Virus record (IMG/VR): IMGVR_UViG_3300047323_000428
Location: 21,208 to 85,207 of that record
Origin: a virus
Lineage: Duplodnaviria; Heunggongvirae; Uroviricota; Caudoviricetes
Strand: one strand, 5' to 3'
Length of the DNA: 64,000 nucleotides
Numbering within the stretch: position 1 is the first letter of the stretch; every line of letters begins with the position of its first letter. A program made the translations under genes and the position numbers. Shown piece by piece: positions 1-64,000 of the stretch. The notes beneath the pieces are model-generated. The model did not search any database and had not been told where the DNA came from. It saw only the letters and a program-made list of their open reading frames with translations.

Positions 1-81
1 GCGGTCGATGATTTCGTCGATGACGCCAGCGACCAACTGGTTGTTGCTCAGCAGGTCGGCCGTATCTTTCAAAAGAGGCAT
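1..81 (-). CDS. N-terminal 27 codons of a gene that continues beyond the window start. By synteny (immediately downstream of the scaffold gene) this may be the major capsid protein.
   Basis: ATG at 79-81 on the minus strand, preceded by an AAGGAA ribosome-binding site. The frame stays open to position 1 (MPLLKDTADLLSNNQLVAGVIDEIIDR...). Confidence 0.45.
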   Translation of the reverse strand, partial: MPLLKDTADLLSNNQLVAGVIDEIIDR

Positions 82-180
82 TGCTTTTCCTTTAAGAGAG
101 AGGGAAACAGTTTCGTTTCGGGCCTAGGTCGCTTTAGTCACCGATAGGACGCCACAATACCACAAAATGGCGTCTTTGAA

Positions 181-198
181 CAGTCATCTTTGACTGTT
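181..198 (-). promoter_or_regulatory. Copy of the dispersed phage dyad motif, abbreviated PDM in later entries (CAGTCATCTTTGACTGTT; a perfect AACAGTCA/TGACTGTT palindrome)
   Basis: Matches the PDM consensus TAGTCAGTTTTGACTGTT. Lies between the scaffold stop and the capsid-like gene start. A CCTAGG site is nearby at about 123-128. Confidence 0.7.
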
Positions 199-219
199 CG
201 ACCAGGCCCGGAAACCGGA

Positions 220-1140
220 TCAGTTGAGCTGGATATTCAGCCCCTTCAGACCCGAGGCGATGCGCGAAACGCCCTTCGCTTCCGCGTCGGTCTTCGTCAC
301 ACCTGCCTGCTTGCCGGCGGGCACCGTCGAGGCGGAACCTGCACCAGCCTTCACCTTGCTTTTCAGCAGGAAGTCCTTCTCCGGGTCCGCGTCGATGATC
401 TTCTTGAGCGCTTCGTCAAACGACAGCGTATTGCCCGAGGCGTCGACGATCGGGGTGCGGCTCGCGGCCGACTTCGGCTTGTCGTAGCCGACGACCTTGC
501 CGTCGACCAGTTCGAAGTGCTCGCCGTAGATCACGCGGGCCTTGGCCGGGGTGAGCGCCAGTTCGTTGTTGATGAACTGCGAGGCGGAGAACTGCGTGCC
601 GATCGTGAGTTCGTTGATCTGGCCGTCGCGCGCCGAGAGGGCGCTCTGCAATTCGGCGATGCGGCTTTCGAGCGACTGCTTTTCCGTCGAGTGCTCGGCG
701 GCCATGCGTTCTTTCAGACGGCTCCACTCGCCCTTCGCTTCGAGCGCGGCGGTTTCGGCGTCGGACTTTTCCTTCAGCAGCGCGCGCACCGCTTCCGGGT
801 CGATGCCTTCGAAGCGCTTCAGTTGCTCGCGTGCTTCGGCCAGCGCAGTCTCCGACTCCTGCAGCTTCGCCTTCTTCTGCATCACGTCCTTGAGCAGCTT
901 CGCCTCTTCGTCGGTCGGCTTCTTCTCGCCGGAGGGCTCGCCCTTCTTGGCAGCTTCGGCGGCCGCAGCTTCTTCGGCCTTCTTCGTTTCGGCTTCAGCA
1001 GCGGCAGCCTTGGCTGCAGCGTCTTGCTCAGCCAGTGCGGCTGCGATCTTGTCGGCGCCACCGGACTTCGGGCCATCTTCGGCGGCCGCGTCCATGTAGC
1101 GTTGGGAGATCAGCAGTTTGCGCAGCAGTGCGTTCGGCAT
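220..1140 (-). CDS. Head scaffolding protein (Ala/Glu/Lys-rich coiled coil)
   Basis: 306-aa low-complexity alpha-helical protein located between the portal gene and the capsid-like gene. ATG start with an AAGGAA ribosome-binding site. Confidence 0.6.
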   Translation of the reverse strand: MPNALLRKLLISQRYMDAAAEDGPKSGGADKIAAALAEQDAAAKAAAAEAETKKAEEAAAAEAAKKGEPSGEKKPTDEEAKLLKDVMQKKAKLQESETALAEAREQLKRFEGIDPEAVRALLKEKSDAETAALEAKGEWSRLKERMAAEHSTEKQSLESRIAELQSALSARDGQINELTIGTQFSASQFINNELALTPAKARVIYGEHFELVDGKVVGYDKPKSAASRTPIVDASGNTLSFDEALKKIIDADPEKDFLLKSKVKAGAGSASTVPAGKQAGVTKTDAEAKGVSRIASGLKGLNIQLN

Positions 1141-1218
1141 TTCGTGTGTTCCTTTTCGACCAGTCTCTAGGTCAGTGGGTGTGAAAATGCCGCCCTATTC
1201 TCTTGGGCGGCGGGTTCT

Positions 1219-2856
1219 TTAACCTTCCGATTGGGTCTTGAGCGATTCGGTGCCCACGGCCCGGTCGGAGAGCTTTTGGGTTTGCTGCGCGGCCGTGTTG
1301 TTCGGGTCGAGCAGCGGGTCGATCGGCGGCCAGTCCTTCAAGTCGTTCAGCATCTTCGCCTTGATATCCTTGGCGAGCTGCGGGAAGAGCTTGTCGATGA
1401 CCGCCTTCATCTGTTCCTGACGCATCGAGTCGGGCGCGTCGATGAGCATCAGGCGCGCGGCGATATCGAATTCGTCGTAGAGGCCGCGCACATCGAAGTT
1501 GTCCGGGTAGGAAACAAGCGCGTCGGAACCGTCTGCCACCGTCTCGCCGTTCCAGAGCGCGACGAGCCGGGCAATCCTGTTCTCGATCACCTGCAACGAA
1601 TCAGCCTTGGCTGCCAACAGAGCGTTCACTCGCTCGAAGTCGTAGGCCTTGGCGACACCCGAAGAGTTGTCGATGCCGAGCGAGTTGTCCTGTTTGGTTC
1701 GCTCGCCTGCGAGGCCGCAGGTGTGGTAAATCTCGTTGATGATCTTGTGGATCACGTCGAGAATCATTTGGGCCTGTTTAGGGTCCGGGGAAATGTAGGC
1801 CGGCGCGCTGCCGCCCTCGCCGTCGTAGAGAAAGACTCGCTTGGTGCCCATCTCCAGCATCTTCGTGTAGTTGTCCTCGCCCGGCAGCATGTTCTGTGCG
1901 GGCATCGCCAACTGCGAAAACGTCTGGTCCTGGATGATCGCGTCGAGGTTCGAGAGGTAGTTCGCCACCGCCCGGTCCAGATAGGCAATGTCGTCGATCA
2001 TCGACGGCGCCACATACAGCTCGTCGTTGATGACGTGATCGCCCAGCACCACCGGCACTTCGCCCAGGTTGTGAGCGCCCTGGCCGATGCGCACGACCTT
2101 CTGCTTCTTGCCCTTGCCTTGCAGCTCGAACAATTGCCAGTCCGTCTTCGTCCAGAGCCGGAAGCGCTGCAGGATTTCGCCGGAGGAGTTCAGCGGATCG
2201 GCGTCATCGCGCGCGCTTTCCTGCAGGAGAATCCAGTTCAGGCCGCCCTTGTCGTCGTAGCTGTAGTCGAGCACCTGATCGGGGCCGACGATGTAGGCAT
2301 ACGTCTGCACGCCGAGCGCCTTCTCTTCGGCGCGGTTGGCGGGCAGCGTCTCGGCCGGCGGGTTGTCGACCACGATAGCGACACGGCCGGCGCGGGAGGT
2401 GCGCGAGGCAATCTGACGCGAGAGGTCGTTGATCGACAGACCGTTGCGCGTGGCCTTCGTCCAGAACTGCTTGACCGACTCGGGCGCGTCATCGAGGTTG
2501 CGCGTGATAGCCTGCTTGAAGAGGTATTTCGTCAGCAGGTCGACCACTTCCTTCGTGTGATTGAAGCGGTAGGCGCGCGCAAGCCGGTCGGAGAACTCGC
2601 GGTCGCCTTCCTTGATGTAGCGAAACACGTTCGTTGCAAACCACTCGCGGCCGCCCTCGTAGGTTTCCTCGATGAACTGCCAGTGGTTGATCGTGTTTTC
2701 GTATTCCGGGTGACGGCGCTCCACCAACGCGCGCAGCTTCTTCTGCTCGTCGTCAGCGGGCGTGAGTCCCATCGCGGAGGCGGAATCGACCTGTTTGGGG
2801 TCGAGCGTGGCCTGCTCTCCGGTCTGAAACTGCTTGGTGTTGAGGTTCGTTGGCAT
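1219..2856 (-). CDS. Portal (head-to-tail connector) protein
   Basis: 545 aa, positioned between the terminase large subunit and the scaffold gene. This size and position are typical of a portal protein. Confidence 0.6.
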   Translation of the reverse strand: MPTNLNTKQFQTGEQATLDPKQVDSASAMGLTPADDEQKKLRALVERRHPEYENTINHWQFIEETYEGGREWFATNVFRYIKEGDREFSDRLARAYRFNHTKEVVDLLTKYLFKQAITRNLDDAPESVKQFWTKATRNGLSINDLSRQIASRTSRAGRVAIVVDNPPAETLPANRAEEKALGVQTYAYIVGPDQVLDYSYDDKGGLNWILLQESARDDADPLNSSGEILQRFRLWTKTDWQLFELQGKGKKQKVVRIGQGAHNLGEVPVVLGDHVINDELYVAPSMIDDIAYLDRAVANYLSNLDAIIQDQTFSQLAMPAQNMLPGEDNYTKMLEMGTKRVFLYDGEGGSAPAYISPDPKQAQMILDVIHKIINEIYHTCGLAGERTKQDNSLGIDNSSGVAKAYDFERVNALLAAKADSLQVIENRIARLVALWNGETVADGSDALVSYPDNFDVRGLYDEFDIAARLMLIDAPDSMRQEQMKAVIDKLFPQLAKDIKAKMLNDLKDWPPIDPLLDPNNTAAQQTQKLSDRAVGTESLKTQSEG

Positions 2857-2868
2857 AGTGGCGATTAT

Positions 2869-2886
2869 TAGTCAATATTGACTGTT
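2869..2886 (-). promoter_or_regulatory. PDM copy (TAGTCAATATTGACTGTT)
   Basis: Lies 12 nt upstream of the portal ATG. On the minus strand it reads AACAGTCAATATTGACTA followed by ATAAT. Confidence 0.8.
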
Positions 2887-2893
2887 ATGCAAG

Positions 2894-4162
2894 TTAGACA
2901 GAGAGCCCGCCAAGTTCCAGACGGCGAACCGGGAATTCGAGGTCGATGCAGTAGCCCGCGGCGTCAGCCGAGTGCTCGGTGCCGGCGGCCTTGTCTACAT
3001 CCCGGCTGCCCGGCTTGTAGATGGTCTGCTCCAGCGACTTGATGAAGTGCTTGCACGAGGCGTCGATGCGAAGCCGCACCTGCCCGTCGGCCGAGCGCAG
3101 CATCCGGTTCACCGCATTCACCCGGTCGGCAACGAGCGGGCTCTTCCTGCGGAACTTGATGCGCTTGAAGCCCTTCTCGCGCAGAATGTCCAGATCGGTT
3201 TCGCCACGCGCGTGCTGGCGCTGCCCACCCGCCGGGTCGGGGTAGATCACCATCTGCTTCTGGTGGCGCCAGTATTTCTTCTCCAGCGCGTCGGCCGTCT
3301 CTTCGGTGTTGGATCCGAACTGCACGATTTCGTCGACCGCCCACAGCTCGCCGTTCTCCTGAAGCTGGAAAATGACGGTGGACATGGGATCGATGTTGAA
3401 GTCCATCCCCACCCAGATCGGCAGGCGCGGATTGAAGGCGTAGGTGCCCACGTGCGTCGCCCGATCGAACGGGTAATAGACGCGCCCGCTCATGGTCTCG
3501 AACGATGCTTCGAACTCCTGTTTATATGACTTGTCATCCATGTCCCGCTTTGCCGCTTCCAACTCCTGCAGCGGAATGAAGGGTGACGTGAATGTCGGGA
3601 ACTGCCAGCTCGCCCACTCGTTCATGCGCGGGCGGCCGTTCGCGTCGAGATACTGCTCGCCGCGCTGGCCCATCATGTAGACGGTGTGCAGGTAGTTGTA
3701 GGCCTTGGGCGTGCCGATGAACATCGCGTGGCCGCCGGTGTCGGCAAGCGTCGGTCGCAGCACCTTGGTCCACGTCTCTTCGCTCATGTCCTGGAACTCG
3801 TCCAGCACGAGGAAGTGGATACCCACGCCTCGCAGCGAGTCTGCCTTGTCGGCGCCCTTCAGTTCGATCCGGCTGCCATTACGCAGGTAGATCGTGAGGC
3901 TCGTCTCGTTGACCTTCTTGACCCACTTCTTCGGGATCGCCTCCAGCAGATCGGTCCACATGATCTGCTTAGCCATCTTGTAGGTCGGGGCCACATACCA
4001 AATCTTGCGCCGCTTGATCTGGGCGAACTTGATGAGCAAAACCTTAGACAATTGAGTTTTGCCCCAACGTCGCCCCGCGACGACCACCCGAAAGCGATGC
4101 CGGTCCTGATAGACCATCATCTGCTTCGGGTGCAGCGAGAGGTTCGCGGACTTGGCGGCCAT
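2894..4162 (-). CDS. Terminase large subunit
   Basis: Walker A box VVAGRRWGKT in an N-terminal ATPase domain and a C-terminal nuclease-like domain. Its start overlaps the terminase small subunit stop (ATGA). Confidence 0.8.
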   Translation of the reverse strand: MAAKSANLSLHPKQMMVYQDRHRFRVVVAGRRWGKTQLSKVLLIKFAQIKRRKIWYVAPTYKMAKQIMWTDLLEAIPKKWVKKVNETSLTIYLRNGSRIELKGADKADSLRGVGIHFLVLDEFQDMSEETWTKVLRPTLADTGGHAMFIGTPKAYNYLHTVYMMGQRGEQYLDANGRPRMNEWASWQFPTFTSPFIPLQELEAAKRDMDDKSYKQEFEASFETMSGRVYYPFDRATHVGTYAFNPRLPIWVGMDFNIDPMSTVIFQLQENGELWAVDEIVQFGSNTEETADALEKKYWRHQKQMVIYPDPAGGQRQHARGETDLDILREKGFKRIKFRRKSPLVADRVNAVNRMLRSADGQVRLRIDASCKHFIKSLEQTIYKPGSRDVDKAAGTEHSADAAGYCIDLEFPVRRLELGGLSV

Positions 4163-4818
4163 CAGTCGCCCTCGCCTTCGTCGACGATCTCGTCGTCATC
4201 GAGCGCGGCGAGTTCCGCCTCGAGCTCGGCCTGGTCGGTGCCCGGCAACTTCAGATCGTCGTCCTCGTCGCGCTCCCGCAGCGCCTCAATCTGCTCGGCG
4301 GTGAGTTCGGAAATCACGAGGTCCGGCAGCCCGTCTTCGTCCATCGCGTCGTCGCGGTCCAGACCCAGCACGGCCCAGCGCTCTTCGCGTGCCTTCTTGA
4401 GCACGGTCATTGCCGCATCGAGCGCCTTCAAGTTGTTCAGCGCGGTCGAGACAGCCCGACCCTCGCTCTTTGCCAGCAGAATTTCGTTCCAGGAGAGCTT
4501 CGCGAGGCCGGCGGCCATCTTGTAGTGCTCTTCCTTGGTTTCCTTGATGCGCGCAGCGAGCACGGTCGCGTCGTCGATCGCCGCCTTGGTGACTTCTTCC
4601 TTCACCGCGGCCTTGTGCTCCTCTTTCTTCTTGCCCTTCTCGATGCCTTTGGCCTTGAAGTGCGCGGAGAAGGCCGAGCGGTGCTTGCCAAAGCGCGCGG
4701 CCAGATCCTCGAGGGTGACTTCACCCGACTCCCAAAGCGCTTCAGCCTCGGCCCATTGCTTGGGCGTGAGGCGCGCGTGCTTGGTCTTCGGTGCCGCTAC
4801 AGCAGTTGCTTTCGTCAC
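4162..4818 (-). CDS. Terminase small subunit (helix-turn-helix DNA-binding)
   Basis: Sits immediately upstream of, and is translationally coupled to, the terminase large subunit. Has an N-terminal helix-turn-helix-like segment (LTPKQWAEAEALWESGEVTLEDLAARFG) and an acidic C-terminal tail. GTG start with an AAGGA ribosome-binding site. Confidence 0.55.
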   Translation of the reverse strand: MTKATAVAAPKTKHARLTPKQWAEAEALWESGEVTLEDLAARFGKHRSAFSAHFKAKGIEKGKKKEEHKAAVKEEVTKAAIDDATVLAARIKETKEEHYKMAAGLAKLSWNEILLAKSEGRAVSTALNNLKALDAAMTVLKKAREERWAVLGLDRDDAMDEDGLPDLVISELTAEQIEALRERDEDDDLKLPGTDQAELEAELAALDDDEIVDEGEGD

Positions 4819-4845
4819 TACCAGATCCTTCTCGTTTCAAAATCC

Positions 4846-4874
4846 AAAAAAAAAGGGCGCGTGAGGTGGCGCCC
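4846..4874 (-). terminator. Rho-independent terminator (GGGCGC-N8-GCGCCC followed by a T9 run on the minus strand)
   Basis: Stem-loop at 4855-4874, preceded on the plus strand by a 9-A run (which is the T run on the minus strand). Lies between hypothetical gene 4941-5336 and the terminase small subunit gene. Confidence 0.75.
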
Positions 4875-4937
4875 ATTTCGGAGAGAGAAACTTGCTTCGT
4901 AGGGCTCCACTGTAGCGGCCGCTTTAGCCGTTGTCAA

Positions 4938-4955
4938 CAGTCAATCTTGACTATT
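4938..4955 (-). promoter_or_regulatory. PDM copy (CAGTCAATCTTGACTATT)
   Basis: Overlaps the stop codon of gene 4941-5336. It lies upstream of the terminator and of the terminase small subunit gene. Confidence 0.65.
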
Positions 4956-5336
4956 GGCCTCCGCGAGCAAATGCAGCAGCCCCAGTGCGAGCGCGCAGCC
5001 TTCGTCGTCTTGCTCAAACGTGCGCACAAGCTCGCCATTGAGCTCGAACACGCAAACCCACACCCCGCCCGGTTCGGGGAGCAAGAAGAACGGTTTCCCG
5101 CGCTTCTGAAACGCTTCTGCGGTGAGGGATTGATTGAGCGCGAAATCGACCGCGGGAACCCAGTTCTGTTCGGTGGGCGTGCCGGCTTGTCGGTCCCAGC
5201 ACTTCACGATGCCGTCCTGGATCTCGACGAAGAAGCCGAGGGTCATCGCAATCTGGGCGTTGACCATCTGGGGCGACACCGGACCCGTGCCCAGCACCCG
5301 CGCCGCCGAGCATTGATCTATGTGTTCTTCATTCAT
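4941..5336 (-). CDS. Hypothetical protein (131 aa)
   Basis: ATG at 5334-5336, preceded by an unusually AT-rich approximately 60-bp island (5337-5400). The longer ORF 4941-5771 in the table is rejected as an out-of-frame N-terminal extension. Confidence 0.5.
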   Translation of the reverse strand: MNEEHIDQCSAARVLGTGPVSPQMVNAQIAMTLGFFVEIQDGIVKCWDRQAGTPTEQNWVPAVDFALNQSLTAEAFQKRGKPFFLLPEPGGVWVCVFELNGELVRTFEQDDEGCALALGLLHLLAEANSQD

Positions 5337-5446
5337 TACTTCTTTCTTCTTTGTATAAGTTATATGTTTTATATACGGGAGCGGTATGGGAGCCCAAGTC
5401 ATACCCGTGTGAGGTTGCGGACCCTGAAAACACGCTCCCGTCGTCA

Positions 5447-5758
5447 TTACACCGGCACCAGGAGCGCGTCTTCTTCGACACTGGTGACATACGCCGGCGC
5501 CTTCTTGCCCACGCTCACGTAACCGGCCCCTTCCGAGGTGATGCCGATCAGCACGTGGCGGCGGCCGCGCCGCTTTTCGCTGCCCACCTTCTCGATGAGC
5601 CCATGCTTGATGAGCGCGCGGATCGAAAACTGGATCGACGCCTTGGTCGTCTCGTAGTTGATGCGCTCGATGATCTGGTCGAGGTCGCACGCGGTTCCGT
5701 CCGGGTTGGCGGCGGCAATCACGTGCAAAAGCTCGATCTGCTTGACTGTCAGGTGCAT
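5447..5758 (-). CDS. MarR/winged-helix family transcriptional regulator
   Basis: Winged helix-turn-helix-like segment (LDQIIERINYETTKASIQFSIRALIKHGLIEKV...RRGRRHVLIGITSEG). Its ATG overlaps the stop of the upstream gene. Confidence 0.55.
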   Translation of the reverse strand: MHLTVKQIELLHVIAAANPDGTACDLDQIIERINYETTKASIQFSIRALIKHGLIEKVGSEKRRGRRHVLIGITSEGAGYVSVGKKAPAYVTSVEEDALLVPV

Positions 5759-6666
5759 CAGGCGGCTCCAACCGTGCGGTAGAGGGTCAAGGGTGCATCG
5801 ACCGGCTGGACGTCGAATTCGAGCAGGCTGATGCGCTCCGGCAGCTCACGGCCAAAGTCAGGGTTCTGGTAGACGCCGTAGAGCGGGCTTGCAAACACCA
5901 ACTGCTGGATTTGCTTGAGCAGCCACCCCGTGGCATACCCGTCGATGCGCTCCCGTGCGTCAAAGCGCTTGTTGCCCGACTTCTCGCGGCTGGAATTGCG
6001 GAAATAGAAGTCGCGCATCTCCTTCACGCACTTTTCCCGCACGGACGCCGGCATGGCCTCGAGCTCTTCCATCACGCCCACGTAGTCCGAGGGGATCGAA
6101 TCGAACCAGCGCCGGAAGAACACCAGGCCCGCCTCATACTTCTGCGACGGCTCGGGCTTCACAAAGCGCACGCCGGCCTTCCCTGCGAACGGGTTGAACT
6201 TGCTCATCGAGGACTGGAACTCCACGATGCGCGCGCCGCTCATGCGCATCATGAGGTTCTGCATCCGATACGCGATCCCGGCGCCGCGATACATGGTGTC
6301 GAGCACCAGGCGGCTGTTCGTGGTCGCGTTGTCGTTGATCCAGTTCAGGCGGTATTTGTTGATGAGCTTGGTGTCCATGCCGCCCTGGTTGGGACGTAGG
6401 TGCGTGAACGCCTTGTTGCGCCCGGAGGAGATCGCCGAAGACACCGTCATCACCCCGACGCCGATCGTCTGTCCGCGCAGCACGCAGCGGTAGAACTTGG
6501 GGCCAAACGGCAGGTTCTCCGCCTTGTAGTGGAGCTCGTGCAGCAGATCCCAGTCCGCCTTCGTGCCGCGCTCCACGTAAATCTCGGGCAGAAGCGACAG
6601 TGTGTGGTTGGTGGGCGCCGGCGTGCGCTCGATCAGCACATCGGCGTTGTCAGTGATGATGGTCAT
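5758..6666 (-). CDS. Putative GNAT-family acetyltransferase-like protein with a C-terminal extension
   Basis: GNAT motif-A-like segment LVLDTMYRGAGIAYRM. 302-aa ORF with a clean ATG. Confidence 0.35.
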   Translation of the reverse strand: MTIITDNADVLIERTPAPTNHTLSLLPEIYVERGTKADWDLLHELHYKAENLPFGPKFYRCVLRGQTIGVGVMTVSSAISSGRNKAFTHLRPNQGGMDTKLINKYRLNWINDNATTNSRLVLDTMYRGAGIAYRMQNLMMRMSGARIVEFQSSMSKFNPFAGKAGVRFVKPEPSQKYEAGLVFFRRWFDSIPSDYVGVMEELEAMPASVREKCVKEMRDFYFRNSSREKSGNKRFDARERIDGYATGWLLKQIQQLVFASPLYGVYQNPDFGRELPERISLLEFDVQPVDAPLTLYRTVGAA

Positions 6667-6669
6667 GAC

Positions 6670-7014
6670 TCAGTGCGCCTCCGAGCTCGAGCCGACGTTG
6701 GCCGTGTTGACGCACATGGTCGTCATGGTCGGGTCATAGCCGACGCCGACTGTGCCGCCAAGCGAGACGCCGGCCGGATTGGTGAGAAAGCCGCCCCGTG
6801 CGAGCCCGCCGCTAATGAGCGCATCGACGCTGACGCCGCGAAAGCCGTCATCTCGATCGACCGTCTTCGGCTTGTCGTTCTTCGGCTGAGCCTTGGCTGG
6901 CGCCTGACCGACGGACGCCAGCTTCAACTGCAGCTTTTCCTTGAGGTCGGCATCCATCAGCTCGTTGCCGTCGAGGAAGCCCTCGAGCCACATGCAGAAT
7001 TGTTCGGGCGTCAT
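6670..7014 (-). CDS. Hypothetical protein (114 aa, Gly-rich C-terminal half)
   Basis: ORF with an ATG at 7012-7014. Co-oriented with its neighbours. Confidence 0.45.
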   Translation of the reverse strand: MTPEQFCMWLEGFLDGNELMDADLKEKLQLKLASVGQAPAKAQPKNDKPKTVDRDDGFRGVSVDALISGGLARGGFLTNPAGVSLGGTVGVGYDPTMTTMCVNTANVGSSSEAH

Positions 7015-7157
7015 GCGGCCACCCCTCCCGTCGGCGGAAGGTCGTCGTCATCGAGCCGCTTGTGCCGCTTTTGCCACGAGCGTTCGAACACCGCGGCCGC
7101 CGCCAGCACGATCACGAGGATCGTGGGCAGCGCCACAACAAACGAGAGCGCGTCCAT
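7011..7157 (-). CDS. Small membrane protein (48 aa, one transmembrane helix)
   Basis: ATG at 7155-7157 immediately after the thioredoxin stop. Hydrophobic core FVVALPTILVIVLAAAAVF followed by a basic segment (not separately listed in the ORF table). Confidence 0.4.
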   Translation of the reverse strand: MDALSFVVALPTILVIVLAAAAVFERSWQKRHKRLDDDDLPPTGGVAA

Positions 7158-7158
7158 G

Positions 7159-7509
7159 TCAGAACTCCAGCTTGAGAGCGGATTCGGCCATCCCCAGGTC
7201 GCGGAAATACTCGCGCAGGGCTTCTTCGGTGCGATCGCCGTTGAAGCGCCCCTTGGGCACGCCCGCCTCGATCGTGATGACCGTGGGCACCGCACGCACG
7301 CCGAAAAGCGCTGCCAGCTCGCGCTCCTCGCCTGCGTCGACGATGGCGACCGTGAAGCCGTATTCGTCGGCGATCTTCGAGAGCTTGGGCTTGAGCAGCT
7401 TGCAGGGACCGCACCAGGATGCGGTGAAAGCGACCACGACCGCATCGTCGAGCGACTTCTCGGTCACGGCGATATCGAAGGTGTCGCGGGTCGGGTTAAT
7501 GGTCGGCAT
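7159..7509 (-). CDS. Thioredoxin
   Basis: WCGPCK active-site motif in a 116-aa thioredoxin fold. Confidence 0.85.
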   Translation of the reverse strand: MPTINPTRDTFDIAVTEKSLDDAVVVAFTASWCGPCKLLKPKLSKIADEYGFTVAIVDAGEERELAALFGVRAVPTVITIEAGVPKGRFNGDRTEEALREYFRDLGMAESALKLEF

Positions 7510-8155
7510 TTTTGAATCCTTCAGGTGCGTAGGCGATCTCGATCTTTTCCCGATATCGCTTGTTGATGAAGACGTCCGGCGCCAGGTCGTCGCGCAGATC
7601 GTCGTGTGTGGTTGCCACGATGAGCGTTGCGCCGACCTTTCGGGCGATGCGGCTCATGTTGTAGGCGATGACCTTGGCCGTCGTCCGGTCGACCACCGCC
7701 AGGAATTCGTCCGCAACCCAGACCTGAGCCTTCGACTCGATGAGCTTGGCAAGACGGAAGCGGTAGCGCTGGCCGTCCGACAGTTCACTGGGCTTGCGAA
7801 TGAAGAGGTAGGCGTCGTTCAGGCCGGCGATCGACAGCAGCCGCAGCGCGTCGTTGGTGTCGACACCGATCTGGTCGATGAGCGGGCAGTCGCGGAACTC
7901 GATGGCGTCGATATCGGCGACAACGAATCCGGCGTCAGCCATCATCGGCTTCAGTTCGCGCAGCACGGTTGACTTGCCCGAGCCGGACTGGCCCGTCACG
8001 TAGACGACGTCGCCTTGGTGGATATCGAGCGGCTGGTTGTCGAAGACGACGAACTCCTTGTCGTCCAGACCGAGCCCGAAGGCTTCGGCGACTTCCAGCA
8101 CGCGGTCGGAGCGCTCAACCGAGGCGGTGTAGCGCTTGTTGATGATGTAGGTCAT
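7496..8155 (-). CDS. Standalone ABC-type ATPase (no membrane domain)
   Basis: Walker A GQSGSGKST, signature LSDGQRYRFRLA, Walker B VWVADEF and H-loop TTHD. The true start is the ATG at 8153-8155 (M12 of the listed ORF). Confidence 0.6.
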   Translation of the reverse strand: MTYIINKRYTASVERSDRVLEVAEAFGLGLDDKEFVVFDNQPLDIHQGDVVYVTGQSGSGKSTVLRELKPMMADAGFVVADIDAIEFRDCPLIDQIGVDTNDALRLLSIAGLNDAYLFIRKPSELSDGQRYRFRLAKLIESKAQVWVADEFLAVVDRTTAKVIAYNMSRIARKVGATLIVATTHDDLRDDLAPDVFINKRYREKIEIAYAPEGFKNADH

Positions 8156-8157
8156 GC

Positions 8158-8676
8158 TCAGGCCGCCTGCTTGTTGATGCCGACCCACCAGGCCATCGCA
8201 GCCGGGTTGTCCTGCCAGAGCTGGCAGAGCCCGTGCGCGGTGCGCGTGGTGAAGTCCTCTTCGTCCACGTTCTCGCCCATCAGCTCGAAGTGCCAGTGAA
8301 TGGCGTGCAGCACCTCGTGGATGAAGGTGTCGGCGAGGTTCTGCGCGTTCTGGTCCGGGGCGAGCCGGATCGACTGGGAGATCGGGTTCATGTGGCCGAA
8401 AGCCATCATGGCCTGGCTGTCACCGCTCTCCTGCACCGACACGGAAAAGCGGAAGTTGCCGATCTTGAGCGACTTCGGGATGCCGTGATACGGGTCGAAG
8501 GGCTTGGCCTTCACTCCGCGTCGAGTAGCACCACCAGCAGCGCGAGCGCCAGGAGCTCGTCGTCGTTCAGACACACCAGCCTGTTCGGCTTCGCTGAAAG
8601 CCACGCCGCGAGGGCGATCGACGCTCCCACCAGCATCGCCACGATGATCGTCACTGTGTTCATTTCGCATAGTCAT
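8158..8676 (-). CDS. HExxH zinc-metallopeptidase-like protein
   Basis: FIHEVLHAIHWHFE motif (HExxH followed by an extra His). 172 aa. Confidence 0.4.
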   Translation of the reverse strand: MTMRNEHSDDHRGDAGGSVDRPRGVAFSEAEQAGVSERRRAPGARAAGGATRRGVKAKPFDPYHGIPKSLKIGNFRFSVSVQESGDSQAMMAFGHMNPISQSIRLAPDQNAQNLADTFIHEVLHAIHWHFELMGENVDEEDFTTRTAHGLCQLWQDNPAAMAWWVGINKQAA

Positions 8677-8687
8677 TTTTGAGTGTT
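8670..8687 (-). promoter_or_regulatory. Degenerate PDM copy (TAGTCATTTTTGAGTGTT) overlapping the start codon of 8158-8676
   Basis: Two mismatches to the consensus. The intergenic gap here is only 18 nt. Confidence 0.45.
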
Positions 8688-8694
8688 GGCCTGG

Positions 8695-9336
8695 TTACGC
8701 GCAGACGGCTTTGGCGTGAGCCACAAACGCGTCCGCACCCGTGAGTCCGGTTTGCTCTTCGATCAGCGCCATGAAGCGCGCCAGGTGCTTTTCATCTCGG
8801 CCGGCAACGGCTTTGAAGCCCAGCGCCTTCTCGAGCTTCACCTCACGCGCATCGGTCTTCTCGACGGTTTTGGCCGTCTCTGCCGCCTGCTCGCGCACTT
8901 CTGCGTCCAGATCCTCCACGAACGGAGCGTCGTTGATGATCGACAGGTCCGCGGTCATGAAGTCGAGCTCCTTCGGGTCGAAGATGCCTTCGAGGTCGAA
9001 GTCGAGGCTGGCAAGCTCTTCCTGCAGGATGCGCGCGTCGATCTCCGACAGGGCAACCCGGTTGTCCGCCAGGCGCAGCGCGCGTGCTTCCTCTTTGGAG
9101 AGGTCATCGCGCACGACCACCGGCACGTGGGTTTGTCCGAGCGAGAGTGCAGCCAGGCGCCGGCCGTGACCCGCGATGATGGTGCCGTCGGCTTCGGTGA
9201 CGATCGCCGTGTTCCAGCCGAAGGCCTTGATCGACTCGGCGATCTTCTTCACCTGTGCGTCGTCGTGGGTCTTCGCGTTCAGTTCGTAGGGCTTGAGCCA
9301 CTCGACGGGCTTGAGCACCGGTTTGAATTCGTTCAT
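8695..9336 (-). CDS. ParB-like nuclease domain protein (ParB/Srx fold)
   Basis: IVTEADGTIIAGHGRRLAA matches the ParB N-terminal GxxRxxA motif. ATG at 9334-9336 overlaps the upstream stop (ATGA). Confidence 0.6.
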   Translation of the reverse strand: MNEFKPVLKPVEWLKPYELNAKTHDDAQVKKIAESIKAFGWNTAIVTEADGTIIAGHGRRLAALSLGQTHVPVVVRDDLSKEEARALRLADNRVALSEIDARILQEELASLDFDLEGIFDPKELDFMTADLSIINDAPFVEDLDAEVREQAAETAKTVEKTDAREVKLEKALGFKAVAGRDEKHLARFMALIEEQTGLTGADAFVAHAKAVCA

Positions 9337-9551
9337 GCTTTTTCCTGATTCAGATAGGCGACCCACTGGCCTTTCGTCCAGCGACCCCAGTGCTTGGGCG
9401 TGAAAATCATTGCCTCGTAAGACGGCAGGCGCTTGAATTCGGTCGGCCAGAGCGTGCTGTCGTTGATGAAGGCGACTGACACGGTGTAGGCCATGTGGTT
9501 TCTAGCCAGCATGAGCATCACCAGGCCCATCAAAACCAAGCAGACGGTCAT
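9333..9551 (-). CDS. Small membrane protein (72 aa)
   Basis: N-terminal transmembrane helix MTVCLVLMGLVMLMLA. ATG at 9549-9551; the listed first codon is a GTG. Confidence 0.45.
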   Translation of the reverse strand: MTVCLVLMGLVMLMLARNHMAYTVSVAFINDSTLWPTEFKRLPSYEAMIFTPKHWGRWTKGQWVAYLNQEKA

Positions 9552-9745
9552 CACGCAGCCTCCAGTTCCAGCCAGATCGGTTCGTGTTCGTCGGCGCTCT
9601 TGTCGAGCGCCTGCAGCTTGCGCAGGTCTTCGTCGTAGCCGTCGTCGTCGCCGTTGTGCTCGTATTCCGAGCCCTCGTCACAGGAGCGGCAGGCGAACGG
9701 GTCGTATTCGAGGTTCACGCAGGTGCGGCAGAAGGGGTATTTCAT
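9551..9745 (-). CDS. Small Cys-rich zinc-ribbon protein (64 aa)
   Basis: CRTC...CRSC pairs followed by an acidic C-terminus. Confidence 0.45.
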   Translation of the reverse strand: MKYPFCRTCVNLEYDPFACRSCDEGSEYEHNGDDDGYDEDLRKLQALDKSADEHEPIWLELEAA

Positions 9746-9750
9746 GGCTT

Positions 9751-10161
9751 TCAGCAGGTGATCCAGTCGGTTGCCAGCAATTCCGCGTGCGTCGGCAGGA
9801 ACGTGCGCGGCTCGTCACCGTCGCGGAAGAGCACAAGCATTTCGCGGTGCAAGCTCACAGTGCTGAAGGTCCAGCCCACGCGCTTGATCGTCAGACCGCT
9901 CAGAACCGCGCGCAGCGCCATGCTGAAGTCCATCCCCACCGCAACCCTGTAGGAGCGCTCGAAGACGTCCTTGGGGCTCCACGAGACGTATCCCGCGCGC
10001 CCTTCGACGTTCGGTGCGCCGCCGTCAGCGTATTCAACGAGGTAGCCTTCGGTCGTGGCGGCTTCGTTCTCCGGCAACGCCCAGCCGCGCAGTTGGTTGT
10101 AGGCGCCGAGCGTCATGGGCTCTCCATAGACGACCTTGGTGCCGATGTAGCGTTGATTCAT
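9751..10161 (-). CDS. Hypothetical protein (136 aa)
   Basis: Clean ATG ORF co-oriented with its neighbours. Confidence 0.5.
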   Translation of the reverse strand: MNQRYIGTKVVYGEPMTLGAYNQLRGWALPENEAATTEGYLVEYADGGAPNVEGRAGYVSWSPKDVFERSYRVAVGMDFSMALRAVLSGLTIKRVGWTFSTVSLHREMLVLFRDGDEPRTFLPTHAELLATDWITC

Positions 10162-10163
10162 GG

Positions 10164-10811
10164 TTATTTCGTGAGGAGGTGAACGAGTGCGGCGCCGGCG
10201 TTCGAGAGCGAGTCGTCCTCGGTGAAGCGCTGGGCCTTCATGGTCTTTTCGATGAGGTCCGTGATGGTGCCGACGTCCTCGACGGGCACCTTGAACCGCA
10301 TGATCTGATGGGTCTGCACGACCGCTTCCTTGGGCAACGGGGTTGGGGCCGCGTCGTCATCCGGTATATCTAAATCATCCAGTTCTATATTTACGGATGA
10401 AAAGATTGAAGCGAAGTCCGCGTCCGTGTAGGGCAAGAACGTTGCGAGGTCTTCGGGCGCTCCCAGACCGTCAAGCAGTTCCGCCAGGCGTAGCGTGTCG
10501 TCGTTGCCGTAGCGGGCGTTGTCGACGAGGCCAATCTCCTTCGCTTTCTGGTCGTCGATGGCACCCACGTTCATCACGGGCACGCGGTCGAAGCCCAGAC
10601 GCATCGCAGCGTCGCGCCGATGAGCGCCACCGAGGATCTGATAGCTGCCGTCGGCAAGGGTGCGCACGATGATCGGCTTGAACATGCCGAGGCGCTTCAG
10701 AGACGCCTCGATCTTGGCCTCCTCTTCCGGGCTGCACACGTTGGTGTTCCAGGGATTGGGCTTGAGCGCGGAAGGCGCCAGTTCGAGCGTTTCGATGTGG
10801 GGCTTACCCAT
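10164..10811 (-). CDS. Second ParB-like nuclease domain protein
   Basis: ILGGAHRRDAAMRLG motif. The likely ATG at 10809-10811 is M4 of the listed ORF, which begins with a TTG. Confidence 0.55.
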   Translation of the reverse strand: MGKPHIETLELAPSALKPNPWNTNVCSPEEEAKIEASLKRLGMFKPIIVRTLADGSYQILGGAHRRDAAMRLGFDRVPVMNVGAIDDQKAKEIGLVDNARYGNDDTLRLAELLDGLGAPEDLATFLPYTDADFASIFSSVNIELDDLDIPDDDAAPTPLPKEAVVQTHQIMRFKVPVEDVGTITDLIEKTMKAQRFTEDDSLSNAGAALVHLLTK

Positions 10812-10833
10812 AGGTTTCAATGGCTTAGTTGGA

Positions 10834-10851
10834 TAGTCAGTTTTGACTGTT
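10834..10851 (-). promoter_or_regulatory. PDM consensus copy (TAGTCAGTTTTGACTGTT) in a divergent intergenic region
   Basis: 22 nt upstream of the ParB-like ATG on the minus strand and 30 nt upstream of the plus-strand helicase ATG. Confidence 0.85.
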
Positions 10852-10880
10852 GGCGCTTATACTACGCCTTACACAACAGG

Positions 10881-12452
10881 ATGGCAACTCAGGACATGGC
10901 AACGATCACGCTGGCATACAACGCAACCACCGCGAAGCTCGTGGAAACCGACCGCGCGCTCAAGCTGGAGGTGCAAAAGCTCGTTTCCTACCGGGTGAGC
11001 GGCGCGGAGAACACGCTGCCCTTCAAAACCGGTGGCTGGGACGGCCGCAGCTCCTTCTTCGACTTTCGCAAGGGCACCTTCCCCGCCGGCTTCGTGCATT
11101 TCGTGGCAGCGGGCCTGCGTCGGGCCGGTCACACGGTGCGCTTCGTGGCAAAGGAAGCCCCGGAGCCGCTCGGACCGCTCAACCCCAAGATCGACAGCTT
11201 CCCGGAAGACGCGCGCTACGACTACCAGATGGAGACGGTCAACCGGCTCGTGAAACACCGCCAGATCATCGCCCAGCTCGCCACGGGCGCGGGCAAGAGC
11301 CGGGTCGCACGCCTTGCCTTCGCGCGTATCCGCCGGCCGACGCTTTTTCTCACCACGCGCTCGATCCTCATGTATCAGATGAAGGACGCGTTCGAAGAGT
11401 TGGGCGTGAAGTGCTCGGTGCTGGGCGACGGACAGTTCGGAACGGTCACAGTCGGCGCCGACGGTGAAGAACGACACTCGGTGAAGATGATGAGCGTTGG
11501 CATGGTTCAGACGCTTGTTTCGCGTCTTGCTGAACCGTGTCCGGACGATGACGTCGACAAGCAAAACGAGCAAGTGCGAATCCGCAACAAGACGATCGCG
11601 CTCTTGGAGAAGTTCGAGTTCGTGATCGGTGAGGAGGCGCACGAGGCGTCGGGCAACAGCTACTACGAGATCCTGCGCCACTGCAAGAACGCGCACTACC
11701 GGCTCGCACTGACAGCCACGCCCTTCATGAAGGACGATGAAGAGTCGAACATGCGCTTGATGGCCGCGTTCGGTCCGATCGGCATCAAGGTCAGCGAGAA
11801 GATGCTGATCGAGCGCGGCATCTACGCCCGCCCCTTCTTCAAATACGTGGCGCTCAAGACCAAGCCGCCCAAGCTCTTTCGGGGCACCACGTGGCAGGCC
11901 GCCTACCGCCTGGGGATTGTCGACAATGCCGAGCGCAATGCCCATATCGTCTTCGAGGCCCGCCGCGGCGTCGCATTGAAGCAGCCGGTGATGATCCTCG
12001 TGCAGCAGACACGCCACGGTGAGCTTTTGCGGGAGATGCTGGCTGCGAAGGGCGTGAAGGTGGAGTTCCTGCAGGGCGAGAACAACGCGAAGGAGCGCAA
12101 AGCGGCGCTCGGGCGTCTTCGGGAGCGGGAAACCGAGGTGCTGATCGGCACGACCATCATGGACGTTGGGGTCGACGTGCCGGCCATCGGGCTGGTGATC
12201 CTCGCCGGTGGTGGGAAGGCGCAGGTGGCGCTGCGTCAGCGGATCGGCCGCGGTGCGCGCGAGAAGAAGAAAGGCCCGAACTGCTTTTTCGTGGTCGACT
12301 TCGATGACCCCTGGAACAGCCACACGAAGGAGCACGCTCTGGCTCGCCGTGCGATCGTGGAGTCGACGCCGGGCTTCGTCGAAAACATCCTCCCGCCGGG
12401 CCGCGACTTCGATTTCGTGGGGCTGGGTTTTGCGACTCGCAAGGCAGCGTGA
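10881..12452 (+). CDS. SF2 DEAD/DEAH-box (type III restriction Res-like / UvsW-like) DNA helicase
   Basis: Walker A QLATGAGKS, DEAH-like VIGEEAHE, motif III LTATP and motif VI QRIGRGAR. ATG at 10881; the listed N-terminal extension overlaps the ParB gene. Confidence 0.75.
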   Translation: MATQDMATITLAYNATTAKLVETDRALKLEVQKLVSYRVSGAENTLPFKTGGWDGRSSFFDFRKGTFPAGFVHFVAAGLRRAGHTVRFVAKEAPEPLGPLNPKIDSFPEDARYDYQMETVNRLVKHRQIIAQLATGAGKSRVARLAFARIRRPTLFLTTRSILMYQMKDAFEELGVKCSVLGDGQFGTVTVGADGEERHSVKMMSVGMVQTLVSRLAEPCPDDDVDKQNEQVRIRNKTIALLEKFEFVIGEEAHEASGNSYYEILRHCKNAHYRLALTATPFMKDDEESNMRLMAAFGPIGIKVSEKMLIERGIYARPFFKYVALKTKPPKLFRGTTWQAAYRLGIVDNAERNAHIVFEARRGVALKQPVMILVQQTRHGELLREMLAAKGVKVEFLQGENNAKERKAALGRLRERETEVLIGTTIMDVGVDVPAIGLVILAGGGKAQVALRQRIGRGAREKKKGPNCFFVVDFDDPWNSHTKEHALARRAIVESTPGFVENILPPGRDFDFVGLGFATRKAA

Positions 12453-12493
12453 ATCGTGGTATTTTCACACTCACTATTGACTATGGAGCGCAA

Positions 12494-12679
12494 ATGAAGC
12501 ACGCCCTGTTTCTGAACCTCATGATCCTCGCGCTCATCCTCGCCGCTCTCTGGATCACTGGCCGCGGAGAAGTGCTGATTGCGCTTGTTATGCTGCGCGA
12601 TATGCCTTTCGGGTTGCTCATGCAGCAGCCGCCCGAAGAGGATGGTGATCCGAAGATCGGCTTCACCGCCGAAGTCTGA
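12494..12679 (+). CDS. Small membrane protein (61 aa)
   Basis: ATG with a GGAG ribosome-binding site; the transmembrane segment is LFLNLMILALILAALWITG. Confidence 0.45.
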   Translation: MKHALFLNLMILALILAALWITGRGEVLIALVMLRDMPFGLLMQQPPEEDGDPKIGFTAEV

Positions 12680-12757
12680 TTTCCGACTGAAAAAGCCGAG
12701 ATTGAGGCGTTCCGGTCGCCAACCACACAGGCGCCTCTTCCCGGTTGCGGAACTTTA

Positions 12758-12789
12758 GCCCCGAGCTAACCACTCGGGGCTTTTTCTTT
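12758..12789 (+). terminator. Rho-independent terminator (GCCCCGAG-N7-CTCGGGGC followed by TTTTTCTTT)
   Basis: 8-bp GC-rich stem followed by a T-rich run on the plus strand, immediately after the helicase and small-membrane-protein unit. Confidence 0.8.
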
Positions 12790-12819
12790 GCACGTGAGTC
12801 TCCTGGACACACTATAATG
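12788..12819 (+). promoter_or_regulatory. Sigma70-like promoter (TTGCAC/CACGTG ... TATAAT)
   Basis: Perfect TATAAT at 12814-12819. TTGCAC sits 20 bp upstream; alternatively CACGTG sits 17 bp upstream. An AAGGAA ribosome-binding site precedes the ATG at 12855. The word TTTTTCTTTGCACGTG recurs at 16031-16046. Confidence 0.55.
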
Positions 12820-12854
12820 CGTGCAGTTATTATTTTTCACGTAAGGAATACAAC

Positions 12855-13124
12855 ATGACCACGGAACGGAAACGCTACACCATCATTATCGGTGCGGAGC
12901 ATCAGGAAAAGCTCGCACGCATGGCGACCGACAACACCATCAGCCAGGCCGACGTGATCGAGGTGCTGGTCGAGCAAGCCGACGAGGCGAAGCTCAAGAA
13001 GGTGTTCGCCGCCAAGAAGGAATCGAAGGTCGAGACGCGCGGGCGCAAGAAGGATCTGGTCAAGGCGATCAACGCGCTCACGCCGGAGGAGAAAGCTGCC
13101 ATTCTCGAGCAGTTGCAGGCGTGA
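12855..13124 (+). CDS. Small DNA-binding-like protein (ribbon-helix-helix/CopG-like, 89 aa)
   Basis: N-terminal KRYTIIIGAEHQEKLARMA...ISQADVIEVLV pattern typical of ribbon-helix-helix regulators, with a Lys-rich C-terminus. Confidence 0.4.
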   Translation: MTTERKRYTIIIGAEHQEKLARMATDNTISQADVIEVLVEQADEAKLKKVFAAKKESKVETRGRKKDLVKAINALTPEEKAAILEQLQA

Positions 13125-13501
13125 TGCGGCTGCTCGTCTGTGGTGGGCGAGACTTTGAAGATCAGCAGTTCACGGATTGGGCGCTCGATGCGATACATGC
13201 ACGGCGCCCAATTTCATTGCTGATCGAAGGAGGCGCTCGAGGAGGAGATCGGTGCGCTCGCAACTGGGCGAAAAGCCGCGGTGTGCCGTTTCGAACGTTC
13301 GACGCTGACTGGACGCGCTATCGTCACCGCGCCGGCCCGATCCGAAACCAGCAGATGCTCGATGAAGGGTGCCCGGACCTCGTAGCAGCCCTTCCAGGCG
13401 GCAAGGGCACGACGGATATGGTGATGAAGTCCAGAGCCGCGGGTGTGCGCGTCATCACGCTCTGGAGCCACTACGATCGTTACAGATTGGCACTCAGGTA
13501 G
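13121..13501 (+). CDS. SLOG-fold (DUF2493/DprA-LOG-like Rossmann) protein
   Basis: LLVCGGRDFEDQ...LLIEGGARGGDRCARNWA...PGGKGTTDM pattern. Its start overlaps the upstream stop (ATGA). Confidence 0.4.
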   Translation: MMRLLVCGGRDFEDQQFTDWALDAIHARRPISLLIEGGARGGDRCARNWAKSRGVPFRTFDADWTRYRHRAGPIRNQQMLDEGCPDLVAALPGGKGTTDMVMKSRAAGVRVITLWSHYDRYRLALR

Positions 13502-13932
13502 TCGCGGAATTTGCGCTGCGGGATGCCAATCTTCTTCGCGCATTCGTCATAGACCGGTCCCGGCTGTCCGTTGCTCTGATACATGCCTCGGCACACTCCG
13601 TCGAGCGCAATCACCATCCCACCACCCGCTGCAGGGGTGCGACGCGCATAGAAGCTCACGTATCCGGTGTGGATCGGCGTATAGGTGTCGATCGCTCCCA
13701 CGTCCATCACCCTCACCCGCATGTCGGAATTCGCTTCGACGTAGGCTCGCGTGAGCAACCACATGCGGTCGCACTCCGACTGGCTTGAGCACGACACCTG
13801 TGCGGCCTGTCGGACGGTGGCAAGCGCCTGTTCGATATCTTGGATGTTCTTCGCCTGCTCGGGCGTGTATTGAGTCGCGCAGCCAGTGAGTGCGAGCGCA
13901 GCGAGCCCGAAGGCGATGGTGGTTTTGAGCAT
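13480..13932 (-). CDS. Lipoprotein (150 aa)
   Basis: Signal peptide with lipobox MLKTTIAFGLAALALTGC. ATG at 13930-13932 with a GGGAGG ribosome-binding site. It converges on the plus-strand cassette. Confidence 0.6.
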   Translation of the reverse strand: MLKTTIAFGLAALALTGCATQYTPEQAKNIQDIEQALATVRQAAQVSCSSQSECDRMWLLTRAYVEANSDMRVRVMDVGAIDTYTPIHTGYVSFYARRTPAAGGGMVIALDGVCRGMYQSNGQPGPVYDECAKKIGIPQRKFRDYLSANL

Positions 13933-13963
13933 GTTGTGGGCCTCCCTCGAAATTGTCGGAGGG

Positions 13964-13969
13964 ATTATA
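13964..13969 (-). promoter_or_regulatory. Candidate -10 hexamer TATAAT for the lipoprotein gene
   Basis: On the minus strand, TATAAT lies 20 nt upstream of the GGGAGG ribosome-binding site. No convincing -35 element is present. Confidence 0.3.
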
Positions 13970-14216
13970 GATGCGGCACTCGCCGCCGGACCCAAACTAT
14001 AAGAACCCCGCTTACCCGTCCCCACTCCCAAGTTCCCAAGAACCCAGTCCCAAGGTGGAAGTGTGCGGTGGTGCGGTTGGTGTGTGGAAGTATAAGGAGC
14101 CGAGGCCTAGGCCTACCGGGAAATATAAGGGAGCGCTTTTGGCGGTCTGGAACGAGGAAGGGAGGGCCATCGCACCGCGCGAGATTTTCTAGGACTTCGC
14201 TCTCTCGCGGTTTCGA

Positions 14217-14402
14217 CTACTGCACGCGTCGCACGTTGACGCTTGCAATCGCGCGGTGCGTCGCATTGTCTTCAGCAAGCTTGCGAATCGCTGCGAGACG
14301 CTTTGCATAGTGACGTTCGTTCGATTCGATGAACGCTGCGAGCAAACCGAACATAACGACAGCGCTGATGATTGCGAAGAGTGAGAACGGTTCGAAGTGC
14401 AT
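14217..14402 (-). CDS. Small membrane protein (61 aa) inside the compositional island
   Basis: Transmembrane segment FSLFAIISAVVMFGLLAAFI. ATG with an AAGGGA ribosome-binding site. Codon usage is GCA/GAA/CGT-rich, unlike the rest of the window. Confidence 0.5.
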   Translation of the reverse strand: MHFEPFSLFAIISAVVMFGLLAAFIESNERHYAKRLAAIRKLAEDNATHRAIASVNVRRVQ

Positions 14403-14412
14403 GCTAGTCCCT

Positions 14413-14445
14413 TAGTCAGTTTTGAGTGTTTCACGTGAAACACTC
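14413..14445 (-). promoter_or_regulatory. PDM variant (TAGTCAGTTTTGAGTGTT) fused to a 22-bp perfect palindrome GAGTGTTTCACGTGAAACACTC
   Basis: The palindrome spans 14424-14445 around a CACGTG core, 10 nt upstream of the 14402 start codon. An identical palindrome occurs at 15104-15125. Confidence 0.8.
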
Positions 14446-14604
14446 GTTGCGGTGTGTAGCAACGTGCTACAGAAAGAATACTAACACGCGATTAAATCAG
14501 CGTGCAAGTATTTTGTGTCACGTATGCAAAAACTTTCTGTTCAAACGTGAAACCGGAACCGTGAACCGTGCGAGTAATGACGATATACATAGCTGAGAAG
14601 CGAT

Positions 14605-14619
14605 TAGAGACGTTTTGAG
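14605..14619. repeat. Direct repeat TAGAGACGTTTTGAG (second copy at 18886-18900)
   Basis: Exact 15-mer shared by two non-coding regions. A partial third copy lies near 14671. Confidence 0.6.
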
Positions 14620-14682
14620 ACGTTCGCACGGTGCGCTAGTGTGTTGACTAGCATTGAACCGTGCGAACGCGCTAGAGACGGT

Positions 14683-15075
14683 TTAAACGAGTGTGAGCGC
14701 AAACGGATAAAACGCTTTGAGCGCTTCGTCAAACTCAAGTTCGAGCGCAGACAATTCGACTTGATACGCTGCACGCATGCGCTCTTTCGAGAAAACGACG
14801 TCAGATTCATGCACGATGCACGCGGTATGCTCTGCGTTGTCATACGTGACAACGATCGCGTATTCATACGCACCGTTAGCAACGTAGAGCAATTCGACGC
14901 TCTGCGAGTAGTTGACGATACGAACGCGTTCGCTGAGTTCGTCTGCGTTGTCTAGCAAGTCATTTGCTGCGCTGAGTGCGAGCGGTGCAAAGACAACCGG
15001 TTTAACCGCTTGCGCTTCGTTGCGCGCGTCGCGTGCATCTGCGAGTTCTGCGAGTGCTTTTACGAGAGTGTTCAT
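14683..15075 (-). CDS. Hypothetical protein (130 aa) in the compositional island
   Basis: ATG at 15073-15075. The listed N-terminus MFHVKHS is merely the translation of the upstream palindrome. Codon usage is atypical. Confidence 0.5.
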   Translation of the reverse strand: MNTLVKALAELADARDARNEAQAVKPVVFAPLALSAANDLLDNADELSERVRIVNYSQSVELLYVANGAYEYAIVVTYDNAEHTACIVHESDVVFSKERMRAAYQVELSALELEFDEALKAFYPFALTLV

Positions 15076-15103
15076 TCTGTGCGTCTCTGAGTGTTGAGAA
15101 AAT

Positions 15104-15138
15104 GAGTGTTTCACGTGAAACACTCATCATTGACTGTT
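15104..15138 (-). promoter_or_regulatory. Second copy of the palindrome GAGTGTTTCACGTGAAACACTC plus a half-PDM (CATCATTGACTGTT)
   Basis: Perfect 22-bp palindrome at 15104-15125, about 30 nt upstream of the 15075 start codon. Confidence 0.8.
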
Positions 15139-15143
15139 ACGCG

Positions 15144-15989
15144 TTACGCGTTAAACATCGCTTGCAGCTTTTGCGCTGCTTTCGATTCCGTAAACGTCAT
15201 TGCATCGTCTTTTTTCGACTTCGCAACGTTGCAGACATTCAGAAAGCGCATTGCTTGTCGCGTGCTGCTTGCTTGCGTGCTTGCGGTTGACGGTGCGCAA
15301 TCTTTGTATGCGCGCACCGCTTCGGTTTGCATCGCTTCGTCAAACACGATTGCACGCGAGAGCGCACGTTGTGAACCGCGGTTCGAGAGCGAATGCAGCG
15401 AAACAAGATTCTGCATGATCGAGCGCGTGTAACCGTCAAAAACCGAAGTCATACCGGTTGCGAGTGCGAAAAGCGACTTGCGGATTTTTTGCGCTGCGTA
15501 AATCGCAACGTAATCGTGCGCTTTGTCGTCTGCGATTGCGTAAGCGGTTGCAAGCGATTCAAAATCAACTTCGAGTTCTACGCACTTTTCAATTGCGATC
15601 AGCGCATTGCGACCGCTCAGCGCGTTGAGTTCTGCGAGCATGTTCTTTGCGAAGTTCGCAGACGGTGCGTTGTCAATGCGCACTTGAACCGATTCGAGCA
15701 AGAGCGCTTGCGCTGCTTCTGCTTTTGCGCGCAACTCTTCTGCGCTCAGCACAACCGGTTGCGCTTCGTCTGCTTGCGCTTCGTTCGCTTCGGTTTCGAC
15801 TGCAAGCGTTTCGACTGCTTGCGCTTCGTCTGCGCTGAGCGCTTCGTCTGCTTGCGCTGCGAGTTCAGCGTTTTGCGCTGCGATCATTGCTGCTTCTGCT
15901 TGCGCTGCTTTCTCTGCTTTCGTGAGTCGCTTCGTCATTTTCGTTTCTCGCTTAGTGTGTTGTTTTGTTTTCGTCGCTGCACCGTGCAT
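15144..15989 (-). CDS. Hypothetical protein (about 280 aa; Ala/Glu/Gln-rich coiled-coil N-terminal part and a C-terminal domain) in the compositional island
   Basis: First ATG at 15987-15989; an alternative ATG lies at 15938. Strong GCA/GAA/CAA/AAA codon bias unlike the surrounding genome. Confidence 0.5.
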   Translation of the reverse strand: MHGAATKTKQHTKRETKMTKRLTKAEKAAQAEAAMIAAQNAELAAQADEALSADEAQAVETLAVETEANEAQADEAQPVVLSAEELRAKAEAAQALLLESVQVRIDNAPSANFAKNMLAELNALSGRNALIAIEKCVELEVDFESLATAYAIADDKAHDYVAIYAAQKIRKSLFALATGMTSVFDGYTRSIMQNLVSLHSLSNRGSQRALSRAIVFDEAMQTEAVRAYKDCAPSTASTQASSTRQAMRFLNVCNVAKSKKDDAMTFTESKAAQKLQAMFNA

Positions 15990-16000
15990 CGACAAGACGA

Positions 16001-16029
16001 ATTATGCACGTATCTTTTGCGACGTGCAA
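16001..16029 (-). promoter_or_regulatory. Sigma70-like promoter TTGCAC-N17-CATAAT driving gene 15144-15989
   Basis: On the minus strand the -35 element is TTGCAC (16024-16029), the spacer is 17 bp, and the -10 element is CATAAT (16001-06). This leaves a leader of about 10 nt. Confidence 0.6.
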
Positions 16030-16075
16030 CCTTTTTCTTGCACGTGTTTTAGAGTGCGTTCTCTAAAAATAATTG

Positions 16076-16105
16076 TTGCACGTTAGAAAAACGACGTGCT
16101 ATAGT
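16076..16105 (+). promoter_or_regulatory. Sigma70-like promoter TTGCAC-N18-TATAGT pointing into the T-depleted region
   Basis: The -35 element is at 16076-16081 and the -10 element at 16100-16105. A weaker upstream element (TTGCACGTG ... TAAAAAT, 16038-16070) repeats the TTTTTCTTGCACGTG word seen at the 12788 promoter. Confidence 0.55.
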
Positions 16106-16112
16106 TCTATCA

Positions 16113-16360
16113 CTGCAACGCGAAACGGAGTGACGAACGAAACGAACGAAAGCGAGAATCGACCGAAGACTGAAACCGAGCGACGCGAGACGCGACGCGA
16201 CGAACCGAAAAACGGTGCGCTCGAACCGAGCGACGGAAAAACGGAACGCGCGACGCGACGAAGCGAAAAACGGATCGCACGCAGTGAGACTGCGCGACAC
16301 GTGACGCTCGAACCGCGCGAGATGCGCGACGCACGCGCTGCGCCGGCGGCCGGCGCATGA
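16113..16360 (+). ncRNA. Candidate non-coding transcript with an extreme T-depleted composition
   Basis: About 250 nt with very few T on the plus strand (CGA/ACG/GAA-type repeats), directly downstream of the 16076-16105 promoter. It ends at the GCGCCGGCGGCCGGCGC palindrome (16340-16356). It contains no convincing ORF. Confidence 0.3.
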
Positions 16361-16396
16361 GGGAGACGGCCTAGGAGGTTTGCCTGCCGCCTTGGT

Positions 16397-16469
16397 CAAA
16401 ACTCCCTATCAGTGTCGGGCGAGGCTCCCGTTCAAATTCCCTATCAGTGTCGGCGACGGCTCCCGTTCC
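16397..16469. repeat. Two tandem iteron-like units (U1 16397-16433, U2 16434-16469)
   Basis: CAAAACTCCCTATCAGTGTCGGGCGAGGCTCCCGTTC and AAATTCCCTATCAGTGTCGGCGACGGCTCCCGTTCC. The conserved core is GTGTCGG-N6-GCTCCCGTTYC. Confidence 0.75.
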
Positions 16470-16554
16470 TTTCCATTCCACTCCACACCCCTAGGCCGAT
16501 CCCCTAGGCCGTGAGCAACAGCACCAAAAGGCGCCACACGGGCGCCCTTCTCCC

Positions 16555-16743
16555 TCAATACAGCTCCATCACACCCACACGGCCGTTGGTGCGCACTTGG
16601 CGACGCAGGTGCAGGATCTCCGCCTCTTCCTGCTGCTCCTCGAGCCAGTCGATAAGTTCGTGCGGCTTGGCGGCGCGGTGCTGGTGGTCGATGGGCTCAG
16701 CAGCGGTGATGGTCGATTCGAAGGCGCGGTGCGTGGTGTTCAT
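16555..16743 (-). CDS. Small hypothetical protein (62 aa)
   Basis: ATG at 16741-16743 (M60 of the listed ORF) and an acidic C-terminal half. The support is weak. Confidence 0.3.
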   Translation of the reverse strand: MNTTHRAFESTITAAEPIDHQHRAAKPHELIDWLEEQQEEAEILHLRRQVRTNGRVGVMELY

Positions 16744-16751
16744 GGCAGTAA

Positions 16752-16892
16752 TCAGGTTTGAGTATTGGAGCGGATACGACGGGAAAGAAACAGGATGAGG
16801 TCGACGAACTTCATCCAGGCAAAGGTGATGCCGGCGCCCGTGAGGGCGATCAGCAACACCGCGAGAATCAGTTGGGCGGTGTCTTGGGTCAT
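16752..16892 (-). CDS. Small hydrophobic membrane protein (46 aa), not in the ORF table
   Basis: ATG at 16890-16892. The sequence is MTQDTAQLILAVLLIALTGAGITFAWMKFVDLILFLSRRIRSNTQT. It abuts the stop of 16896-17180. Confidence 0.35.
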   Translation of the reverse strand: MTQDTAQLILAVLLIALTGAGITFAWMKFVDLILFLSRRIRSNTQT

Positions 16893-16895
16893 GGC

Positions 16896-17180
16896 TTATC
16901 CGACGAGCATCGGGGAGCACTCGGGATCGACTTCAGGGTTCAAGTCGAAATACAGGGCGCGCTGACAGGCGCGGTTGCAGGCGTCGATGTGATCGGCTCG
17001 GGCAATCTCGTAGACGGCGAAATCGCAACCGTGGGTTTCTTGTTGGAGCGCGACGAACTCGTCACCGTCGGAGGTGATGAGGAACTGGGAGAACGTCGAG
17101 TCGAGGAACAAGAACACGTCGGTCTTCGTGTTGTAGAAAGCGCGCAAGTCAGTGATCGGCAGCGTCGTCGGTGTTTTCAT
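16896..17180 (-). CDS. Hypothetical protein (94 aa)
   Basis: ATG at 17178-17180 (M23 of the listed ORF), downstream of an approximately 600-bp non-coding repeat region. Confidence 0.4.
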   Translation of the reverse strand: MKTPTTLPITDLRAFYNTKTDVFLFLDSTFSQFLITSDGDEFVALQQETHGCDFAVYEIARADHIDACNRACQRALYFDLNPEVDPECSPMLVG

Positions 17181-17408
17181 CGCGTTTCTCGCGTTGTTTG
17201 AAAGTGATGCTATTGTCTCGACCCGCGAGAGGGACAACTGTGGCAATCGTTCGAGGCGGCTCGGGAGCTGGTCAGGCTCTCTCCCTACCGCGGCCTAGGC
17301 GTTTTCCCAAGGCCTTCCCCTGCTCTCCTCTCTCCTACCGGCCTAGGCCGTCTCCCATAGGCGGCTACCCAAGGGGATCGGCCTAAAAGGGGCCGAGGAC
17401 AATCCAAT

Positions 17409-17446
17409 CAAAACTCCGTAGGGTGTCGGCCGCGGCTCCCGTTTCC
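17409..17446. repeat. Iteron-like unit U3 (CAAAACTCCGTAGGGTGTCGGCCGCGGCTCCCGTTTCC)
   Basis: Same GTGTCGG...GCTCCCGTTTCC core as U1 and U2. Confidence 0.75.
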
Positions 17447-17483
17447 ACGGGGATCGGCCTAGGCCTCGCAGGTGCGCGGGGCG

Positions 17484-17522
17484 AAAAATTTGGAATGGGT
17501 GTCGGCACCGGCTGCCGTTTCC
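17484..17522. repeat. Iteron-like unit U4 (AAAAATTTGGAATGGGTGTCGGCACCGGCTGCCGTTTCC)
   Basis: Core conserved. Its hairpin is CGGCA-N5-TGCCG. Confidence 0.7.
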
Positions 17523-17548
17523 TCGACGCTCTCCCCACGCACGCGCAC

Positions 17549-17590
17549 GGGGTTTGGGTTGGTTTGGTTTTAGGGGTTGGTTTTGGGTTT
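17549..17590 (+). repeat. Telomere-like G/T tract with G-quadruplex potential (GGGGTTTGGGTTGGTTTGGTTTTAGGGGTTGGTTTTGGGTTTT)
   Basis: Runs of GGGG/GGG separated by T-rich loops. It is followed at about 17633-17646 by CCCCCCCTCCCCCC. Confidence 0.6.
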
Positions 17591-17809
17591 TAAACTGCAT
17601 CCGATGAGGAACCCTACGGTGAAGAACCAAGTCCCCCCCTCCCCCCACAGACCTATAATCAGTGAGAGCAGGGGAGAACTCGATCCCACCAAGGGCACAC
17701 ATCGGAGGCTATCCGCGTATGGCAACCCAACAGGCAAGAACCAAGTCCCCCAGAAGAAGAAGCGACTCCCGACGCCAAGTGCTCGTCGGCAAACAATGTG
17801 CGGGAATCA

Positions 17810-17827
17810 TAGTCAATGGTGACTGTT
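17810..17827 (-). promoter_or_regulatory. PDM copy (TAGTCAATGGTGACTGTT) about 600 nt upstream of the nearest minus-strand CDS
   Basis: The motif matches, but the long non-coding stretch downstream of it contains iteron units U3 and U4 and the G-tract. Confidence 0.65.
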
Positions 17828-18010
17828 GGGTCAAGCGGCAATGTTGCGTGCGGGTAACGTGGGAGGGATCGGTTGGCAGGTGGGAAGTGTAAGAGTTGGG
17901 CGGCGCGGAACATTTTTCGTCGCTCCATAGCCATCCCCTCTTCCACCCGCGCTACTCCCCTTCCACGCAGCCCCTCTCCTCTGTTCCCCACACCTACCGC
18001 CCCTCTCTCT

Positions 18011-18253
18011 CTACCAGCTCCCATACTCTCCATACGCCTCCCGTGCGGGATCGTATAGGTCTTCCTCCGTCACTCCCGAGAACGTCGCGTTCATCATCCA
18101 TTCCAGATCCACGTGGTCGAACTCCGAGAGCCTGAATCTCCTACAAAGCGTCTCGTCCAGCACCATCACCTCTCTGCCTGTCTTGGTGTCGTGGGCGGTG
18201 TAGTAGCGGCTGCCGTCCTTTGTGTGCCCGCTGTCGTCGAGCTTGAGCTCCAT
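18011..18253 (-). CDS. Small protein (80 aa), paralog-array member with a C-terminal YGEYGSW
   Basis: The ATG overlaps the upstream stop (TGGTAGATGG junction). The C-terminal tail is ...EAYGEYGSW. Confidence 0.55.
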   Translation of the reverse strand: MELKLDDSGHTKDGSRYYTAHDTKTGREVMVLDETLCRRFRLSEFDHVDLEWMMNATFSGVTEEDLYDPAREAYGEYGSW

Positions 18254-18556
18254 CTACCATACCTCTCCATACCCCTGTGCTCGATCCCCTCTCCCCTTGA
18301 GCACCGTCGTCTTCACCTTCTTCCCGATGTTGTTGAACTGGAACTGTAGGTCGTAGATGTTGAGCTCCATGAAGCCGGGGAACTGCATTCCGACGATGGA
18401 TTCGCCTGCGTCGAGTGCGTCACGAACTGCCGCGTAGACCGTGAGTTGGTTTTCGTAGACCGAGCCGGTGCCTATGTCGCCGGTGCTGTCGCTCACTACG
18501 GTGACAGGGTAACGGCCGGCTGCGCTTTTCTTGTCTGTGATCTTGATGGTTGCCAT
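18254..18556 (-). CDS. Small protein (100 aa), paralog-array member with a C-terminal GYGEVW
   Basis: The ATG overlaps the upstream stop (TGGTAATGG). The C-terminus is ...RAQGYGEVW. Confidence 0.55.
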   Translation of the reverse strand: MATIKITDKKSAAGRYPVTVVSDSTGDIGTGSVYENQLTVYAAVRDALDAGESIVGMQFPGFMELNIYDLQFQFNNIGKKVKTTVLKGRGDRAQGYGEVW

Positions 18557-18798
18557 TACCAGACCTCTCCATACCCGGTTACTTCGTCCTTCTCGGTGTA
18601 GGGCGTGTCGTCCGGGTCGGTCAGGGCAAACCTAAGCCATTTGGTGTCGAAGCTGCCGAGCTTCTGGCCTACCTGGATTGGTGCTGGGTATTTGCTCTGG
18701 AGCAGGGTCGTCGGCATGGTGTAGTCCTCGAACGTCTTGGAGATGTGAATCTCGGTCCAGGTGTCGTTGTGTGCCAGGACGCTCACGTCGATTAGCAT
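18556..18798 (-). CDS. Small protein (80 aa), paralog-array member with a C-terminal GYGEVW
   Basis: The C-terminus is ...VTGYGEVW. It is the first gene after the 18.8-19.2 kb non-coding region. Confidence 0.55.
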   Translation of the reverse strand: MLIDVSVLAHNDTWTEIHISKTFEDYTMPTTLLQSKYPAPIQVGQKLGSFDTKWLRFALTDPDDTPYTEKDEVTGYGEVW

Positions 18799-19146
18799 AG
18801 GCCTTCTCTCTGCGGTTTCATTGCTTGATTGTCTCGTCTGCGGTGTGGGGTTGCTGCGGGAATCGTCGATTGGCTCTGAGCGCTTTAGAGACGTTTTGAG
18901 CGATCGGGGCGCGCGCTGCTGTCTGCGTGCGTCTTGAGCTTGGTGGCGCGCTTGTAGCGCGTTTTGACGCGTCCCTGAAGCGGTTGTGTCGCTCGGTTCG
19001 TCTGCGCTCGGTGCGCTTAGTCGGGTGTCAGAGTTGGCTTATACTTCTGTCGCAGATACGGCCAACTATAAGAGTGGAAATTCCCTTATAGATCAATGGC
19101 TTAGGAGTGATGGCCAAGGATCTCGGCCTAGGGCCGGTAACTCGAC

Positions 19147-19174
19147 AAGAAAAGGGGCTCCGAAGAGCCCTTTT
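19147..19174 (-). terminator. Rho-independent terminator after mazF (GGGGCTC-cgaa-GAGCCC flanked by an A-run and a T-run; bidirectional)
   Basis: Stem-loop at 19154-19170, with AAGAAAA upstream and TTTT downstream. Confidence 0.75.
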
Positions 19175-19177
19175 GCC

Positions 19178-19516
19178 TCACAGTTGGAGAAATGCGCGGA
19201 TCGCATATTTGGCGGCCGCGAGCTCGTCCTCTGTCGCCTGCTCGCCCTTGAAATCCACCTTTCGCTCGGTGTAACTCCAGGTGCTTATCTGATCGACCTG
19301 GGCCACACCTGGGCGAGCCAGGCTGTCGATCGGGATTTCCGTCTCCCACCCTCTCACGGTGGAGGTGATGGGCAGCCCAGTGAAGCGGCTGGTGATCTGA
19401 TTTACAACAAAGCTGGAGATCACCAACACCGCACGATAGCCGTCCTGCTCGTTACCTTTGGACGGGCCGATGTGCAGTCTCACGATATCGCCCGCTTCCG
19501 GAATGCCGTTCTTCAT
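19178..19516 (-). CDS. mazF: MazF/PemK-family endoribonuclease toxin
   Basis: PEAGDIVRL...GNEQDGYRAVLVISS...LPITS profile typical of Kid/PemK/MazF. Lies 3 nt downstream of the antitoxin. Confidence 0.8.
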   Translation of the reverse strand: MKNGIPEAGDIVRLHIGPSKGNEQDGYRAVLVISSFVVNQITSRFTGLPITSTVRGWETEIPIDSLARPGVAQVDQISTWSYTERKVDFKGEQATEDELAAAKYAIRAFLQL

Positions 19517-19519
19517 GTG

Positions 19520-19807
19520 TCACCAATTGTCGTTTCGGTCAGGATCGTCGGGGCCGCCCGTTTCGTTGCCGACGGGATCGCCCCAGTCGATTGTTTCGTG
19601 CGGAACGAGCTTGCCCTCCTCATGCTGCTGAATCAGGCGCTCAAGCGAGAATCGCCTGATCGCGGTGTGCGGCCGCACCTGTAGGCGCCCGTCTTCGACC
19701 ACCACATCCACTTCTTGGCCCTCTTGCAGAGCCACCTCGTCGGCCAAGCTGGCCGGAATACGCACTGCGAGGCTGTTGCCCCAGCGCTTTACTGTCTGAA
19801 TGGCCAT
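19520..19807 (-). CDS. mazE: MazE/AbrB-type (SpoVT/AbrB domain) antitoxin
   Basis: VKRWGNSLAVRIPASLADEVALQEGQEVDVVVEDGRLQVRP is a SpoVT/AbrB swapped-hairpin domain. Sits upstream of mazF. Confidence 0.8.
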   Translation of the reverse strand: MAIQTVKRWGNSLAVRIPASLADEVALQEGQEVDVVVEDGRLQVRPHTAIRRFSLERLIQQHEEGKLVPHETIDWGDPVGNETGGPDDPDRNDNW

Positions 19808-19853
19808 TTCCGCACTCCATTGCGTTGCTGCGTTGAAACACTACTCCGTGAGG

Positions 19854-19919
19854 CGTATAAACACGTTGCTACGTTTCTATCGTAGCGCTCGACTCTTGGA
19901 GTGTCAACGCGTTTATACG
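19854..19919. promoter_or_regulatory. Candidate mazEF operator: a 15-bp inverted repeat CGTATAAACACGTTG / CAACGCGTTTATACG flanking an inner palindrome GCTACGtttctatCGTAGC
   Basis: The inverted-repeat arms lie at 19854-19868 and 19905-19919, with the inner palindrome at 19868-19886, immediately upstream of mazE. Confidence 0.5.
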
Positions 19920-19922
19920 TTC

Positions 19923-20153
19923 CTACCAGGTGCCCATGTCCGCGTAGGCCGGCTCGGGTCTCAGGATGGGCACCTGGTAGTCCGACAACAGGCTATAGGC
20001 CACGTTGTCGACGAACTGGAAGCTCTCGCCGGGCAACAACTGCATCTGGGCGTAGATGCGCGCGGTTTGCATGTTGGGCGTGCGGCAGGTGTTCTCCAAC
20101 CACGCCCGGTAGCCGCCCTTCATGCTTCGGGCGATTTCGTCGCATTCGGTCAT
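19923..20153 (-). CDS. Hypothetical protein (76 aa; C-terminus ...ADMGTW)
   Basis: ORF coupled (ATGA) with the next gene. Confidence 0.45.
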   Translation of the reverse strand: MTECDEIARSMKGGYRAWLENTCRTPNMQTARIYAQMQLLPGESFQFVDNVAYSLLSDYQVPILRPEPAYADMGTW

Positions 20154-20515
20154 CGCGGCATCTCCGGCATTGGGCCGATCCGATGCACGACGCTCGTTGG
20201 CAGCTCGGCCATCGTGGTCGGCGTCTTCTTGGGGCGGCCGCGCTTCTTGGCTGGCTCTGCGGGAGTCTCCACCTGCGGCATCGCAATACTTGCGGCCACC
20301 CGCCTTTCGAGGCCGAGCGCCGTGAAATGCGCCTTCGCCTCGTCCTTGTCGTTCGGGAACAGGGTATAGAGCGTGTTCGGGTCCGGCAGCAAGGCGACGT
20401 CGAGCACCAGGGTCATCGAGCCGTTCTCATTGCACCAAAGTGCGCCGATCTTGCCCGAGCGGTGCTCCGTCACCTTGTTGAGCGCCTTTAGGATGAAGTC
20501 AGGGCTGCGGCTCAT
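20150..20515 (-). CDS. Hypothetical protein with an AT-hook-like KKRGRPKK segment (121 aa)
   Basis: ATG at 20513-20515 (M57 of the listed ORF). Confidence 0.4.
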   Translation of the reverse strand: MSRSPDFILKALNKVTEHRSGKIGALWCNENGSMTLVLDVALLPDPNTLYTLFPNDKDEAKAHFTALGLERRVAASIAMPQVETPAEPAKKRGRPKKTPTTMAELPTSVVHRIGPMPEMPR

Positions 20516-20870
20516 TTTCTCCCTCCGCCCGATCCGCGCAGTTTCCGCACAGGCCGTCAAAGCCATCGCCGTTGTCGTTGGGCTCGCCGCACTCCCGGCA
20601 GGTGTCTTGGTCGTGCGGCAGCCACACCCACGCCTGCACCCACGTTCCCTCGTCGCCTGCCGATGTGAGCGCGCCGTCGTCAATCTCCACGTCGTCGTTG
20701 CTGCCGAGCGCGTATTTGTCGCGGGCGCGGGCGATTTCCTTGTCGTCGGCGAAGGTCGTCTCTTGCCGGGCCTTCCTGAGCAGGTTCAGGGTATGGCCCA
20801 CTTCGCCGTCGGTGCCGTTGTCCAGCTTTTCCAGGTAGGCGTCGAGCGCCTCAATGACTGCCAGCGTCAT
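20499..20870 (-). CDS. Hypothetical acidic protein with a C-terminal CxxC...CxxC zinc ribbon
   Basis: Motif CRECGEPNDNGDGFDGLCGNC. Confidence 0.45.
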   Translation of the reverse strand: MTLAVIEALDAYLEKLDNGTDGEVGHTLNLLRKARQETTFADDKEIARARDKYALGSNDDVEIDDGALTSAGDEGTWVQAWVWLPHDQDTCRECGEPNDNGDGFDGLCGNCADRAEGENEPQP

Positions 20871-21222
20871 CCTTCTTCTCCCGTGCTTGCATCATGGCGT
20901 CGGCGAACTTGTAGGCAAGGCAGGAGGTGTGATCGGCATAGGCCGAGAGGTCGTCGCGTCCGGCCAACAATCCCTCGAGCGCGGCCATTGCGAACTTGTC
21001 GCGCAGCATTTGGCGCGAGTTTTCCCTGTCACGCGCGAGGCGCACCCGGTCGCGCACCACTTCCACCGCCTCCGGCATGGAAAGACCGCCCGCGACCAAG
21101 ACCTCGCGCAGTCGTTCGTTGGTGATTGGCTTTGCCACTTTCTTTCTCCTATAAGAGCCGTTGTTCTCAAGGTTGGCGCCTCCGCGCTTTCCCCCGATTA
21201 CGCGCCCGTCCGATTCAGGCAA
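20851..21222 (-). CDS. Hypothetical protein (123 aa)
   Basis: ORF overlapping the neighbouring gene by 20 nt. Confidence 0.4.
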   Translation of the reverse strand: MPESDGRVIGGKRGGANLENNGSYRRKKVAKPITNERLREVLVAGGLSMPEAVEVVRDRVRLARDRENSRQMLRDKFAMAALEGLLAGRDDLSAYADHTSCLAYKFADAMMQAREKKDDAGSH

Positions 21223-21360
21223 CTCCGACGATTAGGAGCATGGACAACCGCCCATCACAGCGGTCTGCCTTTATTGAGCGCGCCAACCTTGAGAACCCAC
21301 CTATTGGTAGGTCAGCTTTGGCAAGAAATTGCGGGGTTGGCGCAACTTCTTGCAGGGTGT

Positions 21361-21789
21361 TCAGTGGGCGGCGGGCGGCTGCTTGCCGAAGATGCCGCCG
21401 AGAAGCGAAGCGACTTGCGCCTGGATCTCTTCCTGAGAGCCGCGCATCACAAACACGCCTTCGGGCAGACGCGCGGGCTGCTCGCTCATCTCCTTCAGTT
21501 CGGCGATGCCCGCGTGGTCGGGCTTTTCGGTCCAGGACTTGAGGTATTGCTCGCGGCTCATCGAGGGCTTCGGCTGGGCCTTCTTCGGCAGCTCGACGAC
21601 GATGGTGCCGGACGGCAGCAGGTGGGTCATGTCCTGATCGGCGACCTGGCCGAGCGTCTCGGCCACCGCACGGCGGGTGTCCAGGCCCAGCGTGCAGCCG
21701 TCGGCCAGCGCGTTGACGAGTTTATGCACGTGGTGCTGGATGCGATCGAGTGTTTCCATCTTGGCAAGCGTGGTGAGAATCTGATTCAT
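21361..21789 (-). CDS. Hypothetical protein (142 aa)
   Basis: Clean ATG ORF. Confidence 0.45.
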   Translation of the reverse strand: MNQILTTLAKMETLDRIQHHVHKLVNALADGCTLGLDTRRAVAETLGQVADQDMTHLLPSGTIVVELPKKAQPKPSMSREQYLKSWTEKPDHAGIAELKEMSEQPARLPEGVFVMRGSQEEIQAQVASLLGGIFGKQPPAAH

Positions 21790-21894
21790 AGTGTGTTGCT
21801 CCTTGTCTTGTGCGCTTCGTTGTGCGCGTTGTTTCGATGAATGAATTGTCGCAACCGGTGCGCGGGGTTTGTGCGCCGCCGGTGCGGTTCCCGG

Positions 21895-22215
21895 TTAGTT
21901 ACCCGCTTCGGCCGTAAAGACCCACCAGTTGCCCTCTTCCTTCACCGAGCCGTAGGCGACCGCGTCCTGCATGTTGGTGAAGGGGCCGATCACCTCGAAG
22001 CCTTCGAGGATCGGGTCGCCGCGGACCAAGAAGGTGTGGCCGTCGGGATCTTGGATGCCGCCTTCGGGCACCATGACCTCGACGATCTCGGAGGGCTTCA
22101 GGCTCACCTGCGCCATGTAGGCGTCGAGGGCGTCGCCGTGCTCCATCGGCGCGCTGAATCGGAATCCGTCCGTGAAACGGCCCGTCACCACCACAAACAA
22201 TCCGCCTTTACTCAT
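21895..22215 (-). CDS. Hypothetical protein (106 aa)
   Basis: ATG at 22213-22215 with a GAGGAA ribosome-binding site. This choice overlaps the upstream gene by only 8 nt, whereas the longer listed N-terminus overlaps it by about 100 nt. Confidence 0.45.
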   Translation of the reverse strand: MSKGGLFVVVTGRFTDGFRFSAPMEHGDALDAYMAQVSLKPSEIVEVMVPEGGIQDPDGHTFLVRGDPILEGFEVIGPFTNMQDAVAYGSVKEEGNWWVFTAEAGN

Positions 22216-22474
22216 TGCCGTCTTCCTCTTCCTCGTCAACCACCTTGCACTCGGACTGCTTCCAATGATTGCCGCCCTCGTCCGCAACCATGATGGTGTC
22301 GCCACCTTGCACGTCCTCCGCCTGAATGGGGCGCTGGTTGTCCCAATCGACTTTCGTGGTGCCGGCGTAAATGGGCGAGCCGTCGTCCTCGAACCCGTCG
22401 ATGAGAGCGATCGCCGGAAGGACGTCGGCCGTGCCGATGACCTTCAGCCCATTGGGCGCGTAAAGCTGCTTCAT
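22208..22474 (-). CDS. Hypothetical acidic protein (88 aa)
   Basis: ATG at 22472-22474, coupled (ATGA) to the upstream gene. Confidence 0.45.
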   Translation of the reverse strand: MKQLYAPNGLKVIGTADVLPAIALIDGFEDDGSPIYAGTTKVDWDNQRPIQAEDVQGGDTIMVADEGGNHWKQSECKVVDEEEEDGNE

Positions 22475-22719
22475 GACGTCTCTCCTTGATCCAAAAGGTT
22501 GCGTTCGAGGTTGATCCACTCACACAGGTGGAATTCACGAAGCCAGGCGGGGTGCTCCGCCCAATCGTCGCCCGCCGGGCCGCTGAAATAGATCCCGGCG
22601 CCGCCGCCATCGGTAATGCCCGCGATGGTCTGCAAATGCAGGCACGCCGCGTCCAGATCAGCCATCGTTGCGGCCGCGCTGATCGCGTCTTCGGTGATTG
22701 CGCAAAGGTTGGTAGTCAC
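22471..22719 (-). CDS. Hypothetical protein (82 aa, GTG start)
   Basis: The ORF starts at a GTG. A PDM-like word TAGTCACTTGAC overlaps that start. Confidence 0.35.
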   Translation of the reverse strand: MTTNLCAITEDAISAAATMADLDAACLHLQTIAGITDGGGAGIYFSGPAGDDWAEHPAWLREFHLCEWINLERNLLDQGETS

Positions 22720-22789
22720 TTGACCGTCTCTCGGTTCGTTTCGACACAGAAATTGTCGCGTAACGATGCAGGAATGTATGCGGCTATCG

Positions 22790-22807
22790 TAATCAGTTTT
22801 GACTGTT
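22790..22807 (-). promoter_or_regulatory. PDM copy (TAATCAGTTTTGACTGTT)
   Basis: Lies 70 nt upstream of the 22719 start in a 340-bp non-coding gap. Confidence 0.75.
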
Positions 22808-22976
22808 GCCGCAAGCCCAATTTTGCATCGTTGTTCGCACGAAACACGCGCATTTAGGCCGCGCTATGCGAGCGTTTTAGCGCGTTGGTGTGCGATAGGT
22901 ATGCTGCGCACGTATCTCAGCATTGACTAACGCAAGATGCGCACACCTCGCTTCTGGCCTAGGCCGCGAGCAGACG

Positions 22977-23003
22977 AAAAAAGAGGCGCCACTAGGGCGC
23001 CTC
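22977..23003 (-). terminator. Rho-independent terminator (GAGGCGCC-actag-GGCGCCTC with an A6/T6 run)
   Basis: 8-bp GC stem. The A-run at 22977-22982 is the T-run on the minus strand. Located downstream of gene 23062-23439. Confidence 0.75.
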
Positions 23004-23061
23004 GAAGCTACAACACACTATGGAGCAAAGGGTTTGGGCCTGCTCCGCGCCCGTCAAAATT

Positions 23062-23439
23062 CTACCAAGCGGCCCCTGGCGTGACTGGCTTATCCGAGCG
23101 CGAGGCAGGCAGTGCGGGCTTGATGCCCATCGCCTTCACGGTAGCCCGCATCTCCTCGTCCGATCGCAGCAGGCTCGGGGCGACGCGCCAAGTCTTGGGC
23201 AGGCGCTTGCCGCTCACGTCCACCTCCGTGCAGTTGATGCTCTTGGTGTTGATCTTGTCGATCACCACGTTCACGAGGTGGCCGTATTTCGACACGAACA
23301 TCGCCCGCTGGCCGACACGGAACTTCGAGCCCGCCATCACCTGCTTTTGCGTCTGGCGTTGGCGCAAGATGCCGACGATCGCGTTGTTGAGCTCCATCAG
23401 CGTTTCGGTCGAGAGGACGTTGAGCTTGGCGTGATCCAT
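23062..23439 (-). CDS. Hypothetical protein (125 aa; C-terminus ...TPGAAW)
   Basis: ATG at 23437-23439 (M32 of the listed ORF). Confidence 0.45.
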   Translation of the reverse strand: MDHAKLNVLSTETLMELNNAIVGILRQRQTQKQVMAGSKFRVGQRAMFVSKYGHLVNVVIDKINTKSINCTEVDVSGKRLPKTWRVAPSLLRSDEEMRATVKAMGIKPALPASRSDKPVTPGAAW

Positions 23440-23539
23440 GATTCTTTCCTGAAAAATGAATGGTGGTTCAATCGGGGGAGCGCTCGCGCGGTGCGAACGC
23501 TCACCGGATTGGAGGGGCGCGCAGCCCCTCACACCCGAA

Positions 23540-24472
23540 TTACAGGCCGAGCACCGAGTTCACCTTCGCCAAGAGCAGCGAGTCCGGGTTCGGGATCAGC
23601 TTGCCCTTCTCCTTGATTGCGATCTTCAAGGCCGGGAACAGCATGAAAATCTGATTGCCTTGCGACGCTGCGGTGGGTCCGCTGTAAGGCTTCGCAAGGA
23701 GCGTTGCGTGCAGATTCCCCTGCTTGCCCGACGTGAGATAACCGTCCTTCGCCATCTCGACGAACGCCCGACGCATCACTTCGTTGAGGGTGCCGCCGTT
23801 CTTCAACCAACCGAACAACTGACGGGCCTTGTCGCCGACCTTGATCGCGGTGGCGTCGATCGAGGCGAGAATCTGCTCTTGGCGCGCCTTCAGCTCGGCC
23901 TCCTCCAGCTCCGCATCGGAGATTTCGAGCAGCAGGAATTCACCCGCCTTGTCACCGAGCTTGGCGACGAGCTTCTGCGACTTCGTCATCGGCGCAACCG
24001 GTGCGCTCTTGGGCTTACCCTTCGACTTGCCCTTGTCAGCCCCCGCGACCGACTCGTCGGCCGGCTTGTCGGCGTCGCTCACCGCTTCGTCGGCCGCGCC
24101 CGCTTCTGCGTAGGCGGCTTGCGTGGCTTCGACGAGTTCGGCAGCAGCAGCGACTTCTTCCAGCACCGCGTCGTCGTGCGCTTCGGCTTCGACGGCAGCT
24201 TCGTCGGCAGCGTCAGCGGCTTCGACAACCGGCTCGGCAGCTTCGGCTTCGGGTGCGACCGCCGCTTCGACTTCGACTTCGATGGCCGACTCCTCGACGA
24301 TTTCGTCGGGCTCGATCACGGCGTGGGCGGAGGCGATCGACTCTTCGACCGTTTCGACGCCCAGCTCGGCCATCAGATCGTTCAGCACGGCGTTCTCGTC
24401 AACGGTGTTGGCGGAAGCGAGTTCGACTTGGGCGGTCATGTTGATTTTCTTTGCCATGATTTCTTTCTCCAA
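23540..24472 (-). CDS. Protein with a highly acidic Ala/Glu/Val-rich N-terminal low-complexity region and a C-terminal globular domain (310 aa)
   Basis: About 150 aa composed only of A, E, V and D, followed by a Lys-rich linker and a conserved-looking C-terminal domain. Confidence 0.55.
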   Translation of the reverse strand: MEKEIMAKKINMTAQVELASANTVDENAVLNDLMAELGVETVEESIASAHAVIEPDEIVEESAIEVEVEAAVAPEAEAAEPVVEAADAADEAAVEAEAHDDAVLEEVAAAAELVEATQAAYAEAGAADEAVSDADKPADESVAGADKGKSKGKPKSAPVAPMTKSQKLVAKLGDKAGEFLLLEISDAELEEAELKARQEQILASIDATAIKVGDKARQLFGWLKNGGTLNEVMRRAFVEMAKDGYLTSGKQGNLHATLLAKPYSGPTAASQGNQIFMLFPALKIAIKEKGKLIPNPDSLLLAKVNSVLGL

Positions 24473-24907
24473 AGGTTAGTGTGTATCGCAGCAAGTGTTA
24501 GTCTGACGTGCGATTCGAGGACAGTGAACAGTCACCGCTGAGTCCCCCGAACCGCTTCGTTTCTTGCTGTATCGCGTTGTTTGCTGCGATGAGTGAATAT
24601 TAAAGACTGACTGTTGGAGTGTGGTCGGGCACCGGCGAGGAGTTGCCAGGCGGAAAACGCTGTATGAATGTGCATGCCGGCGTGCGCGAATAGCACGTGG
24701 CGCCAGGGGTGTCTGCGGGTATCGGCTAGGCCGGTGGCGGTGGACGTTGGGAGAGATGGAGAGGCCTAGGGGCTCGGCCTAGGCCACTCACCTAGGCCGT
24801 GGCGCCAGGGCGCGCGAGGAAGTGGCGAGGCGTTGGCTTGGGAGTGGCGAGGGACATGGCATGGCAGCGCCGTGGGGTAACGCCAACAGGTAAAGCGCCC
24901 GCACACC

Positions 24908-24948
24908 TTAAAAGTCCCAGTATGTGTCGGGCGCCGCTCCCGTTTCAG
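24908..24948. repeat. Iteron-like unit U5 (TTAAAAGTCCCAGTATGTGTCGGGCGCCGCTCCCGTTTCAG)
   Basis: Same core as U1-U4. It sits at the edge of a 470-bp non-coding gap that also holds three CCTAGG and one GCTAGG site, and two short direct repeats (GTGGCGCCAGGG twice, AGTGGCGAGG twice). Confidence 0.7.
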
Positions 24949-25130
24949 TCACAGGGCTTGTAGAGGCCGTTGATGGCGTTGTCGATCGCCTCGCGCCAGT
25001 CTTTGCCGTAGGCCACGCATCGACCGACTTCGGGCACGTGAAACGTGACCCAGTGCCGGTTTCGGTCGCGGTCGAATTCGGGGAAGCTGTGGAGCACGAA
25101 GTCCAGGCGCGGGGTGTCGTAGAGATTCAT
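24945..25130 (-). CDS. HicB-like (UPF0150) antitoxin-fold small protein
   Basis: HVPEVGRCVAYGKDWREAIDNAINGL resembles the HicB/UPF0150 core. The ATG at 25128-25130 overlaps the upstream stop. Confidence 0.35.
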   Translation of the reverse strand: MNLYDTPRLDFVLHSFPEFDRDRNRHWVTFHVPEVGRCVAYGKDWREAIDNAINGLYKPCD

Positions 25131-25591
25131 CACCACGCCCCGACGTCGTCGTCCACGTCAGTCGTGGGCTTATTCGGATCGGGCGGCTTGGGCGGCTCTA
25201 CCGGCGCGAGAGTGTTGCCTACCTCGTGCAGCACCTCCTCGCCCGTCTCCAGATCCACCTCCAGCTCGCTCTCGGTCCACTTGGCGATGAACGCGGTGTA
25301 GAAGTCGAGGGCATCCTTCTCGTTGGAGAAGGTCTTGCCGTCATCGACCGGGTCCGTGCGCAGCCGGCCATCGCTCGCGTAGTTGCCGACGGTCAAGATG
25401 AAAAGTGGCCACGTGTCCGAAAAGCTGCTGTCGGCGTTGGGCACGCGACCATTCCACTCGAGGATCACCCGGACCTTGCCGTTGTCGAACTGCTTGAGCG
25501 TCGTGTAGGACTCGTCCGCCTGCTTTTCCTTCCAGGCCGCGAGGCTGATCTTCTCGCCGTCGCGGTCGTAAAAACTGATCTTGGGCATCAC
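25130..25591 (-). CDS. Hypothetical protein (153 aa; C-terminus ...DDDVGAW)
   Basis: ORF coupled to its neighbours. Confidence 0.5.
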   Translation of the reverse strand: MMPKISFYDRDGEKISLAAWKEKQADESYTTLKQFDNGKVRVILEWNGRVPNADSSFSDTWPLFILTVGNYASDGRLRTDPVDDGKTFSNEKDALDFYTAFIAKWTESELEVDLETGEEVLHEVGNTLAPVEPPKPPDPNKPTTDVDDDVGAW

Positions 25592-26076
25592 TGCTCCTTC
25601 TTTTCGTAGGCGGCGAGCTTTGCCTGGAGCTCACCGATGAGTTCGTAGGCGTCCACACGCTCATACGGCATATCCAGACGCTCTTTCAGAATCCGCGCAC
25701 GATTGACCTCGTTCGCGTGATTGGCCTTCCAGTGGTCGCGCTCCTTCTCGGCCGCCTTCGCACGGTGAAGAGCCGTGTTCAGCAATTGCGCGTAGCTAGG
25801 CGGCTCGCTGACGTTGGCGGTGCCGTTGGCGATAATGCACGCCATCTCGTTCCAAATGCCGTGCTGCTTGCCCAGATCACGCAGCCGCTCAAACCGCACG
25901 GCATACCACTCCTGAGTGAATGCCATCTGCCGGCGCAGCCGAGTCGCCTCCTTCTGCAAATTCTCGATCTCATCCATCGCCGTTGCCAGCAGCCGGCGAG
26001 AGGTGGCCTCGACGCTGTTACGACCGATATGGCGCTTGATAAGCTGCCGCAAGGCTGCCTGCTCATGCTCGTTCAT
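25588..26076 (-). CDS. Hypothetical protein (162 aa)
   Basis: Clean ATG ORF. Confidence 0.5.
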   Translation of the reverse strand: MNEHEQAALRQLIKRHIGRNSVEATSRRLLATAMDEIENLQKEATRLRRQMAFTQEWYAVRFERLRDLGKQHGIWNEMACIIANGTANVSEPPSYAQLLNTALHRAKAAEKERDHWKANHANEVNRARILKERLDMPYERVDAYELIGELQAKLAAYEKKEQ

Positions 26077-26381
26077 GCCTGCTCCTTAAATCCGGTTGGA
26101 TATCGCTTCGCCAACCACTCGTTGTATTCCTGATTCTCTTTCCAGCCGAGCCACCCTTGCCGATAGCCGCGCTCCTGACACCAATCCCTGAGCGTGTGCG
26201 CATTCCAGGCGATGAAGCCCGCCATCGGCGCGCCTCGATGCTTCTTTCTGTCGCGTGCCATCATTTCAGCCGGACTCTTCGCGCCATGTGCGATGCAGTA
26301 GGCGACGTAGCGTGGCTGTTGATGGCGCCAGGGATTGACGCCGTTGGTGCCGATCTTCATCGGGCGCTCCAACACCTTCAC
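26073..26381 (-). CDS. Hypothetical protein (102 aa, GTG start)
   Basis: ORF overlapping both neighbours. Confidence 0.4.
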   Translation of the reverse strand: MKVLERPMKIGTNGVNPWRHQQPRYVAYCIAHGAKSPAEMMARDRKKHRGAPMAGFIAWNAHTLRDWCQERGYRQGWLGWKENQEYNEWLAKRYPTGFKEQA

Positions 26382-26626
26382 GCCTTGATCTCTGCGGGGC
26401 GCGTGCGCTCGATCACGGCCACACGCAGCGTTTGGCGGTAGTAGCCAAGCGGGAGCTTGCCGATCAGCTCCTCGACCGCGGGGATTGGGGCCGTCTGGGC
26501 GGCCGCGAGCACCGGGTCCATGATCGTGTCCATCTGCGCGTAGAGCGCGGGCTGGACGGCTGCTGATACCTTCAGCGTCTCGGCGGTGAGGTTGTGCAGG
26601 CGCTTAAGCTGCGAGGCGTTCAACAT
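26378..26626 (-). CDS. Hypothetical protein (82 aa)
   Basis: ATG ORF. Confidence 0.45.
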   Translation of the reverse strand: MLNASQLKRLHNLTAETLKVSAAVQPALYAQMDTIMDPVLAAAQTAPIPAVEELIGKLPLGYYRQTLRVAVIERTRPAEIKA

Positions 26627-26840
26627 CGACGATCTCCTTCATCAAGCGCACCGCCTCATCGAACGACGGCGCATCGGTTTTGTGGGGGCCGAGCACGACT
26701 TCGAACGTGCGGCCCTTGCAGGCGTAGCGGATTTGGCGCTCTTCCACCATGTCGGCGAACCAGCGCCAGAGGTCGGCGTCGGCCTTGTTGGCGTTCGCGC
26801 GGGCGTTGAGGCGAATGTTGTCGAAGTGGGCGGCGGTCAC
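26604..26840 (-). CDS. Hypothetical protein (about 78 aa)
   Basis: GTG at 26838-26840 overlapping the upstream stop (GTGA). The Arg-rich N-terminus of the listed ORF is rejected. Confidence 0.4.
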   Translation of the reverse strand: MTAAHFDNIRLNARANANKADADLWRWFADMVEERQIRYACKGRTFEVVLGPHKTDAPSFDEAVRLMKEIVDVERLAA

Positions 26841-27103
26841 CAGATCACCTCCGCGGTTTCGACGGCATCGGCCTCGACGTAGACCTTGCGGTCGGTGGCT
26901 TGAAAGTGTTCGGACGGACCGGCTGACGGGCTCATGCAAGTCACCTTCTCCCAGACCTGAAGAATCACGACCAGGCCGTCGACTTTGACCACCGCCCCGT
27001 GAATCTCCTGACCGGAGCGCGTGACGATGTGAATCGTGTAGGGATTGCCCTCGTCCCGTGAGCCGTGCTCGGCGTCCGCAATGGCGTAACGAAGCGCGCT
27101 CAT
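26837..27103 (-). CDS. Hypothetical protein (88 aa; C-terminus ...AEVIW)
   Basis: ATG at 27101-27103 (M9 of the listed ORF), coupled (ATGA) to the upstream gene. Confidence 0.45.
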   Translation of the reverse strand: MSALRYAIADAEHGSRDEGNPYTIHIVTRSGQEIHGAVVKVDGLVVILQVWEKVTCMSPSAGPSEHFQATDRKVYVEADAVETAEVIW

Positions 27104-27564
27104 TGGCCGCTCACCGGGAAGTGCCACGCGCCGGTGTGAGCGGTGGCGGGGTTGGGGTAGTTGGGCTTCTCATCCAGGTAGCGGAGTAGGCGCACCTCGA
27201 AGGCGGGAAGTGCGTCGTCTTCGGCGTAGCTGTCAAAATTCGCCTGCAGCCAGCAGGAATCCCACGACGTCATGGCCGTCATCGCCTCGATGTTGCGCGC
27301 GCCGAACCAAGTCGCAAGGCGAGAAAGCCCCTTGCCGTTCATTCCCTCATCGAGGATTTCAGCCAACTGTTCCCGCGTCAGCAGCGCGCCGATGGCGCAC
27401 ATGCAGGTGTCGCCTGCGAGGTTGACTTGCTTGACATAGCGGCGCGCGGCTTTTGCCGTGACCTGCCCTTCCTTGATGGCGACGAGGAGCTTTTTGATGG
27501 CGTCATTGCGCGTCGCCGGCACGATGTGGCCGTTGATGTTGATGACGTTGTAGGCGCGCGGCAT
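27100..27564 (-). CDS. Hypothetical protein (154 aa)
   Basis: Clean ATG. Confidence 0.5.
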   Translation of the reverse strand: MPRAYNVININGHIVPATRNDAIKKLLVAIKEGQVTAKAARRYVKQVNLAGDTCMCAIGALLTREQLAEILDEGMNGKGLSRLATWFGARNIEAMTAMTSWDSCWLQANFDSYAEDDALPAFEVRLLRYLDEKPNYPNPATAHTGAWHFPVSGQ

Positions 27565-27595
27565 TTTTCTTCTCTCCGTGTTGTGTGTTGCGAAT

Positions 27596-27613
27596 GAGTC
27601 AATTTTGACTGTT
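27596..27613 (-). promoter_or_regulatory. PDM copy (GAGTCAATTTTGACTGTT)
   Basis: 32 nt upstream of the 27564 start. Confidence 0.8.
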
Positions 27614-27638
27614 TATCGCAGGGAACGTGTTGGGCGTT

Positions 27639-28283
27639 TCAGTGGAGTGCAGCGTGCGCTCGGGCGGCGCGGTCGTATCGGATGGCGGTCAGCGTGTCGC
27701 GCGTGGCGATGTCGGCAAGCGGGTCGGAAATCACCAGCGCGCCATCGGCGGGCCGCACCATCAGGTTCTTGGAGTGCAGATCCAGCCCCCAGCCGTCCTC
27801 GACGTTGCTGGCGAACTTGTGCAGATCGGCAAATGCCTCTTGTAGCGACTCGGGCAGCGCCTCATCCATCGACAGTTCTTGAAGGGCGAGCGTGAGCCCT
27901 TCGCGCCGCTTGTGAAAGCGCAGGTGCGTATTGGCATGGGTCGTCGCCTGCGTGCAGATACGGCGGGCCAGGGCGCGGTTCTCGCCACCCTTCGGCAGCG
28001 GCTCCAGCTTTTCGCACTCGAAGAGGTAGACGGCGTGACCGTCCACCTCGCCCACGTCGCCGTAGTTGTAGGAAACCTCAGTGAAGTGTCGGCCCTGGCA
28101 GCCGATCACCTGATCGGTGCCAAGCATGTAGGCGTATTGGTCGAGCGTGAGCTTCAAAACCGTGTCGCCATTGTCGAATACGGCGGAAAACGCTCCGCGC
28201 GCCATGATCTTCTTGCCGGCGATCGCCGGGTGCATCCTCGCCTTCTTGATTCCTGCGTCGCTCGTGCGCAAAGCCTTCCACAT
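27639..28283 (-). CDS. Protein-kinase-like fold protein (putative Ser/Thr kinase)
   Basis: Gly-rich loop-like segment ARGAFSAVFD, a VLKL segment (VAIK-like), a catalytic-loop-like segment GLDLHSKNLMV (D...N), and ISDP (DFG-like). ATG at 28281-28283 with a GGAGGTG ribosome-binding site (M5 of the listed ORF). Confidence 0.4.
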   Translation of the reverse strand: MWKALRTSDAGIKKARMHPAIAGKKIMARGAFSAVFDNGDTVLKLTLDQYAYMLGTDQVIGCQGRHFTEVSYNYGDVGEVDGHAVYLFECEKLEPLPKGGENRALARRICTQATTHANTHLRFHKRREGLTLALQELSMDEALPESLQEAFADLHKFASNVEDGWGLDLHSKNLMVRPADGALVISDPLADIATRDTLTAIRYDRAARAHAALH

Positions 28284-28310
28284 AAACACCTCCAAAACGT
28301 CTTCTTTCGA

Positions 28311-28361
28311 TAGTCAATTGTGACAAACGAAGCGTGGATGATAAAGTCAGTTTTGACTGTT
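28311..28361 (-). promoter_or_regulatory. Tandem PDM pair: a degenerate copy TAGTCAATTGTGACAAAC (28311-28328) and a consensus-like copy AAGTCAGTTTTGACTGTT (28344-28361)
   Basis: Both lie upstream of the 28283 start. Confidence 0.7.
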
Positions 28362-28498
28362 ATGCAAGGGTTGTTTTGTTGCGTTTTAGCGACCGTCTGA
28401 GCGCGCCATTCGTGTTTCTTGAGCGCTGACACACCGCACGCGCAGTGGTCGTCTCTGATAGCTTGGTATCAAGCTACCAAGATAGCAACGTAGCAGCG

Positions 28499-28525
28499 AA
28501 AAAGCAGCGCATAGCGCTGCCTTTT
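28499..28525 (-). terminator. Rho-independent terminator (GCAGCGC-ata-GCGCTGC flanked by A5 and T4 runs; bidirectional)
   Basis: Perfect 7-bp stem located immediately 3' of gene 28525-28740. Confidence 0.7.
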
Positions 28526-28740
28526 CAGTTTGAGGATTGAGGGAGACAGAGCGCGTGAACGCGCGGCCTGGGGCTGTTTGGCGGGCTGCTGGCGTATATC
28601 TGGTGACGCGCGGCATCTGCCGCTTCAGCGCAGGAACGGAAGTCCGCGAACTGGGCGGTTGCGACTTGCGCACCCACCTGGTCCTGTCCGCGCGCCGGCA
28701 GCAGAAACGTGATGGAGATGAGCAGGACGTAGCCGTTCAT
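28525..28740 (-). CDS. Small protein with an N-terminal signal-peptide-like segment (71 aa)
   Basis: MNGYVLLISITFLLPARG hydrophobic N-terminus and high GC at third codon positions. The support is weak. Confidence 0.3.
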   Translation of the reverse strand: MNGYVLLISITFLLPARGQDQVGAQVATAQFADFRSCAEAADAARHQIYASSPPNSPRPRVHALCLPQSSN

Positions 28741-29072
28741 GCGCCCTTCCCCAATGCCTTTTGCACCTGCGCGACTAGCTTTTCCGCTTCGGATGACAGA
28801 CAGCCAAGCTCGCTGCGTCGCAGGGCGAAAAAGTCATCGACTTCCTTCAAGGCCTTCGCCAACCCCGTGACGTAGTTGCCGTAGCCATCGGTCACGTGCT
28901 GGCACTCGGGGTTCGTGCAAATGAAATCGGCCGTCTCCCACAGCACGCCCTTGAGCTCCACGTCCTTGCGTCGGTAGGCGGCTTTGGGGAGGTTCCGAAA
29001 GAGATCGCCTGGCGCCGTGATGACCGTCTGCACCATCATGCGCGTGTCGGAGCCGCACTTGAGGCACTTCAT
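28737..29072 (-). CDS. Zinc-ribbon protein (CxxC...CxxC, 111 aa)
   Basis: MKCLKCG...CTNPEC. Confidence 0.5.
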   Translation of the reverse strand: MKCLKCGSDTRMMVQTVITAPGDLFRNLPKAAYRRKDVELKGVLWETADFICTNPECQHVTDGYGNYVTGLAKALKEVDDFFALRRSELGCLSSEAEKLVAQVQKALGKGA

Positions 29073-29434
29073 GTGCTCTCCGTTGGCTTCTTGCCGAGCA
29101 CAGCCAACACGTCCTTGAGCGCGTCGTTGTATCCGAGCTTGCGCGCCAATGTCGGATTGTTGGCCGGGTTGCCGAGAAAGTCGCCGGGGATCTTCTTGGA
29201 CATGCCCTTGATTTCTGAGAGCCCTGCCTCGACGCGCGAGCGGTGGAAGCCCTCCGCGTAGTCGCGCATCTGATCCATCGTGTAGAGGGCGTCGCTCGGC
29301 GTGGCGAAGCTCCGCAGGTCATCGACCGTAAGCGTCACTACAGTGCCAGGTCCGTCCTGCACCGTGGCAACCGTCTTGCCGACGCCGTTCATCTCCCAGG
29401 CGTCGAGGAAGTATTTGATCTTGTTCATAGCCAA
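29069..29434 (-). CDS. Hypothetical protein (121 aa)
   Basis: ATG ORF coupled to its neighbours. Confidence 0.5.
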   Translation of the reverse strand: MAMNKIKYFLDAWEMNGVGKTVATVQDGPGTVVTLTVDDLRSFATPSDALYTMDQMRDYAEGFHRSRVEAGLSEIKGMSKKIPGDFLGNPANNPTLARKLGYNDALKDVLAVLGKKPTEST

Positions 29435-29790
29435 TACACCTTGCCTTCGGCCACAAACTCCTTGTAGGCGCGGATCGTTTCCTTGAAGGTGTAGCCGCCG
29501 GTCTGATGCTCGCGCGAGAGCATGGCCTGGTCGACATTCAGCAGATCGCGGCCATATGCCGCCTCGAACTCGCGTTGCGTCGGCGTGCGAGCTGGCAAAC
29601 CCTGGCGCCAGGCCTGCGGATCATCGTGCGGGCATTCCTTCGTGGTCGCTTCGAGCTTGCGCTGCTCCAGATAGCCTGCCGCGAGCAGATCGTCGGCCGC
29701 CGCATAAACGTAGTCCTTGAGGTCGGTCTGCCCTTCCTTCACGGTGAAGCCATTCTTCAGGAAGATGGCGCGAATTTGCTCTTTGTTCAT
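29425..29790 (-). CDS. Hypothetical protein (121 aa; C-terminus ...GKVYWL)
   Basis: ATG at 29788-29790 (M128 of the listed ORF). The listed Arg/Ser-rich N-terminus is an out-of-frame overlap. Confidence 0.45.
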   Translation of the reverse strand: MNKEQIRAIFLKNGFTVKEGQTDLKDYVYAAADDLLAAGYLEQRKLEATTKECPHDDPQAWRQGLPARTPTQREFEAAYGRDLLNVDQAMLSREHQTGGYTFKETIRAYKEFVAEGKVYWL

Positions 29791-29791
29791 T

Positions 29792-30202
29792 TCACTGTTC
29801 CTCGAATCGTTGCCAGTTGGTGATTGCCACTTCCTTGAAGCCCTTCTCGGCGAGCACCAAGTCCCTGATGAACTCCAGGTCGGCCGTGCCGCGGATCGGC
29901 TTCTTGAGATCCACTTCGACCCAGCCGTTGCCGAACGAGCCGTCGCGCCCCGAGTAGCTGTAGGAGACGAAGTAACGGCGCGTCTTGGGCTCGCTCCCGC
30001 CGGCCGGACCAGGCAGAGCGGCGTCCGGCAGCGTGCGCTTGAAAAAGTCCACCGACTCCTGCGTCTTTTGCAGGTCGGTTGCGTCCTTGAACGCCTCATA
30101 GGCGAAGGTTCGCTCGTAATCGGTGCCGCCTGCGCGCAGGTATTGACCCTTCTGTTCCCACCAACGGTCAAAGGCGGGAATGTCAGTCTTGACCCAACTC
30201 AT
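29792..30202 (-). CDS. Hypothetical protein (136 aa)
   Basis: ATG at 30200-30202 (M44 of the listed ORF), coupled (ATGA) with the upstream gene. Confidence 0.45.
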   Translation of the reverse strand: MSWVKTDIPAFDRWWEQKGQYLRAGGTDYERTFAYEAFKDATDLQKTQESVDFFKRTLPDAALPGPAGGSEPKTRRYFVSYSYSGRDGSFGNGWVEVDLKKPIRGTADLEFIRDLVLAEKGFKEVAITNWQRFEEQ

Positions 30203-30417
30203 GCCTGCACCTCGCCTTTCACGAACACGCCCATGTCTTCCACGCGCGCATCGGTCCAATAAACCCGGTTCACGTCGGTGCCGTGAATGTCGCCGGGGTC
30301 CGGGCTGTAATGGGTGCCCCACTCGTGCCACTCGACTTGCAGCACGAGCACGGGCGATCGGAACAGCCTGCGTTGCGCACGGAACCGCGTGCGCCCGGTG
30401 AGCCTGATATTGGTCAT
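30199..30417 (-). CDS. Hypothetical protein (72 aa)
   Basis: ATG ORF overlapping the exonuclease stop. Confidence 0.4.
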   Translation of the reverse strand: MTNIRLTGRTRFRAQRRLFRSPVLVLQVEWHEWGTHYSPDPGDIHGTDVNRVYWTDARVEDMGVFVKGEVQA

Positions 30418-30986
30418 GCCGCCACCTTCAGCTTCTCAGTGAAGTCGGCCGGCAGCACCCACGTGCCGCGCTTCACGCCTTCGAAGAACGCGGCCATCAT
30501 GCGCTCCACGTCGTATTCCGCTGCGTGGGCAGCAGCAGCGTCGAATGGCACGTTCAGGGCGAAGCACAGTTCTTCCAGACGCGGTAGCTTTCCGTCCGGG
30601 CAGGCCCAGCGCGATTCCGAGCACGTGTCCCAGCCATCGACGTCGGGCAGCGTCATGCCGCACGCCTTGAACTCCTCGTAGAGAAAGCTCAGGTCGAAGA
30701 AGATGTTGTGGGCGATTACGAGGTCGCTCTTGGCAAAGCGGTCACGCACCTCGCCTGCGATATCGGCGAACTTCGGGCAGCCCACGAGGTCGCTGTAGGC
30801 GATGCCGTGAACTTCCTGCGCCTTCGCGGTAATCGGCCGCTCGGGATCCATGCGCTGGACGTATTTGTCGACCAGCTTGCGCGTGTGGAAGTCATACGTG
30901 AGCAAGGCGACTTCGATGATCTTGTCGCCCTTCTCGGCGTCGAGGCCGGTGGTTTCGGTGTCGAAACCGGTGACGAGGAGACTCAT
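30414..30986 (-). CDS. DnaQ-like DEDDh 3'-5' exonuclease
   Basis: Exo I GFDTETTG, Exo II AHNIFFDLSFL and Exo III HAAEYDVERM. Confidence 0.8.
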   Translation of the reverse strand: MSLLVTGFDTETTGLDAEKGDKIIEVALLTYDFHTRKLVDKYVQRMDPERPITAKAQEVHGIAYSDLVGCPKFADIAGEVRDRFAKSDLVIAHNIFFDLSFLYEEFKACGMTLPDVDGWDTCSESRWACPDGKLPRLEELCFALNVPFDAAAAHAAEYDVERMMAAFFEGVKRGTWVLPADFTEKLKVAA

Positions 30987-31372
30987 GCCGGCACCGCTCC
31001 CTTCGCCTTCAGTTCGGCTTCGAGGCGCTTGACGTAATCCTTCACGTCGCCCGGCACGAACTCAGGCTTCTTGCCGTAGTTGATGAGGTAATGGGCTTCA
31101 GGCAGCTCGCCGAGATTGACGAGATCCTGCAACCACAGCTCGGCCGTCATGAACGGGGTGATCGCCTTGAGCTCCTCGTTGAATGCGGCACGCACGCTCG
31201 GCTCGAATGCCTTCTTTTCGACGCGGCCCATATCCACGAGCATTTCAGCGCGCGGCAGTTGACGTTGAATGTAGGCTTCGGTCCGGTAGGCCGCCTTCAC
31301 GAGTGCTGCCAGGTCGTCGAATTGCACCACCAGGGCGCGCACTTCTTTGGTTTCGATCAGCAACGTTGCCAT
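30983..31372 (-). CDS. Hypothetical protein (129 aa)
   Basis: ATG ORF. Confidence 0.5.
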   Translation of the reverse strand: MATLLIETKEVRALVVQFDDLAALVKAAYRTEAYIQRQLPRAEMLVDMGRVEKKAFEPSVRAAFNEELKAITPFMTAELWLQDLVNLGELPEAHYLINYGKKPEFVPGDVKDYVKRLEAELKAKGAVPA

Positions 31373-31417
31373 CGATCTCTCCTCTAACGAATTGTTGAAC
31401 GCTTATTCTAGCGTCAG

Positions 31418-31435
31418 ACAGTCAGTTTTGACTGT
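31418..31435 (-). promoter_or_regulatory. PDM copy (CAGTCAGTTTTGACTGTT)
   Basis: 45 nt upstream of the 31372 start. Confidence 0.8.
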
Positions 31436-31474
31436 TGACGCTATGATAAGCACTCAGCTTAGGGGTTGCAACGA

Positions 31475-32311
31475 TCAGCGCGCATTGATGAGCGTGTTGC
31501 CGTTCTGCCCGATAATCATCGTGCAGTGTTCGTTGGTCGCACAGGCTTGCAGCGCTTGGTTGTATTCGTGCTGCAGGAACGCCGGCGTCAACGATTTCTG
31601 GAGCTGGTCGTTGGCGTTGCTCTGCCCTTCCGCACGAATCTTGGCGATCTCAGCATCCTTCTTCGCCACTTCCGCCTGATTGGCCTTTTGCGTCAGTTGT
31701 TGCTGAGCCAAAACAGTCTGTTGGATCGCCTGATCGATGGTCGGATCGGTCTGGATCTTTCGCACGACCACGCGCGTCACCGCGAAGGTGCCCTTTACCG
31801 ACGTGTCGGCATCGAGCAAGGCCTGCGTCTGCGCTTTGATCTTGCCCTCCAGTTCCGAGCGGTTCTGGTTCAGGGCCAGGCTGTCGAACTCGGTCACGCT
31901 GTCATAGACGGCGCCTTTGGCGAGGTTGGCGACGAGGTAGTAGCCGGGACGCAGGAACCCCTCGTGCTCGAACTTGGCGCTCTGGCCGGCGTGAGTCGAG
32001 ACGAACTTGGCGATGGTGCCGGGCATGCCGCGGTAGTAGATCGTGACTTCCAGATCCTTGACCGTGAGCTTGTCTTTGGCGCGCGGGGTGAGGTCGTTCA
32101 GGTCGATCGACGTCTCCTTGACCGTGTATTCGTCCACGTGCGAGAAGAACGCGCCATAGATGCCCTGCCCTTCTTCCTGCTGCGAAATGTCGCCCATCGT
32201 CGTGCGCACGCCGACCGAGCCCGTTTCGATGATGCCGCCACAACCGGACAGGCCGATGCTGAGTGCGAGCGCCGCGAAGGCGCCGAAGATGAAGCGTTTG
32301 GTGCGTTGCAT
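31475..32311 (-). CDS. Lipoprotein with an SPFH/band-7 (prohibitin/HflC-like) domain
   Basis: Signal peptide with lipobox LSGCGG and an SPFH-like core followed by a Gln/Ala-rich coiled-coil tail. Confidence 0.4.
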   Translation of the reverse strand: MQRTKRFIFGAFAALALSIGLSGCGGIIETGSVGVRTTMGDISQQEEGQGIYGAFFSHVDEYTVKETSIDLNDLTPRAKDKLTVKDLEVTIYYRGMPGTIAKFVSTHAGQSAKFEHEGFLRPGYYLVANLAKGAVYDSVTEFDSLALNQNRSELEGKIKAQTQALLDADTSVKGTFAVTRVVVRKIQTDPTIDQAIQQTVLAQQQLTQKANQAEVAKKDAEIAKIRAEGQSNANDQLQKSLTPAFLQHEYNQALQACATNEHCTMIIGQNGNTLINAR

Positions 32312-32325
32312 GAGGGTGTTGCTCC

Positions 32326-32523
32326 TTAGTGTCGTTCGACCGTTATGATCGTCGCCAAAGTCGCTACGGTCACAGCGACAGAGACGGTAATGAGGAAACT
32401 GCGGCGAAGGATGCGGCGCACTCGGGCGCGGTCTTTGAAGTAAGGCGTGGAGCTGGCAAGCCAGAGCACGCCATACAGACCGAACGAGAGCAGCGCCACC
32501 ATCAGGTAGGCGCGTGCGAGCAT
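32326..32523 (-). CDS. Small membrane protein with two transmembrane helices (65 aa)
   Basis: Two hydrophobic helices separated by a basic loop (KDRARVRRILRR). Holin-like topology. Confidence 0.45.
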   Translation of the reverse strand: MLARAYLMVALLSFGLYGVLWLASSTPYFKDRARVRRILRRSFLITVSVAVTVATLATIITVERH

Positions 32524-32524
32524 G

Positions 32525-33115
32525 TCAGGCGTGCTCCTCCAGACTTTTGCGCAGACCGTTCACCCAGTCGGCGCGGCCGGCGTTGCGTTCTGCCTCCTGC
32601 CGTGCGCCTTCCGCCATTTGCTTCAGCCAGCGCTGCCGATATTCGAGTTCTTCGGCCTTGTATTCCTCGACGCTGACGGGCTCCGGGCGCGGCGCGTCCC
32701 AGCAGTCGTGTTGCATCGACTCCACGATCTGCCTGCGCATGAAGTCCTTCAGTTCGACGTGTTCCGCCGACGGCGGCACCCAGGCGCTCACCTGAGCGAG
32801 CATCGCCTGATACTTCTCACGCAGCGCAGCGTGGCGCACGCAGGACTCTTCCCAATACTTCAGGCTGTCCGCGTTGGCCTCCTGCACCTTCGCTTCCAAT
32901 TGCTCGGGTGTGAGCGCGAGGAATTCCGCGAGATTGGCCTCCGCCTTCACGACCTGCTCGGCGTAGTAGGCGTCGACCGGCAACTGCTCGGGGATCGGTG
33001 CGTCGATCGGCAGATCGCGCATGAACATCAGCGGACCAAAGCCGCGCGCACAGAGCAGGGCGAATTGCTTGAAGGAGATGCCGTCGGCAATGTCGGCGGT
33101 GTATCCGTTTGCCAT
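32525..33115 (-). CDS. Hypothetical protein (196 aa)
   Basis: ATG at 33113-33115 with an AAGGAGAA ribosome-binding site (M83 of the listed ORF). The listed extension overlaps the upstream gene. Confidence 0.5.
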   Translation of the reverse strand: MANGYTADIADGISFKQFALLCARGFGPLMFMRDLPIDAPIPEQLPVDAYYAEQVVKAEANLAEFLALTPEQLEAKVQEANADSLKYWEESCVRHAALREKYQAMLAQVSAWVPPSAEHVELKDFMRRQIVESMQHDCWDAPRPEPVSVEEYKAEELEYRQRWLKQMAEGARQEAERNAGRADWVNGLRKSLEEHA

Positions 33116-33125
33116 GTGGTTCTCC

Positions 33126-33494
33126 TTATGCTTCAGCGAGTTCTTCGACCTGGATGCCAGCGCCTTCTTGCGAGGACTGATCGACTTCGCCCGAACCCGG
33201 CAGTGTCGGCTCGTCGGCGATCGTCTTGGCGGCGCGCTGCGGGAGCAATTCGCGGATCGCGTCGGCGTTGTTAGCGATGAAGTAAGCCAACTCGCCGTAT
33301 GTGATTTCGAGGAGGTTCTCGCGGGTGTGCTCGCCGGGACTCGAAAGCGTGCCGTAGACACTCGCCTTGTCGTCGATCAAGGCGATCAGGGATTCGATGC
33401 GGTCCAGCTTCTTTTGATGCGCCTGAGCGTCTTTCTTCTCGGCGAAGGTCAGGCCGTCCGAAGTCTGGTATTGGGCGACGCGCTTGATTTTCAT
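33126..33494 (-). CDS. Hypothetical acidic protein (122 aa)
   Basis: ATG ORF. Confidence 0.5.
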   Translation of the reverse strand: MKIKRVAQYQTSDGLTFAEKKDAQAHQKKLDRIESLIALIDDKASVYGTLSSPGEHTRENLLEITYGELAYFIANNADAIRELLPQRAAKTIADEPTLPGSGEVDQSSQEGAGIQVEELAEA

Positions 33495-33521
33495 GTGTGT
33501 TGTCCTCGTGTTACGGTAAGT

Positions 33522-33539
33522 TAGTCAGTTTTGACTGTT
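33522..33539 (-). promoter_or_regulatory. PDM consensus copy (TAGTCAGTTTTGACTGTT)
   Basis: 27 nt upstream of the 33494 start. Confidence 0.85.
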
Positions 33540-33558
33540 GATATTGTTGCAGCAAAAG

Positions 33559-33972
33559 TCAGGGGTTTTGTTGGGAATCGTCGCTCCCGCTCATGCTTGC
33601 CAGATACTTGCCGTGATCGAACGCCTTCTTCATGGCGCGCAACTGGGCGAGCGTGGGCTTGTCCTTCGAGTCGTGCCAGGAGATGGCCGACAGCCACGAA
33701 CGCAGGCGAGCCTCATCGCGCGAATCCTTCACCTTCTGCGTGATCGGGTCGATACAACCAGAGGCGGCGCCGATAAAGTAGCCCGTCTCCCGGTTGGCGC
33801 GATGTTCGTTTCCCTTCGCATCTTTCAGGACGAACTGCGTGCGCGTCAGGCGATCGATCGTGAACAGCACATAACCGTGGTGGCGCGTTCGGTGCGCGAC
33901 TTCCTGACCGGGTCGAAGCGACTTCAGCCACTCGGCGCGTTCTTCTCTTTCATCCATCACCAGCTCCCCCAT
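33559..33972 (-). CDS. Hypothetical protein (137 aa)
   Basis: The ATG lies 16 nt inside the end of the upstream gene. Confidence 0.5.
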   Translation of the reverse strand: MGELVMDEREERAEWLKSLRPGQEVAHRTRHHGYVLFTIDRLTRTQFVLKDAKGNEHRANRETGYFIGAASGCIDPITQKVKDSRDEARLRSWLSAISWHDSKDKPTLAQLRAMKKAFDHGKYLASMSGSDDSQQNP

Positions 33973-34607
33973 TGTTCGTGTGCGACAGTTGCGCCGCTTC
34001 GCTTGGCGTATTCGTCGGCCGATAGCGACCGTGCCTGTGCCTTCAGGTTCTCACGCAACTGCCGATCACCTTCCGGCTCGTTGAGCACCATGTTCGCGGG
34101 CGTGAAGCAACCAACGAAGCCAGGGTAATAGTCGTCGGTGTTGCACGTGCCGAACTCGATCACAACCTTGCCCGTCTCAACGTCGACCAGCTCCACGACG
34201 TCATGATTTTTATTGGCGCACTTCCGGCCAATCACCTTCACGGGCGCGAAGGTGTTCTTGATCGTGGTGTCGCGCGTCACCCAAACGGCGCTCAACGAGG
34301 ACCGGTAGCCGTCGTTGGGATCTTCCATCGCCGTGTAGCACTGGTTGTTCAGGACGAAGGAGAACGCGGTTGCGTGCTCGGCGCCCCAGCCCTTGCTGCA
34401 AGCGACGTTCTCCGAGCCGACGCCGGTGAGCACAAAGCTCTTGCCGATGAAGAAGTCGAAGTCCACTTCCTTGACGTTGCGGCCCGAGAACTCGCCGGCG
34501 GGCTTGCCATCGTCTTCAGGCAGCTCCTCCGGGAGTTTGACCTCGCTGTTATAGCCGGCAAGCTCCATAAACTCGTCGGCAAGCTCGTCCAGGTTCAGCT
34601 TGGGCAC
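33957..34607 (-). CDS. Hypothetical protein (216 aa; C-terminus ...HEQWGSW)
   Basis: ATG ORF. Confidence 0.5.
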   Translation of the reverse strand: MPKLNLDELADEFMELAGYNSEVKLPEELPEDDGKPAGEFSGRNVKEVDFDFFIGKSFVLTGVGSENVACSKGWGAEHATAFSFVLNNQCYTAMEDPNDGYRSSLSAVWVTRDTTIKNTFAPVKVIGRKCANKNHDVVELVDVETGKVVIEFGTCNTDDYYPGFVGCFTPANMVLNEPEGDRQLRENLKAQARSLSADEYAKRSGATVAHEQWGSW

Positions 34608-34608
34608 C

Positions 34609-35808
34609 TTAGTTCCCCTTCACGCAGAGAATCGCCTTGAGCGTATGCACGACCTCGACCAGATCGGCCTGATTCGCCATCACGACGTCCAAGTTCTTGT
34701 AGGCACCCGGAATCTCGTCGATCACATCGGCGTCCTTGCGGCACTCCACACCCTCGGTCTGAGCCTTGAGGTCGTCGATGTTAAAGAAGCGCTTGGCAGC
34801 GGCCCGGCTCATCTTCCGACCGGCACCGTGCGAGCACGAGCAATAGGACTCGAGATTGCCCTTGCCGCGCACGATGTAAGAGCGCTGACCCATCGAGCCC
34901 GGAATGATGCCGAGATCGCCTTCACGCGCACGGATGGCGCCCTTGCGCGTCACCCACAAGTTCTTGCCGAAGTGGTTCTCACGGGCGATGTAGTTGTGGT
35001 GACAGTTGATTGCCTCCTGCGTAATCGTGAAGTCGAGCGCGATGCGCCGGCGAAGCGCCGCGATCACGACTTCCATCATCAGCTTGCGGTTCTCCAGCGC
35101 GTAGGCTTGCGCCCATTCGACAGCCGCCACATATGAGGCGAAGTCTTCGGTGTCGTCCGGGATATACGCCAGGTCTTCGTCGGGCAGGTTGATGAAGTAG
35201 CCACGCATGGCCTTCTTCGCCTTCTCGATGAAATACGTGCCGATCATGTTGCCGATGCCACGCGAGCCGGAGTGCAGCATCACCCACACGTCCTGGTTTT
35301 CGTCGATGCAAAGCTCGATGAAGTGGTTGCCCGAGCCGAGACTTCCAAGCTGTGGCGCTGCCTTCTCCAACAAAATGCGCGCCCCACCCACCTTGCTCAA
35401 GGCATCCGTCACCTGAAGCGTCATGAACGGTAGGCGATCGAGGTTGGCCTCGCGGTCCTCGTTGCGTCGGTGTGCTCCACCAGCGCCGAGCGGCACGTCA
35501 CGCTCGATCTGGTGGCGAATCTCGGTGAGGCTGTCGGGCAGGTCGCTCGCCTTCAACGAAAGGCGCACCGCGTTCATTCCACAGCCTATGTCAACACCGA
35601 CGGCCGCCGGGATGATCGCCTTCTCGGTAGCGATGACCGAACCTACCGTTGCGCCCTTCCCCGCATGGACGTCGGGCATGAGCGCGACGCCATTGCCTGC
35701 GATGAACGGCAGCCGAGCGATGTTCTTCGCCTGCTGAAGCGCCGCATCCTCGATTTCGTCGGTCCACGCCTTGATCGGGCGCGCGCCGTCTTCCTTGATT
35801 ACCTGCAT
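34609..35808 (-). CDS. rtcB: RtcB-family RNA 3'-phosphate ligase
   Basis: Conserved metal-site and catalytic motifs: MPDVHAGKGATVGSV, DIGCGM, and an NHAGRK-like segment. Confidence 0.85.
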   Translation of the reverse strand: MQVIKEDGARPIKAWTDEIEDAALQQAKNIARLPFIAGNGVALMPDVHAGKGATVGSVIATEKAIIPAAVGVDIGCGMNAVRLSLKASDLPDSLTEIRHQIERDVPLGAGGAHRRNEDREANLDRLPFMTLQVTDALSKVGGARILLEKAAPQLGSLGSGNHFIELCIDENQDVWVMLHSGSRGIGNMIGTYFIEKAKKAMRGYFINLPDEDLAYIPDDTEDFASYVAAVEWAQAYALENRKLMMEVVIAALRRRIALDFTITQEAINCHHNYIARENHFGKNLWVTRKGAIRAREGDLGIIPGSMGQRSYIVRGKGNLESYCSCSHGAGRKMSRAAAKRFFNIDDLKAQTEGVECRKDADVIDEIPGAYKNLDVVMANQADLVEVVHTLKAILCVKGN

Positions 35809-35818
35809 GTTCTTCTCC

Positions 35819-36241
35819 TCAAAACGGAATCAGATCGTCTTCGTCCTTCACGAACCGACTGTTGGCCGCATAGACAACCTTGTATGCACGCTTGGCAGCG
35901 CCACACGCCCGGAAGAATCTGCTTGCGCGCGAGTGGACTGCCACGCGCAGCGCATACCACCGCTGCCGGAACCACTGCACGCTGCCAAAGCACAACAATT
36001 CGTTGTTCACCCACTCGATCGCCGCTTCGTAGTCGTAGCGGTTGATATCGGATGGGAGCCGCCCTTGCCACACAATCTCGACCGGGCGGCTTTCCTTCGT
36101 GTGGTGGCAAGTGAGCACGCCATCCTTGAGCGTGAAGCTCCACTCGCCGTTGATGACCATGCCCTCGATTGCGCCATCTACCGGCGCGCTGCACTCGCAG
36201 AACAGATCCACCTTCCGGTCGCGACCAATGGCAATCAGCAT
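35819..36241 (-). CDS. Hypothetical protein (140 aa)
   Basis: ATG ORF overlapping the upstream gene by 7 nt. Confidence 0.5.
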   Translation of the reverse strand: MLIAIGRDRKVDLFCECSAPVDGAIEGMVINGEWSFTLKDGVLTCHHTKESRPVEIVWQGRLPSDINRYDYEAAIEWVNNELLCFGSVQWFRQRWYALRVAVHSRASRFFRACGAAKRAYKVVYAANSRFVKDEDDLIPF

Positions 36242-36690
36242 GGCGTCACCATTTCAACCTTGTTGACGTCGTCCAACTTGGCCCAGAAGCGCACGCTTTT
36301 CTTCAACTCCCGCTTATTCAGCGTGACGGGCACCTGCTTGCCCTTGAGCCAAAACGAAACGCTGTTAAAGTCCTCGACGCCCTTTCGAATGTAGATTCGG
36401 TCGATCGTGAGGAGCGCGCCGGCCGGAATCGTCAACGGATGAGCCAAGCGCGAATACTGGTAGTCCGTATCCGGTAGCGTCCCGTCAGCCATGCGCCATT
36501 TCGTGCGGCTGACGATGTTGATGCGCTCCTCGCGCGGGCGCTGCCAGAAGCCCTCGACGCCGTCCGAGTAGTGCTTCAGACCGGCCGCCTTGATGAGTCC
36601 GTCGTTGCGGTGCTCGTAGAACAGGCGAAACGACCAGTCTTTGGCGAGGACAATTTCGGTGCCGAGCGTGGGAATGTGCAGGCGGGTCAC
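36235..36690 (-). CDS. Hypothetical protein (about 151 aa, GTG start)
   Basis: GTG at 36688-36690 overlapping the upstream stop (GTGA). The listed Arg-rich extension is rejected. Confidence 0.4.
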   Translation of the reverse strand: MTRLHIPTLGTEIVLAKDWSFRLFYEHRNDGLIKAAGLKHYSDGVEGFWQRPREERINIVSRTKWRMADGTLPDTDYQYSRLAHPLTIPAGALLTIDRIYIRKGVEDFNSVSFWLKGKQVPVTLNKRELKKSVRFWAKLDDVNKVEMVTPC

Positions 36691-37175
36691 GCTTTCCCCC
36701 GCACCTTCAGCATCAGGCCGCGACCAACCTTCGGATCGAACGGCTCGTTGTATTCCTGGAACAGACGCAGCACGCGGCGCTTCCAGAGGCGCTTGCCGGA
36801 CATGCGCTCGATTTGAGCGTCGGCCAGCTCGTGATCCTTGTAGCCGAAGCCATGCGCCTCGAACAGATTGACTTCGCCGCTGCCATGAAGGCCGAAGACC
36901 TCCTGAAGTGCGCCGAAGCCCCAACGCAGCGGCCAGTCGCTAAACGGCTTCGTAGCCGTTGTCACTGGTGTGCCTTCCGCATCGGCTCTGAGGCCCGCCT
37001 GGTTCATCGTCGGATGCATGGCAAGCCAGCCGCCGGCGCATGCAATCGTGCCGCAGGCTGGGCCATCACCATTTTCCCGCCAGGAATCGAGCTTGAACGC
37101 CTTGTTCGGAATGCCGTCGATGATGGCAAACGCATCGCGCAGCAGTTCGAAGTTGGGTCGAGTGGTCGTATTCAT
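36687..37175 (-). CDS. Hypothetical protein; a paralog of 59928-60383 that shares the motif ACGT(I/A)ACA(G/C)G
   Basis: Contains DGPACGTIACAGGWLAMHP. Confidence 0.5.
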   Translation of the reverse strand: MNTTTRPNFELLRDAFAIIDGIPNKAFKLDSWRENGDGPACGTIACAGGWLAMHPTMNQAGLRADAEGTPVTTATKPFSDWPLRWGFGALQEVFGLHGSGEVNLFEAHGFGYKDHELADAQIERMSGKRLWKRRVLRLFQEYNEPFDPKVGRGLMLKVRGKA

Positions 37176-37178
37176 CGT

Positions 37179-37616
37179 TCAAACCTCCTTGTAGCCTTTG
37201 GGCGCCAACTTCTCACCGACGCCGTTGAAAAAATCCCGCGCCTCTCGCGCGGTGTCGAAATTCATGTAACGCGGGGTGCCGTGCGCCTCGCCCATCAACA
37301 CGCGGTCCTCGCCCACAGTCCACGTCACGCGCAGCAAGCTCGCATTCCGAAAACCGGGCGCGCGGCTGAACACCCGCTTCAATTCGAGCGGCGCATCGGG
37401 GCACAACGCCTGCGCCTCCGATATCAATTCGATGAAATCCTTCCTGAGCAGCCCCGACACGGTCATAAACAGCACATCTACGCCCGTCGAGAATTGGTGC
37501 GCGCTAATGCGCCCCTGTGCGACCGAGTGCGTGAGCCATTCGAGCGTCTCGAACGCTTTTCGATCGACTTCTTCCTGCAGTGTTGGCAACTCACTTCTGA
37601 CTGGCGACGAGCCCAT
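37179..37616 (-). CDS. Hypothetical protein (145 aa)
   Basis: ATG ORF. Confidence 0.5.
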   Translation of the reverse strand: MGSSPVRSELPTLQEEVDRKAFETLEWLTHSVAQGRISAHQFSTGVDVLFMTVSGLLRKDFIELISEAQALCPDAPLELKRVFSRAPGFRNASLLRVTWTVGEDRVLMGEAHGTPRYMNFDTAREARDFFNGVGEKLAPKGYKEV

Positions 37617-37677
37617 ATTTTCGTTCTCTCGCTAAATCGCGCAACGTTGCGCACAAACAGAATCTTATAGTTTGCAG

Positions 37678-37711
37678 CTAGGGAACACAATCACTTTTGA
37701 CTGTTCCCTAG
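37678..37711 (-). promoter_or_regulatory. PDM copy (AATCACTTTTGACTGTT) embedded in a 10-bp perfect inverted repeat CTAGGGAACA ... TGTTCCCTAG
   Basis: The inverted-repeat arms are at 37678-37687 and 37702-37711, about 70 nt upstream of the 37616 start. The same architecture occurs at 63162-63198. Confidence 0.8.
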
Positions 37712-37726
37712 CGCAAACCCAACACT

Positions 37727-38365
37727 TCAGTGGATCAGGATCGCCCCGCTCTCGCGCGACTCCTTCACCGTTTGCAGCGTTTTCTCAGCCACCCGACCGA
37801 CCGAGAACTCCAGCGCCTCGACCCGCTGATTGAGCGTCATCAGGCGGCGCGGCAGATAGAAGTGGGCGCACTTCACCCGCTCATCCACCGTCAGGCCCAG
37901 CATGAGGCTATTCAGGTGCTCGATATACGCCCGGTTCGCCGCGGCCTTGCCCTCCTCCGCGACAATCGGGATGCCCGGCTGCACCAGCACCACCACCCCG
38001 AGCCGGCGGTTAGTGACGTCGATGCAGTCTTGCACGTAGCGCGCAAGGCGCTCCTGGTCTTCTTCGGCCACCCGGTCGTTGATCGCTTCTGCCACCGTGT
38101 AGGCGATCAGATCGAGCGGGGTTCGGTCGGTGATGTAGTCCACCCCGACGTGCGCCTCATAGACCGCGTCCAGACGCACGAGGATCTTCTCCTGATGATC
38201 CAGGCGCTCGGCGAAGCTGTGCTCCTTCGTGCAGTCGAAGCCCAACTCGCGGTTGATGGCACTGACCGACGTTTCGAGGAACTTGGCGCCGGTCTTGAGC
38301 GCATAGGCCTTCGCAAGCGAGGTCTTCCCGGTGCGGTGGGCACCCACCAAACCAACTCCCATCAC
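37727..38365 (-). CDS. P-loop NTPase; putative deoxynucleoside monophosphate kinase
   Basis: Walker A GAHRTGKTS in a protein of about 210 aa, within the nucleotide-metabolism cluster. Confidence 0.45.
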   Translation of the reverse strand: MMGVGLVGAHRTGKTSLAKAYALKTGAKFLETSVSAINRELGFDCTKEHSFAERLDHQEKILVRLDAVYEAHVGVDYITDRTPLDLIAYTVAEAINDRVAEEDQERLARYVQDCIDVTNRRLGVVVLVQPGIPIVAEEGKAAANRAYIEHLNSLMLGLTVDERVKCAHFYLPRRLMTLNQRVEALEFSVGRVAEKTLQTVKESRESGAILIH

Positions 38366-39051
38366 GCCGCCTTCGCGTCAGCGTCGTTGGCTGCTGCTTC
38401 CAGCAAGGCGCGCTCGGCATCGACGTCGCGGTTCACTGCGGCGTTCGGGTCGAAGGCGCCCTTGTAGCGGCCGTTCTTCTTGTCGGTGAGCTTCTTGATG
38501 TTGGCAAACTGCGCCTGCTCGCGGGTGTAGCCGAGCGCGTCGAGGCCGATCTCGTCATACCAGCCGCCATCGCCCAGTTCTTCGAGCGCGTTGACCTTGT
38601 CGAAGCCACCGCCGACGAGCATCTTGGCGACCGGAGCGATGAATTCGCCTGCTTCGGTGAAGCGGCCGATCGCCGCGTGCAGGATGCGCAGGTCGAGGTG
38701 AGCGGCGTTCAGGCCTTGTGCGACTTCCGGCGCCAACTGCTGCGTGAAGAAGTCCACGTCGCGCGGATCGCGGTAGCGCTCCGTTGCCACCGGAAAGGCG
38801 AGCGCCTGAGCGATGCCAGCCACGCCCTGCAGCGCGCCGAGCATCTTCTGCTGGTCGATATCCTTGCCGTAGTAGATGGCGCGCTTGACTTGATCGAGCA
38901 CGTCGCTCGCGGCAACGGCCAGATTCAGAGCCATCAGGAGCGTGGCCGGGCCGAAGTTCAGTTCGGTCGGCTTCGATTCGGTCTTGAGGACTTCGGCGCG
39001 GTATTCGGCGTTGTTCAGAGTGGTCATGCTGTGTTTCTCCTTTGTTTGCAA
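38362..39051 (-). CDS. Putative MazG-like all-alpha NTP pyrophosphohydrolase
   Basis: All-helical protein of 229 aa with acidic EExxE/D-type clusters, located between the kinase-like gene and ThyX. The assignment is tentative. Confidence 0.3.
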   Translation of the reverse strand: MQTKEKHSMTTLNNAEYRAEVLKTESKPTELNFGPATLLMALNLAVAASDVLDQVKRAIYYGKDIDQQKMLGALQGVAGIAQALAFPVATERYRDPRDVDFFTQQLAPEVAQGLNAAHLDLRILHAAIGRFTEAGEFIAPVAKMLVGGGFDKVNALEELGDGGWYDEIGLDALGYTREQAQFANIKKLTDKKNGRYKGAFDPNAAVNRDVDAERALLEAAANDADAKAA

Positions 39052-39065
39052 AAATGGATGTGTGG

Positions 39066-39749
39066 TTAAGCGAGGCGGTGCTTGCGATATGCCTTGACTG
39101 CTTCGGGGACGATCGGCTCGATCAGCTCCAGCATGGCTTCGGCATACACGCGGATTTCCTTCTGAGCGTGCGAGTGCATGCGCAGGCCCAGGAAGTGCAT
39201 GAGGTTGTGCAGCGAGACGGTGCAGAACATATGGCTGTAGGTGCCAAGCGGCAGCACCGTGCGCGCGAGTTCACGCGGGCAGCCGTTTTCGATCAGGTAG
39301 TGGTATTGCCTGAAGGCTTGCTCACAGGTTGACCGAATAATGTCGGCAAACTCTTGCGCCATCGGGTGCTGCGTATCCGTGCGCATCTGCTTGTTGGACG
39401 ACGACTGCTCGGTGATATCGGCCAGAATCGGCACGTAGAACTCTTCCGGCAGCTCGGCGTAGCGGCCCGAGATTTCGTTGTAGGCCGCCGTGCGATGGCG
39501 GTGCCACTGGCGGAACACGAAGATCGGCGCCTTCACGTCGAAGGTGAACGTCACGGCCTCGAACGGGCTCGTGTGGCGGTTCTTGACGAGGTAGTCGATC
39601 AGCTTCGCGTCCTTGCCGGCGTCCTCACCCGAGCGCCATTCCGCGTCGTAGGAGACGCGTGCGTTGCGCACGATGGACAGGTCCGAGCCCATCGACTCGA
39701 CCAGGCGGATATGGCCGTGATCGAGCAGCTTGATTGCGTTGTCTTGCAT
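39066..39749 (-). CDS. thyX: Flavin-dependent thymidylate synthase ThyX
   Basis: ThyX signature RHRxxxxxxxSxRY (QWHRHRTAAYNEISGRY). Confidence 0.85.
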   Translation of the reverse strand: MQDNAIKLLDHGHIRLVESMGSDLSIVRNARVSYDAEWRSGEDAGKDAKLIDYLVKNRHTSPFEAVTFTFDVKAPIFVFRQWHRHRTAAYNEISGRYAELPEEFYVPILADITEQSSSNKQMRTDTQHPMAQEFADIIRSTCEQAFRQYHYLIENGCPRELARTVLPLGTYSHMFCTVSLHNLMHFLGLRMHSHAQKEIRVYAEAMLELIEPIVPEAVKAYRKHRLA

Positions 39750-39825
39750 GTATTCCTCAACGTGGAGTCTGAAAAGCCCCGATCTGTGCGACCGGGGCGG
39801 TGCTGCTTAACTGATACGTGAATTA

Positions 39826-39843
39826 TAGTCAGTTTTGACTATT
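39826..39843 (-). promoter_or_regulatory. PDM copy (TAGTCAGTTTTGACTATT), with TATAAT immediately downstream on the minus strand
   Basis: On the minus strand it reads AATAGTCAAAACTGACTATAAT. Lies 77 nt upstream of thyX. Confidence 0.8.
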
Positions 39844-39865
39844 ACTCGACCGGCAAGATGAGAGG

Positions 39866-40858
39866 TTAGTCCCAGTCACCGAGCGTGCCGACGGCATAGT
39901 CCCCGACCTTTGCCTCGAAGAAGTTCGACTCTTCGCCTTCGCTGAACTTCTTGAACCACGGCACCGGGTTCTTTGCACCCGGATAGAGGTCGGACAGGCC
40001 GATTTCCCGCGCGTGTTCGTTCGCCGTGAATTCGAGAAAGCCACGCACGATCGGCTCGGTAATGCCCAGCACGCCCTTGCTGACGATGTAGCCGCCCCAC
40101 TTCGCCTCCAGATCCACCGCGCCGCGCAGGATCGCTTCCGCATCGCTCCAGAACTTGGCGTCGTAAAGCTCCGGGCGCTCCTGAATGTTCGTCTGGTGCA
40201 TCAGCTTGAACAGCTTCAGGTGGTTTCGCTCGTCGCGGTGAATCAATTTCACGCTGTCAGCGCTGCCAGTCATCTTTCCGTTACGTGCGAGCGCGTAGAA
40301 CGTCAGAAAAGCCGAGTAAAAATACAGGCCTTCTAAAGCGATGTTGGCGACGATCGAGCGTGCGAACTGCGCCGGCGTCTTGTCGCCTTCGAGCAAGCGC
40401 ACCTGTTCGAGAATGTGATCGTTCTTGGCCGCCAGCATCCCATCCTGCTCGAAGCGCATGTAGACCGCCATCGGATCGGCCGACACCGTCTCGACCATTT
40501 CGCTGTAGGCGTCCACGTGCAGCGCCTCTTCATACATTTGGCGCTTGATGCACATTTCGACCTCGGGGCTCGTGATGCACGCCTCGACGTTCGACAGACT
40601 GTGGAGCTGGAAGCCATCGAGGTTCGAGGCGAAGGCAAGCGCGCTGTCATAGGCGAAGCGCTCACCTTCCGTCAGGCGGTTGCGATAGCACGGGCCGTCC
40701 TCGGTTAAATCGGTTTCGTGCAAATCCCAGTTCGCGGCCTTCATGGTCTTCCACATATCGCGCGCCCACTTGTGCTTGGCAGGCGAGATCGCCATCAGGT
40801 CCGATTTCGGGCCGAAGGCGAGACGGCGATCATTGATGATTTTGGCGTGGTTGCTCAT
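39866..40858 (-). CDS. nrdB: Ribonucleotide reductase small subunit NrdB (class I)
   Basis: Ferritin-like di-iron motifs (LEGLYFYSAFLTFY, ERNHLKLF). ATG at 40856-40858 (M107 of the listed ORF). Confidence 0.8.
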   Translation of the reverse strand: MSNHAKIINDRRLAFGPKSDLMAISPAKHKWARDMWKTMKAANWDLHETDLTEDGPCYRNRLTEGERFAYDSALAFASNLDGFQLHSLSNVEACITSPEVEMCIKRQMYEEALHVDAYSEMVETVSADPMAVYMRFEQDGMLAAKNDHILEQVRLLEGDKTPAQFARSIVANIALEGLYFYSAFLTFYALARNGKMTGSADSVKLIHRDERNHLKLFKLMHQTNIQERPELYDAKFWSDAEAILRGAVDLEAKWGGYIVSKGVLGITEPIVRGFLEFTANEHAREIGLSDLYPGAKNPVPWFKKFSEGEESNFFEAKVGDYAVGTLGDWD

Positions 40859-41127
40859 GCAACTGCTCCAGGTGTGGGGTTCTGAACGAAGGGAAAGAGC
40901 GCGCGCTGCGCCTTCACCCCATGATCGAAGCCTGCGCGGCTGTAGAAAATGAGCGCGTCGCACATTTCGTCCAGCACGGATATCGGCAGCGTCGCCACGA
41001 GATCGGTCGGATCGCGCACGACAGGCGGCTGCGGCACCGGCATGATCGGCATGGCCGGAATCGGCACCGGCTGAACGGGTGCAGGCGCGCTCGCTTGCTG
41101 GCGCGGCTTGAATTCGAGGACTGTCAT
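40855..41127 (-). CDS. Small proline-rich protein encoded between nrdA and nrdB (90 aa)
   Basis: ATG ORF coupled (ATGA) to nrdB. Pro-rich N-terminal segment APAPVQPVPIPAMPIMPVPQPPV. Confidence 0.45.
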   Translation of the reverse strand: MTVLEFKPRQQASAPAPVQPVPIPAMPIMPVPQPPVVRDPTDLVATLPISVLDEMCDALIFYSRAGFDHGVKAQRALFPFVQNPTPGAVA

Positions 41128-41169
41128 TTCGGGTTCTCCAGGGAAAGCTCCCCGCGCGTGGCGGGGAGG

Positions 41170-41187
41170 TAGTCACTTTTGACTGTT
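41170..41187 (-). promoter_or_regulatory. PDM copy (TAGTCACTTTTGACTGTT)
   Basis: Immediately after the nrdA stop and 42 nt upstream of the 41127 start. Confidence 0.8.
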
Positions 41188-41190
41188 ATA

Positions 41191-43467
41191 TCATTGGCAC
41201 GAGGTGCAATCGGGGTTGTCGATCGAGCACAGGTTGATTTCCTGCTCCATGACGTCCACTGCGGCGGCCGCGGCCGAAGCGGAGACGGCCGGCGTCTCGT
41301 CTTCCTTCGCCTTCACCGACTCGGTGCGCAGGTAGTAGGTCGTCTTCAGACCGAGCTTCCACGCCGTCAGGTAAATGTCCGAAAGCACCTTGCCCTTCGT
41401 GCCGGCCTTGATCCAGATATTGGTGCTCTGGGCCTGGTCGATCCACTTCTGGCGGCGCGCGGCAGCCTTAACGATCCACATCGGGTCGATTTCGAAGGCC
41501 GTCTTCACCTTTTGACCGATGCGCTTGGCGTAGCGCAGGCTCGGCGCGATCACGAGGAACTTGCCGCCCATGTTCTTCTTGCTGTGGAACAGTTCGAAGT
41601 TCGGCTCGATGCAGGGCGACACGCCGATGATGTTGCTGATCGTCGCGGTCGGTGCAATCGCCATCGTGTTGCAGTTGCGCATGCCGTAGGTCATGACCTT
41701 GTGGCGCAGTTCGTCCCAGCCGTAATAGCCCGAGGTCGTCTTGTCGCGTGCCGTGTCGATCGGCAGAATGCCTTGCGACCACTTCGATCCTGCGAAAGTC
41801 GAATACGCACCGCGCTCCTTCGCCAGATTGCACGAGGCGTTGATCGCCTCGAACGACAGCGCTTCGAGCAGGTGGTCGTTGAGGTTCAGGCACTCGTCCG
41901 ACTCCCAATCGACGTCCATCTGCGCCATCAGGTCGGAAAGACCCATCAGGCCCAGACCGACCGGGCGGTGACGCAGGTTCGACGCCTTCGCCCGATCCGA
42001 CGGGTAGAAGTTAATGTCGATCACGTTGTCCAGCATGCGCATAGCCGTCTGCACCACGCGAGCAAAGCGCGCTTCGTCGGAGAAGGGATTGACCCGCGCG
42101 ACGTTCACGCTGCCGAGATTGCACACGAACGTCTCGTCCGGGCCATTGTTCAGGGCGATTTCCGTGCAGAGGTTCGAGTTGTGGATCGTGCCGACGTGCG
42201 ACTGCGGATTGCGCCGGTTCATTTCGTCCTTCCACGTCATCCACGGATTGCCCGTCTCGAACAGCGCGGTGAGCATTTCGCGCCAGAGGGTGACGGCTTC
42301 CGTCTCGCCCACATAGGCGCCCGCGGCCTCGAGCTCCTCATAGCGGGCCTTGAAGGCTTCGCCATGCAGCTCGTGCAGTTCCGGGTAGCTGTGCGGGTCG
42401 AAGAAGTGCCACTTGCCCTTCTGCTCGACGCGCTCCATGAAAAGATCGGGGATCCAGTTCGCCGGGAAGATATCGTGGCAGCGCTCGTGGTCATCGCCCG
42501 TGTTCTTGCGCAGCAACAGGAACGCCGGCAGGTCCGGGTGCCAGGTTTCCAGATACGGCGCGAACGAGCCCTTGCGCTTGCCGCCTTGGTTCACGGCGAC
42601 CGCCGTGTCGTTGTAGACCTTTAGGTAAGGCACGACACCGCTCGACTTGCCGTTGGTGCCCTTGATGTAGCTGTTCTTGCCGCGCACCGGGGTCCAGTCC
42701 GTGCCGATGCCGCCCGCGTATTTCGAGAGCAGCGCGCATTCGGTGATGGCGCCATAGATCGAGTCGTAGGGATGCTGGCCCGGATCGGAGACGATGGAGT
42801 CGCCCACCTGATTGCCGTAGCAGGACGACATTTGCTGGTGCAGCGTCGCGGAGTTGAACAGCGTTGGCGTCGAATTGATGAATTCGAAGCTCGACAGGAC
42901 GTTGTAGAACTCGATGGCGCGCAGCGTCGGATTGTCCTCGCGCAGCGCCAGGCCCATTGCGACGCGCATGAAGAAGTGCTGCGGCAGCTCCATGATGCGG
43001 CCTTCCGGCGTCTCACGGATGAAATACCGGTCGGCCAACGTCTGCATGCCGAGATAGTCGAATTGGTCGTCGCGCTCCGGGCGGATTGCGCCTTCGAGCA
43101 TCGTCAGGTCAAAGCGGCCGTCGAGGAGCTGCGGCGTGAGCTTTTCCGCGGCGACAGCGGCGGTCACATACGCCTGCAGCGGCGGATAGTTGATCGAGCC
43201 GACCGCTTCCTTGAAAATCTGCTGGCGCAACAGGCGCGCGGCGACGAACGTGTAGTCGGGCGCTTCGAGGCTGATGAGGCCACCGGCTGCGAGGATCGTG
43301 GCGCGGTGAATGTCGGTGGTGCTCATGCCGTCAAACAGCATGTCGCCCACGCTTGTCTCCAGTTCCGACTGCGAGACGTCCAGACCCGCGCAGGCCCAGG
43401 CCACGCACTTTTGGATCTTTTCGATGTTCAGGGCTTCGCGCGATCCGTCGCGCTTTTTGACTTCCAT
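41191..43467 (-). CDS. nrdA: Ribonucleotide reductase large subunit NrdA (class Ia, with an ATP-cone)
   Basis: ATP-cone at the N-terminus (VKKRDGSREALNIEKI), a catalytic core, and the C-terminal CxxC tail ...DCTSCQ. Confidence 0.85.
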   Translation of the reverse strand: MEVKKRDGSREALNIEKIQKCVAWACAGLDVSQSELETSVGDMLFDGMSTTDIHRATILAAGGLISLEAPDYTFVAARLLRQQIFKEAVGSINYPPLQAYVTAAVAAEKLTPQLLDGRFDLTMLEGAIRPERDDQFDYLGMQTLADRYFIRETPEGRIMELPQHFFMRVAMGLALREDNPTLRAIEFYNVLSSFEFINSTPTLFNSATLHQQMSSCYGNQVGDSIVSDPGQHPYDSIYGAITECALLSKYAGGIGTDWTPVRGKNSYIKGTNGKSSGVVPYLKVYNDTAVAVNQGGKRKGSFAPYLETWHPDLPAFLLLRKNTGDDHERCHDIFPANWIPDLFMERVEQKGKWHFFDPHSYPELHELHGEAFKARYEELEAAGAYVGETEAVTLWREMLTALFETGNPWMTWKDEMNRRNPQSHVGTIHNSNLCTEIALNNGPDETFVCNLGSVNVARVNPFSDEARFARVVQTAMRMLDNVIDINFYPSDRAKASNLRHRPVGLGLMGLSDLMAQMDVDWESDECLNLNDHLLEALSFEAINASCNLAKERGAYSTFAGSKWSQGILPIDTARDKTTSGYYGWDELRHKVMTYGMRNCNTMAIAPTATISNIIGVSPCIEPNFELFHSKKNMGGKFLVIAPSLRYAKRIGQKVKTAFEIDPMWIVKAAARRQKWIDQAQSTNIWIKAGTKGKVLSDIYLTAWKLGLKTTYYLRTESVKAKEDETPAVSASAAAAAVDVMEQEINLCSIDNPDCTSCQ

Positions 43468-43505
43468 GTCTTACCTTTGCTTTGCGTTGGAGGGGTTGGA
43501 ATAAT

Positions 43506-43523
43506 AAGTCAATTTTGACTGTT
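43506..43523 (-). promoter_or_regulatory. PDM copy (AAGTCAATTTTGACTGTT)
   Basis: 38 nt upstream of nrdA. On the minus strand it continues ...GACTTATTATTCC. Confidence 0.8.
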
Positions 43524-43541
43524 GCTCTATAAGCGCCGAAA

Positions 43542-44045
43542 TCACCATGCGTCGTCTGTGGTCATCGGCACGTCACGGCTTGGCCCCATGACCGAGGCCG
43601 CGTAGGCCGCCGCGTCGACCTGGTGGTATCGCCCAAACTCATCGACGCGACCTTTGGCGCTCAGGTCGAGCATGTATTCCTTCTCGAAGTGGCTTTTCAG
43701 GTCTTTATGCACGCCGGCTCTTATGTCGTAGGGGTCCGAGAATCGCGCCTCGAAAGCGGTCGCCGTCAGCTCCTTTGCACAACGGTTCTCATTGGCATGG
43801 CCGCGGTCGCAGTAAAGGCTCAACTTCGCGCCGTTCAGGCCCGAAGGCGACGGAATGAACTCCTGTTCGGCCACCCGGTGGCTGCACCGAGCGCATTTAG
43901 CAGCAACGTTCTCGCTCAGTCGAAGGAAATTCTCCTGGCAGATTTGCTCGGACGTGCGACCGTTGGAGAAGTGAAGCTCCATTTCGGAAATGCGCAAGCT
44001 GATCGGCTTCTCTGCGAGGTTGGGTTTGGTGGCGACGGCGCCCAT
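43542..44045 (-). CDS. Hypothetical Cys-containing protein (167 aa; C-terminus ...TTDDAW)
   Basis: ATG at 44043-44045 with a GGAGAG ribosome-binding site (M7 of the listed ORF). Confidence 0.5.
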   Translation of the reverse strand: MGAVATKPNLAEKPISLRISEMELHFSNGRTSEQICQENFLRLSENVAAKCARCSHRVAEQEFIPSPSGLNGAKLSLYCDRGHANENRCAKELTATAFEARFSDPYDIRAGVHKDLKSHFEKEYMLDLSAKGRVDEFGRYHQVDAAAYAASVMGPSRDVPMTTDDAW

Positions 44046-44058
44046 ATTGCTCTCCGGG

Positions 44059-44101
44059 GTCAAAACTGACTACGTGCAGATTATAGTCAGTTTTGACTGT
44101 T
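44059..44101. promoter_or_regulatory. Inverted pair of PDM copies: GTCAAAACTGACTA (44059-44072, opposite orientation) and TAGTCAGTTTTGACTGTT (44084-44101)
   Basis: This is the only copy in the window in the reverse orientation. The two copies together form a 43-bp palindromic arrangement between the RuvC-like gene and gene 43542-44045. Confidence 0.75.
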
Positions 44102-44116
44102 ACTCAGCAGGAAACT

Positions 44117-44701
44117 TCAGGCAGCTACCCGAAGACCCCGCATAAACGACAGCACGCTCTTGAGTTGGTCGGTCTTGAGGCCCGCCTCGATCGCCCCAAC
44201 CGCGTCGGCCAGGTGCTCGTTGGCCGCCACCGGCACCATCTGGCCTGCGCGCTTCGTGAGCAGCCAGTTGGCCTCCGGGAACTTCGTCATGGCCCACTCG
44301 ATCATTTCGTCCTTCGTGCCCGACTTGTAGCCGGTGCCGGCGAGCTTCACTTCGGTGGGCGTGACCTGAATGAGCGGAATCGGGCATGCCGCCAGGACGC
44401 CGATACAGACGCCATACGACGCCATTGCGCGCGCAGACTGCGAACCCACGGGAACTTCTGCGAACGCAAAGGAGGCGCCGTGACAAGCCTGAATGAGCCC
44501 TTCGTAGAGCTTCCTCGCGCGCTCCAGGTCTTCCGAGTTCTTGCGCACCACCTTCTTCACCTTCTTGTCCTTCTCGTTCTCGGTTTTCACGAGCACGAGG
44601 TCGTCGACGGTGTAGGCGAGCGTCTCGGGGTCGAGCGTCGCGCGTGCGATGCCGAAGTTGGACAGGCTCGGATCGAGCCCGACGATTTTGATGCCGTGCA
44701 T
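44117..44701 (-). CDS. RuvC-like Holliday-junction resolvase
   Basis: IVGLDPSLSNFGIA N-terminal catalytic-Asp motif and EHLADAVGAIEAGL C-terminal motif, characteristic of the RuvC/RNase H fold. Confidence 0.65.
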   Translation of the reverse strand: MHGIKIVGLDPSLSNFGIARATLDPETLAYTVDDLVLVKTENEKDKKVKKVVRKNSEDLERARKLYEGLIQACHGASFAFAEVPVGSQSARAMASYGVCIGVLAACPIPLIQVTPTEVKLAGTGYKSGTKDEMIEWAMTKFPEANWLLTKRAGQMVPVAANEHLADAVGAIEAGLKTDQLKSVLSFMRGLRVAA

Positions 44702-44702
44702 T

Positions 44703-44897
44703 TCAATATCTCCGCTTTTGCTGCTGGGCGTGTTCGCCTGCGATGGCGCCGGCCCAAATTAATAGGATGGCGGTTGCTGTTGCCGCCAGTGCAGCCGCTC
44801 CGCGCGTGGCGCAAATTGCTGCCGCGATCCACGCAAAGAGAAGGCCGCTGAACAGATAGCGCTGCGCCAGCGTGAGCTTGTTCCAGAGTGTTTTCAT
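44703..44897 (-). CDS. Small membrane protein (64 aa)
   Basis: ATG at 44895-44897 (M19 of the listed ORF). Two hydrophobic segments. Confidence 0.4.
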   Translation of the reverse strand: MKTLWNKLTLAQRYLFSGLLFAWIAAAICATRGAAALAATATAILLIWAGAIAGEHAQQQKRRY

Positions 44898-45154
44898 TCC
44901 ATCGCCTTTTGAAGCGCTGCCACAGCAGCAGTGAACAATTCCGCCTGCCAACCGCGGCCTCGGTAAACGTCAACGCCCAACACCGTGCGGCGCGGACGCA
45001 TCACGCCGAGCACGAAGGAGCGCTCCTTTACATTCACCGTAACCGCGCCATGCGGACTTGTGCCAACAGCCGGCTTGTGGATCGTCACGCAATCCGTGTC
45101 GTAGCGTCGAGCCTCCCACCCTTCCGGCAGGTTGATTGGCAGTTCCATCACCAT
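44894..45154 (-). CDS. Hypothetical protein (86 aa)
   Basis: ATG at 45152-45154 (M65 of the listed ORF), overlapping the upstream gene by 7 nt. Confidence 0.4.
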   Translation of the reverse strand: MVMELPINLPEGWEARRYDTDCVTIHKPAVGTSPHGAVTVNVKERSFVLGVMRPRRTVLGVDVYRGRGWQAELFTAAVAALQKAME

Positions 45155-45579
45155 GATCCGAACTCCGCGTATTGGGTCATCTTCTCGGCGTTGGCCTCGA
45201 GCTCGTCCTGGCGCTTCGCCTGCGCGGCGAGCTCCTCCTTCGCCTCCATCACGTCGGCGAGAATTGTGCGCATGTAGACAGGGAAGCCCGCGCCGAACAC
45301 TTCGCGGCATTGCTTCTCCGGCACTTCGAGGAAGTGGAAGTCGCACGGGTCGCGCGGCTTGAACACGATGATCGTGCCGTGCTTCTTGCCCACATACGCG
45401 CGCACCGGCTCGAATTCCTCGCCACCGATGAAGGGCTTGATGCTGAATTGGTCGTTCGTCTTTGTGGTGAGCTTTTGCGGGGCGCTCACCAAAAATCCGC
45501 TAGGCGCCTCCTTGAACGCGTCCGCGTATTGTTCGACCAGCTTGGCGAGTTCGGTTTGCTCGCCGGTTGCTTCTGCCAT
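45148..45579 (-). CDS. Hypothetical protein (143 aa; C-terminus ...YAEFGSW)
   Basis: ATG at 45577-45579 with a strong GAGGAGG ribosome-binding site. The frame stays open a further 300 nt upstream, so an N-terminal extension (GTG at 45885) cannot be excluded. Confidence 0.5.
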   Translation of the reverse strand: MAEATGEQTELAKLVEQYADAFKEAPSGFLVSAPQKLTTKTNDQFSIKPFIGGEEFEPVRAYVGKKHGTIIVFKPRDPCDFHFLEVPEKQCREVFGAGFPVYMRTILADVMEAKEELAAQAKRQDELEANAEKMTQYAEFGSW

Positions 45580-45838
45580 ATCGACCTCCTCGTCGAGTTT
45601 TGCCTTCGGTCGGGGCCGAGGCTTGGTTCCGTTGCGATAGTGGAGCTCTTCCCGGTAGGCATCGGGCCCGCCGGGGAATGAGTCAGCCTCCCGACTGCTG
45701 AAGCCGGGAATGAGGGCGTCGGAGGCTAGAATCGCCCCCGCGCGCTTCGTGGAGACGGTGCGCTCCGAAGCGCGCGACCGTCCAAGAGGATCAGAGGGTT
45801 CGACCATGCTCAGTGACTTGCCAAAGAACGCGTCGCTG

Positions 45839-47791
45839 TTAAACGGAGCCACGTTCGGTTGCTCCTGAGACGGTCGTGACGCCACCGCTCTTTTCTGCCG
45901 TGATGACCGTGTCGACCCAGTCGGCGAGGCTGTTGTGGGAGATCACCAACACCGTGCCGCGCTCGCGTGCTTTCTTCTCCAGCACCGTCATCAGCCGCTC
46001 GAGGCCCGCCTCGTCGAGTGCGTGATCCACTTCGTCGGCGACATAGAGGTTGATCGGCTTCGTTGCGCGCGTCGCCACCATGTCCTGCAGCGCCATCGAC
46101 GCAGCAAGGCGTGCCTTGCGCTTCTCACCGCCCGACAGACCCGCGAACGACTTCGCACCCTTGTCGTTGGTGACTTCGATGTTGAACTTCTCCTTCAACT
46201 CGCCCTTCGCCGTCTTGGCGAGCGTGTTCCAGGTCGCGTGAATGTTGCCGTCGGCCAAGATGCCGAGATAGTCGCTCGTCTGGTCGTTGAGAATCGGCGT
46301 CACGGTGTCGAGAATGTGGGCGCGCACGCCGGCCGGTCCGTAGACCTTCGCCACCGTCTGCGCGATTTCGTTCTCGGTGACGGCCTTCTCCAGCGCCTTC
46401 TCAGCTTCTTCGAGCCGGCGCTTTATGTTTTCTTCCTTCACGCGCGCGGTGGCTTCGACCTTTTGCCAGGGGTTTTCAGCTTCCAGGTGCGCTTTCGCCG
46501 CATCCTTGATCGTGTTGATCTGCAAGCCGAGCGTCGTGCTATGCCGCGTGAGTGCGCGCACTTCGTTGAGGGTGTCGTTCAGATGCTTGTGCTCGCGCGC
46601 CACTTCGCTCACGTCAGTCATCGACGCTTCGAATTTCGTGGCGACGTCTTGCAGCGCTTTGAGTTCTTCCTGCGCGGTGCGAATGGCTTGTGCGATCGGC
46701 AGCAATCCCGCCTTCTGCTCGCTGATCGTTTTGACGCGCGCAGCCTTCGCAGCCTCCAAGTCGTGCTCGCAGTAGGTCTTGCCGCACTCACCGCACGGTT
46801 TGCCAATCTGCGATTCGATTTCGGCGAGCATCTTTTGCTGCGCTTCCAGCCCCTTCTTGCCACCGGCGAGCGAACCCATCGCGGTCGCAATCTCGCGCTC
46901 CTTCCTCGCCACCGCCGCCTTGTGAGCGTCGAGCGTCTTTTGTTCCGCCTTCTGCCCATCAAGCCGCGACTGACAACCTGCCACGCGCTTTTCGAGCGTG
47001 GCTTCGTCGGGCAGCTCGCCGCGCTTCTTGGTGTTTTCAACGATCTGGGCGTTGATCGGTGGGATCTTGGCAAGCTCGGCGCGCGCACGGTCCTTGCGCT
47101 GCGCTTCGAATAGCGCCTTTTGCTCCTCTGCAGCCTTCACTTCATCGCCCGCCACAGTGAGCGCGGCCACCTCACGGTCACGGTCGGCACGCGCAGCCTT
47201 CTCTGCAGCTTCGGCGGTGAGCGCACGCTTTCGCGCCTCCGCATAGGCTTCGGTCAGCACTTCGACGCCGGCCGCTTCCTCGATGAGCGTCTTGAGCGCC
47301 TTGTCGGTCATTCCAGGCAAATCTGGCATCTTCTCCTGGCCCGCATAGACGGCAGCGGCGAACACTTCTTTGGAGGCGCCGACGATCTTCTCGACCACCT
47401 TCTGCGTCTCCTTGTCGGTGCCCTTGCTCAGATCGACAGTCGGGCTGCCGGCGACAAGTTGCTTGACGATCAAGGCGTTCTTGATTTCCTTGCTCTTGCG
47501 ACCGCGCGAGATTTCGTAGGTGTCGTCACCGTCCTCGATCACAATGCTGACGTGGCAGTCCTTGCCGGCCGTGTCGTTGATAACGTCATCGCCCGAGACG
47601 CCACGCGCAGTTTCGCCGTAGAGCACCCAGAACAGCGCGTCGACGATGGACGATTTGCCCGCACCGTTGGACTTGGCTGACGGATCATCGAGGTTCGAGC
47701 CCTGAATGAGCAGCAGACCGCGGTTGTCCAGCTCCAGCTTGGCGGAGCCGATGGTCAGAAAGTTGCGTATGAAAAGCGATTTGACGTCCAT
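45839..47791 (-). CDS. SbcC/Rad50-like (gp46-like) recombination ATPase
   Basis: Walker A GAGKSS, a central coiled coil with a CxxC zinc hook (CGECGKTYC), ABC signature LSGGEKR and a D-loop ADEVD. Confidence 0.85.
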   Translation of the reverse strand: MDVKSLFIRNFLTIGSAKLELDNRGLLLIQGSNLDDPSAKSNGAGKSSIVDALFWVLYGETARGVSGDDVINDTAGKDCHVSIVIEDGDDTYEISRGRKSKEIKNALIVKQLVAGSPTVDLSKGTDKETQKVVEKIVGASKEVFAAAVYAGQEKMPDLPGMTDKALKTLIEEAAGVEVLTEAYAEARKRALTAEAAEKAARADRDREVAALTVAGDEVKAAEEQKALFEAQRKDRARAELAKIPPINAQIVENTKKRGELPDEATLEKRVAGCQSRLDGQKAEQKTLDAHKAAVARKEREIATAMGSLAGGKKGLEAQQKMLAEIESQIGKPCGECGKTYCEHDLEAAKAARVKTISEQKAGLLPIAQAIRTAQEELKALQDVATKFEASMTDVSEVAREHKHLNDTLNEVRALTRHSTTLGLQINTIKDAAKAHLEAENPWQKVEATARVKEENIKRRLEEAEKALEKAVTENEIAQTVAKVYGPAGVRAHILDTVTPILNDQTSDYLGILADGNIHATWNTLAKTAKGELKEKFNIEVTNDKGAKSFAGLSGGEKRKARLAASMALQDMVATRATKPINLYVADEVDHALDEAGLERLMTVLEKKARERGTVLVISHNSLADWVDTVITAEKSGGVTTVSGATERGSV

Positions 47792-48066
47792 TATTCTTGC
47801 CCCTCGATGTATTCCTTGATGACGTCGCCATGACAGGCGAGCGGTTTGCAGAAGCAGCCCAAGCGCTTACCCTTGAGAGCCATCACACGGTCGTGAAAAC
47901 CGGGGTCGGCACGCAGCCTCTCCCTGAAATGCGAGCGATAGCCCTCGATCACCTCGTCGCGCGTGCCATTCGGTCCGATCTGATACGGGTTGCCGAACTC
48001 GGAGCCGCGCCCGATGTAGACGTCGAAGGCGTCGCGGTGCTTGTTCACAACGACGGTTTGGCTCAT
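47791..48066 (-). CDS. DUF4326 family protein (91 aa)
   Basis: ATG at 48064-48066 with a GGAGG ribosome-binding site (M111 of the listed ORF). Conserved NPY/CxC pattern ...GSEFGNPYQ...LGCFCKPLACHGDV. Confidence 0.55.
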   Translation of the reverse strand: MSQTVVVNKHRDAFDVYIGRGSEFGNPYQIGPNGTRDEVIEGYRSHFRERLRADPGFHDRVMALKGKRLGCFCKPLACHGDVIKEYIEGQE

Positions 48067-48434
48067 TCCGACACCTCCATGCCAAATCTCGAAGCGACGA
48101 AGCAGCGCATTGCGGCGATAAGTGGCGTTGGGCCGTCCGCATAGAGAGCCTCTTTGTCCTGCTCGCCAATCAACAAGCTCGCCTGCCAGCCCGCCTTCGT
48201 TCGGGAATAGCGTTCTGCCGGGCTTACCTCGATTCGCTCCCGCTCGAAGATCGGGCCGCCTTCGTTCCAGCGTGTCGACGGCGCATAGCTGTCGAAGTAA
48301 ACGCGCGGCAGCGGGCCGCCAGTCGTTCGGGAGAGAATCGCCGTGTCGCTCGCGGCGCTCAAACGCACCGTCAGTCCTTCGGCCTTCCCGACCCAATAGT
48401 CGAGCAGCGCGCCGGTCATATCCGCGACCTTCAT
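48063..48434 (-). CDS. DUF2591-like phage protein (123 aa)
   Basis: N-terminus MKVADMTGALLDYWVGKAEG is typical of this family. The ATGA junction overlaps the next gene. Confidence 0.5.
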   Translation of the reverse strand: MKVADMTGALLDYWVGKAEGLTVRLSAASDTAILSRTTGGPLPRVYFDSYAPSTRWNEGGPIFERERIEVSPAERYSRTKAGWQASLLIGEQDKEALYADGPTPLIAAMRCFVASRFGMEVSE

Positions 48435-49504
48435 GCTTCTACCGCGCGAACGGAATCGAGCACGTCTTGGCAGGCCTTTGCGACCGCCGCTTCGTGAGGG
48501 CTGCCGATGCTCTTCACATAGTCGAAAACCGAGCCATCGAGCGTCGTGCTTCGAATGGCCGAGCCTGCGGCGCGCGTCACCGCCGTCGCGCTCTTTTGCA
48601 CGTTCAGCACCACGCCGGCCGCGCCCTTCTCGACGAGGAATGCACGCAGCGCTTCGACTTCTTCCATCTTCGCGGTGTGAATGGTCGCGCGCACGTAGTT
48701 GCCATCGACGATCATCGGCACGTCATCGGGGTCGGTAGAAGCGTCGAGCTCCACGAACTCGGGCGCGTGCGACTTCATCCACGTAACCGCCTTCTCTTCG
48801 ACGATGAGGAAGCCCGACTTGGCGCCGACGTCGCTCCAGGTCTGCGGCGTGAGTGAGCCGATGCTGTAGACGCCTTTGCCCAGGTTCTTGTGAGCGTGGT
48901 AGTGGCCTGCAAAGACGCGACGGAAGCCGAGCGAGCCCAAATAGGCGGGGTCGAGTCCGTGATCCGGGATGCCGGGGATGACGCCATCGACCGGTGCGTG
49001 GATCATCAGGTCACAGGCGGCGCGGTCTGCCGGGTCGATGGACTCGATCTGCTTTTTCAGCCCTTCGATCGACGGATTCCAGGGGATCATGGCGACGTCA
49101 TCGCTCGCAGCGAGCCCGCCGAGATTGAAGCCGTTGACGACCTTGCAGCCGATGCCTTCGAGCGCGGTGATGGCGCTGCTGATGCGCGACGCCTCTTTGT
49201 GCTCTAAATCATGATTCCCTGCGAGAATCACAATTTGCACGCCCATGTCCAAGATGGACTTGTAGGTATCGATCGTCGGATTCAAAACGGACGGAGCAAT
49301 GGAACCCCGAACGTGAAACAAATCACCGGCGTGATACATGACGCTTCCGCCAGCTTTCTTGACCTCCTGAGCGCACCGGACAGTCTCATCCAGGATCATT
49401 TGCAAACGACTGTTCACGCCATTAGGCAGCGTTGTCGAAAACGCGTGCCACGAATGATTGTGCGTGTCAGAAATTACGCCATACGGTTTCATAACCACCC
49501 CCAT
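48431..49504 (-). CDS. SbcD/Mre11-like (gp47-like) nuclease
   Basis: Calcineurin-like phosphoesterase motifs DTHNH, GDLFH and GNHD. Confidence 0.85.
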   Translation of the reverse strand: MGVVMKPYGVISDTHNHSWHAFSTTLPNGVNSRLQMILDETVRCAQEVKKAGGSVMYHAGDLFHVRGSIAPSVLNPTIDTYKSILDMGVQIVILAGNHDLEHKEASRISSAITALEGIGCKVVNGFNLGGLAASDDVAMIPWNPSIEGLKKQIESIDPADRAACDLMIHAPVDGVIPGIPDHGLDPAYLGSLGFRRVFAGHYHAHKNLGKGVYSIGSLTPQTWSDVGAKSGFLIVEEKAVTWMKSHAPEFVELDASTDPDDVPMIVDGNYVRATIHTAKMEEVEALRAFLVEKGAAGVVLNVQKSATAVTRAAGSAIRSTTLDGSVFDYVKSIGSPHEAAVAKACQDVLDSVRAVEA

Positions 49505-50040
49505 GCTCTGCCGCTCTTGATTGCGTTAATCAAGCCGCGCGTTACTCCATAAATTGCAGCGATGGCATCTGACGTCTCGCCCTTCGCTACCCTCTCTCGA
49601 ATCTCTAGCACCTGTGCCGGTGTCAGCTTCACTGCACGATTGCGCTCACCTCGATTGCTCCTGCCGTGCGCGATCTTGTCCTCCTCGTTCCCGCTGCGCG
49701 TGTCCCATCGCAAGTTGCCGAGAACGTTGTTAGTCGGATTCCCGTCGCGGTGGCAGCCGTGCCACTCAAGGCAGTCGCCAGGACGTGGCCCCACAAACGC
49801 TTCCAGCACCAGCGTGTGAACCTGATAGGTCTTACTTCTTCCCTCTTTGGCAAGAGAGACGGTCAAGTGACCGGACTCTGCCGGGCCCGGCGCCAAGATT
49901 CGCTCTGGCTGCTCGCGGTAACGGTCGCCAACCGGATGACGAATCAGCAGCATGCGGCGCAGGCTCTTGACTCGACCGAGATTGGAGACTTGATAAAGCC
50001 CCTCATATCCCGCTATGTCTTTCCACTTTTCGCCACTCAT
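49489..50040 (-). CDS. HNH homing endonuclease (NUMOD4 plus HNH)
   Basis: IAGYEGLYQVSNLGRVKS (NUMOD4) and an HNH core ...WHGCHRDGNPTNN. It stands alone between the SleB-like gene and sbcD. Confidence 0.8.
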   Translation of the reverse strand: MSGEKWKDIAGYEGLYQVSNLGRVKSLRRMLLIRHPVGDRYREQPERILAPGPAESGHLTVSLAKEGRSKTYQVHTLVLEAFVGPRPGDCLEWHGCHRDGNPTNNVLGNLRWDTRSGNEEDKIAHGRSNRGERNRAVKLTPAQVLEIRERVAKGETSDAIAAIYGVTRGLINAIKSGRAWGWL

Positions 50041-50050
50041 TTTTGACTGT
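50034..50050 (-). promoter_or_regulatory. Degenerate PDM-like word (ACTCATTTTTGACTGTC) overlapping the HNH start codon
   Basis: The intergenic gap is 14 nt. The motif appears to be interrupted or abutted by the HNH gene. Confidence 0.4.
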
Positions 50051-50054
50051 CAGT

Positions 50055-50456
50055 TCACTTATAGAAGACGTGGTTTCCGGCCGCGTATACGCGCTCCATC
50101 CCACGATCCCAAACCGGATGCACTTCGCGCGTGTGGTAATACGTCGCTCCGTGCGTGAAATCATGGGCTTTTTTGCTCAACGTCACATACGCCACCGCTC
50201 GCGCTGTGCGCCACGCATTCTCGTCACGAGGCAGCGCGCGATTGGTAATCTTCCAACGCCCTTTTTGCCGAATCACAAGCCTGTTGGCCCACGAAAACTG
50301 CTTGGGCTTAAACACGACCTCGCACACTTTTGCGGGATCGCCCTCTGCTCGATTCATCGTTGTCATTGCGACGGCTAACTGCCCCTGAATGGGTTCCCCG
50401 CGTGCTTCGTGGAAGATATTCAGCGCCAGGCATAGAAAAGCACTCGCCAAGATCAT
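50055..50456 (-). CDS. SleB/CwlJ-family cell-wall hydrolase
   Basis: Signal-anchor-like N-terminus plus a FHEARGE motif and a conserved C-terminal region. Confidence 0.65.
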   Translation of the reverse strand: MILASAFLCLALNIFHEARGEPIQGQLAVAMTTMNRAEGDPAKVCEVVFKPKQFSWANRLVIRQKGRWKITNRALPRDENAWRTARAVAYVTLSKKAHDFTHGATYYHTREVHPVWDRGMERVYAAGNHVFYK

Positions 50457-50498
50457 TCAACTCCTCGCTACTCGACTTAAAATTCATTATACACCGAG

Positions 50499-50516
50499 TA
50501 GTCAGGGTTGACTGTT
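50499..50516 (-). promoter_or_regulatory. PDM copy (TAGTCAGGGTTGACTGTT)
   Basis: 42 nt upstream of the SleB-like start. On the minus strand a TATAAT lies 10 nt further downstream (50486-50491). Confidence 0.75.
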
Positions 50517-50880
50517 ATCGCATCGACATTGCCGACGCGATCCCCTTTGCTGTCTTGCCCGGATGATGACGGAACCGGATCAGCGGCAGCCCTCTTTGCC
50601 GCGTCGTGCCCCAATGGGCGAACGAGTGCGGATCGTCAAAGAAGTCTTCCACGAACGTCAGGTAGAGCTTGCCGGCCTTGCCCCTCGTCTTGATGCCGAT
50701 CACCTTAATGCCGCGCGCACGGCACTCCTCGAGCGTCGCCACGTCAATGCACCAGGCGTTGCGCTTTTGGTAGACCTCGCGGCTCTTCCTTGAAGCGATG
50801 TAGCAGGCGCGGCCGCTGTCGAGATAGTGCCACCACCCGTATTTCTTGCCATGCACGGTGTGTATGTAGCGGTTTGCCAT
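50515..50880 (-). CDS. Hypothetical basic protein (121 aa)
   Basis: ATG ORF. Confidence 0.45.
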   Translation of the reverse strand: MANRYIHTVHGKKYGWWHYLDSGRACYIASRKSREVYQKRNAWCIDVATLEECRARGIKVIGIKTRGKAGKLYLTFVEDFFDDPHSFAHWGTTRQRGLPLIRFRHHPGKTAKGIASAMSMR

Positions 50881-51141
50881 TTAGGCCCACTCCGACTCGC
50901 CGTAGTGCTCTGCGCGCTCCAGCGCCTCAAGTTCGCGGTTAAGCTCCTCCATGCGCCGCTGCACCTTCATCGCGCGACGATGGGCCTTGCCGGTCTTACC
51001 AAGCGCCGGTTGCTTCTGCTCGCCGCTCATGATGACTAGCGGCGCTACCTTGCCCTTCGGCACGTAGTCAGGCACGACGTAGCGCAGCGCTTCCCTCTTA
51101 TTCCACCGCTCCTGCTCTCGATACATCAGAAACCTCCCCAA
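50881..51141 (-). CDS. Hypothetical protein (86 aa)
   Basis: ORF overlapping the upstream gene by 16 nt. Confidence 0.4.
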   Translation of the reverse strand: MGRFLMYREQERWNKREALRYVVPDYVPKGKVAPLVIMSGEQKQPALGKTGKAHRRAMKVQRRMEELNRELEALERAEHYGESEWA

Positions 51142-51506
51142 CCCATTTCGTCATAAACCTTCGCCTGCTCGGCCGCCTCGCGTTCAGCCTTGCGCTTCTC
51201 TTCCCGCTTCTCTGCCGTGTATTCGTCAGGCAGGAGGAACGTGTAATTCACGCACTCGGGGTTGTCGATGATTTGATCCAGCACCGCGGTGAGGAGCTCG
51301 TCGCCGAAGCTGACCTTCATTTCTGCATTCGGGTGCGCATCGACCACAAACTTGTCGACCAGCCAGCACATATAGGTAGGGCGCTCGGCAAGCAACACTC
51401 TTGGCGTCTTGCCCGCATATTTGCCGAACGGCAGCGGCGTGTCGAAATCGAGGCTCACGCGCCAGGTCTTGTTCTTGATGTTGACTTCGCTCACCACGAC
51501 CCCCAA
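51126..51506 (-). CDS. DUF3820-like protein (126 aa, TTG start)
   Basis: FGKYAGKTPRVLLAERPTYMCWL matches the DUF3820 FGK(Y/F)KG...Y..WL motif. Confidence 0.5.
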   Translation of the reverse strand: MGVVVSEVNIKNKTWRVSLDFDTPLPFGKYAGKTPRVLLAERPTYMCWLVDKFVVDAHPNAEMKVSFGDELLTAVLDQIIDNPECVNYTFLLPDEYTAEKREEKRKAEREAAEQAKVYDEMGWGGF

Positions 51507-51880
51507 TCAGCAGAAGGCGTGTAGGCGACGACCGGCTCGGGCATCGGCGTGTGGCCGTTGAGAGGCGTGCGGCCGCTGAGGATATCCGCGATGGCTTGCT
51601 CATCCTCGTCGAGCGCGGCGTCGGTGGTGACTTTCACCAGGAACGTCGGCGGATTCTTCGTCCAGTGCCGGAACCGCGCCGCGTCTTTCTTGTGCAGAGC
51701 GATCCACATGTCCAGCTCGTCGTTGACGTCCTGATCGAAGAACGCCTGGCTGCTGTCCTTTGCAACCTTGTCCCGTAGCCAGCAGCAATACTGCGGGTCA
51801 ATCTTCAGGACGTCGGCGATCTTCCTGCCCTTGAACTTGCCAAAATTGAGCGCGTCGCTTTTGCCGTTTCCAGTGCTCAC
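51491..51880 (-). CDS. DUF3820-like protein, tandem paralog (129 aa; C-terminus ...SADWGSW)
   Basis: FGKFKGRKIADVLKIDPQYCCWL. Confidence 0.5.
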   Translation of the reverse strand: MSTGNGKSDALNFGKFKGRKIADVLKIDPQYCCWLRDKVAKDSSQAFFDQDVNDELDMWIALHKKDAARFRHWTKNPPTFLVKVTTDAALDEDEQAIADILSGRTPLNGHTPMPEPVVAYTPSADWGSW

Positions 51881-52227
51881 TCAAGCCTCCTCAAATACAC
51901 CACCGTCGCCTTCTTGGTCGGGGTGGCAATGTGCGGGCCGTTGATCTTCTGCAACAGCCCCATCAAACGTTGCGCGTGATTGCCATCAGGCGCGTCCAAT
52001 TCGGTGTGATTCATGTGGGCGTGCTGCGCGCACAACTCAGCGAGACGCCCCACCTCCACCTTCTCGACAACTGCTTTGCCAAATACCTCGCGGGCCTTCG
52101 AGTCCATCAGAAAGACTTCCTCGCCCTGCTGTAGATGCTTGGCGTAGAAGCCGCCAATGCGAAACGTGTTGAACTGCCCTTCGGTGCCGACGATCGGCGG
52201 AATAAAATCAACTACGCGTGTTTTCAT
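51877..52227 (-). CDS. Hypothetical protein (116 aa, possibly ASCH/PUA-like)
   Basis: ATG ORF. Confidence 0.45.
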   Translation of the reverse strand: MKTRVVDFIPPIVGTEGQFNTFRIGGFYAKHLQQGEEVFLMDSKAREVFGKAVVEKVEVGRLAELCAQHAHMNHTELDAPDGNHAQRLMGLLQKINGPHIATPTKKATVVYLRRLE

Positions 52228-52235
52228 GGGACGCC

Positions 52236-52270
52236 CCTGACTAAGAAGTGATGCTCTAATCTTAGTCAGG
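52236..52270. promoter_or_regulatory. 11-bp perfect inverted repeat CCTGACTAAGA-N13-TCTTAGTCAGG containing the PDM half-sites TGACTA/TAGTCA
   Basis: Lies between the RecA-like gene stop and the 52227 start. No T-run follows the stem. Confidence 0.6.
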
Positions 52271-52285
52271 AGCGACTAATTGCCG

Positions 52286-53323
52286 TTAGGCGGCCGCCGC
52301 AATGGGTGCTGCGGGCAAGAACTTGAGCAGTTCAGCCTGCTGGCCCGTCGCGCGGATATGCTGCGCGAGCGCCTTAACGTGATACTTCTTGCCGTCGATC
52401 CACGTCACATACGGCTTCGAGTAAGGCAGCGCGCCCTTGTCCTTCAAGAAGTCGATGGTCGAGAACTCGCGGTCAAAGCGCGCCACACCCGCCTCGTCGA
52501 ACGTCATGCGCATGTTCGCTTCCTTGAACGGCTTGGTGAGCTTCGACTTCGTGACCTGCGCCGTGATGTTCTGCCCGACGAACTCCTTGCCACCCGCGAC
52601 CGCTTCCATGATCTTCTGGCGACCCAACGCGATACGCGCCGTCGAGTAATACTCCATCGCCTTACCGCCCGGCGTCGTGCGCGGATCACCGTAGACCACG
52701 CCCGGCTTCAGGCGAATCTGGTTCAGGTAGAGGAACGTCGCGTTCATCTCCTCGCAGTGCTGCGCCATCGCTTTGAGCGTGGTCGACGTCACGCGGGCGA
52801 GCGCCGTCGTGTCGTTCATGGTGTATTCGTCGATCTCCTTTTCCGCCTGCGACTTCGGCAGCGCCGCTGCGATCGAGTCGAACACGAACAGGATCGGCGC
52901 GTCGTCTGCGATGGCGCCGCTCTTGCGGATTGCCTGACAGGCCTTCGCCGCAAAGACGTTGCCCTCTTCCCACGTGCGCGGCTTGCCATAGATCCAGTGC
53001 GGGCGCTTGTCGTTGAGGTCAAAGCCTTGCGTCGCCAGATCCACCGAGAACGAACGCTCCCAGTCGACGAAGCCCGCCACACCGCCCGCTTGCTGTGCGC
53101 GGCTCATCCAGTCGGTAGCGAGCGCCGTCTTACCGGAAGACGATTCGCCGAACATTTCACACATGCGCCCGAACGGCAGGCCGCCGTCATACTTGCCGCT
53201 GATGGCGTAGTTCAGCTCGGGAAAGCCCGTGTCGATGAATTGCGTCACCGCCTGGTTGTCAGCGTTCGCGCCGATGGCGGCGTCGAGTGCATCACAGAGG
53301 TCGTCAAGTTTGCTCATTGTCAT
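52286..53323 (-). CDS. RecA/UvsX-like recombinase
   Basis: Walker A FGESSSGKTALA. The L2-region QIRLKPGVVYGDPRTTPGGKAMEYYSTARIALGRQ aligns with RecA [30 protein letters not shown]. Confidence 0.75.
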   Translation of the reverse strand: MTMSKLDDLCDALDAAIGANADNQAVTQFIDTGFPELNYAISGKYDGGLPFGRMCEMFGESSSGKTALATDWMSRAQQAGGVAGFVDWERSFSVDLATQGFDLNDKRPHWIYGKPRTWEEGNVFAAKACQAIRKSGAIADDAPILFVFDSIAAALPKSQAEKEIDEYTMNDTTALARVTSTTLKAMAQHCEEMNATFLYLNQIRLKPGVVYGDPRTTPGGKAMEYYSTARIALGRQKIMEAVAGGKEFVGQNITAQVTKSKLTKPFKEANMRMTFDEAGVARFDREFSTIDFLKDKGALPYSKPYVTWIDGKKYHVKALAQHIRATGQQAELLKFLPAAPIAAAA

Positions 53324-53341
53324 TACTCAATTTTGACTGTT
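53324..53341 (-). promoter_or_regulatory. PDM copy (TACTCAATTTTGACTGTT) directly abutting the RecA-like ATG
   Basis: Zero spacing to the start codon. It also overlaps the last codon of the FEN gene. Confidence 0.7.
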
Positions 53342-54359
53342 ACAGAGAGGGATTGAAAGCGCGGGCCCAGGCTTTCGCGTCTTTGGTGATCGAGCGGAAG
53401 GCCAACTCCTCGCAGACTGCGGTGAACTTCTCCAGGTCGAACTTGCCCATCACGACCCGCATATCCTCCTTCTGCGGCTTCTCGACCTTCAAAAGCTGCA
53501 TCAGGCGCAGATTGCGCGGGAAGATCAGGCGGCCCTGACCGGGGTAGGCGTCCATGTGCTTCTTGAGCGCCTTGTCGGCCGTCTTTGCGTCGGCTCCGGG
53601 CGGTGCCAGAAAGCGAGCCTTCCATTCGTCCTTCGTGAATTCGCTTCGACCGCAATAAAGCGAGCGCAACGCTTTTGACTTGGGGACGTATTCACCGCTC
53701 TCACAGCGTCGCCAAAACTCGCGCACCGATCCGAACTCAGCGATGAACTCTGGCGCTCCGCCCTCACCGATCCCACCGACGCCGCCAATGACGTCAGAGC
53801 CGTCGCCTTGCAGCGCTTTGCCTTCGAGAAAGGCATACGGAGTCGGGAAGCCCGTCATGTCCATGAAGTTCGCAAGCGTGATGCGCTTGTCCTGATCCCG
53901 ATGGTCTTGCCACGTCACGTTGCGTCGAACGAGTTGCGCCCAATCTTCATCGCCGGTGATAAGCAGGATCTCGTTCTCGGGCTTCTTGGTCAGTTCCGCC
54001 ACGAAGTAACCGGCCATGTCGTCGGCTTCGTGTTTCATCGCCGTGACCTGACGGATGCCCAGATGCTCCAGCGCGCGAGAGATATAAGGGCGCTGCTGCT
54101 TGTAGGACTCGCGCTCGGCTTTCTTCTTGGCGTCGTTGTCGCGGTTCGACTTATACGGCGGGTGCATGTCGAAGCGCCACTGTGCGCGACCGTCCCACAG
54201 CCAGAGCAGCGTCGCGCCCGGATGGGTGCGGCGAATGTCGCGCGCCGTGTGGATCGTGCCGTAGATCGCCTGAGTTTCGAGATCGCCGGAGCGCAGCTTC
54301 GTGCCGCGGTGTGCCGCGTGCCCAACGCTGTTGCCGTCGATGATGATGGTCTTGCTCAA
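53340..54359 (-). CDS. 5'-3' exonuclease / flap endonuclease (PIN-like; RNase H / Pol I 5'-exonuclease family)
   Basis: IIIDGNSVGHAAHR, LITGDEDWAQLV and a helix-3-turn-helix region GDGSDVIGGVGGIG. TTG start at 54357-54359 with a GGAGAA ribosome-binding site. Confidence 0.8.
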   Translation of the reverse strand: MSKTIIIDGNSVGHAAHRGTKLRSGDLETQAIYGTIHTARDIRRTHPGATLLWLWDGRAQWRFDMHPPYKSNRDNDAKKKAERESYKQQRPYISRALEHLGIRQVTAMKHEADDMAGYFVAELTKKPENEILLITGDEDWAQLVRRNVTWQDHRDQDKRITLANFMDMTGFPTPYAFLEGKALQGDGSDVIGGVGGIGEGGAPEFIAEFGSVREFWRRCESGEYVPKSKALRSLYCGRSEFTKDEWKARFLAPPGADAKTADKALKKHMDAYPGQGRLIFPRNLRLMQLLKVEKPQKEDMRVVMGKFDLEKFTAVCEELAFRSITKDAKAWARAFNPSL

Positions 54360-54380
54360 TTCGTTCTCCACGTGGACGAG

Positions 54381-54410
54381 AAAAAGGACTGGCACCCGAA
54401 AGTGCCAGCC
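54381..54410 (-). terminator. Rho-independent terminator (CTGGCAC-ccgaaa-GTGCCAG followed by a T5 run on the minus strand)
   Basis: Perfect 7-bp stem. The A5 run at 54381-54385 is the T run on the minus strand. Lies between the SSB and FEN genes. Confidence 0.75.
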
Positions 54411-54435
54411 CTCTAAGGCTGGGCCGGCTTGAGGC

Positions 54436-55275
54436 TTACGCCGCTGCTTCCAGATCGCCCAGCAGATCGTCCAGCTCGCTGTCGAGCGCAACGCTTGCCG
54501 CCGACGGACCCGCTTCGACCTTCGTGCCGCGCATTTCCAGCTCGCGCAACTCGTCGTCGCCATCGAGCTCGGGTGCTGCCAGCGCCTTCGTCTTCGGCAC
54601 GTCGCGGTTCTCGGCGGCCGGCAGAAGACCTGCGACCGACGAAATTGCCGTCAGTGCGCGGCGCGTCTGCTCTTCGTTTTCCTGCGCGACGTATTCGTCC
54701 AGGTTGTGCAGCTTTGCCTGGATGCCCGCCGGCAGCGTGTGCTTCTTCGGCGAAATCTGAACGGAATACTTGGTGTTCAGACCCTTGCCGTCGCGCTGGA
54801 TCACGACGATTTGCGGGGTGGAGGCGTCGAACATCTGCGGACCCCACTCTTCGATCGTGTCGACCAGTTGCGTGAACGCCGACTTGCCGAGTTCGTAGAT
54901 CACCGGCTCTTCCTTCGTCGGGCCGTCGAGGTCGAGCACGTTCAGGACGAAGCCCTGCTTGCTCTTGGCGCCCTTGAGCGCTTCCACGGTTTCGTCGTCG
55001 GTCGTCACACGCATGGCCTTATTCAGACCGTCGCACGCGGCGCACGGCTTGCCGAAGGTGGCGTCCGCACACGGGATCACTGCCTGGATTTCACCTGCTG
55101 CGTTCTTGATGAAGTGCTGACCCCACTCGTGGAAGAACGTCTCGCGGTCTTCCTCGCGCCAGCCACCGAGAATCACGAGGCGGTTTGCGCCCGGACGGGG
55201 CTTGACGGTCTTTTCCTTCGGCTTGAGCGCGGCCTTCTTTTGCTTCATCAGGGCCATCAGCTTGCTCGTATCCAT
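54436..55275 (-). CDS. gp32-like single-stranded DNA-binding protein
   Basis: Zinc-site pattern H-x14-C-x8-C-x2-C (HFIKNAAGEIQAVIPCADATFGKPCAAC) resembling T4 gp32 His64/Cys77/Cys87/Cys90, plus an acidic C-terminal tail. ATG at 55273-55275 with an AGGAA ribosome-binding site. Confidence 0.6.
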   Translation of the reverse strand: MDTSKLMALMKQKKAALKPKEKTVKPRPGANRLVILGGWREEDRETFFHEWGQHFIKNAAGEIQAVIPCADATFGKPCAACDGLNKAMRVTTDDETVEALKGAKSKQGFVLNVLDLDGPTKEEPVIYELGKSAFTQLVDTIEEWGPQMFDASTPQIVVIQRDGKGLNTKYSVQISPKKHTLPAGIQAKLHNLDEYVAQENEEQTRRALTAISSVAGLLPAAENRDVPKTKALAAPELDGDDELRELEMRGTKVEAGPSAASVALDSELDDLLGDLEAAA

Positions 55276-55365
55276 CTTTGTTCCTTTTTCAGTTTGGTAG
55301 TAGAAAGTTGCCTTTTGGACTTCGCGGTGGAATATCACCGCTTCATCGTTTCAGCATGCTAATTA

Positions 55366-55383
55366 TAGTCAGCTTTGACTATT
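55366..55383 (-). promoter_or_regulatory. PDM copy (TAGTCAGCTTTGACTATT), with TATAAT immediately downstream on the minus strand
   Basis: 87 nt upstream of the SSB gene. Confidence 0.8.
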
Positions 55384-55399
55384 ACCCGTAGGCAATTTG

Positions 55400-56470
55400 T
55401 TACCCGTTTGCGACCCGTGCGGCAGACGTTGCGCGGTCCCGCAGGCTCTCGCGTTCCATGTCGCGCGCCATCGTGCGCACTTGCCCCTTCGAGTCTTCAC
55501 GGCGATCGGCGCCGAGTTGAATCACCATGTCGCGGCGATCCGCGAGCGCACCGACGCAGGCCTTCGCAACGGCCGCAATCGACTCGGCCTCGATGACCAT
55601 GACCTTGAGCGCAATCCACTTCGGATCGAGCTTCACCGCGTTTTCGATGGCCTTCTCGGTCGCCTTCTCGCCCGCTTCGACGAACGCCTTGCGGTGGTTG
55701 GCGTAGAGCTGTGCTTCCTTGACCTCGAAGCGCGCCTTGATCGACGCAGCTTGCGCTTCTGCGCGCGCGGCCATCGCACCATGATAGGCACGCAGCGCGG
55801 CCTGGCTCATCATGCAGTTGTCGAGGTTGGTTTCCGTCACCTGCATTTCGCGCTTGAAGTCGTCCACGTCGATGTAGAAGTCGAGCGAGGCCTTCGCCTT
55901 TTTCTTGACCGCTTCGGCAAGGGCTTCTTCTTCCTCTGCCGAGATCGGCGTCGGTGCGGGCTTTGGGGCGACCTTCATACCTTCCTCGCGCTTGCCAGCG
56001 GGCGGCGTCGGCACGGTGAGGTCAACGGGGTCGGGCGTGTGGACTTGTCCGAGCGTATCGACCGCCTTCTCTTCCTCCCAGGGCGGCGTCTCGGGCGGCG
56101 CAACGGTGCCCGATGCAATCTCAGCTTCGAGCGCGGCGAGGTCGTCGTCGACGCTGGTGTCGGCCGGTGCCGAGAGCGATGCAGGCAGCACGAACGTCGA
56201 GCCGCTTTCGTCTTCCATCACCACCGAGCCTTCGTCGGTCGCTTCGGGCGTCGGCACGGGGGCGACAGGGGTCGGCGCGGCCGGCTCGTCGTCGAGCTCC
56301 AGGCCGTCCAGTTCTTCGTCGCTCACCTCATCTGCGGTGGGCGGCGTGGGCGTTGCAGGTGCTTTCGGTGCGGGCGGTTTGGTGGCGACGGCAGACACGC
56401 CGGTCGACTCTTCCAGTTCGGCCATCAACGCATCCAGTTCCTCGTCCGATGCCGGAATCTCGTTTGCCAT
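55400..56470 (-). CDS. Replisome-associated hypothetical protein: acidic Pro/Ala/Glu-rich disordered N-terminal half and an alpha-helical C-terminal domain
   Basis: 356 aa. Located between the DnaE-like and SSB genes. A GAGGAG ribosome-binding site precedes the ATG. Confidence 0.55.
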   Translation of the reverse strand: MANEIPASDEELDALMAELEESTGVSAVATKPPAPKAPATPTPPTADEVSDEELDGLELDDEPAAPTPVAPVPTPEATDEGSVVMEDESGSTFVLPASLSAPADTSVDDDLAALEAEIASGTVAPPETPPWEEEKAVDTLGQVHTPDPVDLTVPTPPAGKREEGMKVAPKPAPTPISAEEEEALAEAVKKKAKASLDFYIDVDDFKREMQVTETNLDNCMMSQAALRAYHGAMAARAEAQAASIKARFEVKEAQLYANHRKAFVEAGEKATEKAIENAVKLDPKWIALKVMVIEAESIAAVAKACVGALADRRDMVIQLGADRREDSKGQVRTMARDMERESLRDRATSAARVANG

Positions 56471-56505
56471 GTTGTTTGCTCCTCGATTTGTGAGACGTTC
56501 TCTAA

Positions 56506-56534
56506 CTGACGCACATTTTAGCGATGTGCGTCAG
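56506..56534 (-). other. Perfect 11-bp stem hairpin in the 5' leader (CTGACGCACAT-tttagcg-ATGTGCGTCAG)
   Basis: Lies between the PDM copy at 56542 and the ribosome-binding site and ATG of gene 55400-56470. No T-run follows it. Confidence 0.6.
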
Positions 56535-56541
56535 GGTTGCA

Positions 56542-56559
56542 TACTCAATTTTGACTGTT
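56542..56559 (-). promoter_or_regulatory. PDM copy (TACTCAATTTTGACTGTT)
   Basis: Immediately after the DnaE stop and 70 nt upstream of the 56470 start. Confidence 0.75.
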
Positions 56560-56565
56560 GCCTAG

Positions 56566-59500
56566 TTACGACAGAATCTCCGCCGTCTTCTCGAACACCG
56601 CCGCGAGCACGTCAGCCTTCGCCGGGTCAAAGAGGACTTGCTGCGCGTTGATACCGCACACAACGCTGGCGTCCAGCGTCTTGTCGAAGATCACCTTGCC
56701 AGCAAGCTCGGCCGTGCCGCCCTTGATGCCCGGCACAAAGTGCTTGATCGTGGCCGAGCCGAGCGCGACGATCACCGCCGGCTTAATGAGCTCCAACTCG
56801 CGCTGCAGGAAGCCCTTGCAGTTGTTGATCTGGCCGTTGGAGAGGAACTTGTCGTTCTTCTTCGCCTTGACGAGCGACGTGTAGTAGCCCTCTGCCGGAT
56901 TCAGCCCCGCCGCCTTGATCGCTTCCTTGATGAAATCCGCGGCGTCGCCTTCGAGCATCTTGTCGGCCTTCTCCTCCTGCCAGCTTGGGCAGTCGGACAC
57001 CACCATGAACTTCACCGTGTGCTTGGCGCGCACCGTCGGGTGAGGCTGTCCCGCGAGGTCGCAGCTTTCGCAGCCCTTGTATTCCTGCACGAGCGAAATC
57101 ACCTTCGCCCGCAAGAACTTCTCCTTCAGGTCGGTCGTGCGATCGGCCTTCACCGCGTCGATAATCAGCCCGCCCATGAGTTCGGTCTGGTCACGCCGGC
57201 GGTCCAGGTGTCGCGCGGGCAACGATCCGGGTTTAATCGGCACGAGCGCACCGACCTTGTCCAGCACATCACGCACCTTCGAATTGACTTTCGAGCCCTT
57301 CGCCTCTGTGATCTTGAGGAAGTGCTCCTCGTCACGGAAGGCGCCGCCCTCGAGATTGCGCAGCTCCACCATCCGCTTGGCCGTGTTCTCGGAGATCCCC
57401 TTCACTGCCGAGAATGGCGCGAGCAGGTGGTTGTCGTCGGGGATGGTGAAGCGCTCGCGCGAGAGGTTGATATCGGGCGGCAGCACCTCGATCCCGTATT
57501 CACGCGCTTCCTCGACGAGCTTGGGCAACTTGTCCTCGTCCACGATCGACATACAGGCAGCGAAGTATTCCGCCGGGTAGCGCACCCGCACCCAGAGCGA
57601 CCAGTAGCTAATGATCGAATACTCGACCGCGTGGCTCTTGTTAAAACCGTAGCCTGCAAAGGCCTCGATCTTGTCGAAGATGCGACCCGCGACCTCTTCG
57701 TTCATGCCGGACGTGGAGTGACAGCCATCGACCCACTTCTGTCGCATTTCGGCCATCTTGTCCTTGTCCTTCTTGCCCATCGCTTTCCGCAGGTGGTCCG
57801 CTTCCGCCTTCGTGAAACCTGCGAGGTCGACCGCGACCTGCATGACCTGTTCCTGGTAGACGATGACGCCATAGGTGTCCTTGAGCGCCGCCTCCATGTT
57901 CGGGTGGTCGTAGCTGATCGACTTCACGCCCTGCTTGATCTGGATGAAGTCGTCCATCAGGCCCGAGTCCATTGGGCCCGGTCGATAGAGCGCGGTGGCC
58001 GCTGTCACGTCATCGAACGTAAGCGGCCCACCCATCGCCAGATTCCTGAGCAGCGCCTTCATGCCGCCTGAGTCGAACTGGAACACACCCGTCGTGTCGC
58101 CCGCGCCAAATGCCTGCATGACGTCCGATTCACCCAGCGGAATGTCGAGGTAGTTGACCTTCACCCCGTGCCGCTCTTCGATGTAGCTCTTGGCGATCTC
58201 CAGCACATCGAGCGTGGAGAGCCCCAGAATGTCCATCTTGACCAAGCCCCAGTCCTCGACGACCCGCTTGTCCCAGTTCACCACCGGCGACTCGCCACGC
58301 GTTTCAACGACCGCACGGTTCACAAGCGGCTCGCCCGCGACCACGATACCCGCTGCGTGCTGGCCGAAGTTGCGCATGGCGCCTTCGAGCTTCAGGGCGT
58401 GGCCCCACACCTCCGGGTGCTCGTCGCGGAACTTCTCCAGCTCGGGCACGGCTTTGGCCGATTCCGTGAGCGTGAGGGAATTGCCGTGCTCTTTGGGCAC
58501 GAGCTTGGTAGCGGTCAGTTCGAGCGGCTGCATGCCATGCACGCGGCCGGTGTCGCGTAGCGCGGAGGCAGAAGCGAGCGTCGAATAGTTGGAGATGCCG
58601 GCGACGCGATCCTTGCCGTATTTGGCGGTCAGGTATTCGATCACCAGATGGCGCTTGCTTGACATGAAATCGAGGTCGGCGTCGGGCAAGTCCAGACGCT
58701 CGGGGTTGATGAAGCGCTCGAACAGGAGATTGAACCGGATTGGATCCACATCGGTGATGCCAAGCAGGTAAGCGACGAGCGAGCCGCCCACCGATCCGCG
58801 GCCTGGGCCGACGATGATGCCGTTTTCCTTCGCCCACATCACGAGGTCTTCCACGAGCAGGAAGTAGCCCGCGAAGCCCATTTTCTTGAGCACCGACAAC
58901 TCGTATTGGAGTCGCTCCTTGTAGACGGGCATGTCGGCCGCCGTCGGCATGTAACCGAGCACGGCCACCGAGAAGCGCCGCTTCCAGCCTTCGAGACACT
59001 TCTTGCCGAGCGCCATGAACTCGTTTTCGGCCATCTGCGGCAGCGACACCGGCTGCTTCTTGAACTCGTAGCCACAGGCGGCCGCGATCTTCTCGACGTT
59101 CTGCAGGCCGGCGAGCCAGAGCTTCGGTTCGTTCACGCCATAGAACTTGACCGCGCGAGCGTGCGCGGCCTTCATCTTGTCGACCAGGTGCTTCGGTTCG
59201 TGAAAGCCGAAGTCCTTCACGTGCTGAATCGAGCGGAACTTCGTGTCCATCTTGTCGCCGTCGGCGATCACCTTCAGCACCGCGAGCGTGTCAGCGTCCT
59301 CGTTCTCCCGATAGTAGGTCGGGAACGTGATGATCGGCTGAATGTCGAGGATGCGCGCAATCGTCAGCGCCTTTGCGTTGAGCGTGTCGTAGAGCGGCGT
59401 GTCGATCGGCACGAGCTCCACGAAGAAGTCGTCGGCGAAGAAGTCCTTGAGCTTTCGCGCGTGCGCTTCGGCTTGCGGGTGATGGAACAGGCCGTTGTAG

Positions 59501-59931
59501 TCGCCGGTCGTGACGACCACGCCCTCGAGCTCCAGCACGTCGTTCAGGCCCACGCGCGAGACATAGTAGAAATACTCGGGCGAATTGGCCTTCGACAGCA
59601 GCTTGATAAGGCTCGACACCCCGCGCTCGTCCTTCGCGTAGACCTTGAGCGTCACCATCGGGTTCGGCTTGTCTGCGTGCGTGTCGCCCTTCTTGGGCTT
59701 GCGGTGCGTCGGATCGTCGACCACGCGCAACTCGCAGCCGATGATCGCCTTGATGCCGACTTTCTTCGCACGATTGGCGAAGTCGACCATCGCGTGCAGG
59801 CTCATCGCGTCGGTGAGCGCAACCGACTCGTAGCCCAGCTCCTTCGCCTTTGTGACGAGTTGGTCGACCTGAAGCATCGAGCGGCCGATGGAGAAGTCGC
59901 TCCTTACGCCGAGCGCGTGCCCGAGATTCAT
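56566..59931 (-). CDS. dnaE: DnaE-type (Pol III alpha-like, PHP domain) DNA polymerase with a C-terminal UDG-like (family 4/5 fold) domain
   Basis: PHP domain at the N-terminus, polymerase core, and a (HhH)2 motif GISENTAKRMVELR. The last ~200 aa align with the family-4 uracil-DNA glycosylase fold (…CKGFLQRELELIKPAVIVALGSATIKHF…), but the GEAPG and GrPFvG motifs are replaced by SDCPSW and DKMLEG. Confidence 0.8.
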   Translation of the reverse strand: MNLGHALGVRSDFSIGRSMLQVDQLVTKAKELGYESVALTDAMSLHAMVDFANRAKKVGIKAIIGCELRVVDDPTHRKPKKGDTHADKPNPMVTLKVYAKDERGVSSLIKLLSKANSPEYFYYVSRVGLNDVLELEGVVVTTGDYNGLFHHPQAEAHARKLKDFFADDFFVELVPIDTPLYDTLNAKALTIARILDIQPIITFPTYYRENEDADTLAVLKVIADGDKMDTKFRSIQHVKDFGFHEPKHLVDKMKAAHARAVKFYGVNEPKLWLAGLQNVEKIAAACGYEFKKQPVSLPQMAENEFMALGKKCLEGWKRRFSVAVLGYMPTAADMPVYKERLQYELSVLKKMGFAGYFLLVEDLVMWAKENGIIVGPGRGSVGGSLVAYLLGITDVDPIRFNLLFERFINPERLDLPDADLDFMSSKRHLVIEYLTAKYGKDRVAGISNYSTLASASALRDTGRVHGMQPLELTATKLVPKEHGNSLTLTESAKAVPELEKFRDEHPEVWGHALKLEGAMRNFGQHAAGIVVAGEPLVNRAVVETRGESPVVNWDKRVVEDWGLVKMDILGLSTLDVLEIAKSYIEERHGVKVNYLDIPLGESDVMQAFGAGDTTGVFQFDSGGMKALLRNLAMGGPLTFDDVTAATALYRPGPMDSGLMDDFIQIKQGVKSISYDHPNMEAALKDTYGVIVYQEQVMQVAVDLAGFTKAEADHLRKAMGKKDKDKMAEMRQKWVDGCHSTSGMNEEVAGRIFDKIEAFAGYGFNKSHAVEYSIISYWSLWVRVRYPAEYFAACMSIVDEDKLPKLVEEAREYGIEVLPPDINLSRERFTIPDDNHLLAPFSAVKGISENTAKRMVELRNLEGGAFRDEEHFLKITEAKGSKVNSKVRDVLDKVGALVPIKPGSLPARHLDRRRDQTELMGGLIIDAVKADRTTDLKEKFLRAKVISLVQEYKGCESCDLAGQPHPTVRAKHTVKFMVVSDCPSWQEEKADKMLEGDAADFIKEAIKAAGLNPAEGYYTSLVKAKKNDKFLSNGQINNCKGFLQRELELIKPAVIVALGSATIKHFVPGIKGGTAELAGKVIFDKTLDASVVCGINAQQVLFDPAKADVLAAVFEKTAEILS

Positions 59932-60383
59932 GCCTGCTCCTTGATGAAGTCACGGATGCGTTTCGCCACGTCGGCAGCCTCGCCAGCTTGGTCGCTGAAC
60001 ACGTAGGCACTCTTCGTGAACAGTTCAGTCGCTTCGTGGTCTTCCAGGTCGAAAAACTTCTGCACCGCGAGCCAGCCCGTCAAGCCATCGAAATAAGGCA
60101 CGGCCTGGTTGTCGCAGCAGTCGGCGAGGAGCTTGAGGCCTTCGGCCTGAAATTCCGGCATCATCGCTGCGTGTCCGCAGGCGCACGCAGCGGTGCCACA
60201 TGCGATCGAGGTCGGGTCGACCTGCCACATTTCGCCTTCGTTCGTCTCAATGGCTTCGCCGAAGATCTTGAAGTTCTCGTGGCTGTCGGCTTCGAACCAC
60301 TCGTCCAGCTTGAACTCGGCCTTCGCCACGAACTTCTGCGCTTCGAGCACTTCGGCCAGGCGCGTCAAACGCTCCACGTTCAT
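59928..60383 (-). CDS. Hypothetical Cys-rich protein; a paralog of 36687-37175
   Basis: Shares the motif IACGTAACACGHAAMMPEF with 36687-37175. Confidence 0.5.
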   Translation of the reverse strand: MNVERLTRLAEVLEAQKFVAKAEFKLDEWFEADSHENFKIFGEAIETNEGEMWQVDPTSIACGTAACACGHAAMMPEFQAEGLKLLADCCDNQAVPYFDGLTGWLAVQKFFDLEDHEATELFTKSAYVFSDQAGEAADVAKRIRDFIKEQA

Positions 60384-60425
60384 TTCGTTCTCCAGTGTTT
60401 GTGTGTTTCGCGTGCTGCTATTGTT

Positions 60426-61184
60426 TCAAGCGCGCGCAGGGGTTAGTTCGAGGCGACCGTCGTTTTCGACGGCAATGTGAAAGCGCGTCATCAGCGGGAA
60501 CACCTGCGAGACGTGCGACGAGGCGGCCGAGTCGCCCCAACCCAATTCGTCGGTGAATCGCTGCTTTAGAGCGCTTCTCGTCGCGCCACCGCTAATGAGT
60601 GCGTCGCAGACAATGCGCATGAATTCTGGCTTCGCTGTAGCGAACGGATTCGAGCCGGCCGACAAGTCTTTGCGCATTGCATCGATCAATCCGGCTTTGA
60701 TGAAGCGCGCCGCGTGCTCGGCGGCTTTCTTGGGCAACGCGGCGAGAATGGCTGCGTCGTCGTCGGTGACGGGCATCTCCACCTTCTCCACCTTCGTCGT
60801 GCGGGCGACGGGCTTTTTCGGCAGCTCGGCCTGCGTGACCGGCACGGCCGCAACCACTTCGTCCTCTTCCTGCTCCAGCATGGCGCGCGCAACGTCCGAC
60901 ACGACCGGCGCTTGACGCTCGACCTGCATCGCCTGAGCCTGTGCAAGCAGTGCCGGGCCCGGCATCGGTCCCCGCACCTTCTTCCTTGCCGCTTCGTGAC
61001 GCGCCAGCAAGTCGCGCACGTTGACCGTGCTTTGGATGGCCTCCAGCGTTTTCACCGCCTCGCCCGCGCACTGGTCGAACACACCGCACTGGCGGCACAC
61101 CTGCGAGTCGTGGCTGAAAACGCTCGCTGCGGCAAAGCACCCCGGCGCCATCGCAGGTGCCGCAACTTGAATGGACTGCTCCAT
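60426..61184 (-). CDS. Hypothetical protein with an N-terminal Cys4 cluster, encoded immediately downstream of the sigma-factor gene
   Basis: Contains CFAA...CRQCGVFDQC. Confidence 0.5.
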   Translation of the reverse strand: MEQSIQVAAPAMAPGCFAAASVFSHDSQVCRQCGVFDQCAGEAVKTLEAIQSTVNVRDLLARHEAARKKVRGPMPGPALLAQAQAMQVERQAPVVSDVARAMLEQEEDEVVAAVPVTQAELPKKPVARTTKVEKVEMPVTDDDAAILAALPKKAAEHAARFIKAGLIDAMRKDLSAGSNPFATAKPEFMRIVCDALISGGATRSALKQRFTDELGWGDSAASSHVSQVFPLMTRFHIAVENDGRLELTPARA

Positions 61185-61197
61185 GCTGGATATTCCC

Positions 61198-61845
61198 TTA
61201 CAGTGTGTCGATCAATTCACGCACTTCCCTGCCGGCTGCCGTGATCTCTTTGGCGCGTTCGGGCATGGTCATGCGCAAAAACTTGCAGATGAAGGAGACG
61301 TTCACGCCCGCGAAGCTCCTCATGTTCTCGCCGACGCTGCGTGCGTATTCGGCGTGAGCCTGATGCTTGGCGATTTCCTCGAGCAGCGCCTTCGGCGGCT
61401 GTGCGATCCACTCGACGATGAGCCCGGCGATCGGCGACAGGCGCTCGACGACCCGCTCCATTGCGTCGGCGGCCTCGCGCTGCTCCATCCACTGCTCCGG
61501 CGTGATCGCCTGGCAGGCAATGCGCTCGACCGCGTGCATGTCGTCATCGGTGGTCAGCTCCTCGAAGCTGCGCACGCCGTTGGTGATGCGCTCCTCCTCG
61601 ACGTCGCCCGCAACACGGTTCAGCTTGTTGTAGGCGCTGCGCGCGAAGTAGGTATTGAATTCGAACCCTTTTGTCGGGTCGAATTTCTGGTGGGCTTCGA
61701 GAAAGGCGATGCGAACATCGCCAAACACGTCGTCATAGTCCAATGCGGCACCCATCCCCTGGAGTCGTCCGTAGCACTTGCGTGCGATCGTGTGGACGAA
61801 CCCCAGGTTGCCCGCATAGCACTCGGAAACGTCGGCGCTATACAT
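61198..61845 (-). CDS. Phage-encoded sigma-70-family protein (recognisable region 2 only)
   Basis: YDDVFGDVRIAFLEAHQKFDPTKGFEFNTYFARSAYNKL aligns with sigma70 region 2.1-2.3 ([37 protein letters not shown]). No obvious region 4 is present. Confidence 0.6.
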   Translation of the reverse strand: MYSADVSECYAGNLGFVHTIARKCYGRLQGMGAALDYDDVFGDVRIAFLEAHQKFDPTKGFEFNTYFARSAYNKLNRVAGDVEEERITNGVRSFEELTTDDDMHAVERIACQAITPEQWMEQREAADAMERVVERLSPIAGLIVEWIAQPPKALLEEIAKHQAHAEYARSVGENMRSFAGVNVSFICKFLRMTMPERAKEITAAGREVRELIDTL

Positions 61846-61857
61846 TTGGCTCCTCTC

Positions 61858-61875
61858 TAGTCAACTTTGACTGTT
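61858..61875 (-). promoter_or_regulatory. PDM copy (TAGTCAACTTTGACTGTT), 13 nt upstream of the sigma-factor ATG
   Basis: On the minus strand it reads AACAGTCAAAGTTGACTA, followed by GAGAGGAGCCAA and then ATG. Only the ribosome-binding site fits between the motif and the start codon. Confidence 0.8.
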
Positions 61876-61882
61876 ACGCCGA

Positions 61883-63085
61883 TTAGCCGAAGATGCGCTG
61901 AGCCAAGCCGTCGACAACCTCCCGGTCGACTTTGGAGAGCTTGTTGATGAAGGAGAGTTGAATCCCCTGGCGCCACGAACCGCGCTTCACGCCGATCTTT
62001 GCCGCGTAAATCAGCGTGCGAGGCGAAATGACGTCGCTGATCTTGGCGCCGTCATACGATTCACGAACAAGCGCGGCGAAGTCCACGAGCTTGTCGGCGT
62101 CGTCAGCGCGCAGCCCGCAGCGCTTTTGCAGAATCAGGCTCTCGAACTTCTTCGCCATGTATTGCTTGTGAACCACCATGCCGAAGCGGTCGTAGTTGGC
62201 GCTGTTCTGAAGCGACGTGCCCTGATACAGACCGGTTTCGTCGCCCGAGCCGTTCGTGTTGCCCGTTGCGGCGAAGCGGAAGTTCGGGTGCGGCTTGATG
62301 ATGCGGTTTTCGGCGTCCGCTTCCTTGATGACGAGCGGCTTGCCTTCGAGCACGGCCTGATAGACCGACAGCACGCTCGGCAGCGCAAAGTCGTATTCGT
62401 CAGCGGCGTAGACCCAGCCGTTTTTCATGGCGAGCGGCAACGGTCCCAGCTCGAACTCGGTTTGGCCGTTCTTCACAACCCACTGGCCCACGATGTGGCT
62501 TTCTTCCGTGTTGACCGTATGCTGCACGCGGATCATGGCGCGGCCGGTGCGAGCGCAGATTTGCTCGTAAAGCTCCGACTTGCCCGAGCCCTTGTGGCCC
62601 CACACGTAAGTCGGAATGTTGAGCTCCAGCGCCAAGATGACGTTCTTGAGTTCGTCCACGTCGTAGACATAATCGTCCGAGACGGTCGGCACCAGGTCCG
62701 GGTTTTCCGGGTTGGTGATGACGCTGATGGGGATCGCTTCGCCCTTAGCCGAGAGCGCAGCCTTAATCTTGCCCAGGTTGAAGGTTTCGTGGAAGGCGGC
62801 GCGGGTTGGCGTGCCCTTCGGAATCAGTGCCGACACGCTTGCGAGCGCAGCACCCGTGCCCGCCATCTCGACGGCGGCCGGCGCAGGCGCTTCGGCTTCA
62901 GCGGCCTTTGCCGCGCGCTTCTTGTCCAGTTGCTCTTGCGCCAGCGCCGAGAGAATCGACGCACCGGGGAACTTCGTCTGATACTCGCTGATGGACAGTT
63001 CCGGGTGGTCTTGCTTGAGGTGCGACTGGATCACGTGGACTTGCGCGCCGCAGATTTTGCATTCGATCTTGTTCGTGTCGGCCAT
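61883..63085 (-). CDS. MoxR-family AAA+ ATPase (CobS/CbbQ/NorQ-like) with an N-terminal zinc-finger-like segment
   Basis: Walker A WGHKGSGKSE and Walker B AADEYDF. The N-terminus carries CKICGAQVHVIQSHLKQDH. Confidence 0.75.
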   Translation of the reverse strand: MADTNKIECKICGAQVHVIQSHLKQDHPELSISEYQTKFPGASILSALAQEQLDKKRAAKAAEAEAPAPAAVEMAGTGAALASVSALIPKGTPTRAAFHETFNLGKIKAALSAKGEAIPISVITNPENPDLVPTVSDDYVYDVDELKNVILALELNIPTYVWGHKGSGKSELYEQICARTGRAMIRVQHTVNTEESHIVGQWVVKNGQTEFELGPLPLAMKNGWVYAADEYDFALPSVLSVYQAVLEGKPLVIKEADAENRIIKPHPNFRFAATGNTNGSGDETGLYQGTSLQNSANYDRFGMVVHKQYMAKKFESLILQKRCGLRADDADKLVDFAALVRESYDGAKISDVISPRTLIYAAKIGVKRGSWRQGIQLSFINKLSKVDREVVDGLAQRIFG

Positions 63086-63161
63086 TTTTCTTCTCCAAGA
63101 GTGTGTGAGTCGTTACTGATTGCAGCAACGTTGCTGCGATAAGTGAATGATAAAGATGAGC

Positions 63162-63198
63162 GGTAGGGAACGCTAGTCACTTTTGACTGTTCCCTACC
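63162..63198 (-). promoter_or_regulatory. PDM copy (TAGTCACTTTTGACTGTT) embedded in a 10-bp perfect inverted repeat GGTAGGGAAC ... GTTCCCTACC
   Basis: Same architecture as 37678-37711. Lies between the vWA gene and the MoxR gene start. Confidence 0.8.
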
Positions 63199-63209
63199 GA
63201 AAACAACAA

Positions 63210-64000
63210 TCACCCGATCAACAGGTGGCGCAGCTCCTTCATCACGCGCGCTGGCAGTTCGGTCACGTCATTGAGGACCATGTTGCGCTTGTAGAAGTGG
63301 GTCACTTCGCTGGACTCGATGCCGATGCCTACGACGCGCACACCCGCCTTCTCGATCTGCTCCACCGTCTTTTTAAGGTGGTGGCGAAGCGCGGAACCGC
63401 CGTAGTAGGCAGCGGGTGCGCCATCGGACAGGACGATCATGATCTTGCCCGCTTCACGCCGAGCCAAGAGGCGGCGCGCGGCCACTTCGATCGACTCGCC
63501 ATCGACGTTGTTGGCGAGCGACGACGAATGCGGCAGCCAGGCGAAGCGGTTGCGCGTTTCCGTGCTGGTCATGCGGTCGTTGAAGCCTTTCAGAATCGGC
63601 ATGTAGAGGCTTTCCACCCGCGAGAAGCTCTTGCCCTTGCCAAGCAAGGCGAGCTCCTTCTCCATGCGCTCCCGATCTTCGATCGGACCAGTGGTGAAGC
63701 ACACCACTTCGCACTTGATGTTGAGGCGATCGAGCACCGATGCGAGCGCATACGCTGCCTTCGCTGCAGTGTGGATCTTCGAGCCGGACATTGAGCCCGA
63801 CATATCGACCACGAGTTCGACGGCCACGTCCTTGCTCGTCGATTCGTGCTTTTTACGGAACACGCGCGAGTCGCCCACCGCCAGGCGCGAGAGATTGCCC
63901 GCATGCAGCCGACCGGAGCGACGGCCGTTCTCCCACACCGACAGCGATCGGGCGGAAATGGCGCGCTCCAGATCCTTTTGCAGCGGCCCGACCATGTGGT
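63210..64000 (-). CDS. von Willebrand factor A domain protein (CobT-like partner of the MoxR ATPase); probably 5'-truncated by the window end
   Basis: MIDAS motif VVDMSGSMSG and IMIVLSDGAP. The ORF reaches the window edge. Confidence 0.7.
   Translation of the reverse strand, partial: HMVGPLQKDLERAISARSLSVWENGRRSGRLHAGNLSRLAVGDSRVFRKKHESTSKDVAVELVVDMSGSMSGSKIHTAAKAAYALASVLDRLNIKCEVVCFTTGPIEDRERMEKELALLGKGKSFSRVESLYMPILKGFNDRMTSTETRNRFAWLPHSSSLANNVDGESIEVAARRLLARREAGKIMIVLSDGAPAAYYGGSALRHHLKKTVEQIEKAGVRVVGIGIESSEVTHFYKRNMVLNDVTELPARVMKELRHLLIG

What the first reader, a model, noticed from the sequence alone, without database searches (positions are those of the whole stretch)
181..63198. An 18-bp dyad motif (TAGTCAGTTTTGACTGTT) in about 27 same-orientation copies marks nearly every minus-strand gene block
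This is a candidate phage-specific promoter or operator.

What the sequence shows:
- I found copies at or near 181, 2869, 4938, 8670, 10834, 14413, 15125 (half), 17810, 22790, 27596, 28311, 28344, 31418, 33522, 37689, 39826, 41170, 43506, 44059 (inverted), 44084, 50034 (degenerate), 50499, 53324, 55366, 56542, 61858 and 63174.
- All except one are in the same orientation. On the coding (minus) strand they read AACAGTCAAAACTGACTA.
- All sit in intergenic gaps just after one gene stop and 0 to 120 nt before the next start codon. Spacings include 0 nt at recA, 11 nt at the portal gene and 13 nt at the sigma-factor gene.
- The core is a 5-bp inverted repeat, AGTCA-N4..5-TGACT.
- Some copies continue into TATAAT on the minus strand (39826, 44084, 55366).

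How I interpret it:
- The density, orientation bias and placement fit a phage-specific promoter, possibly read by the phage sigma-like protein at 61198-61845.
- Alternatively, the short dyad could form a hairpin recognised on extruded DNA or on RNA: a binding site for a dimeric activator or repressor, or an RNA-level translational operator.
- The two copies that abut a start codon with zero spacing argue for the operator reading, since a standard promoter would need some leader.
Basis: partly seen in the sequence, partly recalled or inferred. Interest (0 to 1): 0.78.

Follow-up and report, generated by a model that had tools for sequence, protein, structure and literature searches.

The report
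Dispersed operator dyad of a phage-plasmid
The repeated 18-base motif is real and is most likely the binding site (operator) of a two-subunit phage regulator, sitting on or next to ordinary host-type promoters in front of most gene blocks of a plasmid-like phage; this would give a whole, poorly understood group of phage-plasmids a testable control switch.

Summary
All 27 listed copies exist (23 hits at ≤3 mismatches against 0.02 expected). They share one orientation and lie almost only in the ~10% of the window outside ORFs.

The motif is not a self-contained promoter. Its core, AGTCA-N4-TGACT, is conserved across about 50 related metagenomic phages, Rhizobium phage RHEph10 (about 40 copies) and, as AGTAA-N4-TTACT, Acinetobacter and SSU5-type phage-plasmids.

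Across the family, the dyad sits at four discrete positions relative to host sigma70-like -35/-10 boxes:
- inside the spacer (TGAC|TATAAT);
- over the -35 box;
- just upstream of the -35 box (centre -41.5);
- just downstream of the start site.

The two arms vary independently, with no compensatory changes, and the hairpin is weak. This argues against an RNA or extruded-DNA reading.

The best candidate binder is a conserved XRE-type helix-turn-helix protein of about 140 aa. Its gene lies about 1.9 kb beyond the window's right end, transcribed divergently from the lytic genes, with six more dyads in its control region.

I read the motif as a genome-wide operator set, mainly repressive and possibly activating at -41.5. 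It is comparable to P1 C1 operators or mycobacteriophage stoperators. Binding and start sites are inferred, not shown.

The parts
63174..63191 (-). Dyad copy (1 mismatch) between CobT and CobS, directly upstream of a -35/-10 pair (register G2, dyad centre about -41.5)
   Evidence: -10 TATCAT at offset +36 (63147-63152). The orthologous junction keeps the dyad in 26 relatives. An outer inverted repeat encloses it.
61858..61875 (-). Dyad copy (2 mismatches) 12 nt before the ATG of the sigma-like gene
   Evidence: No -10-like hexamer at any of the four registers. Absent at this junction in the close relative L135.
56542..56559 (-). Dyad copy (right arm TGAGT) after DnaE, register G2
   Evidence: TAAAAT at +36 (56515-56520). 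In an alignment of 25 orthologous junctions, the dyad, the -10, the Shine-Dalgarno site and the ATG are the conserved blocks.
55366..55383 (-). Dyad copy overlapping a perfect -10 (TGAC|TATAAT, register G1) upstream of the gp32-like SSB gene
   Evidence: TATAAT at 55362-55367. The same arrangement is conserved across the family.
53324..53341 (-). Dyad copy (TGAGT) 6 nt before the conserved recA start (53317)
   Evidence: No recognisable -10. A dyad at this junction occurs only in the closest clade, so it was gained recently.
52263..52280 (-).
   Evidence: (TAAGAT at +13).
50499..50516 (-). Dyad copy with TATAAT 8 nt downstream (register G4, dyad over the -35 position)
   Evidence: TATAAT at +22.
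50034..50051 (-). Degenerate copy (4 mismatches) at the start of an HNH/NUMOD4 endonuclease gene
   Evidence: (TATAAG at -15).
44084..44101 (-). Perfect copy overlapping TATAAT (G1)
44055..44072 (+). Inverted partner copy 11 nt from the copy at 44084. Together they form a larger palindrome.
43506..43523 (-). Dyad copy with TATTAT at +14 (G1) upstream of the ribonucleotide reductase large subunit gene
41170..41187 (-). Dyad copy between the RNR large and small subunit genes, with no -10 at a standard register
39826..39843 (-). Dyad copy overlapping TATAAT (G1) upstream of thyX
37688..37705 (-). Dyad copy (3 mismatches) in a G2-like arrangement. It looks like a paralogue of the CobT-CobS junction, with the same outer inverted repeat (ctagggAAC...gttcccta).
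33522..33539 (-). Perfect copy 27 nt before a start codon
31419..31436 (-). Dyad copy with a -10 (TATCAT) 15 nt upstream of the core (register G3, dyad just downstream of the start site)
28344..28361 (-). Dyad copy inside a TTGCAT-N17/18-TATCAT promoter-like pair
28311..28328 (-). Degenerate copy (TGTCACAATTGACT) 33 nt (about 3 helical turns) downstream of the copy at 28344
27596..27613 (-). Dyad copy 31 nt before a start codon, with no -10 at a standard register
22790..22807 (-). Dyad copy in the spacer of TTGCGG-N17-TACGAT (G1)
17810..17827 (-). Dyad copy in the spacer of TTGACC-N17-TATGAT (G1)
15121..15138 (-).
14413..14430 (-). Dyad copy (left arm ACTCA) 10 nt before a short ORF
12468..12485 (+). 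Extra copy inside the plus-strand gene block, reading ACTCACTATTGACT|ATG on the plus strand. Its orientation follows the local gene direction.
10834..10851 (-). Perfect copy in the divergent region between the ParB_N-domain gene (minus strand) and the helicase gene (plus strand). Overlapping -10-like boxes lie on both strands.
8670..8687 (-). Dyad copy (left arm ACTCA) 5 nt before the likely start of a membrane-protein-like ORF
4936..4955 (.). Near-perfect 20-nt palindrome AATAGTCAAGATTGACTGTT followed by TTGACA-N17-TACAGT, upstream of the small-terminase-like gene
2869..2886 (-). Dyad copy in TTGCAT-N16-TAATAAT (G1), 12 nt before the portal ATG
181..198 (-). Palindromic copy AACAGTCAAAGATGACTGTT with TATTGT at +36 (G2)

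Best explanation
**What it is.** The 18-mer is the local form of a 14-bp dyad operator, AGT(C/A)A-N4-T(G/T)ACT. A dimeric, phage-encoded DNA-binding protein most likely binds it.

**Where it sits.** The sites lie on or beside host sigma70-type promoters in front of most gene blocks of a roughly 110-kb SSU5/RHEph10-like phage-plasmid. There are four fixed positions:
- G1: in the promoter spacer, abutting the -10 box (dyad at -25 to -12).
- G4: over the -35 position.
- G3: just downstream of the start site (about +5 to +18).
- G2: immediately upstream of the -35 box (centre -41.5).

**How it probably works.**
- Binding at G1, G4 and G3 should occlude RNA polymerase, so the protein would act as a genome-wide repressor of lytic genes, probably in the plasmid-prophage state.
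- Binding at G2 could repress or, as for class II activators, stimulate transcription.
- About half of the window's copies have no recognisable -10 box. These may act as roadblocks or sit on weak promoters.

**Who probably binds it.** The most likely binder is a conserved XRE/Cro-CI-type HTH protein of about 140 aa. Its gene lies about 1.9 kb beyond the window's right end. It is transcribed divergently from a 74-aa gene plus cobT, next to Rep and ParA genes.

**What is shown and what is inferred.**
- Shown: the motif statistics, its placement, its family-wide conservation, the four registers relative to -10/-35-like boxes, the lack of arm covariation, and its co-occurrence and clustering with the HTH gene.
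- Inferred: that these boxes are functional promoters, that the HTH protein is the binder, and the sign of regulation.
For: **The motif is real, bounded and intergenic.**
- It is far above chance and confined to 18 nt.
- 26 of 27 copies lie wholly or almost wholly outside ORFs (at most 7 of the 18 bases overlap one) in a ~90% ORF window.

**The core dyad is conserved family-wide while its flanks drift.**
- It occurs in 53 DnaE-linked IMG/VR loci.
- RHEph10 has 40 copies against 0.42 expected.
- pABTJ2 carries the dispersed form AGTAAGCGCTTACT(ATAAT).
- SSU5 and pJN2-26 have a few copies, including one at the orthologous CobT-CobS junction.
- Phage nickie has none: 0 strict copies, and relaxed-pattern counts at chance level.

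**Phylogenetic footprint.** At the post-DnaE junction of 25 relatives, the conserved blocks are the dyad, the -10, the Shine-Dalgarno site and the ATG.

**Quantised registers.**
- Family-wide, -10-like hexamers peak at offsets +13/+14 (48 sites), +22 (13), +36 (44) and -17 to -15 (21), against 0.35 expected per offset.
- TTGnnn peaks at the matching -35 positions (-10, +13, -39).
- In the window alone, 14 of 29 sites have a strict -10 at one of these registers: 1.5 per offset against 0.09 elsewhere.

**Half-sites vary independently.**
- RHEph10 odds ratios are 0.49 and 0. It has 15 A·G mismatches and 8 A·C mismatches and no compensation.
- The window has 6 uncompensated mismatches and 0 compensated ones.

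**Candidate binder.**
- The HTH_3 protein gene lies divergent to the lytic operon, beside Rep_3 and ParA.
- It is present in all 24 family loci that reach that far, and in RHEph10 gp041, but not in nickie. It is also in pABTJ2 and pJN2-26, among 544 plasmid records with a match.
- 14 of 22 members hit HTH_3, and the putative recognition helix KPNIITMIKQG is nearly invariant.
- The divergent control region carries 3 dyads in close relatives.
- In the window's own genome there are 6 dyads in 700 nt.
- Across 59 HTH-encoding loci there are 152 strict dyads in 647 kb. 52 of the 59 have at least one dyad within 700 nt upstream of the HTH gene.

**Lifestyle.**
- The relatives RHEph10 and pLM21S1 are described as plasmid-like prophages (PMC4447125, PMC7969092).
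- The window also carries MazEF and ParB_N-domain genes.
Against: - No transcription start sites or binding data exist. The -10/-35 assignments are consensus matches only.
- A stringent generic sigma70 scan finds no strong minus-strand promoter in 44-64 kb. The -35 boxes in this window are therefore weak. That would also fit activator- or phage-sigma-dependent promoters.
- About half of the window's copies lack a -10 at any register.
- The near-uniform orientation (AAC on the left, TA on the right) is only partly explained by overlap with promoter boxes.
- The family-wide site counts include orthologous sites, so they are not independent.
- The HTH gene lies outside the window, and only its first ~14 codons are seen in the window's own genome.
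- The HTH gene's co-occurrence with the dyad is confounded by shared ancestry.
- The sigma-like gene shows a similar presence/absence pattern among the high-copy lineages.
- pJN2-26 has the HTH homologue, but the ≤1-mismatch dyads found in the sampled ~40 kb do not fall in the HTH–70-aa intergenic region, by my reading of coordinates; this was not tested directly.
- A covarying outer hairpin encloses the dyad at the CobT-CobS junction. The operator model does not predict this.
Confidence: 0.6

Rival explanations
1. Phage-specific promoter. The 18-mer itself, or the dyad plus the adjacent TA, is recognised by host RNA polymerase carrying the phage sigma-like protein (61198-61845), and transcripts start at or just after it.
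For: - The motif is strongly oriented, intergenic and upstream of genes.
- The -35 boxes in this window are weak.
- 17 of 25 copies end in TA, as the start of a -10 box would.
- The high-copy lineages (this clade, RHEph10, pABTJ2) all encode the sigma-like protein. Nickie lacks both.
Against: - The dyad occupies four different registers relative to good -10 boxes, including one downstream of the -10.
- There is no conserved partner element at a fixed distance.
- A symmetric 5-4-5 dyad is not how sigma factors read DNA (established knowledge of sigma70-family recognition).
- SSU5 and pJN2-26 keep copies without a sigma gene.
- The protein matches only sigma region 2, weakly.
Confidence: 0.12
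2. Primarily an activator site. The dyad-binding dimer switches on middle or late promoters that have poor -35 boxes, in class II fashion at -41.5. The other registers are secondary.
For: - 44 family sites have the dyad ending exactly at the -35 box, with its centre at -41.5.
- The 5-4-5 layout is that of FNR-type sites (recalled knowledge).
- The -35 boxes of the window's G2 sites are poor: TAGCGT and TATGCA.
Against: - More sites (G1, G4 and G3; 82 in the family) overlap the spacer, the -10, the -35 or the start site, where a bound dimer is expected to block polymerase.
- About 70% of G1 promoters have TTGnnn at 16-18 nt and near-perfect TATAAT. They look constitutively strong.
- No CRP/FNR-like protein was found among the ORFs scanned.
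Confidence: 0.12
3. KorB-like global regulator. The ParB_N-domain protein encoded at 10164-10820, directly downstream of a perfect copy, binds the dyads as dispersed parS- or OB-like sites and silences promoters, as KorB does on plasmid RK2.
For: - There is a ParB_N-domain protein in the window and a weaker second one.
- A perfect dyad lies in its upstream divergent region.
- The element is a phage-plasmid lineage with ParA and Rep genes.
Against: - The ParB-like gene is equally present in phage nickie (40% identity), which has no dyads.
- No HTH domain was detected in it by Pfam.
- The dyads cluster at the XRE gene, not at the ParB gene.
Confidence: 0.08
4. RNA-level element. The dyad is transcribed and forms a short stem-loop that acts as a translational operator, a processing site or a stabiliser between cistrons.
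For: - Many copies lie a few nucleotides before a Shine-Dalgarno site and ATG, and in register G3 they would be at the 5' end of the mRNA.
- At the CobT-CobS junction, and at its paralogue at 37688, an outer inverted repeat with lineage-specific sequences encloses the dyad. 16 of 26 junctions have z < -2.
Against: - There is no compensatory change between the arms in 40 RHEph10 sites or in the window.
- Bona fide copies at 56542, 53324, 14413 and 8670 fold at 0 to -0.4 kcal/mol, and the mean is -3.8.
- G1 and G2 copies lie upstream of their own predicted start sites.
- There is no Rfam match.
- There is no U-tract of the kind a terminator needs.
Confidence: 0.06

Closest known systems
Bacteriophage P1 C1 repressor and its dispersed operators (recalled knowledge)
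   Same: - A plasmid prophage whose master repressor controls many operators scattered over the genome.
- Each operator overlaps a promoter at varying positions.
- The repressor gene sits in a separate immunity region.
   Different: - P1 operators are asymmetric 17-bp sites read by a monomer, whereas here the site is a 5-4-5 dyad.
- The candidate binder here is an XRE-type HTH protein, and no similarity to C1 was tested.
- Density is higher here: about 30 copies in 64 kb.
Cluster A mycobacteriophage (L5) gp71 'stoperators' (recalled knowledge)
   Same: - Dozens of short sites in short intergenic gaps.
- Almost all are in one orientation relative to transcription.
- The immunity repressor binds them to silence the whole genome.
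- Some sites are not associated with promoters.
   Different: - Stoperators are asymmetric 13-bp sites that block elongation.
- Here about half of the sites sit at defined registers on promoter-like boxes, and the core is symmetric.
- The host phylum and the phage family are unrelated.
Lambdoid OR/OL operators with CI and Cro
   Same: - A Cro/CI-type HTH gene is transcribed divergently from a small first lytic gene (74 aa), with three dyads between them.
- One position, near -42, is compatible with activation, as at PRM.
   Different: - Lambdoid operators are confined to two control regions, whereas here they are spread over essentially every operon.
- The 74-aa protein has no detectable HTH domain.
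KorA/KorB operators of IncP plasmid RK2 (recalled knowledge)
   Same: - Palindromic operators are distributed around a plasmid backbone.
- They fall into position classes relative to promoters, either overlapping the -10 or just upstream of the -35.
- This gives global co-ordinate repression.
   Different: - The sequences and proteins are different.
- The ParB-like protein here is also present in a relative that lacks the dyad.

Membership tests
Self-contained phage promoter (T7-type or phage-sigma-specific) | One fixed register between the conserved element and the start site or -10, with no independent host-type boxes | tested here: not met
   There are four discrete registers relative to TAnnnT and TTGnnn boxes. 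The window-only analysis agrees.
Self-contained phage promoter (T7-type or phage-sigma-specific) | A cognate polymerase or sigma is encoded wherever the element occurs | tested here: inconclusive
   - The sigma-like gene is present in the window, RHEph10 and pABTJ2.
- It is absent from SSU5 and pJN2-26, which keep a few copies.
- No phage RNA polymerase was seen in the 64 kb.
Operator of an XRE/Cro-CI-type dimeric regulator | Dyad-symmetric site of about 14-20 bp whose half-sites are conserved as sequence, not as pairing | tested here: met
   5-4-5 dyad. Arms vary independently.
Operator of an XRE/Cro-CI-type dimeric regulator | Sites overlap core promoter elements or the start site | tested here: met
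   Registers G1, G3 and G4. Examples: TGAC|TATAAT at 55366, 44084 and 39826. These are promoter-like boxes only; start sites are not mapped.
Operator of an XRE/Cro-CI-type dimeric regulator | Several operators lie in the divergent control region of the regulator gene | tested here: met
   - Three dyads in L131 and L133-L135.
- Six dyads in 700 nt of the window's own genome.
- 52 of 59 loci have at least one within 700 nt.
Operator of an XRE/Cro-CI-type dimeric regulator | The regulator binds the site | not testable with these tools
   Needs EMSA, footprinting or ChIP.
Mycobacteriophage-type stoperators | Many intergenic sites in one orientation relative to transcription | tested here: met
   The copy at 12469 follows the plus-strand block.
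Mycobacteriophage-type stoperators | Asymmetric site; promoter-independent block of elongation | tested here: not met
   The core is symmetric. About half of the sites sit on promoter-like boxes. An elongation block is not testable here.
RNA stem-loop (translational operator, processing site or terminator) | Base pairing maintained by compensatory changes, a stable stem, and (for a terminator) a U-tract | tested here: not met
   The exception is the outer stems at the CobT-CobS junction.
CRP/FNR-type class II activator site | Dyad centred at -41.5 and a CRP/FNR-family protein encoded | tested here: inconclusive
   The position requirement is met for 44 G2 sites. No such protein was found by Pfam among the ORFs scanned.
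ParB/KorB-type parS or OB sites | Presence of the ParB-family protein tracks presence of the site | tested here: not met
   The ParB_N-domain protein is conserved in nickie, which has no dyads.

The most novel reading that the evidence does not exclude
- One regulator-operator pair, the XRE-type HTH protein plus the AGT(C/A)A-N4-T(G/T)ACT dyad, is the ancestral lysis-lysogeny switch of the whole SSU5 / Acinetobacter-AB / RHEph10 phage-plasmid superfamily.
- In some lineages the operator has multiplied to 40 or more copies.
- The regulator works bifunctionally: it represses at three promoter registers and activates in class II fashion at -41.5.
- At some gene ends the same dyad also forms the tip of a covarying hairpin, so the operator would be read at both the DNA and RNA levels.
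Probability: 0.2. Interest if true: 0.7.

Novelty: new member of a known kind. Interest (0 to 1): 0.5.

Why it matters
- Phage-plasmids of the SSU5, Acinetobacter AB and RHEph10 groups are widespread, and some carry antibiotic-resistance genes (PMC7969092, PMC9600943).
- In the literature I could search, I found no description of how they keep their lytic genes silent.
- A conserved operator plus a named candidate repressor turns that question into simple experiments: gel shifts, ChIP-seq, reporter fusions and repressor knock-outs.
- It also gives a sequence signature for annotating promoters and operons in about a hundred uncultured relatives.
- The four quantised operator-promoter geometries offer a natural test set for how a single dimer can repress or activate depending on position.
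- It is not a new principle. Dispersed operators of a master repressor are known from P1, mycobacteriophage L5 and plasmid RK2.

Tried and rejected
**Regulator searches inside the window**
- Pfam and PHROG scans covered most of the window's ORFs (about 85), looking for a regulator.
- Only sigma region 2 and two ParB_N-domain proteins turned up, with no HTH.

**Presence/absence across genomes**
- Comparing RHEph10 with nickie gave sigma, RtcB and three small proteins as co-occurring.
- This was not decisive.

**Other repeated motifs checked**
- High-copy motifs in SSU5 (TACTCACTACAGTGG) and pJN2-26 (TATGCTGTCAGCGGT) looked like possible analogues.
- They proved to be clustered iterons around the Rep genes, not dispersed sites.

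**Sequence and structure databases**
- The PDB sequence search for the HTH protein gave nothing useful, and the search for the sigma-like protein gave only weak region-2 hits.
- The 74-aa 'Cro-position' protein has no Pfam domain.
- RNAalifold on the CobT-CobS junction recovered only the inner dyad, because the outer stems are out of register in a gapless alignment. Per-sequence folding was used instead.
- Rfam and tRNA scans found nothing.

**Scans that did not help**
- The degenerate motif scan of IMG/VR was swamped by chance hits.
- Megablast of the window against GenBank phages gave only a short RNR match.

**Ideas considered from memory and dropped**
- LexA box, IHF site, CcrM GANTC methylation site, sigma54 -24/-12 promoter and ECF -35/-10 promoter. 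In each case the sequence or spacing does not fit.

**Literature**
- Searches on RHEph10, SSU5 promoters, B1VFA/V1VFA and Acinetobacter phage-plasmid operators found no description of the motif.

Full report

Yes.
- The 18-mer TAGTCAGTTTTGACTGTT has 23 matches at ≤3 mismatches, where shuffles give 0.02.
- The core AGTCA-N4-TGACT has 31 matches at ≤1 mismatch against 0.98 expected.
- At ≤4 mismatches, 25 copies read AACAGTCAAAACTGACTA on the minus strand. Only two match on the plus strand, and one of those is the same near-perfect palindrome as the minus-strand copy at 4938.
- A column-by-column information profile shows the signal is confined to 18 nt. No second conserved box lies at a fixed distance on either side.
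- With a crude ORF map that covers ~90% of the window, 26 of the 27 copies fall wholly or almost wholly outside ORFs (at most 7 of the 18 bases overlap one). They usually sit 3-25 nt after a stop and 5-120 nt before the next start.

- The spacer is always 4 nt.
- A plus-strand block exists at 10.6-14.3 kb, with a helicase (phrog_16). The copy at 12469 is oriented with it.
- The recA 'zero spacing' is 6 nt, because the start conserved in about 40 relatives is the second ATG at 53317.
- Two copies were missed, at 12469 and 52264.

**2. What genome is this?**

- The window encodes:
  - portal, large terminase, DnaE with a UDG-like tail, CobS/CobT, a gp32-like SSB, a 5'-3' exonuclease and RecA;
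  - Mre11/Rad50-like proteins, class I RNR, ThyX, RtcB and a sigma region-2 protein;
  - two ParB_N-domain proteins and a MazEF pair.
- The nearest described phages, at only 37-57% amino-acid identity, are Rhizobium phage RHEph10, Pseudomonas phage nickie and Salmonella phage SSU5. Gene order is shared with them.
- RHEph10 and its relative pLM21S1 are described as plasmid-like prophages (PMC4447125, PMC7969092; see also PMC12509600).
- Relatives at 75-83% nucleotide identity exist in IMG/VR.
- A related element with the same 18-mer lies in a Paraburkholderia MAG. This suggests, but does not prove, a Burkholderiaceae host.

**3. Conservation elsewhere**

- A DnaE-based search returned 53 related loci.
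- The exact 18-mer type occurs only in the closest ones, with DnaE identity ≥78%.
- The core AGTCA-N4-TGACT occurs throughout, with different flanks such as ATAAGTCA...TGACTTAT or ...TGACTATAAT.
- RHEph10 carries about 40 copies of GTCAGT(C/A)AATATT(G/T)A(C/T)TKAC, against 0.42 expected.
- The Acinetobacter phage-plasmid pABTJ2 carries the dispersed form AGTAAGCGCTTACT, often followed by ATAAT.
- SSU5 and Klebsiella phage pJN2-26 have a few AGTAA-N4-TTACT copies, one of them at the orthologous CobT-CobS junction.
- Phage nickie has none: 0 strict copies, and relaxed-pattern counts at chance level.
- At the junction after DnaE, aligned across 25 relatives, the conserved blocks are the dyad, a TAnnAT box, the Shine-Dalgarno site and the ATG.
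- Turnover also occurs. The recA-proximal copy exists only in the closest clade, and the copy before the sigma gene is missing in L135.

**4. Relation to promoter elements (the key result)**

I pooled 199 non-redundant family sites and asked where -10-like hexamers (TAnnnT, ≥4/6 to TATAAT) fall relative to the dyad. The expectation is 0.35 per offset. Four sharp peaks appear. The TTGnnn count is given only where output supplies a figure for that offset.

| Register | -10 offset from dyad | Sites | Dyad position | Matching TTGnnn (-35) peak |
|---|---|---|---|---|
| G1 | +13/+14 | 48 | -25 to -12; right arm fused to the box as TGAC\|TATAAT | offset -10 (17 sites, more at ±1) |
| G4 | +22 | 13 | over the -35 position | none (the dyad's left arm occupies the -35 position) |
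| G2 | +36 | 44 | ends at the -35 box, centre -41.5 | offset +13 (27 sites) |
| G3 | -17 to -15 | 21 | about +5 to +18 | offset -39 (12 sites) |

- In the window alone, 14 of 29 sites have a strict -10 at one of these registers: 1.5 per offset against 0.09 at other offsets.
- Window examples: TTGACC-N17-TATGAT at 17810, TTGCGG-N17-TACGAT at 22790, TGAC|TATAAT at 55366, 44084 and 39826, and TATCAT or TAAAAT at +36 for 63174 and 56542.

Caveats:
- The pooled sites include orthologues, so they are not independent.
- A stringent generic scan finds no strong minus-strand sigma70 promoter in 44-64 kb, so the -35 boxes in this window are weak.
- No start site is known.

An element that takes four registers relative to host-type boxes is not itself a core promoter element. 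It behaves like an operator.

**5. DNA site or hairpin?**

- In RHEph10 the arms tolerate G/A and C/A alternatives, but these do not pair up. The odds ratios are 0.49 and 0, with 15 A·G and 8 A·C mismatches among 40 sites.
- In the window there are 6 uncompensated arm changes and none compensated.
- The isolated stem folds at about -4 kcal/mol. Four good copies fold at 0 to -0.4.
- Rfam finds nothing.
- There is no U-tract of the kind a terminator needs.

So the arms are read as sequence, as by a dimeric protein.

One unexplained exception exists. At the CobT-CobS junction, and at its apparent paralogue at 37688, an outer inverted repeat whose sequence differs between lineages encloses the dyad. 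16 of 26 junctions have z < -2 with the dyad held fixed. At the post-DnaE junction a lineage-specific inverted repeat encloses the -10 box.

**6. Who binds?**

- Pfam finds no HTH regulator among the window ORFs scanned.
- In the closest long relative, L135, the region just upstream of cobT holds Rep_3 and ParA genes. It also holds a ~140-aa HTH_3 protein transcribed divergently from the lytic genes, and a second 226-aa HTH_3 ORF.
- The 140-aa protein is present in the following; it is absent from nickie:
  - in the same position, all 24 family loci that reach that far, plus pABTJ2 and pJN2-26;
  - RHEph10 gp041, which lies just upstream of cobT but on the same strand as the lytic genes;
  - 544 plasmid records in all, mostly Klebsiella and Acinetobacter.
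- 14 of 22 members hit HTH_3. The putative recognition helix (K-P-N-I/M-I/L-S/T-M-I-K/R-x-G) is nearly invariant, matching the invariant dyad core.
- The divergent control region carries three dyads in close relatives, one fused to TATAAT for the rightward operon. A leftward TATAAT lies beside another.
- A Logan contig encoding exactly the window's CobS extends the window by ~1.9 kb. It shows the 5' end of this HTH gene, then six dyads in 700 nt, a 74-aa gene in the 'Cro position', and cobT.
- Across 59 distinct HTH-encoding loci there are 152 strict dyads in 647 kb. 52 of the 59 have at least one dyad (≤1 mismatch) within 700 nt upstream of the HTH gene. By my arithmetic for equiprobable bases, chance would give about 0.07 per 700 nt.
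- This is co-occurrence within one superfamily, not proof of binding.

**7. Mechanism I commit to**

- The dyads are operators of a dimeric phage regulator, most likely this XRE-type protein.
- Bound in the spacer abutting the -10, over the -35, or at +5 to +18, it should exclude RNA polymerase. That would silence almost every lytic operon at once, most plausibly while the element is maintained as a plasmid prophage.
- At -41.5 it may repress or activate.
- Copies without a recognisable promoter may act as roadblocks to read-through, which would also fit the uniform orientation.

Probabilities:
- About 0.6 for the operator model.
- About 0.5-0.55 that the 140-aa HTH protein is the binder.
- About 0.5 that the net role is repression.

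**8. Comparison with known systems, and novelty**

- The element works like the dispersed C1 operators of plasmid-prophage P1, the gp71 stoperators of mycobacteriophage L5, and the KorA/KorB operators of RK2. Its control region is laid out like a lambdoid immunity region.
- It is not a member of the P1 or L5 classes, because those sites are asymmetric.
- It does not fit the ParB/KorB class, because the ParB-like gene persists in a relative without dyads.
- I found no description of this motif or regulon in the searchable literature.
- I therefore rate it a new member of a known kind.
- Interest is moderate (0.5). It is not a new principle, but it gives a concrete, testable handle on lysogeny control in a large and clinically relevant phage-plasmid superfamily.

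Noticed in passing
window 63153-63210 and 37670-37725; relatives in alignment A1: An outer inverted repeat with lineage-specific sequences (for example TAGGGAAC...GTTCCCTA here and GTCAGGA...TCCTGAC elsewhere) encloses the dyad at the CobT-CobS junction. It gives a 16-bp bulged hairpin of -23.7 kcal/mol in the window. 16 of 26 relatives have z < -2. The 37688 junction looks like a duplicate of it, including a second downstream hairpin (gcagcaacgttgctgc / gcgcaacgttgcgc).
   Followed up: partly
window about 56505-56540 (minus strand), post-DnaE junction: A lineage-specific inverted repeat (GACGCACA...TGTGCGTC here) brackets the predicted -10 box TAAAAT. Different sequences with the same symmetry appear in relatives.
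   Followed up: no
window about 55300-55356 (minus strand), upstream of the gp32-like SSB gene: A leader conserved across the family starts about 7 nt after the TATAAT: GCTGAAACGA, then a hairpin whose sequence varies between lineages (GCGGTG...CACCGC here), then GAAGTCCAAAAGGC. It may be an autoregulatory mRNA operator like that of T4 gene 32. The real SSB start codon may lie downstream of the GTG at 55338.
   Followed up: no
window 10620-14310 (+ strand): A plus-strand gene block holds a helicase (phrog_16), small ORFs and a P-loop/GTP-binding-like ORF. It is convergent with and divergent from the minus-strand genes, and syntenic with the helicase/ParA block of RHEph10.
   Followed up: partly
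window 19178-19807 (- strand): A MazE antitoxin plus MazF/PemK toxin pair sits in the lower-GC region (12-20 kb, GC 0.56-0.58). This is consistent with plasmid-type maintenance.
   Followed up: no
window 49489-50040 (- strand): A NUMOD4/HNH homing-endonuclease-like gene starts inside the most degenerate motif copy (50034). An insertion next to an operator may have eroded that copy.
   Followed up: no
window 9751-10161 (- strand): A small protein with a Tad2-like (Thoeris anti-defence 2) domain, E = 1e-5.
   Followed up: no
window 56566-59931 (- strand): The DnaE-type polymerase carries a C-terminal uracil-DNA-glycosylase-superfamily domain (residues 972-1070). The same is noted in the RHEph10 annotation. 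In pABTJ2 an HNH/NUMOD4 gene separates it from DnaE.
   Followed up: no
L186 (SSU5) about 32.4-34.4 kb and the opposite-strand cluster near 32.2-32.5 kb (reverse-complement coordinates 11.0-11.3 kb); L192 (pJN2-26), reverse-complement coordinates about 2.7-4.2 kb: Clustered direct repeats (TACTCACTACAGTGGATA in SSU5; TATGCTGTCAGCGGT in pJN2-26) flank the replication genes. They look like iterons. The SSU5 unit superficially resembles a T7 promoter core (ACTCACTA.AG).
   Followed up: partly
L135 2798-3478 (+) and homologues in L131, L133, L134, L157, L168 and L182: A second HTH_3 protein of 226 aa, with an uncharacterised C-terminal domain, lies between ParA and the 140-aa HTH gene. It occurs only in a subset of lineages. 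It could be a sensor or anti-repressor component of the switch.
   Followed up: no
window 44055-44101 and 28311-28361: Paired operators. Two copies in inverted orientation lie 11 nt apart (44055/44084). Two copies in direct orientation lie 33 nt apart, about three helical turns (28311/28344). This suggests cooperative binding.
   Followed up: no

What the first reader, a model, noticed from the sequence alone, without database searches (positions are those of the whole stretch)
14190..16110. Compositionally foreign island with host-type promoters and repeated CACGTG-core palindromes
The segment has three genes: 14217-14402 (a small membrane protein), 14683-15075 and 15144-15989.
- They use GCA/GAA/CAA/AAA/CGT-type codons and are visibly less GC-rich at third positions than everything else in the window. 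This suggests recent horizontal acquisition.
- They are not preceded by clean copies of the dispersed motif.
- Instead they carry a perfect 22-bp palindrome, GAGTGTTTCACGTGAAACACTC, twice (14424-14445 and 15104-15125), each about 10 to 30 nt upstream of a start codon.
- The 15144-15989 gene also has a canonical sigma70-like promoter (TTGCAC-N17-CATAAT at 16001-16029).
- The 15-mer TTTTTCTT(T)GCACGTG recurs at the 12788 promoter and again at 16031-16046.
- Half-sites (AAACGTGAAAC, CCGTGAACC) recur in the 14.45-14.68 kb gap.

This looks like an accessory cassette expressed by host RNA polymerase under a dimeric CACGTG-binding regulator. The proteins themselves have no recognisable function.
Basis: partly seen in the sequence, partly recalled or inferred. 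Interest (0 to 1): 0.65.

Follow-up and report, generated by a model that had tools for sequence, protein, structure and literature searches.

The report
Conserved CC/GG-free phage operon with parS
The "foreign island" is a conserved early-type operon of a large phage and phage-plasmid lineage. Its DNA is kept almost free of the dinucleotides CC and GG on both strands, and its palindromes are exact copies of the bacterial chromosome centromere site parS.

Summary
Window 14193-16341 is compositionally distinct. The defining property is not low GC3. It is near-total exclusion of CC/GG on both strands: 0 GGC/GCC against about 124 expected, 0 CCA/TGG, and 49 of 52 remaining CC/GG in WCCG/CGGW. This exclusion strips Gly, Pro and Trp from the proteins.

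The unit is not a recent acquisition. Its main gene (264 aa, winged-helix fold, unknown family) sits at the same locus in every related contig examined. In each, the orthologous unit is CC/GG-depleted and its GC tracks the resident genome.

Complete genomes of Rhizobium phage B1VFA and Pseudomonas phage nickie each contain exactly one CC/GG-free stretch (851 and 1137 bp). Each stretch encodes a protein with no Gly, Pro or Trp. Acinetobacter phage-plasmids show the same feature.

The zone always ends at a motif that occurs once in each genome or locus examined, CGAAGTCYTAGA.

The 22-bp palindromes contain the canonical chromosomal parS (TGTTTCACGTGAAACA). They occupy the position of a conserved intercistronic hairpin.

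The promoters are sigma70-type and conserved. Why CC/GG is excluded is unknown. My best inference is immunity of this one unit to a DNA-level factor that needs GG/CC.

The parts
14193..16341 (.). CC/GG-excluded zone, comprising the whole unit: promoters, leaders, three genes, hairpins and the divergent T-poor region
   Evidence: GGC/GCC-free gap 14166-16342, against a next-largest gap of 180 bp. 52 CC/GG are present, against 291 expected from the zone's own base composition; 49 of them are in WCCG/CGGW. The depletion is strand-symmetric.
14188..14199 (-). Boundary motif CGAAGTCCTAGA, occurring once in the window, at the edge of the zone
   Evidence: It occurs once in the 64-kb window, once in B1VFA (122 kb), once in nickie (112 kb) and once in each of the related loci L001, L003, L005, L006, L007, L044, L075 and L087. 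L008 has it as a palindromic pair at the edge, L009 has a variant (ATCCTAGA), and the L077 contig ends before the edge. The CC/GG-free zone always lies on its 5' side. GATGGCCCTSCCTTCC follows about 20-25 nt later in the beta group; B1VFA, L006 and L008 keep only the CCTTCC part.
14217..14402 (-). Small membrane protein gene (61 aa). The only GGG in the zone is its Shine-Dalgarno sequence AAGGGA (14407-14412)
   Evidence: ORF with a hydrophobic helix. A small hydrophobic ORF follows the hairpin in L003, L005, L009, L075, L008 and the Acinetobacter plasmid.
14424..14445 (.). Palindrome copy 1; its core 14427-14442 is the canonical parS TGTTTCACGTGAAACA
   Evidence: Exact match. The identity of this sequence as the chromosomal parS is stated in PMC5450999. 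As RNA it folds into a 9-bp stem with an ACGU loop in the minimum-free-energy structure.
14478..14507 (-). Promoter-like TTGCAC-N18-TAGTAT (TG-extended -10) for the small gene, inside the 237-bp gap that also carries parS-like half-sites
   Evidence: Read from the sequence. Same architecture as the promoters at 16029 and 16076.
14683..15075 (-). 130-aa acidic protein gene (pI 4.4), a variable cargo gene of the unit
   Evidence: Only 4 homologues were found, all on short contigs. The two whose DNA was read (L075, L077) have the order main gene-parS-130 aa gene (L075 continues into a small membrane-protein gene; the L077 contig ends before one) and are CC/GG-poor. Absent from L003, L005 and L009.
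15104..15125 (.). Palindrome copy 2; its core 15107-15122 is the canonical parS. As RNA it is a 12-bp hairpin followed by UUUUCUC, just after the main gene's stop codon
   Evidence: A hairpin occupies the same position in all relatives. It is parS in L005, L009, L075, L077, L044 and L050, parS with one mismatch in L003, and an unrelated hairpin in L001, L006, L007, L008, nickie and B1VFA.
15144..15938 (-). Main gene: 264-aa protein with an N-terminal helical/low-complexity part and a C-terminal winged-helix domain; invariant TASTQASSTR motif
15939..16029 (-). Promoter TTGCAC-N17-CATAAT (16029-16001) and a roughly 55-nt leader without a Shine-Dalgarno sequence, with a 5' hairpin
   Evidence: Conserved in L001, L005, L009, L077, L007 and nickie, with variants in L003, L006 and L008. 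Leader fold.
16076..16341 (+). Divergent promoter TTGCAC-N17-TATAGT (16076-16104) and a T-poor (11% T) stretch of about 240 nt with three repeats at 29-nt spacing. Specific to this window; probably non-coding
   Evidence: (D1). No Rfam match. Absent from L003, L005 and L077. It obeys the same CC/GG rule.

Best explanation
The segment is a resident, lineage-defining transcription unit, not a foreign cassette.

**Shown**
- It is the window's copy of a sigma70-promoter-driven operon found near the UvsW-type helicase and the two ParB/Srx-domain genes (1.7 to about 10 kb away). It occurs in a lineage of roughly 100-160-kb siphophages and phage-plasmids: relatives of Rhizobium phage B1VFA, Pseudomonas Nickievirus and Acinetobacter phage-plasmids, with a terminase about 60% identical to SSU5.
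- The operon encodes a basic winged-helix protein followed by a hairpin and a small membrane protein. Here it also carries a 130-aa acidic protein and a divergent T-poor transcript.
- Throughout the unit, coding and non-coding, the duplex DNA is kept nearly free of CC/GG. This causes the low GC3 and the loss of Gly, Pro and Trp.
- The zone ends at a motif that occurs once in each genome or locus examined, CGAAGTCYTAGA.
- The two palindromes contain the canonical chromosomal parS.

**Inferred**
- The parS sites load the host's chromosomal ParB onto the phage DNA. This could serve partition or positioning of a plasmid-like form, or act as a ParB roadblock controlling read-through into the downstream genes.
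- In the RNA the same palindrome forms the intercistronic hairpin or attenuator that all relatives have at that place.
- CC/GG exclusion is selected at the level of double-stranded DNA. It makes this one unit invisible to a factor that needs GG/CC to bind, cut or modify DNA, so the unit stays intact and expressed when other DNA is attacked or silenced. The factor could be a host defence, or the phage's own host-shutoff or silencing activity, possibly the winged-helix protein itself.
- The near-absolute exclusion (zero in 851 and 1137 bp in two complete genomes) argues for a regime where a single site is harmful, as with restriction sites.
For: - **Synteny and conservation.**
- **CC/GG depletion in every orthologous unit.** Observed/expected is 0.17-0.28 in the gene and 0.055 in the Acinetobacter plasmid. 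There is a single zero-CC/GG stretch in each of two complete genomes: B1VFA 42408-43259 (next largest gap 74 bp) and nickie 103937-105074 (next largest 145 bp).
- **Beyond coding constraints.**
- **Strand symmetry.** GGC 13/GCC 10, TGG 12/CCA 15, CGG 82/CCG 83 on the sense strand across 8 units.
- **Resident, not imported.** Island GC tracks genome GC.
- **Proteins.** Those encoded in the B1VFA and nickie units have no Gly, Pro or Trp.
- **Boundary motif.** It occurs once in each genome or locus examined, with fixed polarity even where the gene is inverted, as in B1VFA.
- **parS.** Identity. Positional hairpin conservation.
- **Promoters.** Conservation.
- **Winged-helix fold and basic pI.**
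- **Lineage.** (3.6-kb DTR; parA, parB and repC; a near-identical plasmid; Nickievirus has a long DTR).
Against: - No factor that reads GG/CC is identified, and nothing here was tested experimentally.
- Another sigma70-type promoter (12788) drives genes of ordinary composition. Host-RNAP transcription alone therefore does not demand the exclusion.
- parS is present only in the Burkholderia-type subgroup. It is absent from B1VFA, nickie, L001 and L006-L008, so ParB loading cannot explain the CC/GG exclusion.
- No ParA or RepC is present in the window. Only one bacterial genome assembly, a MAG, carries the gene. A plasmid state is therefore unproven for this phage.
- The proteins of the B1VFA and nickie units are not demonstrably homologous to the window's protein.
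- SSU5's positional analogue is only weakly depleted.
- The Burkholderia-type units tolerate WCCG/CGGW, and I cannot explain why.
Confidence: 0.55

Rival explanations
1. First reader's model. A recently acquired accessory cassette, expressed by host RNA polymerase and controlled by a dedicated dimeric regulator that binds the CACGTG-core palindromes.
For: - Composition differs from the rest of the window.
- Host-type promoters are present.
- The palindromes are perfect and lie upstream of start codons.
- The 130-aa gene, the second palindrome and the T-poor region are variable between relatives.
Against: - The main and small genes are syntenic in all relatives, with the same compositional rule.
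- Island GC tracks the resident genome.
- The island shares the genome's avoidance of GTAC.
- The palindrome core is the universal chromosomal parS. It is replaced by unrelated hairpins in other relatives.
Confidence: 0.05
2. The palindromes act only as RNA hairpins (terminator, attenuator or 3'-end stabiliser). Their identity with parS has no ParB-related function.
For: - Every relative has a strong hairpin right after the main gene's stop codon, with unrelated sequences in L001, L006, L007, L008, nickie and B1VFA. The last two are classic terminators with a U-tract.
- Copy 2 is followed by UUUUCUC.
- In L005 an alternative hairpin sequesters half of the parS.
Against: - A 16 of 16 match to parS is kept in at least six related units while the flanking arm bases vary (GAG..CTC against GAC..GTC).
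- Chance expectation for a 16-mer is negligible.
- Host ParB would bind such a site whether or not the phage 'intends' it.
- Copy 1 has no U-tract.
Confidence: 0.25
3. Leading-end pre-early unit, analogous to T5 first-step transfer. The once-per-genome motif marks a physical genome end or DTR boundary, and the CC/GG-free unit is the first DNA to enter. It must survive and be transcribed while a GG/CC-dependent nuclease, host or phage-induced, is active and before the rest of the genome enters.
For: - The lineage has long fixed DTRs: B1VFA 3605 bp and Nican01 'DTR (long)'.
- The motif occurs once in each genome or locus examined, exactly at the zone edge, with fixed polarity regardless of gene orientation.
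- In B1VFA, motif position minus 3.6 kb falls in a 1.5-kb non-coding gap.
- The promoter is strong, with A-rich sequence upstream.
- Absolute exclusion resembles restriction-site avoidance.
Against:
- The same unit exists in circular Acinetobacter plasmids.
- No candidate nuclease is identified.
- In metagenomic contigs the unit lies mid-contig, which is uninformative for collapsed DTRs.
Confidence: 0.2
4. Avoidance of a DNA modification. Virion DNA carries a modification in a GG/CC context, perhaps made by the conserved ParB/Srx-ABC ATPase-thioredoxin block. This unit is kept free of modifiable sites so that host RNA polymerase or ParB can use it.
For: - A conserved neighbouring block of two ParB/Srx-domain proteins, an ABC-type ATPase and thioredoxin is present in all relatives. 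From my own knowledge, ParB-like proteins occur in the Dnd and Dpd DNA-modification systems.
- The exclusion is strand-symmetric and confined to one unit.
Against: - CC/GG-containing palindromes (CCATGG 0/13, CCCGGG 0/11.5, and AGGCCT 0/26 in B1VFA) are avoided as strongly as CC/GG-free ones in the window and in B1VFA. GG/CC sites therefore do not look protected.
- No recognisable modification enzyme is present in the window.
Confidence: 0.1
5. No DNA-level selection. The pattern is a by-product of a local mutational bias (such as oxidation of GG or context-specific deamination in a heavily transcribed region), or of RNA- or translation-level selection (unstructured mRNA, no SD-like GG, no slow Gly or Pro codons).
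For: - GCA/TGC and CAA/TTG are enriched, as expected if GG changes to TG and CC to CA.
- The zone is coextensive with transcription units.
- The leaders lack a Shine-Dalgarno sequence.
Against: - The depletion is equal on both strands.
- It extends into promoters and non-transcribed spacers and ends within a few bases of a fixed motif.
- ORFs stay intact and conserved.
- Ala uses GCA and GCG rather than the GCT a C-to-T process would give.
- CG and GC are about 2-fold enriched and TA is depleted.
- A graded benefit would not give zero in 851-1137 bp.
Confidence: 0.07

Closest known systems
Chromosomal parS / ParB (Spo0J) centromere
   Same: The core of both palindromes is exactly the 16-bp TGTTTCACGTGAAACA shared by chromosomal Par systems, including Burkholderia chromosome 1 (PMC5450999). 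It is a dimer-binding palindrome.
   Different: It lies inside a phage operon between genes, not near an origin or a parAB operon. No ParA and no HTH-type ParB is seen in the window. It doubles as the operon's intercistronic hairpin. It is present in only one subgroup of the lineage.
Phage T5 first-step-transfer (pre-early) region, and the restriction-site-free leading DNA of T5 and T7 (from my own knowledge of the literature)
   Same: A short unit with strong host-type promoters in a large siphophage with a long DTR. Its sequence is purged of sites that a DNA-cutting activity would need. It is expected to be expressed first.
   Different: What is excluded here is a dinucleotide on both strands, not specific 4-8-bp sites. 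The terminal location is unproven. The unit also exists in circular plasmid forms.
Dinucleotide or motif suppression to evade a sensor: CpG suppression against ZAP in vertebrate RNA viruses, PAM depletion, restriction-site avoidance (from my own knowledge)
   Same: Systematic avoidance of a very short motif beyond coding needs, conserved in relatives. The same genome also shows classical site avoidance (GTAC 0 of 79 expected).
   Different: The avoidance is confined to one transcription unit of about 1-2 kb rather than spread across the genome. It is near-absolute, strong enough to remove three amino acids from the proteins, and no cognate factor is known.
Morons or horizontally acquired accessory islands in phage genomes
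   Same: Own promoter and terminator, atypical composition, variable cargo (the 130-aa gene, the T-poor transcript).
   Different: The core genes are syntenic and ancient in the lineage. Composition tracks the resident genome. The atypical composition follows a rule (no CC/GG) rather than reflecting a donor.
MarR/ArsR-type winged-helix DNA-binding proteins
   Different: No sequence-family membership (no Pfam or PDB sequence match). There is an extra N-terminal helical domain. The only full-length structural matches are uncharacterised phage proteins.

Membership tests
Chromosomal-type parS site | 16-bp palindrome matching TGTTNCACGTGAAACA | tested here: met
   Two exact copies at 14427-14442 and 15107-15122. 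No other site in the window has 2 or fewer mismatches. Consensus taken from PMC5450999.
Chromosomal-type parS site | Bound by ParB; nucleates CTP-dependent spreading | not testable with these tools
   Needs ChIP-seq or EMSA with the host's ParB.
Chromosomal-type parS site | Part of a ParABS partition locus (cognate parA and parB nearby, or a demonstrated segregation role) | tested here: not met
   No ParA or RepC homologue in the window. The two ParB_N-domain proteins lack a detectable HTH or parS-binding domain.
Horizontally acquired island / moron | Absent or variable at the locus in close relatives | tested here: not met
   The main gene, the hairpin and a following small membrane-protein gene are present near the helicase block in the related loci examined (L006 has no called small gene); the main gene is also in the Acinetobacter plasmids. 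Only the 130-aa gene, the second parS and the T-poor region vary.
Horizontally acquired island / moron | Composition reflects a donor genome rather than the resident one | tested here: not met
   Island GC is 30, 38, 45 and 49-52% in genomes of 47, 52, 58 and 56-61% GC. The same CC/GG rule holds everywhere.
Intrinsic terminator / intercistronic hairpin | Stable stem-loop followed by a U-tract at the end of a cistron, conserved in position | tested here: inconclusive
   A 12-bp stem (whole 66-nt fold -19.6 kcal/mol) followed by UUUUCUC for copy 2. No U-tract for copy 1. A hairpin is present at this position in all relatives, and nickie and B1VFA have classic terminators there. The simple terminator scan did not call either copy.
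Motif avoidance under selection (restriction-site-avoidance type) | Depletion on both strands, beyond amino-acid and codon constraints, conserved in relatives | tested here: met
Motif avoidance under selection (restriction-site-avoidance type) | A known cognate factor that recognises the avoided motif | not testable with these tools
   None identified. No PADLOC hits for the island proteins. The literature searches found nothing.
SSU5/B1VFA/Nickievirus-related long-DTR siphophage and phage-plasmid lineage | Shared core genes and gene order (TerL, portal, UvsW-type helicase, two ParB/Srx genes, ABC ATPases, CobS/CobT, RNR, large DNA polymerase, sigma factor) | tested here: met
   TerL is 58-62% identical to those of RHEph10, B1VFA, nickie and SSU5. 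Gene content. Order compared.
SSU5/B1VFA/Nickievirus-related long-DTR siphophage and phage-plasmid lineage | Plasmid-maintenance genes or a plasmid state; long direct terminal repeats | tested here: inconclusive
   No ParA or RepC in this 64-kb window. Only one MAG hit in GTDB genomes. Relatives do exist as plasmids, in Acinetobacter and as pRlX6. DTRs cannot be seen in a window.
Winged-helix (MarR/ArsR-like) DNA-binding proteins | Winged-helix fold | tested here: met
Winged-helix (MarR/ArsR-like) DNA-binding proteins | Sequence-family membership and demonstrated operator binding | tested here: not met
   No Pfam family above threshold. No PDB sequence match. Binding was not tested.

The most novel reading that the evidence does not exclude
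The unit is a 'stealth operon'. Across alpha-, beta- and gammaproteobacterial phages and phage-plasmids, one transcription unit per genome is written in a CC/GG-free DNA alphabet, at the cost of Gly, Pro and Trp, and is delimited by a motif that occurs once in each genome or locus examined. On this reading, an as-yet-unknown DNA-targeting activity needs a GG/CC step. That activity is either a widespread host defence or the phage's own host-DNA destruction or silencing machinery, possibly the encoded winged-helix protein. The unit is the first or only part of the genome that must function while the activity is on. In the Burkholderia-type branch the unit has additionally captured the host centromere parS to recruit host ParB.
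Probability: 0.3. Interest if true: 0.9.

Novelty: categorically new. Interest (0 to 1): 0.8.

Why it matters
A conserved stretch of 0.85-2.2 kb from which one dinucleotide is banned on both strands is a very unusual signature. The ban is strong enough that cultured phages B1VFA and nickie encode 184-199-aa proteins with no glycine, proline or tryptophan. I found no description of it in the literature searched.

Such an absolute, local and lineage-wide constraint implies a molecular reader of GG/CC steps that is still unknown. The constraint gives a direct experimental handle on it: recode the unit and see what breaks.

Two further results follow.
- A phage-borne exact copy of the host chromosomal centromere (parS) inside an operon makes hijacking of ParB by phages or phage-plasmids testable.
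- A simple computable marker (the longest CC/GG-free run plus the CGAAGTCYTAGA boundary) can identify this lineage and orient its genomes.

Tried and rejected
- **Recent HGT.** Rejected because of synteny and the shared compositional rule in relatives.
- **Codon or tRNA adaptation.** There are no tRNAs in the window. The rule also holds out of frame, in non-coding DNA and on the antisense strand.
- **RNA-level avoidance of an endoribonuclease motif** (for example UGG or GGAG). Rejected because the depletion is strand-symmetric.
- **CRISPR PAM avoidance** (I-F CC, Cas9 NGG). Rejected by reasoning from my own knowledge, not by a tool test: CCG/CGG are tolerated in the Burkholderia-type units, and immunity of a single 2-kb stretch would not protect the genome.
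- **A GG/CC-context DNA modification that protects against restriction.** The in-silico test gave no support.
- **General restriction-site avoidance as the cause.** The island is full of CGCG, GCGC, ACGT, TGCA and TCGA.
- **DNA-mimic (Ocr-like) protein.** Most homologues are basic, with pI about 9.
- **Known RNA family in the T-poor region or leaders.** None found.
- **Defence-system membership.** None found.
- **tblastn of the main protein against 50,697 phage records.** No match.
- **Homology of the B1VFA_061, nickie gp019 and SSU5_120 proteins to the window's protein.** Not demonstrable.
- **The 22-bp palindrome as a phage-specific marker.** Rejected. About 60 unrelated 53%-GC contigs carry it without any CC/GG depletion.
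- **My first promoter pattern** used a wrong spacer and found only chance hits.

Full report
**1. The observation**

The three minus-strand ORFs, the duplicated 22-bp palindrome, the promoter-like elements and the compositional shift are all present.

- GC3 of the three genes is 0.53-0.65, against 0.81 for 19 long reference genes of the window.
- The third gene most likely starts at ATG 15938. This gives 264 aa, identical to a database protein, and the start aligns with all homologues.
- CACGTG is not enriched in the window overall (25 found, 22 expected). Four of the 25 lie in the island: two in the palindromes, one in a TTGCACGTG promoter-like element and one in the T-poor stretch.

**2. What the composition really is**

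K-mer counts show that the island is defined by exclusion of the CC/GG dinucleotide on both strands.

- In 14190-16340 there are 0 GGC/GCC (57.7 per kb elsewhere), 0 CCA/TGG, 1 CCC/GGG and 3 AGG/CCT.
- The GGC/GCC-free gap is 14166-16342 (2176 bp). The next largest in 64 kb is 180 bp.
- Of the 52 remaining CC/GG, 49 are in the context WCCG/CGGW. The exceptions are the Shine-Dalgarno sequence AAGGGA of the small gene and one site at 16030.
- Codon consequences: 0 of 95 Ala codons are GCC (35% elsewhere), Gly is only GGT and Pro only CCG.
- Gly, Pro and Trp fall to 1.3%, 1.5% and 0% of residues, against 7.1%, 3.9% and 1.3% elsewhere.
- For the main gene the observed 19 CC+GG compare with 100+-7 when the same protein is back-translated with the genome's codon usage (lowest of 2000: 71). 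Uniform synonymous choice gives 71+-7. The theoretical minimum is 7.
- Non-coding parts of the island have 23 against 97 expected.
- CG and GC dinucleotides are about 2-fold enriched and TA is depleted.
- The depletion is the same on the sense and antisense strands, so it acts on the duplex, not on the mRNA.

**3. It is not a recent acquisition**

- The main protein matches two PHROG families of unknown function. It has 23 close homologues (39-100% identity) and 248 cluster representatives in a 1.84-billion-protein library.
- On long related contigs the gene lies at the same locus as here: near the UvsW-type helicase, a YAcAr gene, an Arc-like gene, two ParB/Srx-domain genes, ABC-type ATPases and thioredoxin.
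- In every relative examined, the orthologous unit is CC/GG-depleted (observed/expected 0.17-0.28). Its GC is 10-17 points below the genome but tracks it: 30% in a 47% genome and 52% in a 61% genome.
- One contig (L008) has an extra, non-depleted paralogue elsewhere, as well as the depleted orthologue at the conserved position.
- Variable parts are the 130-aa gene with its own promoter, the second palindrome and the divergent T-poor region. These are shared only with a few close relatives on short contigs, and they obey the same CC/GG rule.

**4. Breadth of the phenomenon**

- The window's large terminase is 58-62% identical to those of Rhizobium phages RHEph10 and B1VFA, Pseudomonas phages nickie and ZY21, and the Salmonella phage-plasmid SSU5. 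Gene content matches that lineage.
- B1VFA is a siphophage with a 3.6-kb direct terminal repeat and parA, parB and repC genes, and a Rhizobium plasmid is 93-94.5% identical to it (PMC12509600). Nickievirus Nican01 has a long DTR (PMC11256456).
- The complete B1VFA genome (122,345 bp, 59% GC) contains exactly one stretch with no CC or GG at all: 851 bp at 42408-43259, with the next largest gap 74 bp. It covers gene B1VFA_061, a promoter-like TTGAAC-N16-TAAAGT that I read from the sequence, and its terminator.
- The complete nickie genome (112,225 bp, 57% GC) has exactly one such stretch: 1137 bp at 103937-105074, with the next largest 145 bp. It contains TTGCAC-N17-TAGAAT, gp019, a terminator and an unannotated ORF.
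- Both encoded proteins (199 and 184 aa) contain no Gly, Pro or Trp. They are not demonstrably homologous to the window's protein.
- True homologues occur in 153 Acinetobacter plasmids of about 100-133 kb. In one of them (41% GC) the gene has 3 CC/GG against 54 expected and sits beside the same helicase-ParB/Srx-ABC-thioredoxin block.
- SSU5's positional analogue is only weakly depleted.
- I found no paper describing this feature.

**5. A boundary motif found once per genome**

- The 12-mer CGAAGTCYTAGA occurs once in the window (14199->14188, minus strand), once in B1VFA and once in nickie. It also occurs once in each of eight related loci and as a palindromic pair at the edge in L008. One locus (L009) has the variant ATCCTAGA.
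- It is always exactly at one edge of the CC/GG-free zone, and the zone always lies on its 5' side. This holds even in B1VFA, where the gene inside the zone is inverted and the motif falls in the promoter spacer.
- About 20-25 nt beyond it comes a conserved CC-rich block, GATGGCCCTSCCTTCC, in the beta group (B1VFA, L006 and L008 keep only the CCTTCC part). Copies of a CCTTATA-type dispersed motif follow.
- In several relatives the motif sits in a hairpin whose stem sequence differs between relatives.
- It could be a genome terminus or DTR boundary, an operator (perhaps for the winged-helix protein, whose recognition-helix motif TASTQASSTR is invariant), or an insulator. I could not distinguish these.

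**6. The palindromes**

- Their 16-bp core, TGTTTCACGTGAAACA, is exactly the parS sequence shared by chromosomal ParABS systems, including the main chromosome of Burkholderia (PMC5450999).
- Exact or near-exact parS is found at the same place in six or seven related units. The flanking arm bases differ among them (GAG..CTC against GAC..GTC).
- The 22-mer also occurs in about 60 unrelated 53%-GC contigs with ordinary composition, as expected for a generic chromosomal site.
- The position immediately after the main gene's stop codon holds a strong hairpin in every relative. The sequences are unrelated in L001, L006-L008, nickie and B1VFA, and the window's copies fold as 9-bp (copy 1) and 12-bp (copy 2) RNA hairpins.
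- I therefore read the palindrome as a dual element: the operon's intercistronic hairpin, which in the Burkholderia-type branch has become a host ParB loading site.
- The phage's own two ParB_N-domain proteins have GxxRRxAA-type motifs that I read in their translations, but no detectable HTH. No ParA or RepC is in the window.
- parS cannot explain the CC/GG exclusion, because B1VFA and nickie lack parS.

**7. Promoters and the protein**

- TTGCAC-N17-CATAAT (16029->16001) with A-rich upstream sequence is conserved in relatives. It is followed by a 5' hairpin and, in the high-GC branch, a leader without a Shine-Dalgarno sequence.
- Two more promoters of the same TG-extended type lie at 14507 (minus strand) and 16076 (plus strand). 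The simple consensus scan misses them because TTGCAC scores only 3 of 6 against TTGACA.
- Most homologues are basic.

**8. Mechanism**

Shown:
- a resident, conserved, host-promoter-driven unit;
- duplex-level CC/GG exclusion;
- a sharp boundary at a motif found once per genome or locus;
- canonical parS.

Inferred:
- The exclusion is maintained by selection against even single GG/CC steps. This implies a factor that needs such a step to bind, cut or modify DNA, and from which this unit must be exempt.
- I rank a generic 'immunity to a GG/CC reader' first.
- Its most concrete form is a T5-like first-entering pre-early unit next to a terminus. I give that about 0.2.
- A modification-avoidance variant is weakened by the equal avoidance of CC/GG-containing restriction palindromes elsewhere in the genome.
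- Mutational or RNA-level explanations fit poorly, given the strand symmetry, the sharp boundary, the intact conserved ORFs and the absolute zeros.
- Why the Burkholderia-type units tolerate WCCG/CGGW is unexplained.

**9. Verdict**

What is there is more interesting than proposed: a lineage-wide CC/GG-free operon with a boundary motif found once per genome, here carrying two copies of the host centromere site.

Noticed in passing
whole window (and B1VFA, L078-L081): GTAC is completely absent from the 64-kb window (0 against 79 expected) and from the 122-kb B1VFA genome (0 against 161). AAGCTT, TGATCA, CAGCTG, GTGCAC, CCATGG and CCCGGG are also at or near zero outside the island. This is classical restriction-site avoidance. 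The single AAGCTT of the window lies inside the island, at about 14276-14281.
   Followed up: partly
window 121, 14104-14113, 16368-16510, 17292-17465, 19125, 22956, 24763-24798: The 8-mer CCTAGGCC (often as GGCCTAGGCC) occurs 18 times against 0.6 expected. The copies cluster in non-coding stretches, including both flanks of the island.
   Followed up: partly
window 16399-16468 (also L077:1-30, L003:9590-9640, L005:9510-9560): Two tandem 35-bp repeats containing CCCTATCAGTGTCGG...GGCTCCCGTTC lie just beyond the island. Relatives have the same element as a GTGTCGG-N-CCGACAC inverted repeat, followed by arrays of GAGGAGCGTCCTCATCC repeats. Function unknown.
   Followed up: no
window 14040-14140 minus strand; L003:11040-11110; L084:5130-5220: A dispersed CCTTATA/CCTTACA-type motif (for example CTCCTTATACTTCC, CCCTTATATTTCCC) follows the boundary motif and precedes the neighbouring genes in all relatives. 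It may be the promoter type read with the phage-encoded sigma factor (61198-61845).
   Followed up: no
window 16105-16341 (+): Downstream of a divergent sigma70-like promoter lies a stretch with only 11% T and three repeats at 29-nt spacing (GAAAAACGG recurring). Long ORFs appear in all frames simply because stop codons are rare. There is no Rfam match, and the stretch is absent from relatives. It is possibly a small purine-rich RNA.
   Followed up: partly
window 5758-10820 and 10620-12452; L003, L006, L007, L087: A strictly conserved block is present in all lineage members: UvsW-type helicase divergent from two ParB/Srx-domain genes, one or two ABC-type ATPases and a thioredoxin (the thioredoxin was seen in the related loci; I did not check for it in the window). 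Its function is unknown. It resembles the protein sets of DNA-modification systems.
   Followed up: partly
window 12757-12833: A clean intrinsic terminator (AGCCCCGAG...CTCGGGGCT followed by a T-run) is directly followed by TTGCAC-N17-TATAAT. This promoter drives an Arc-like gene and a YAcAr (SLOG) gene of ordinary composition. A host-type promoter by itself therefore does not go with CC/GG exclusion.
   Followed up: partly
L003:5716-6348; L001:2155-3191; L008:2306-2926: Relatives carry toxin-antitoxin pairs in the small-gene region next to the unit: MazE/PemK in L003 and Phd/YoeB in L001. L008 carries a second, non-depleted paralogue of the main gene (GC 61% in a 52% genome).
   Followed up: no
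L005 / L086 (NZ_JASGFN010000003.1): The only hit among 185,579 species-representative genomes is a 450-kb contig of a Paraburkholderia MAG. That is far longer than the phage genomes of this lineage, so it is either an integrated or cointegrated copy or an assembly chimera.
   Followed up: no
L085:11905-11945 (SSU5 about 61,920): SSU5 has one GTCTTAGA in the 50-kb half I scanned (50-100 kb), inside a perfect inverted repeat (GTGTCTT-AGA-AAGACAC). It lies in a non-coding gap near its replication helicase gene, not next to the positional analogue of the unit.
   Followed up: no
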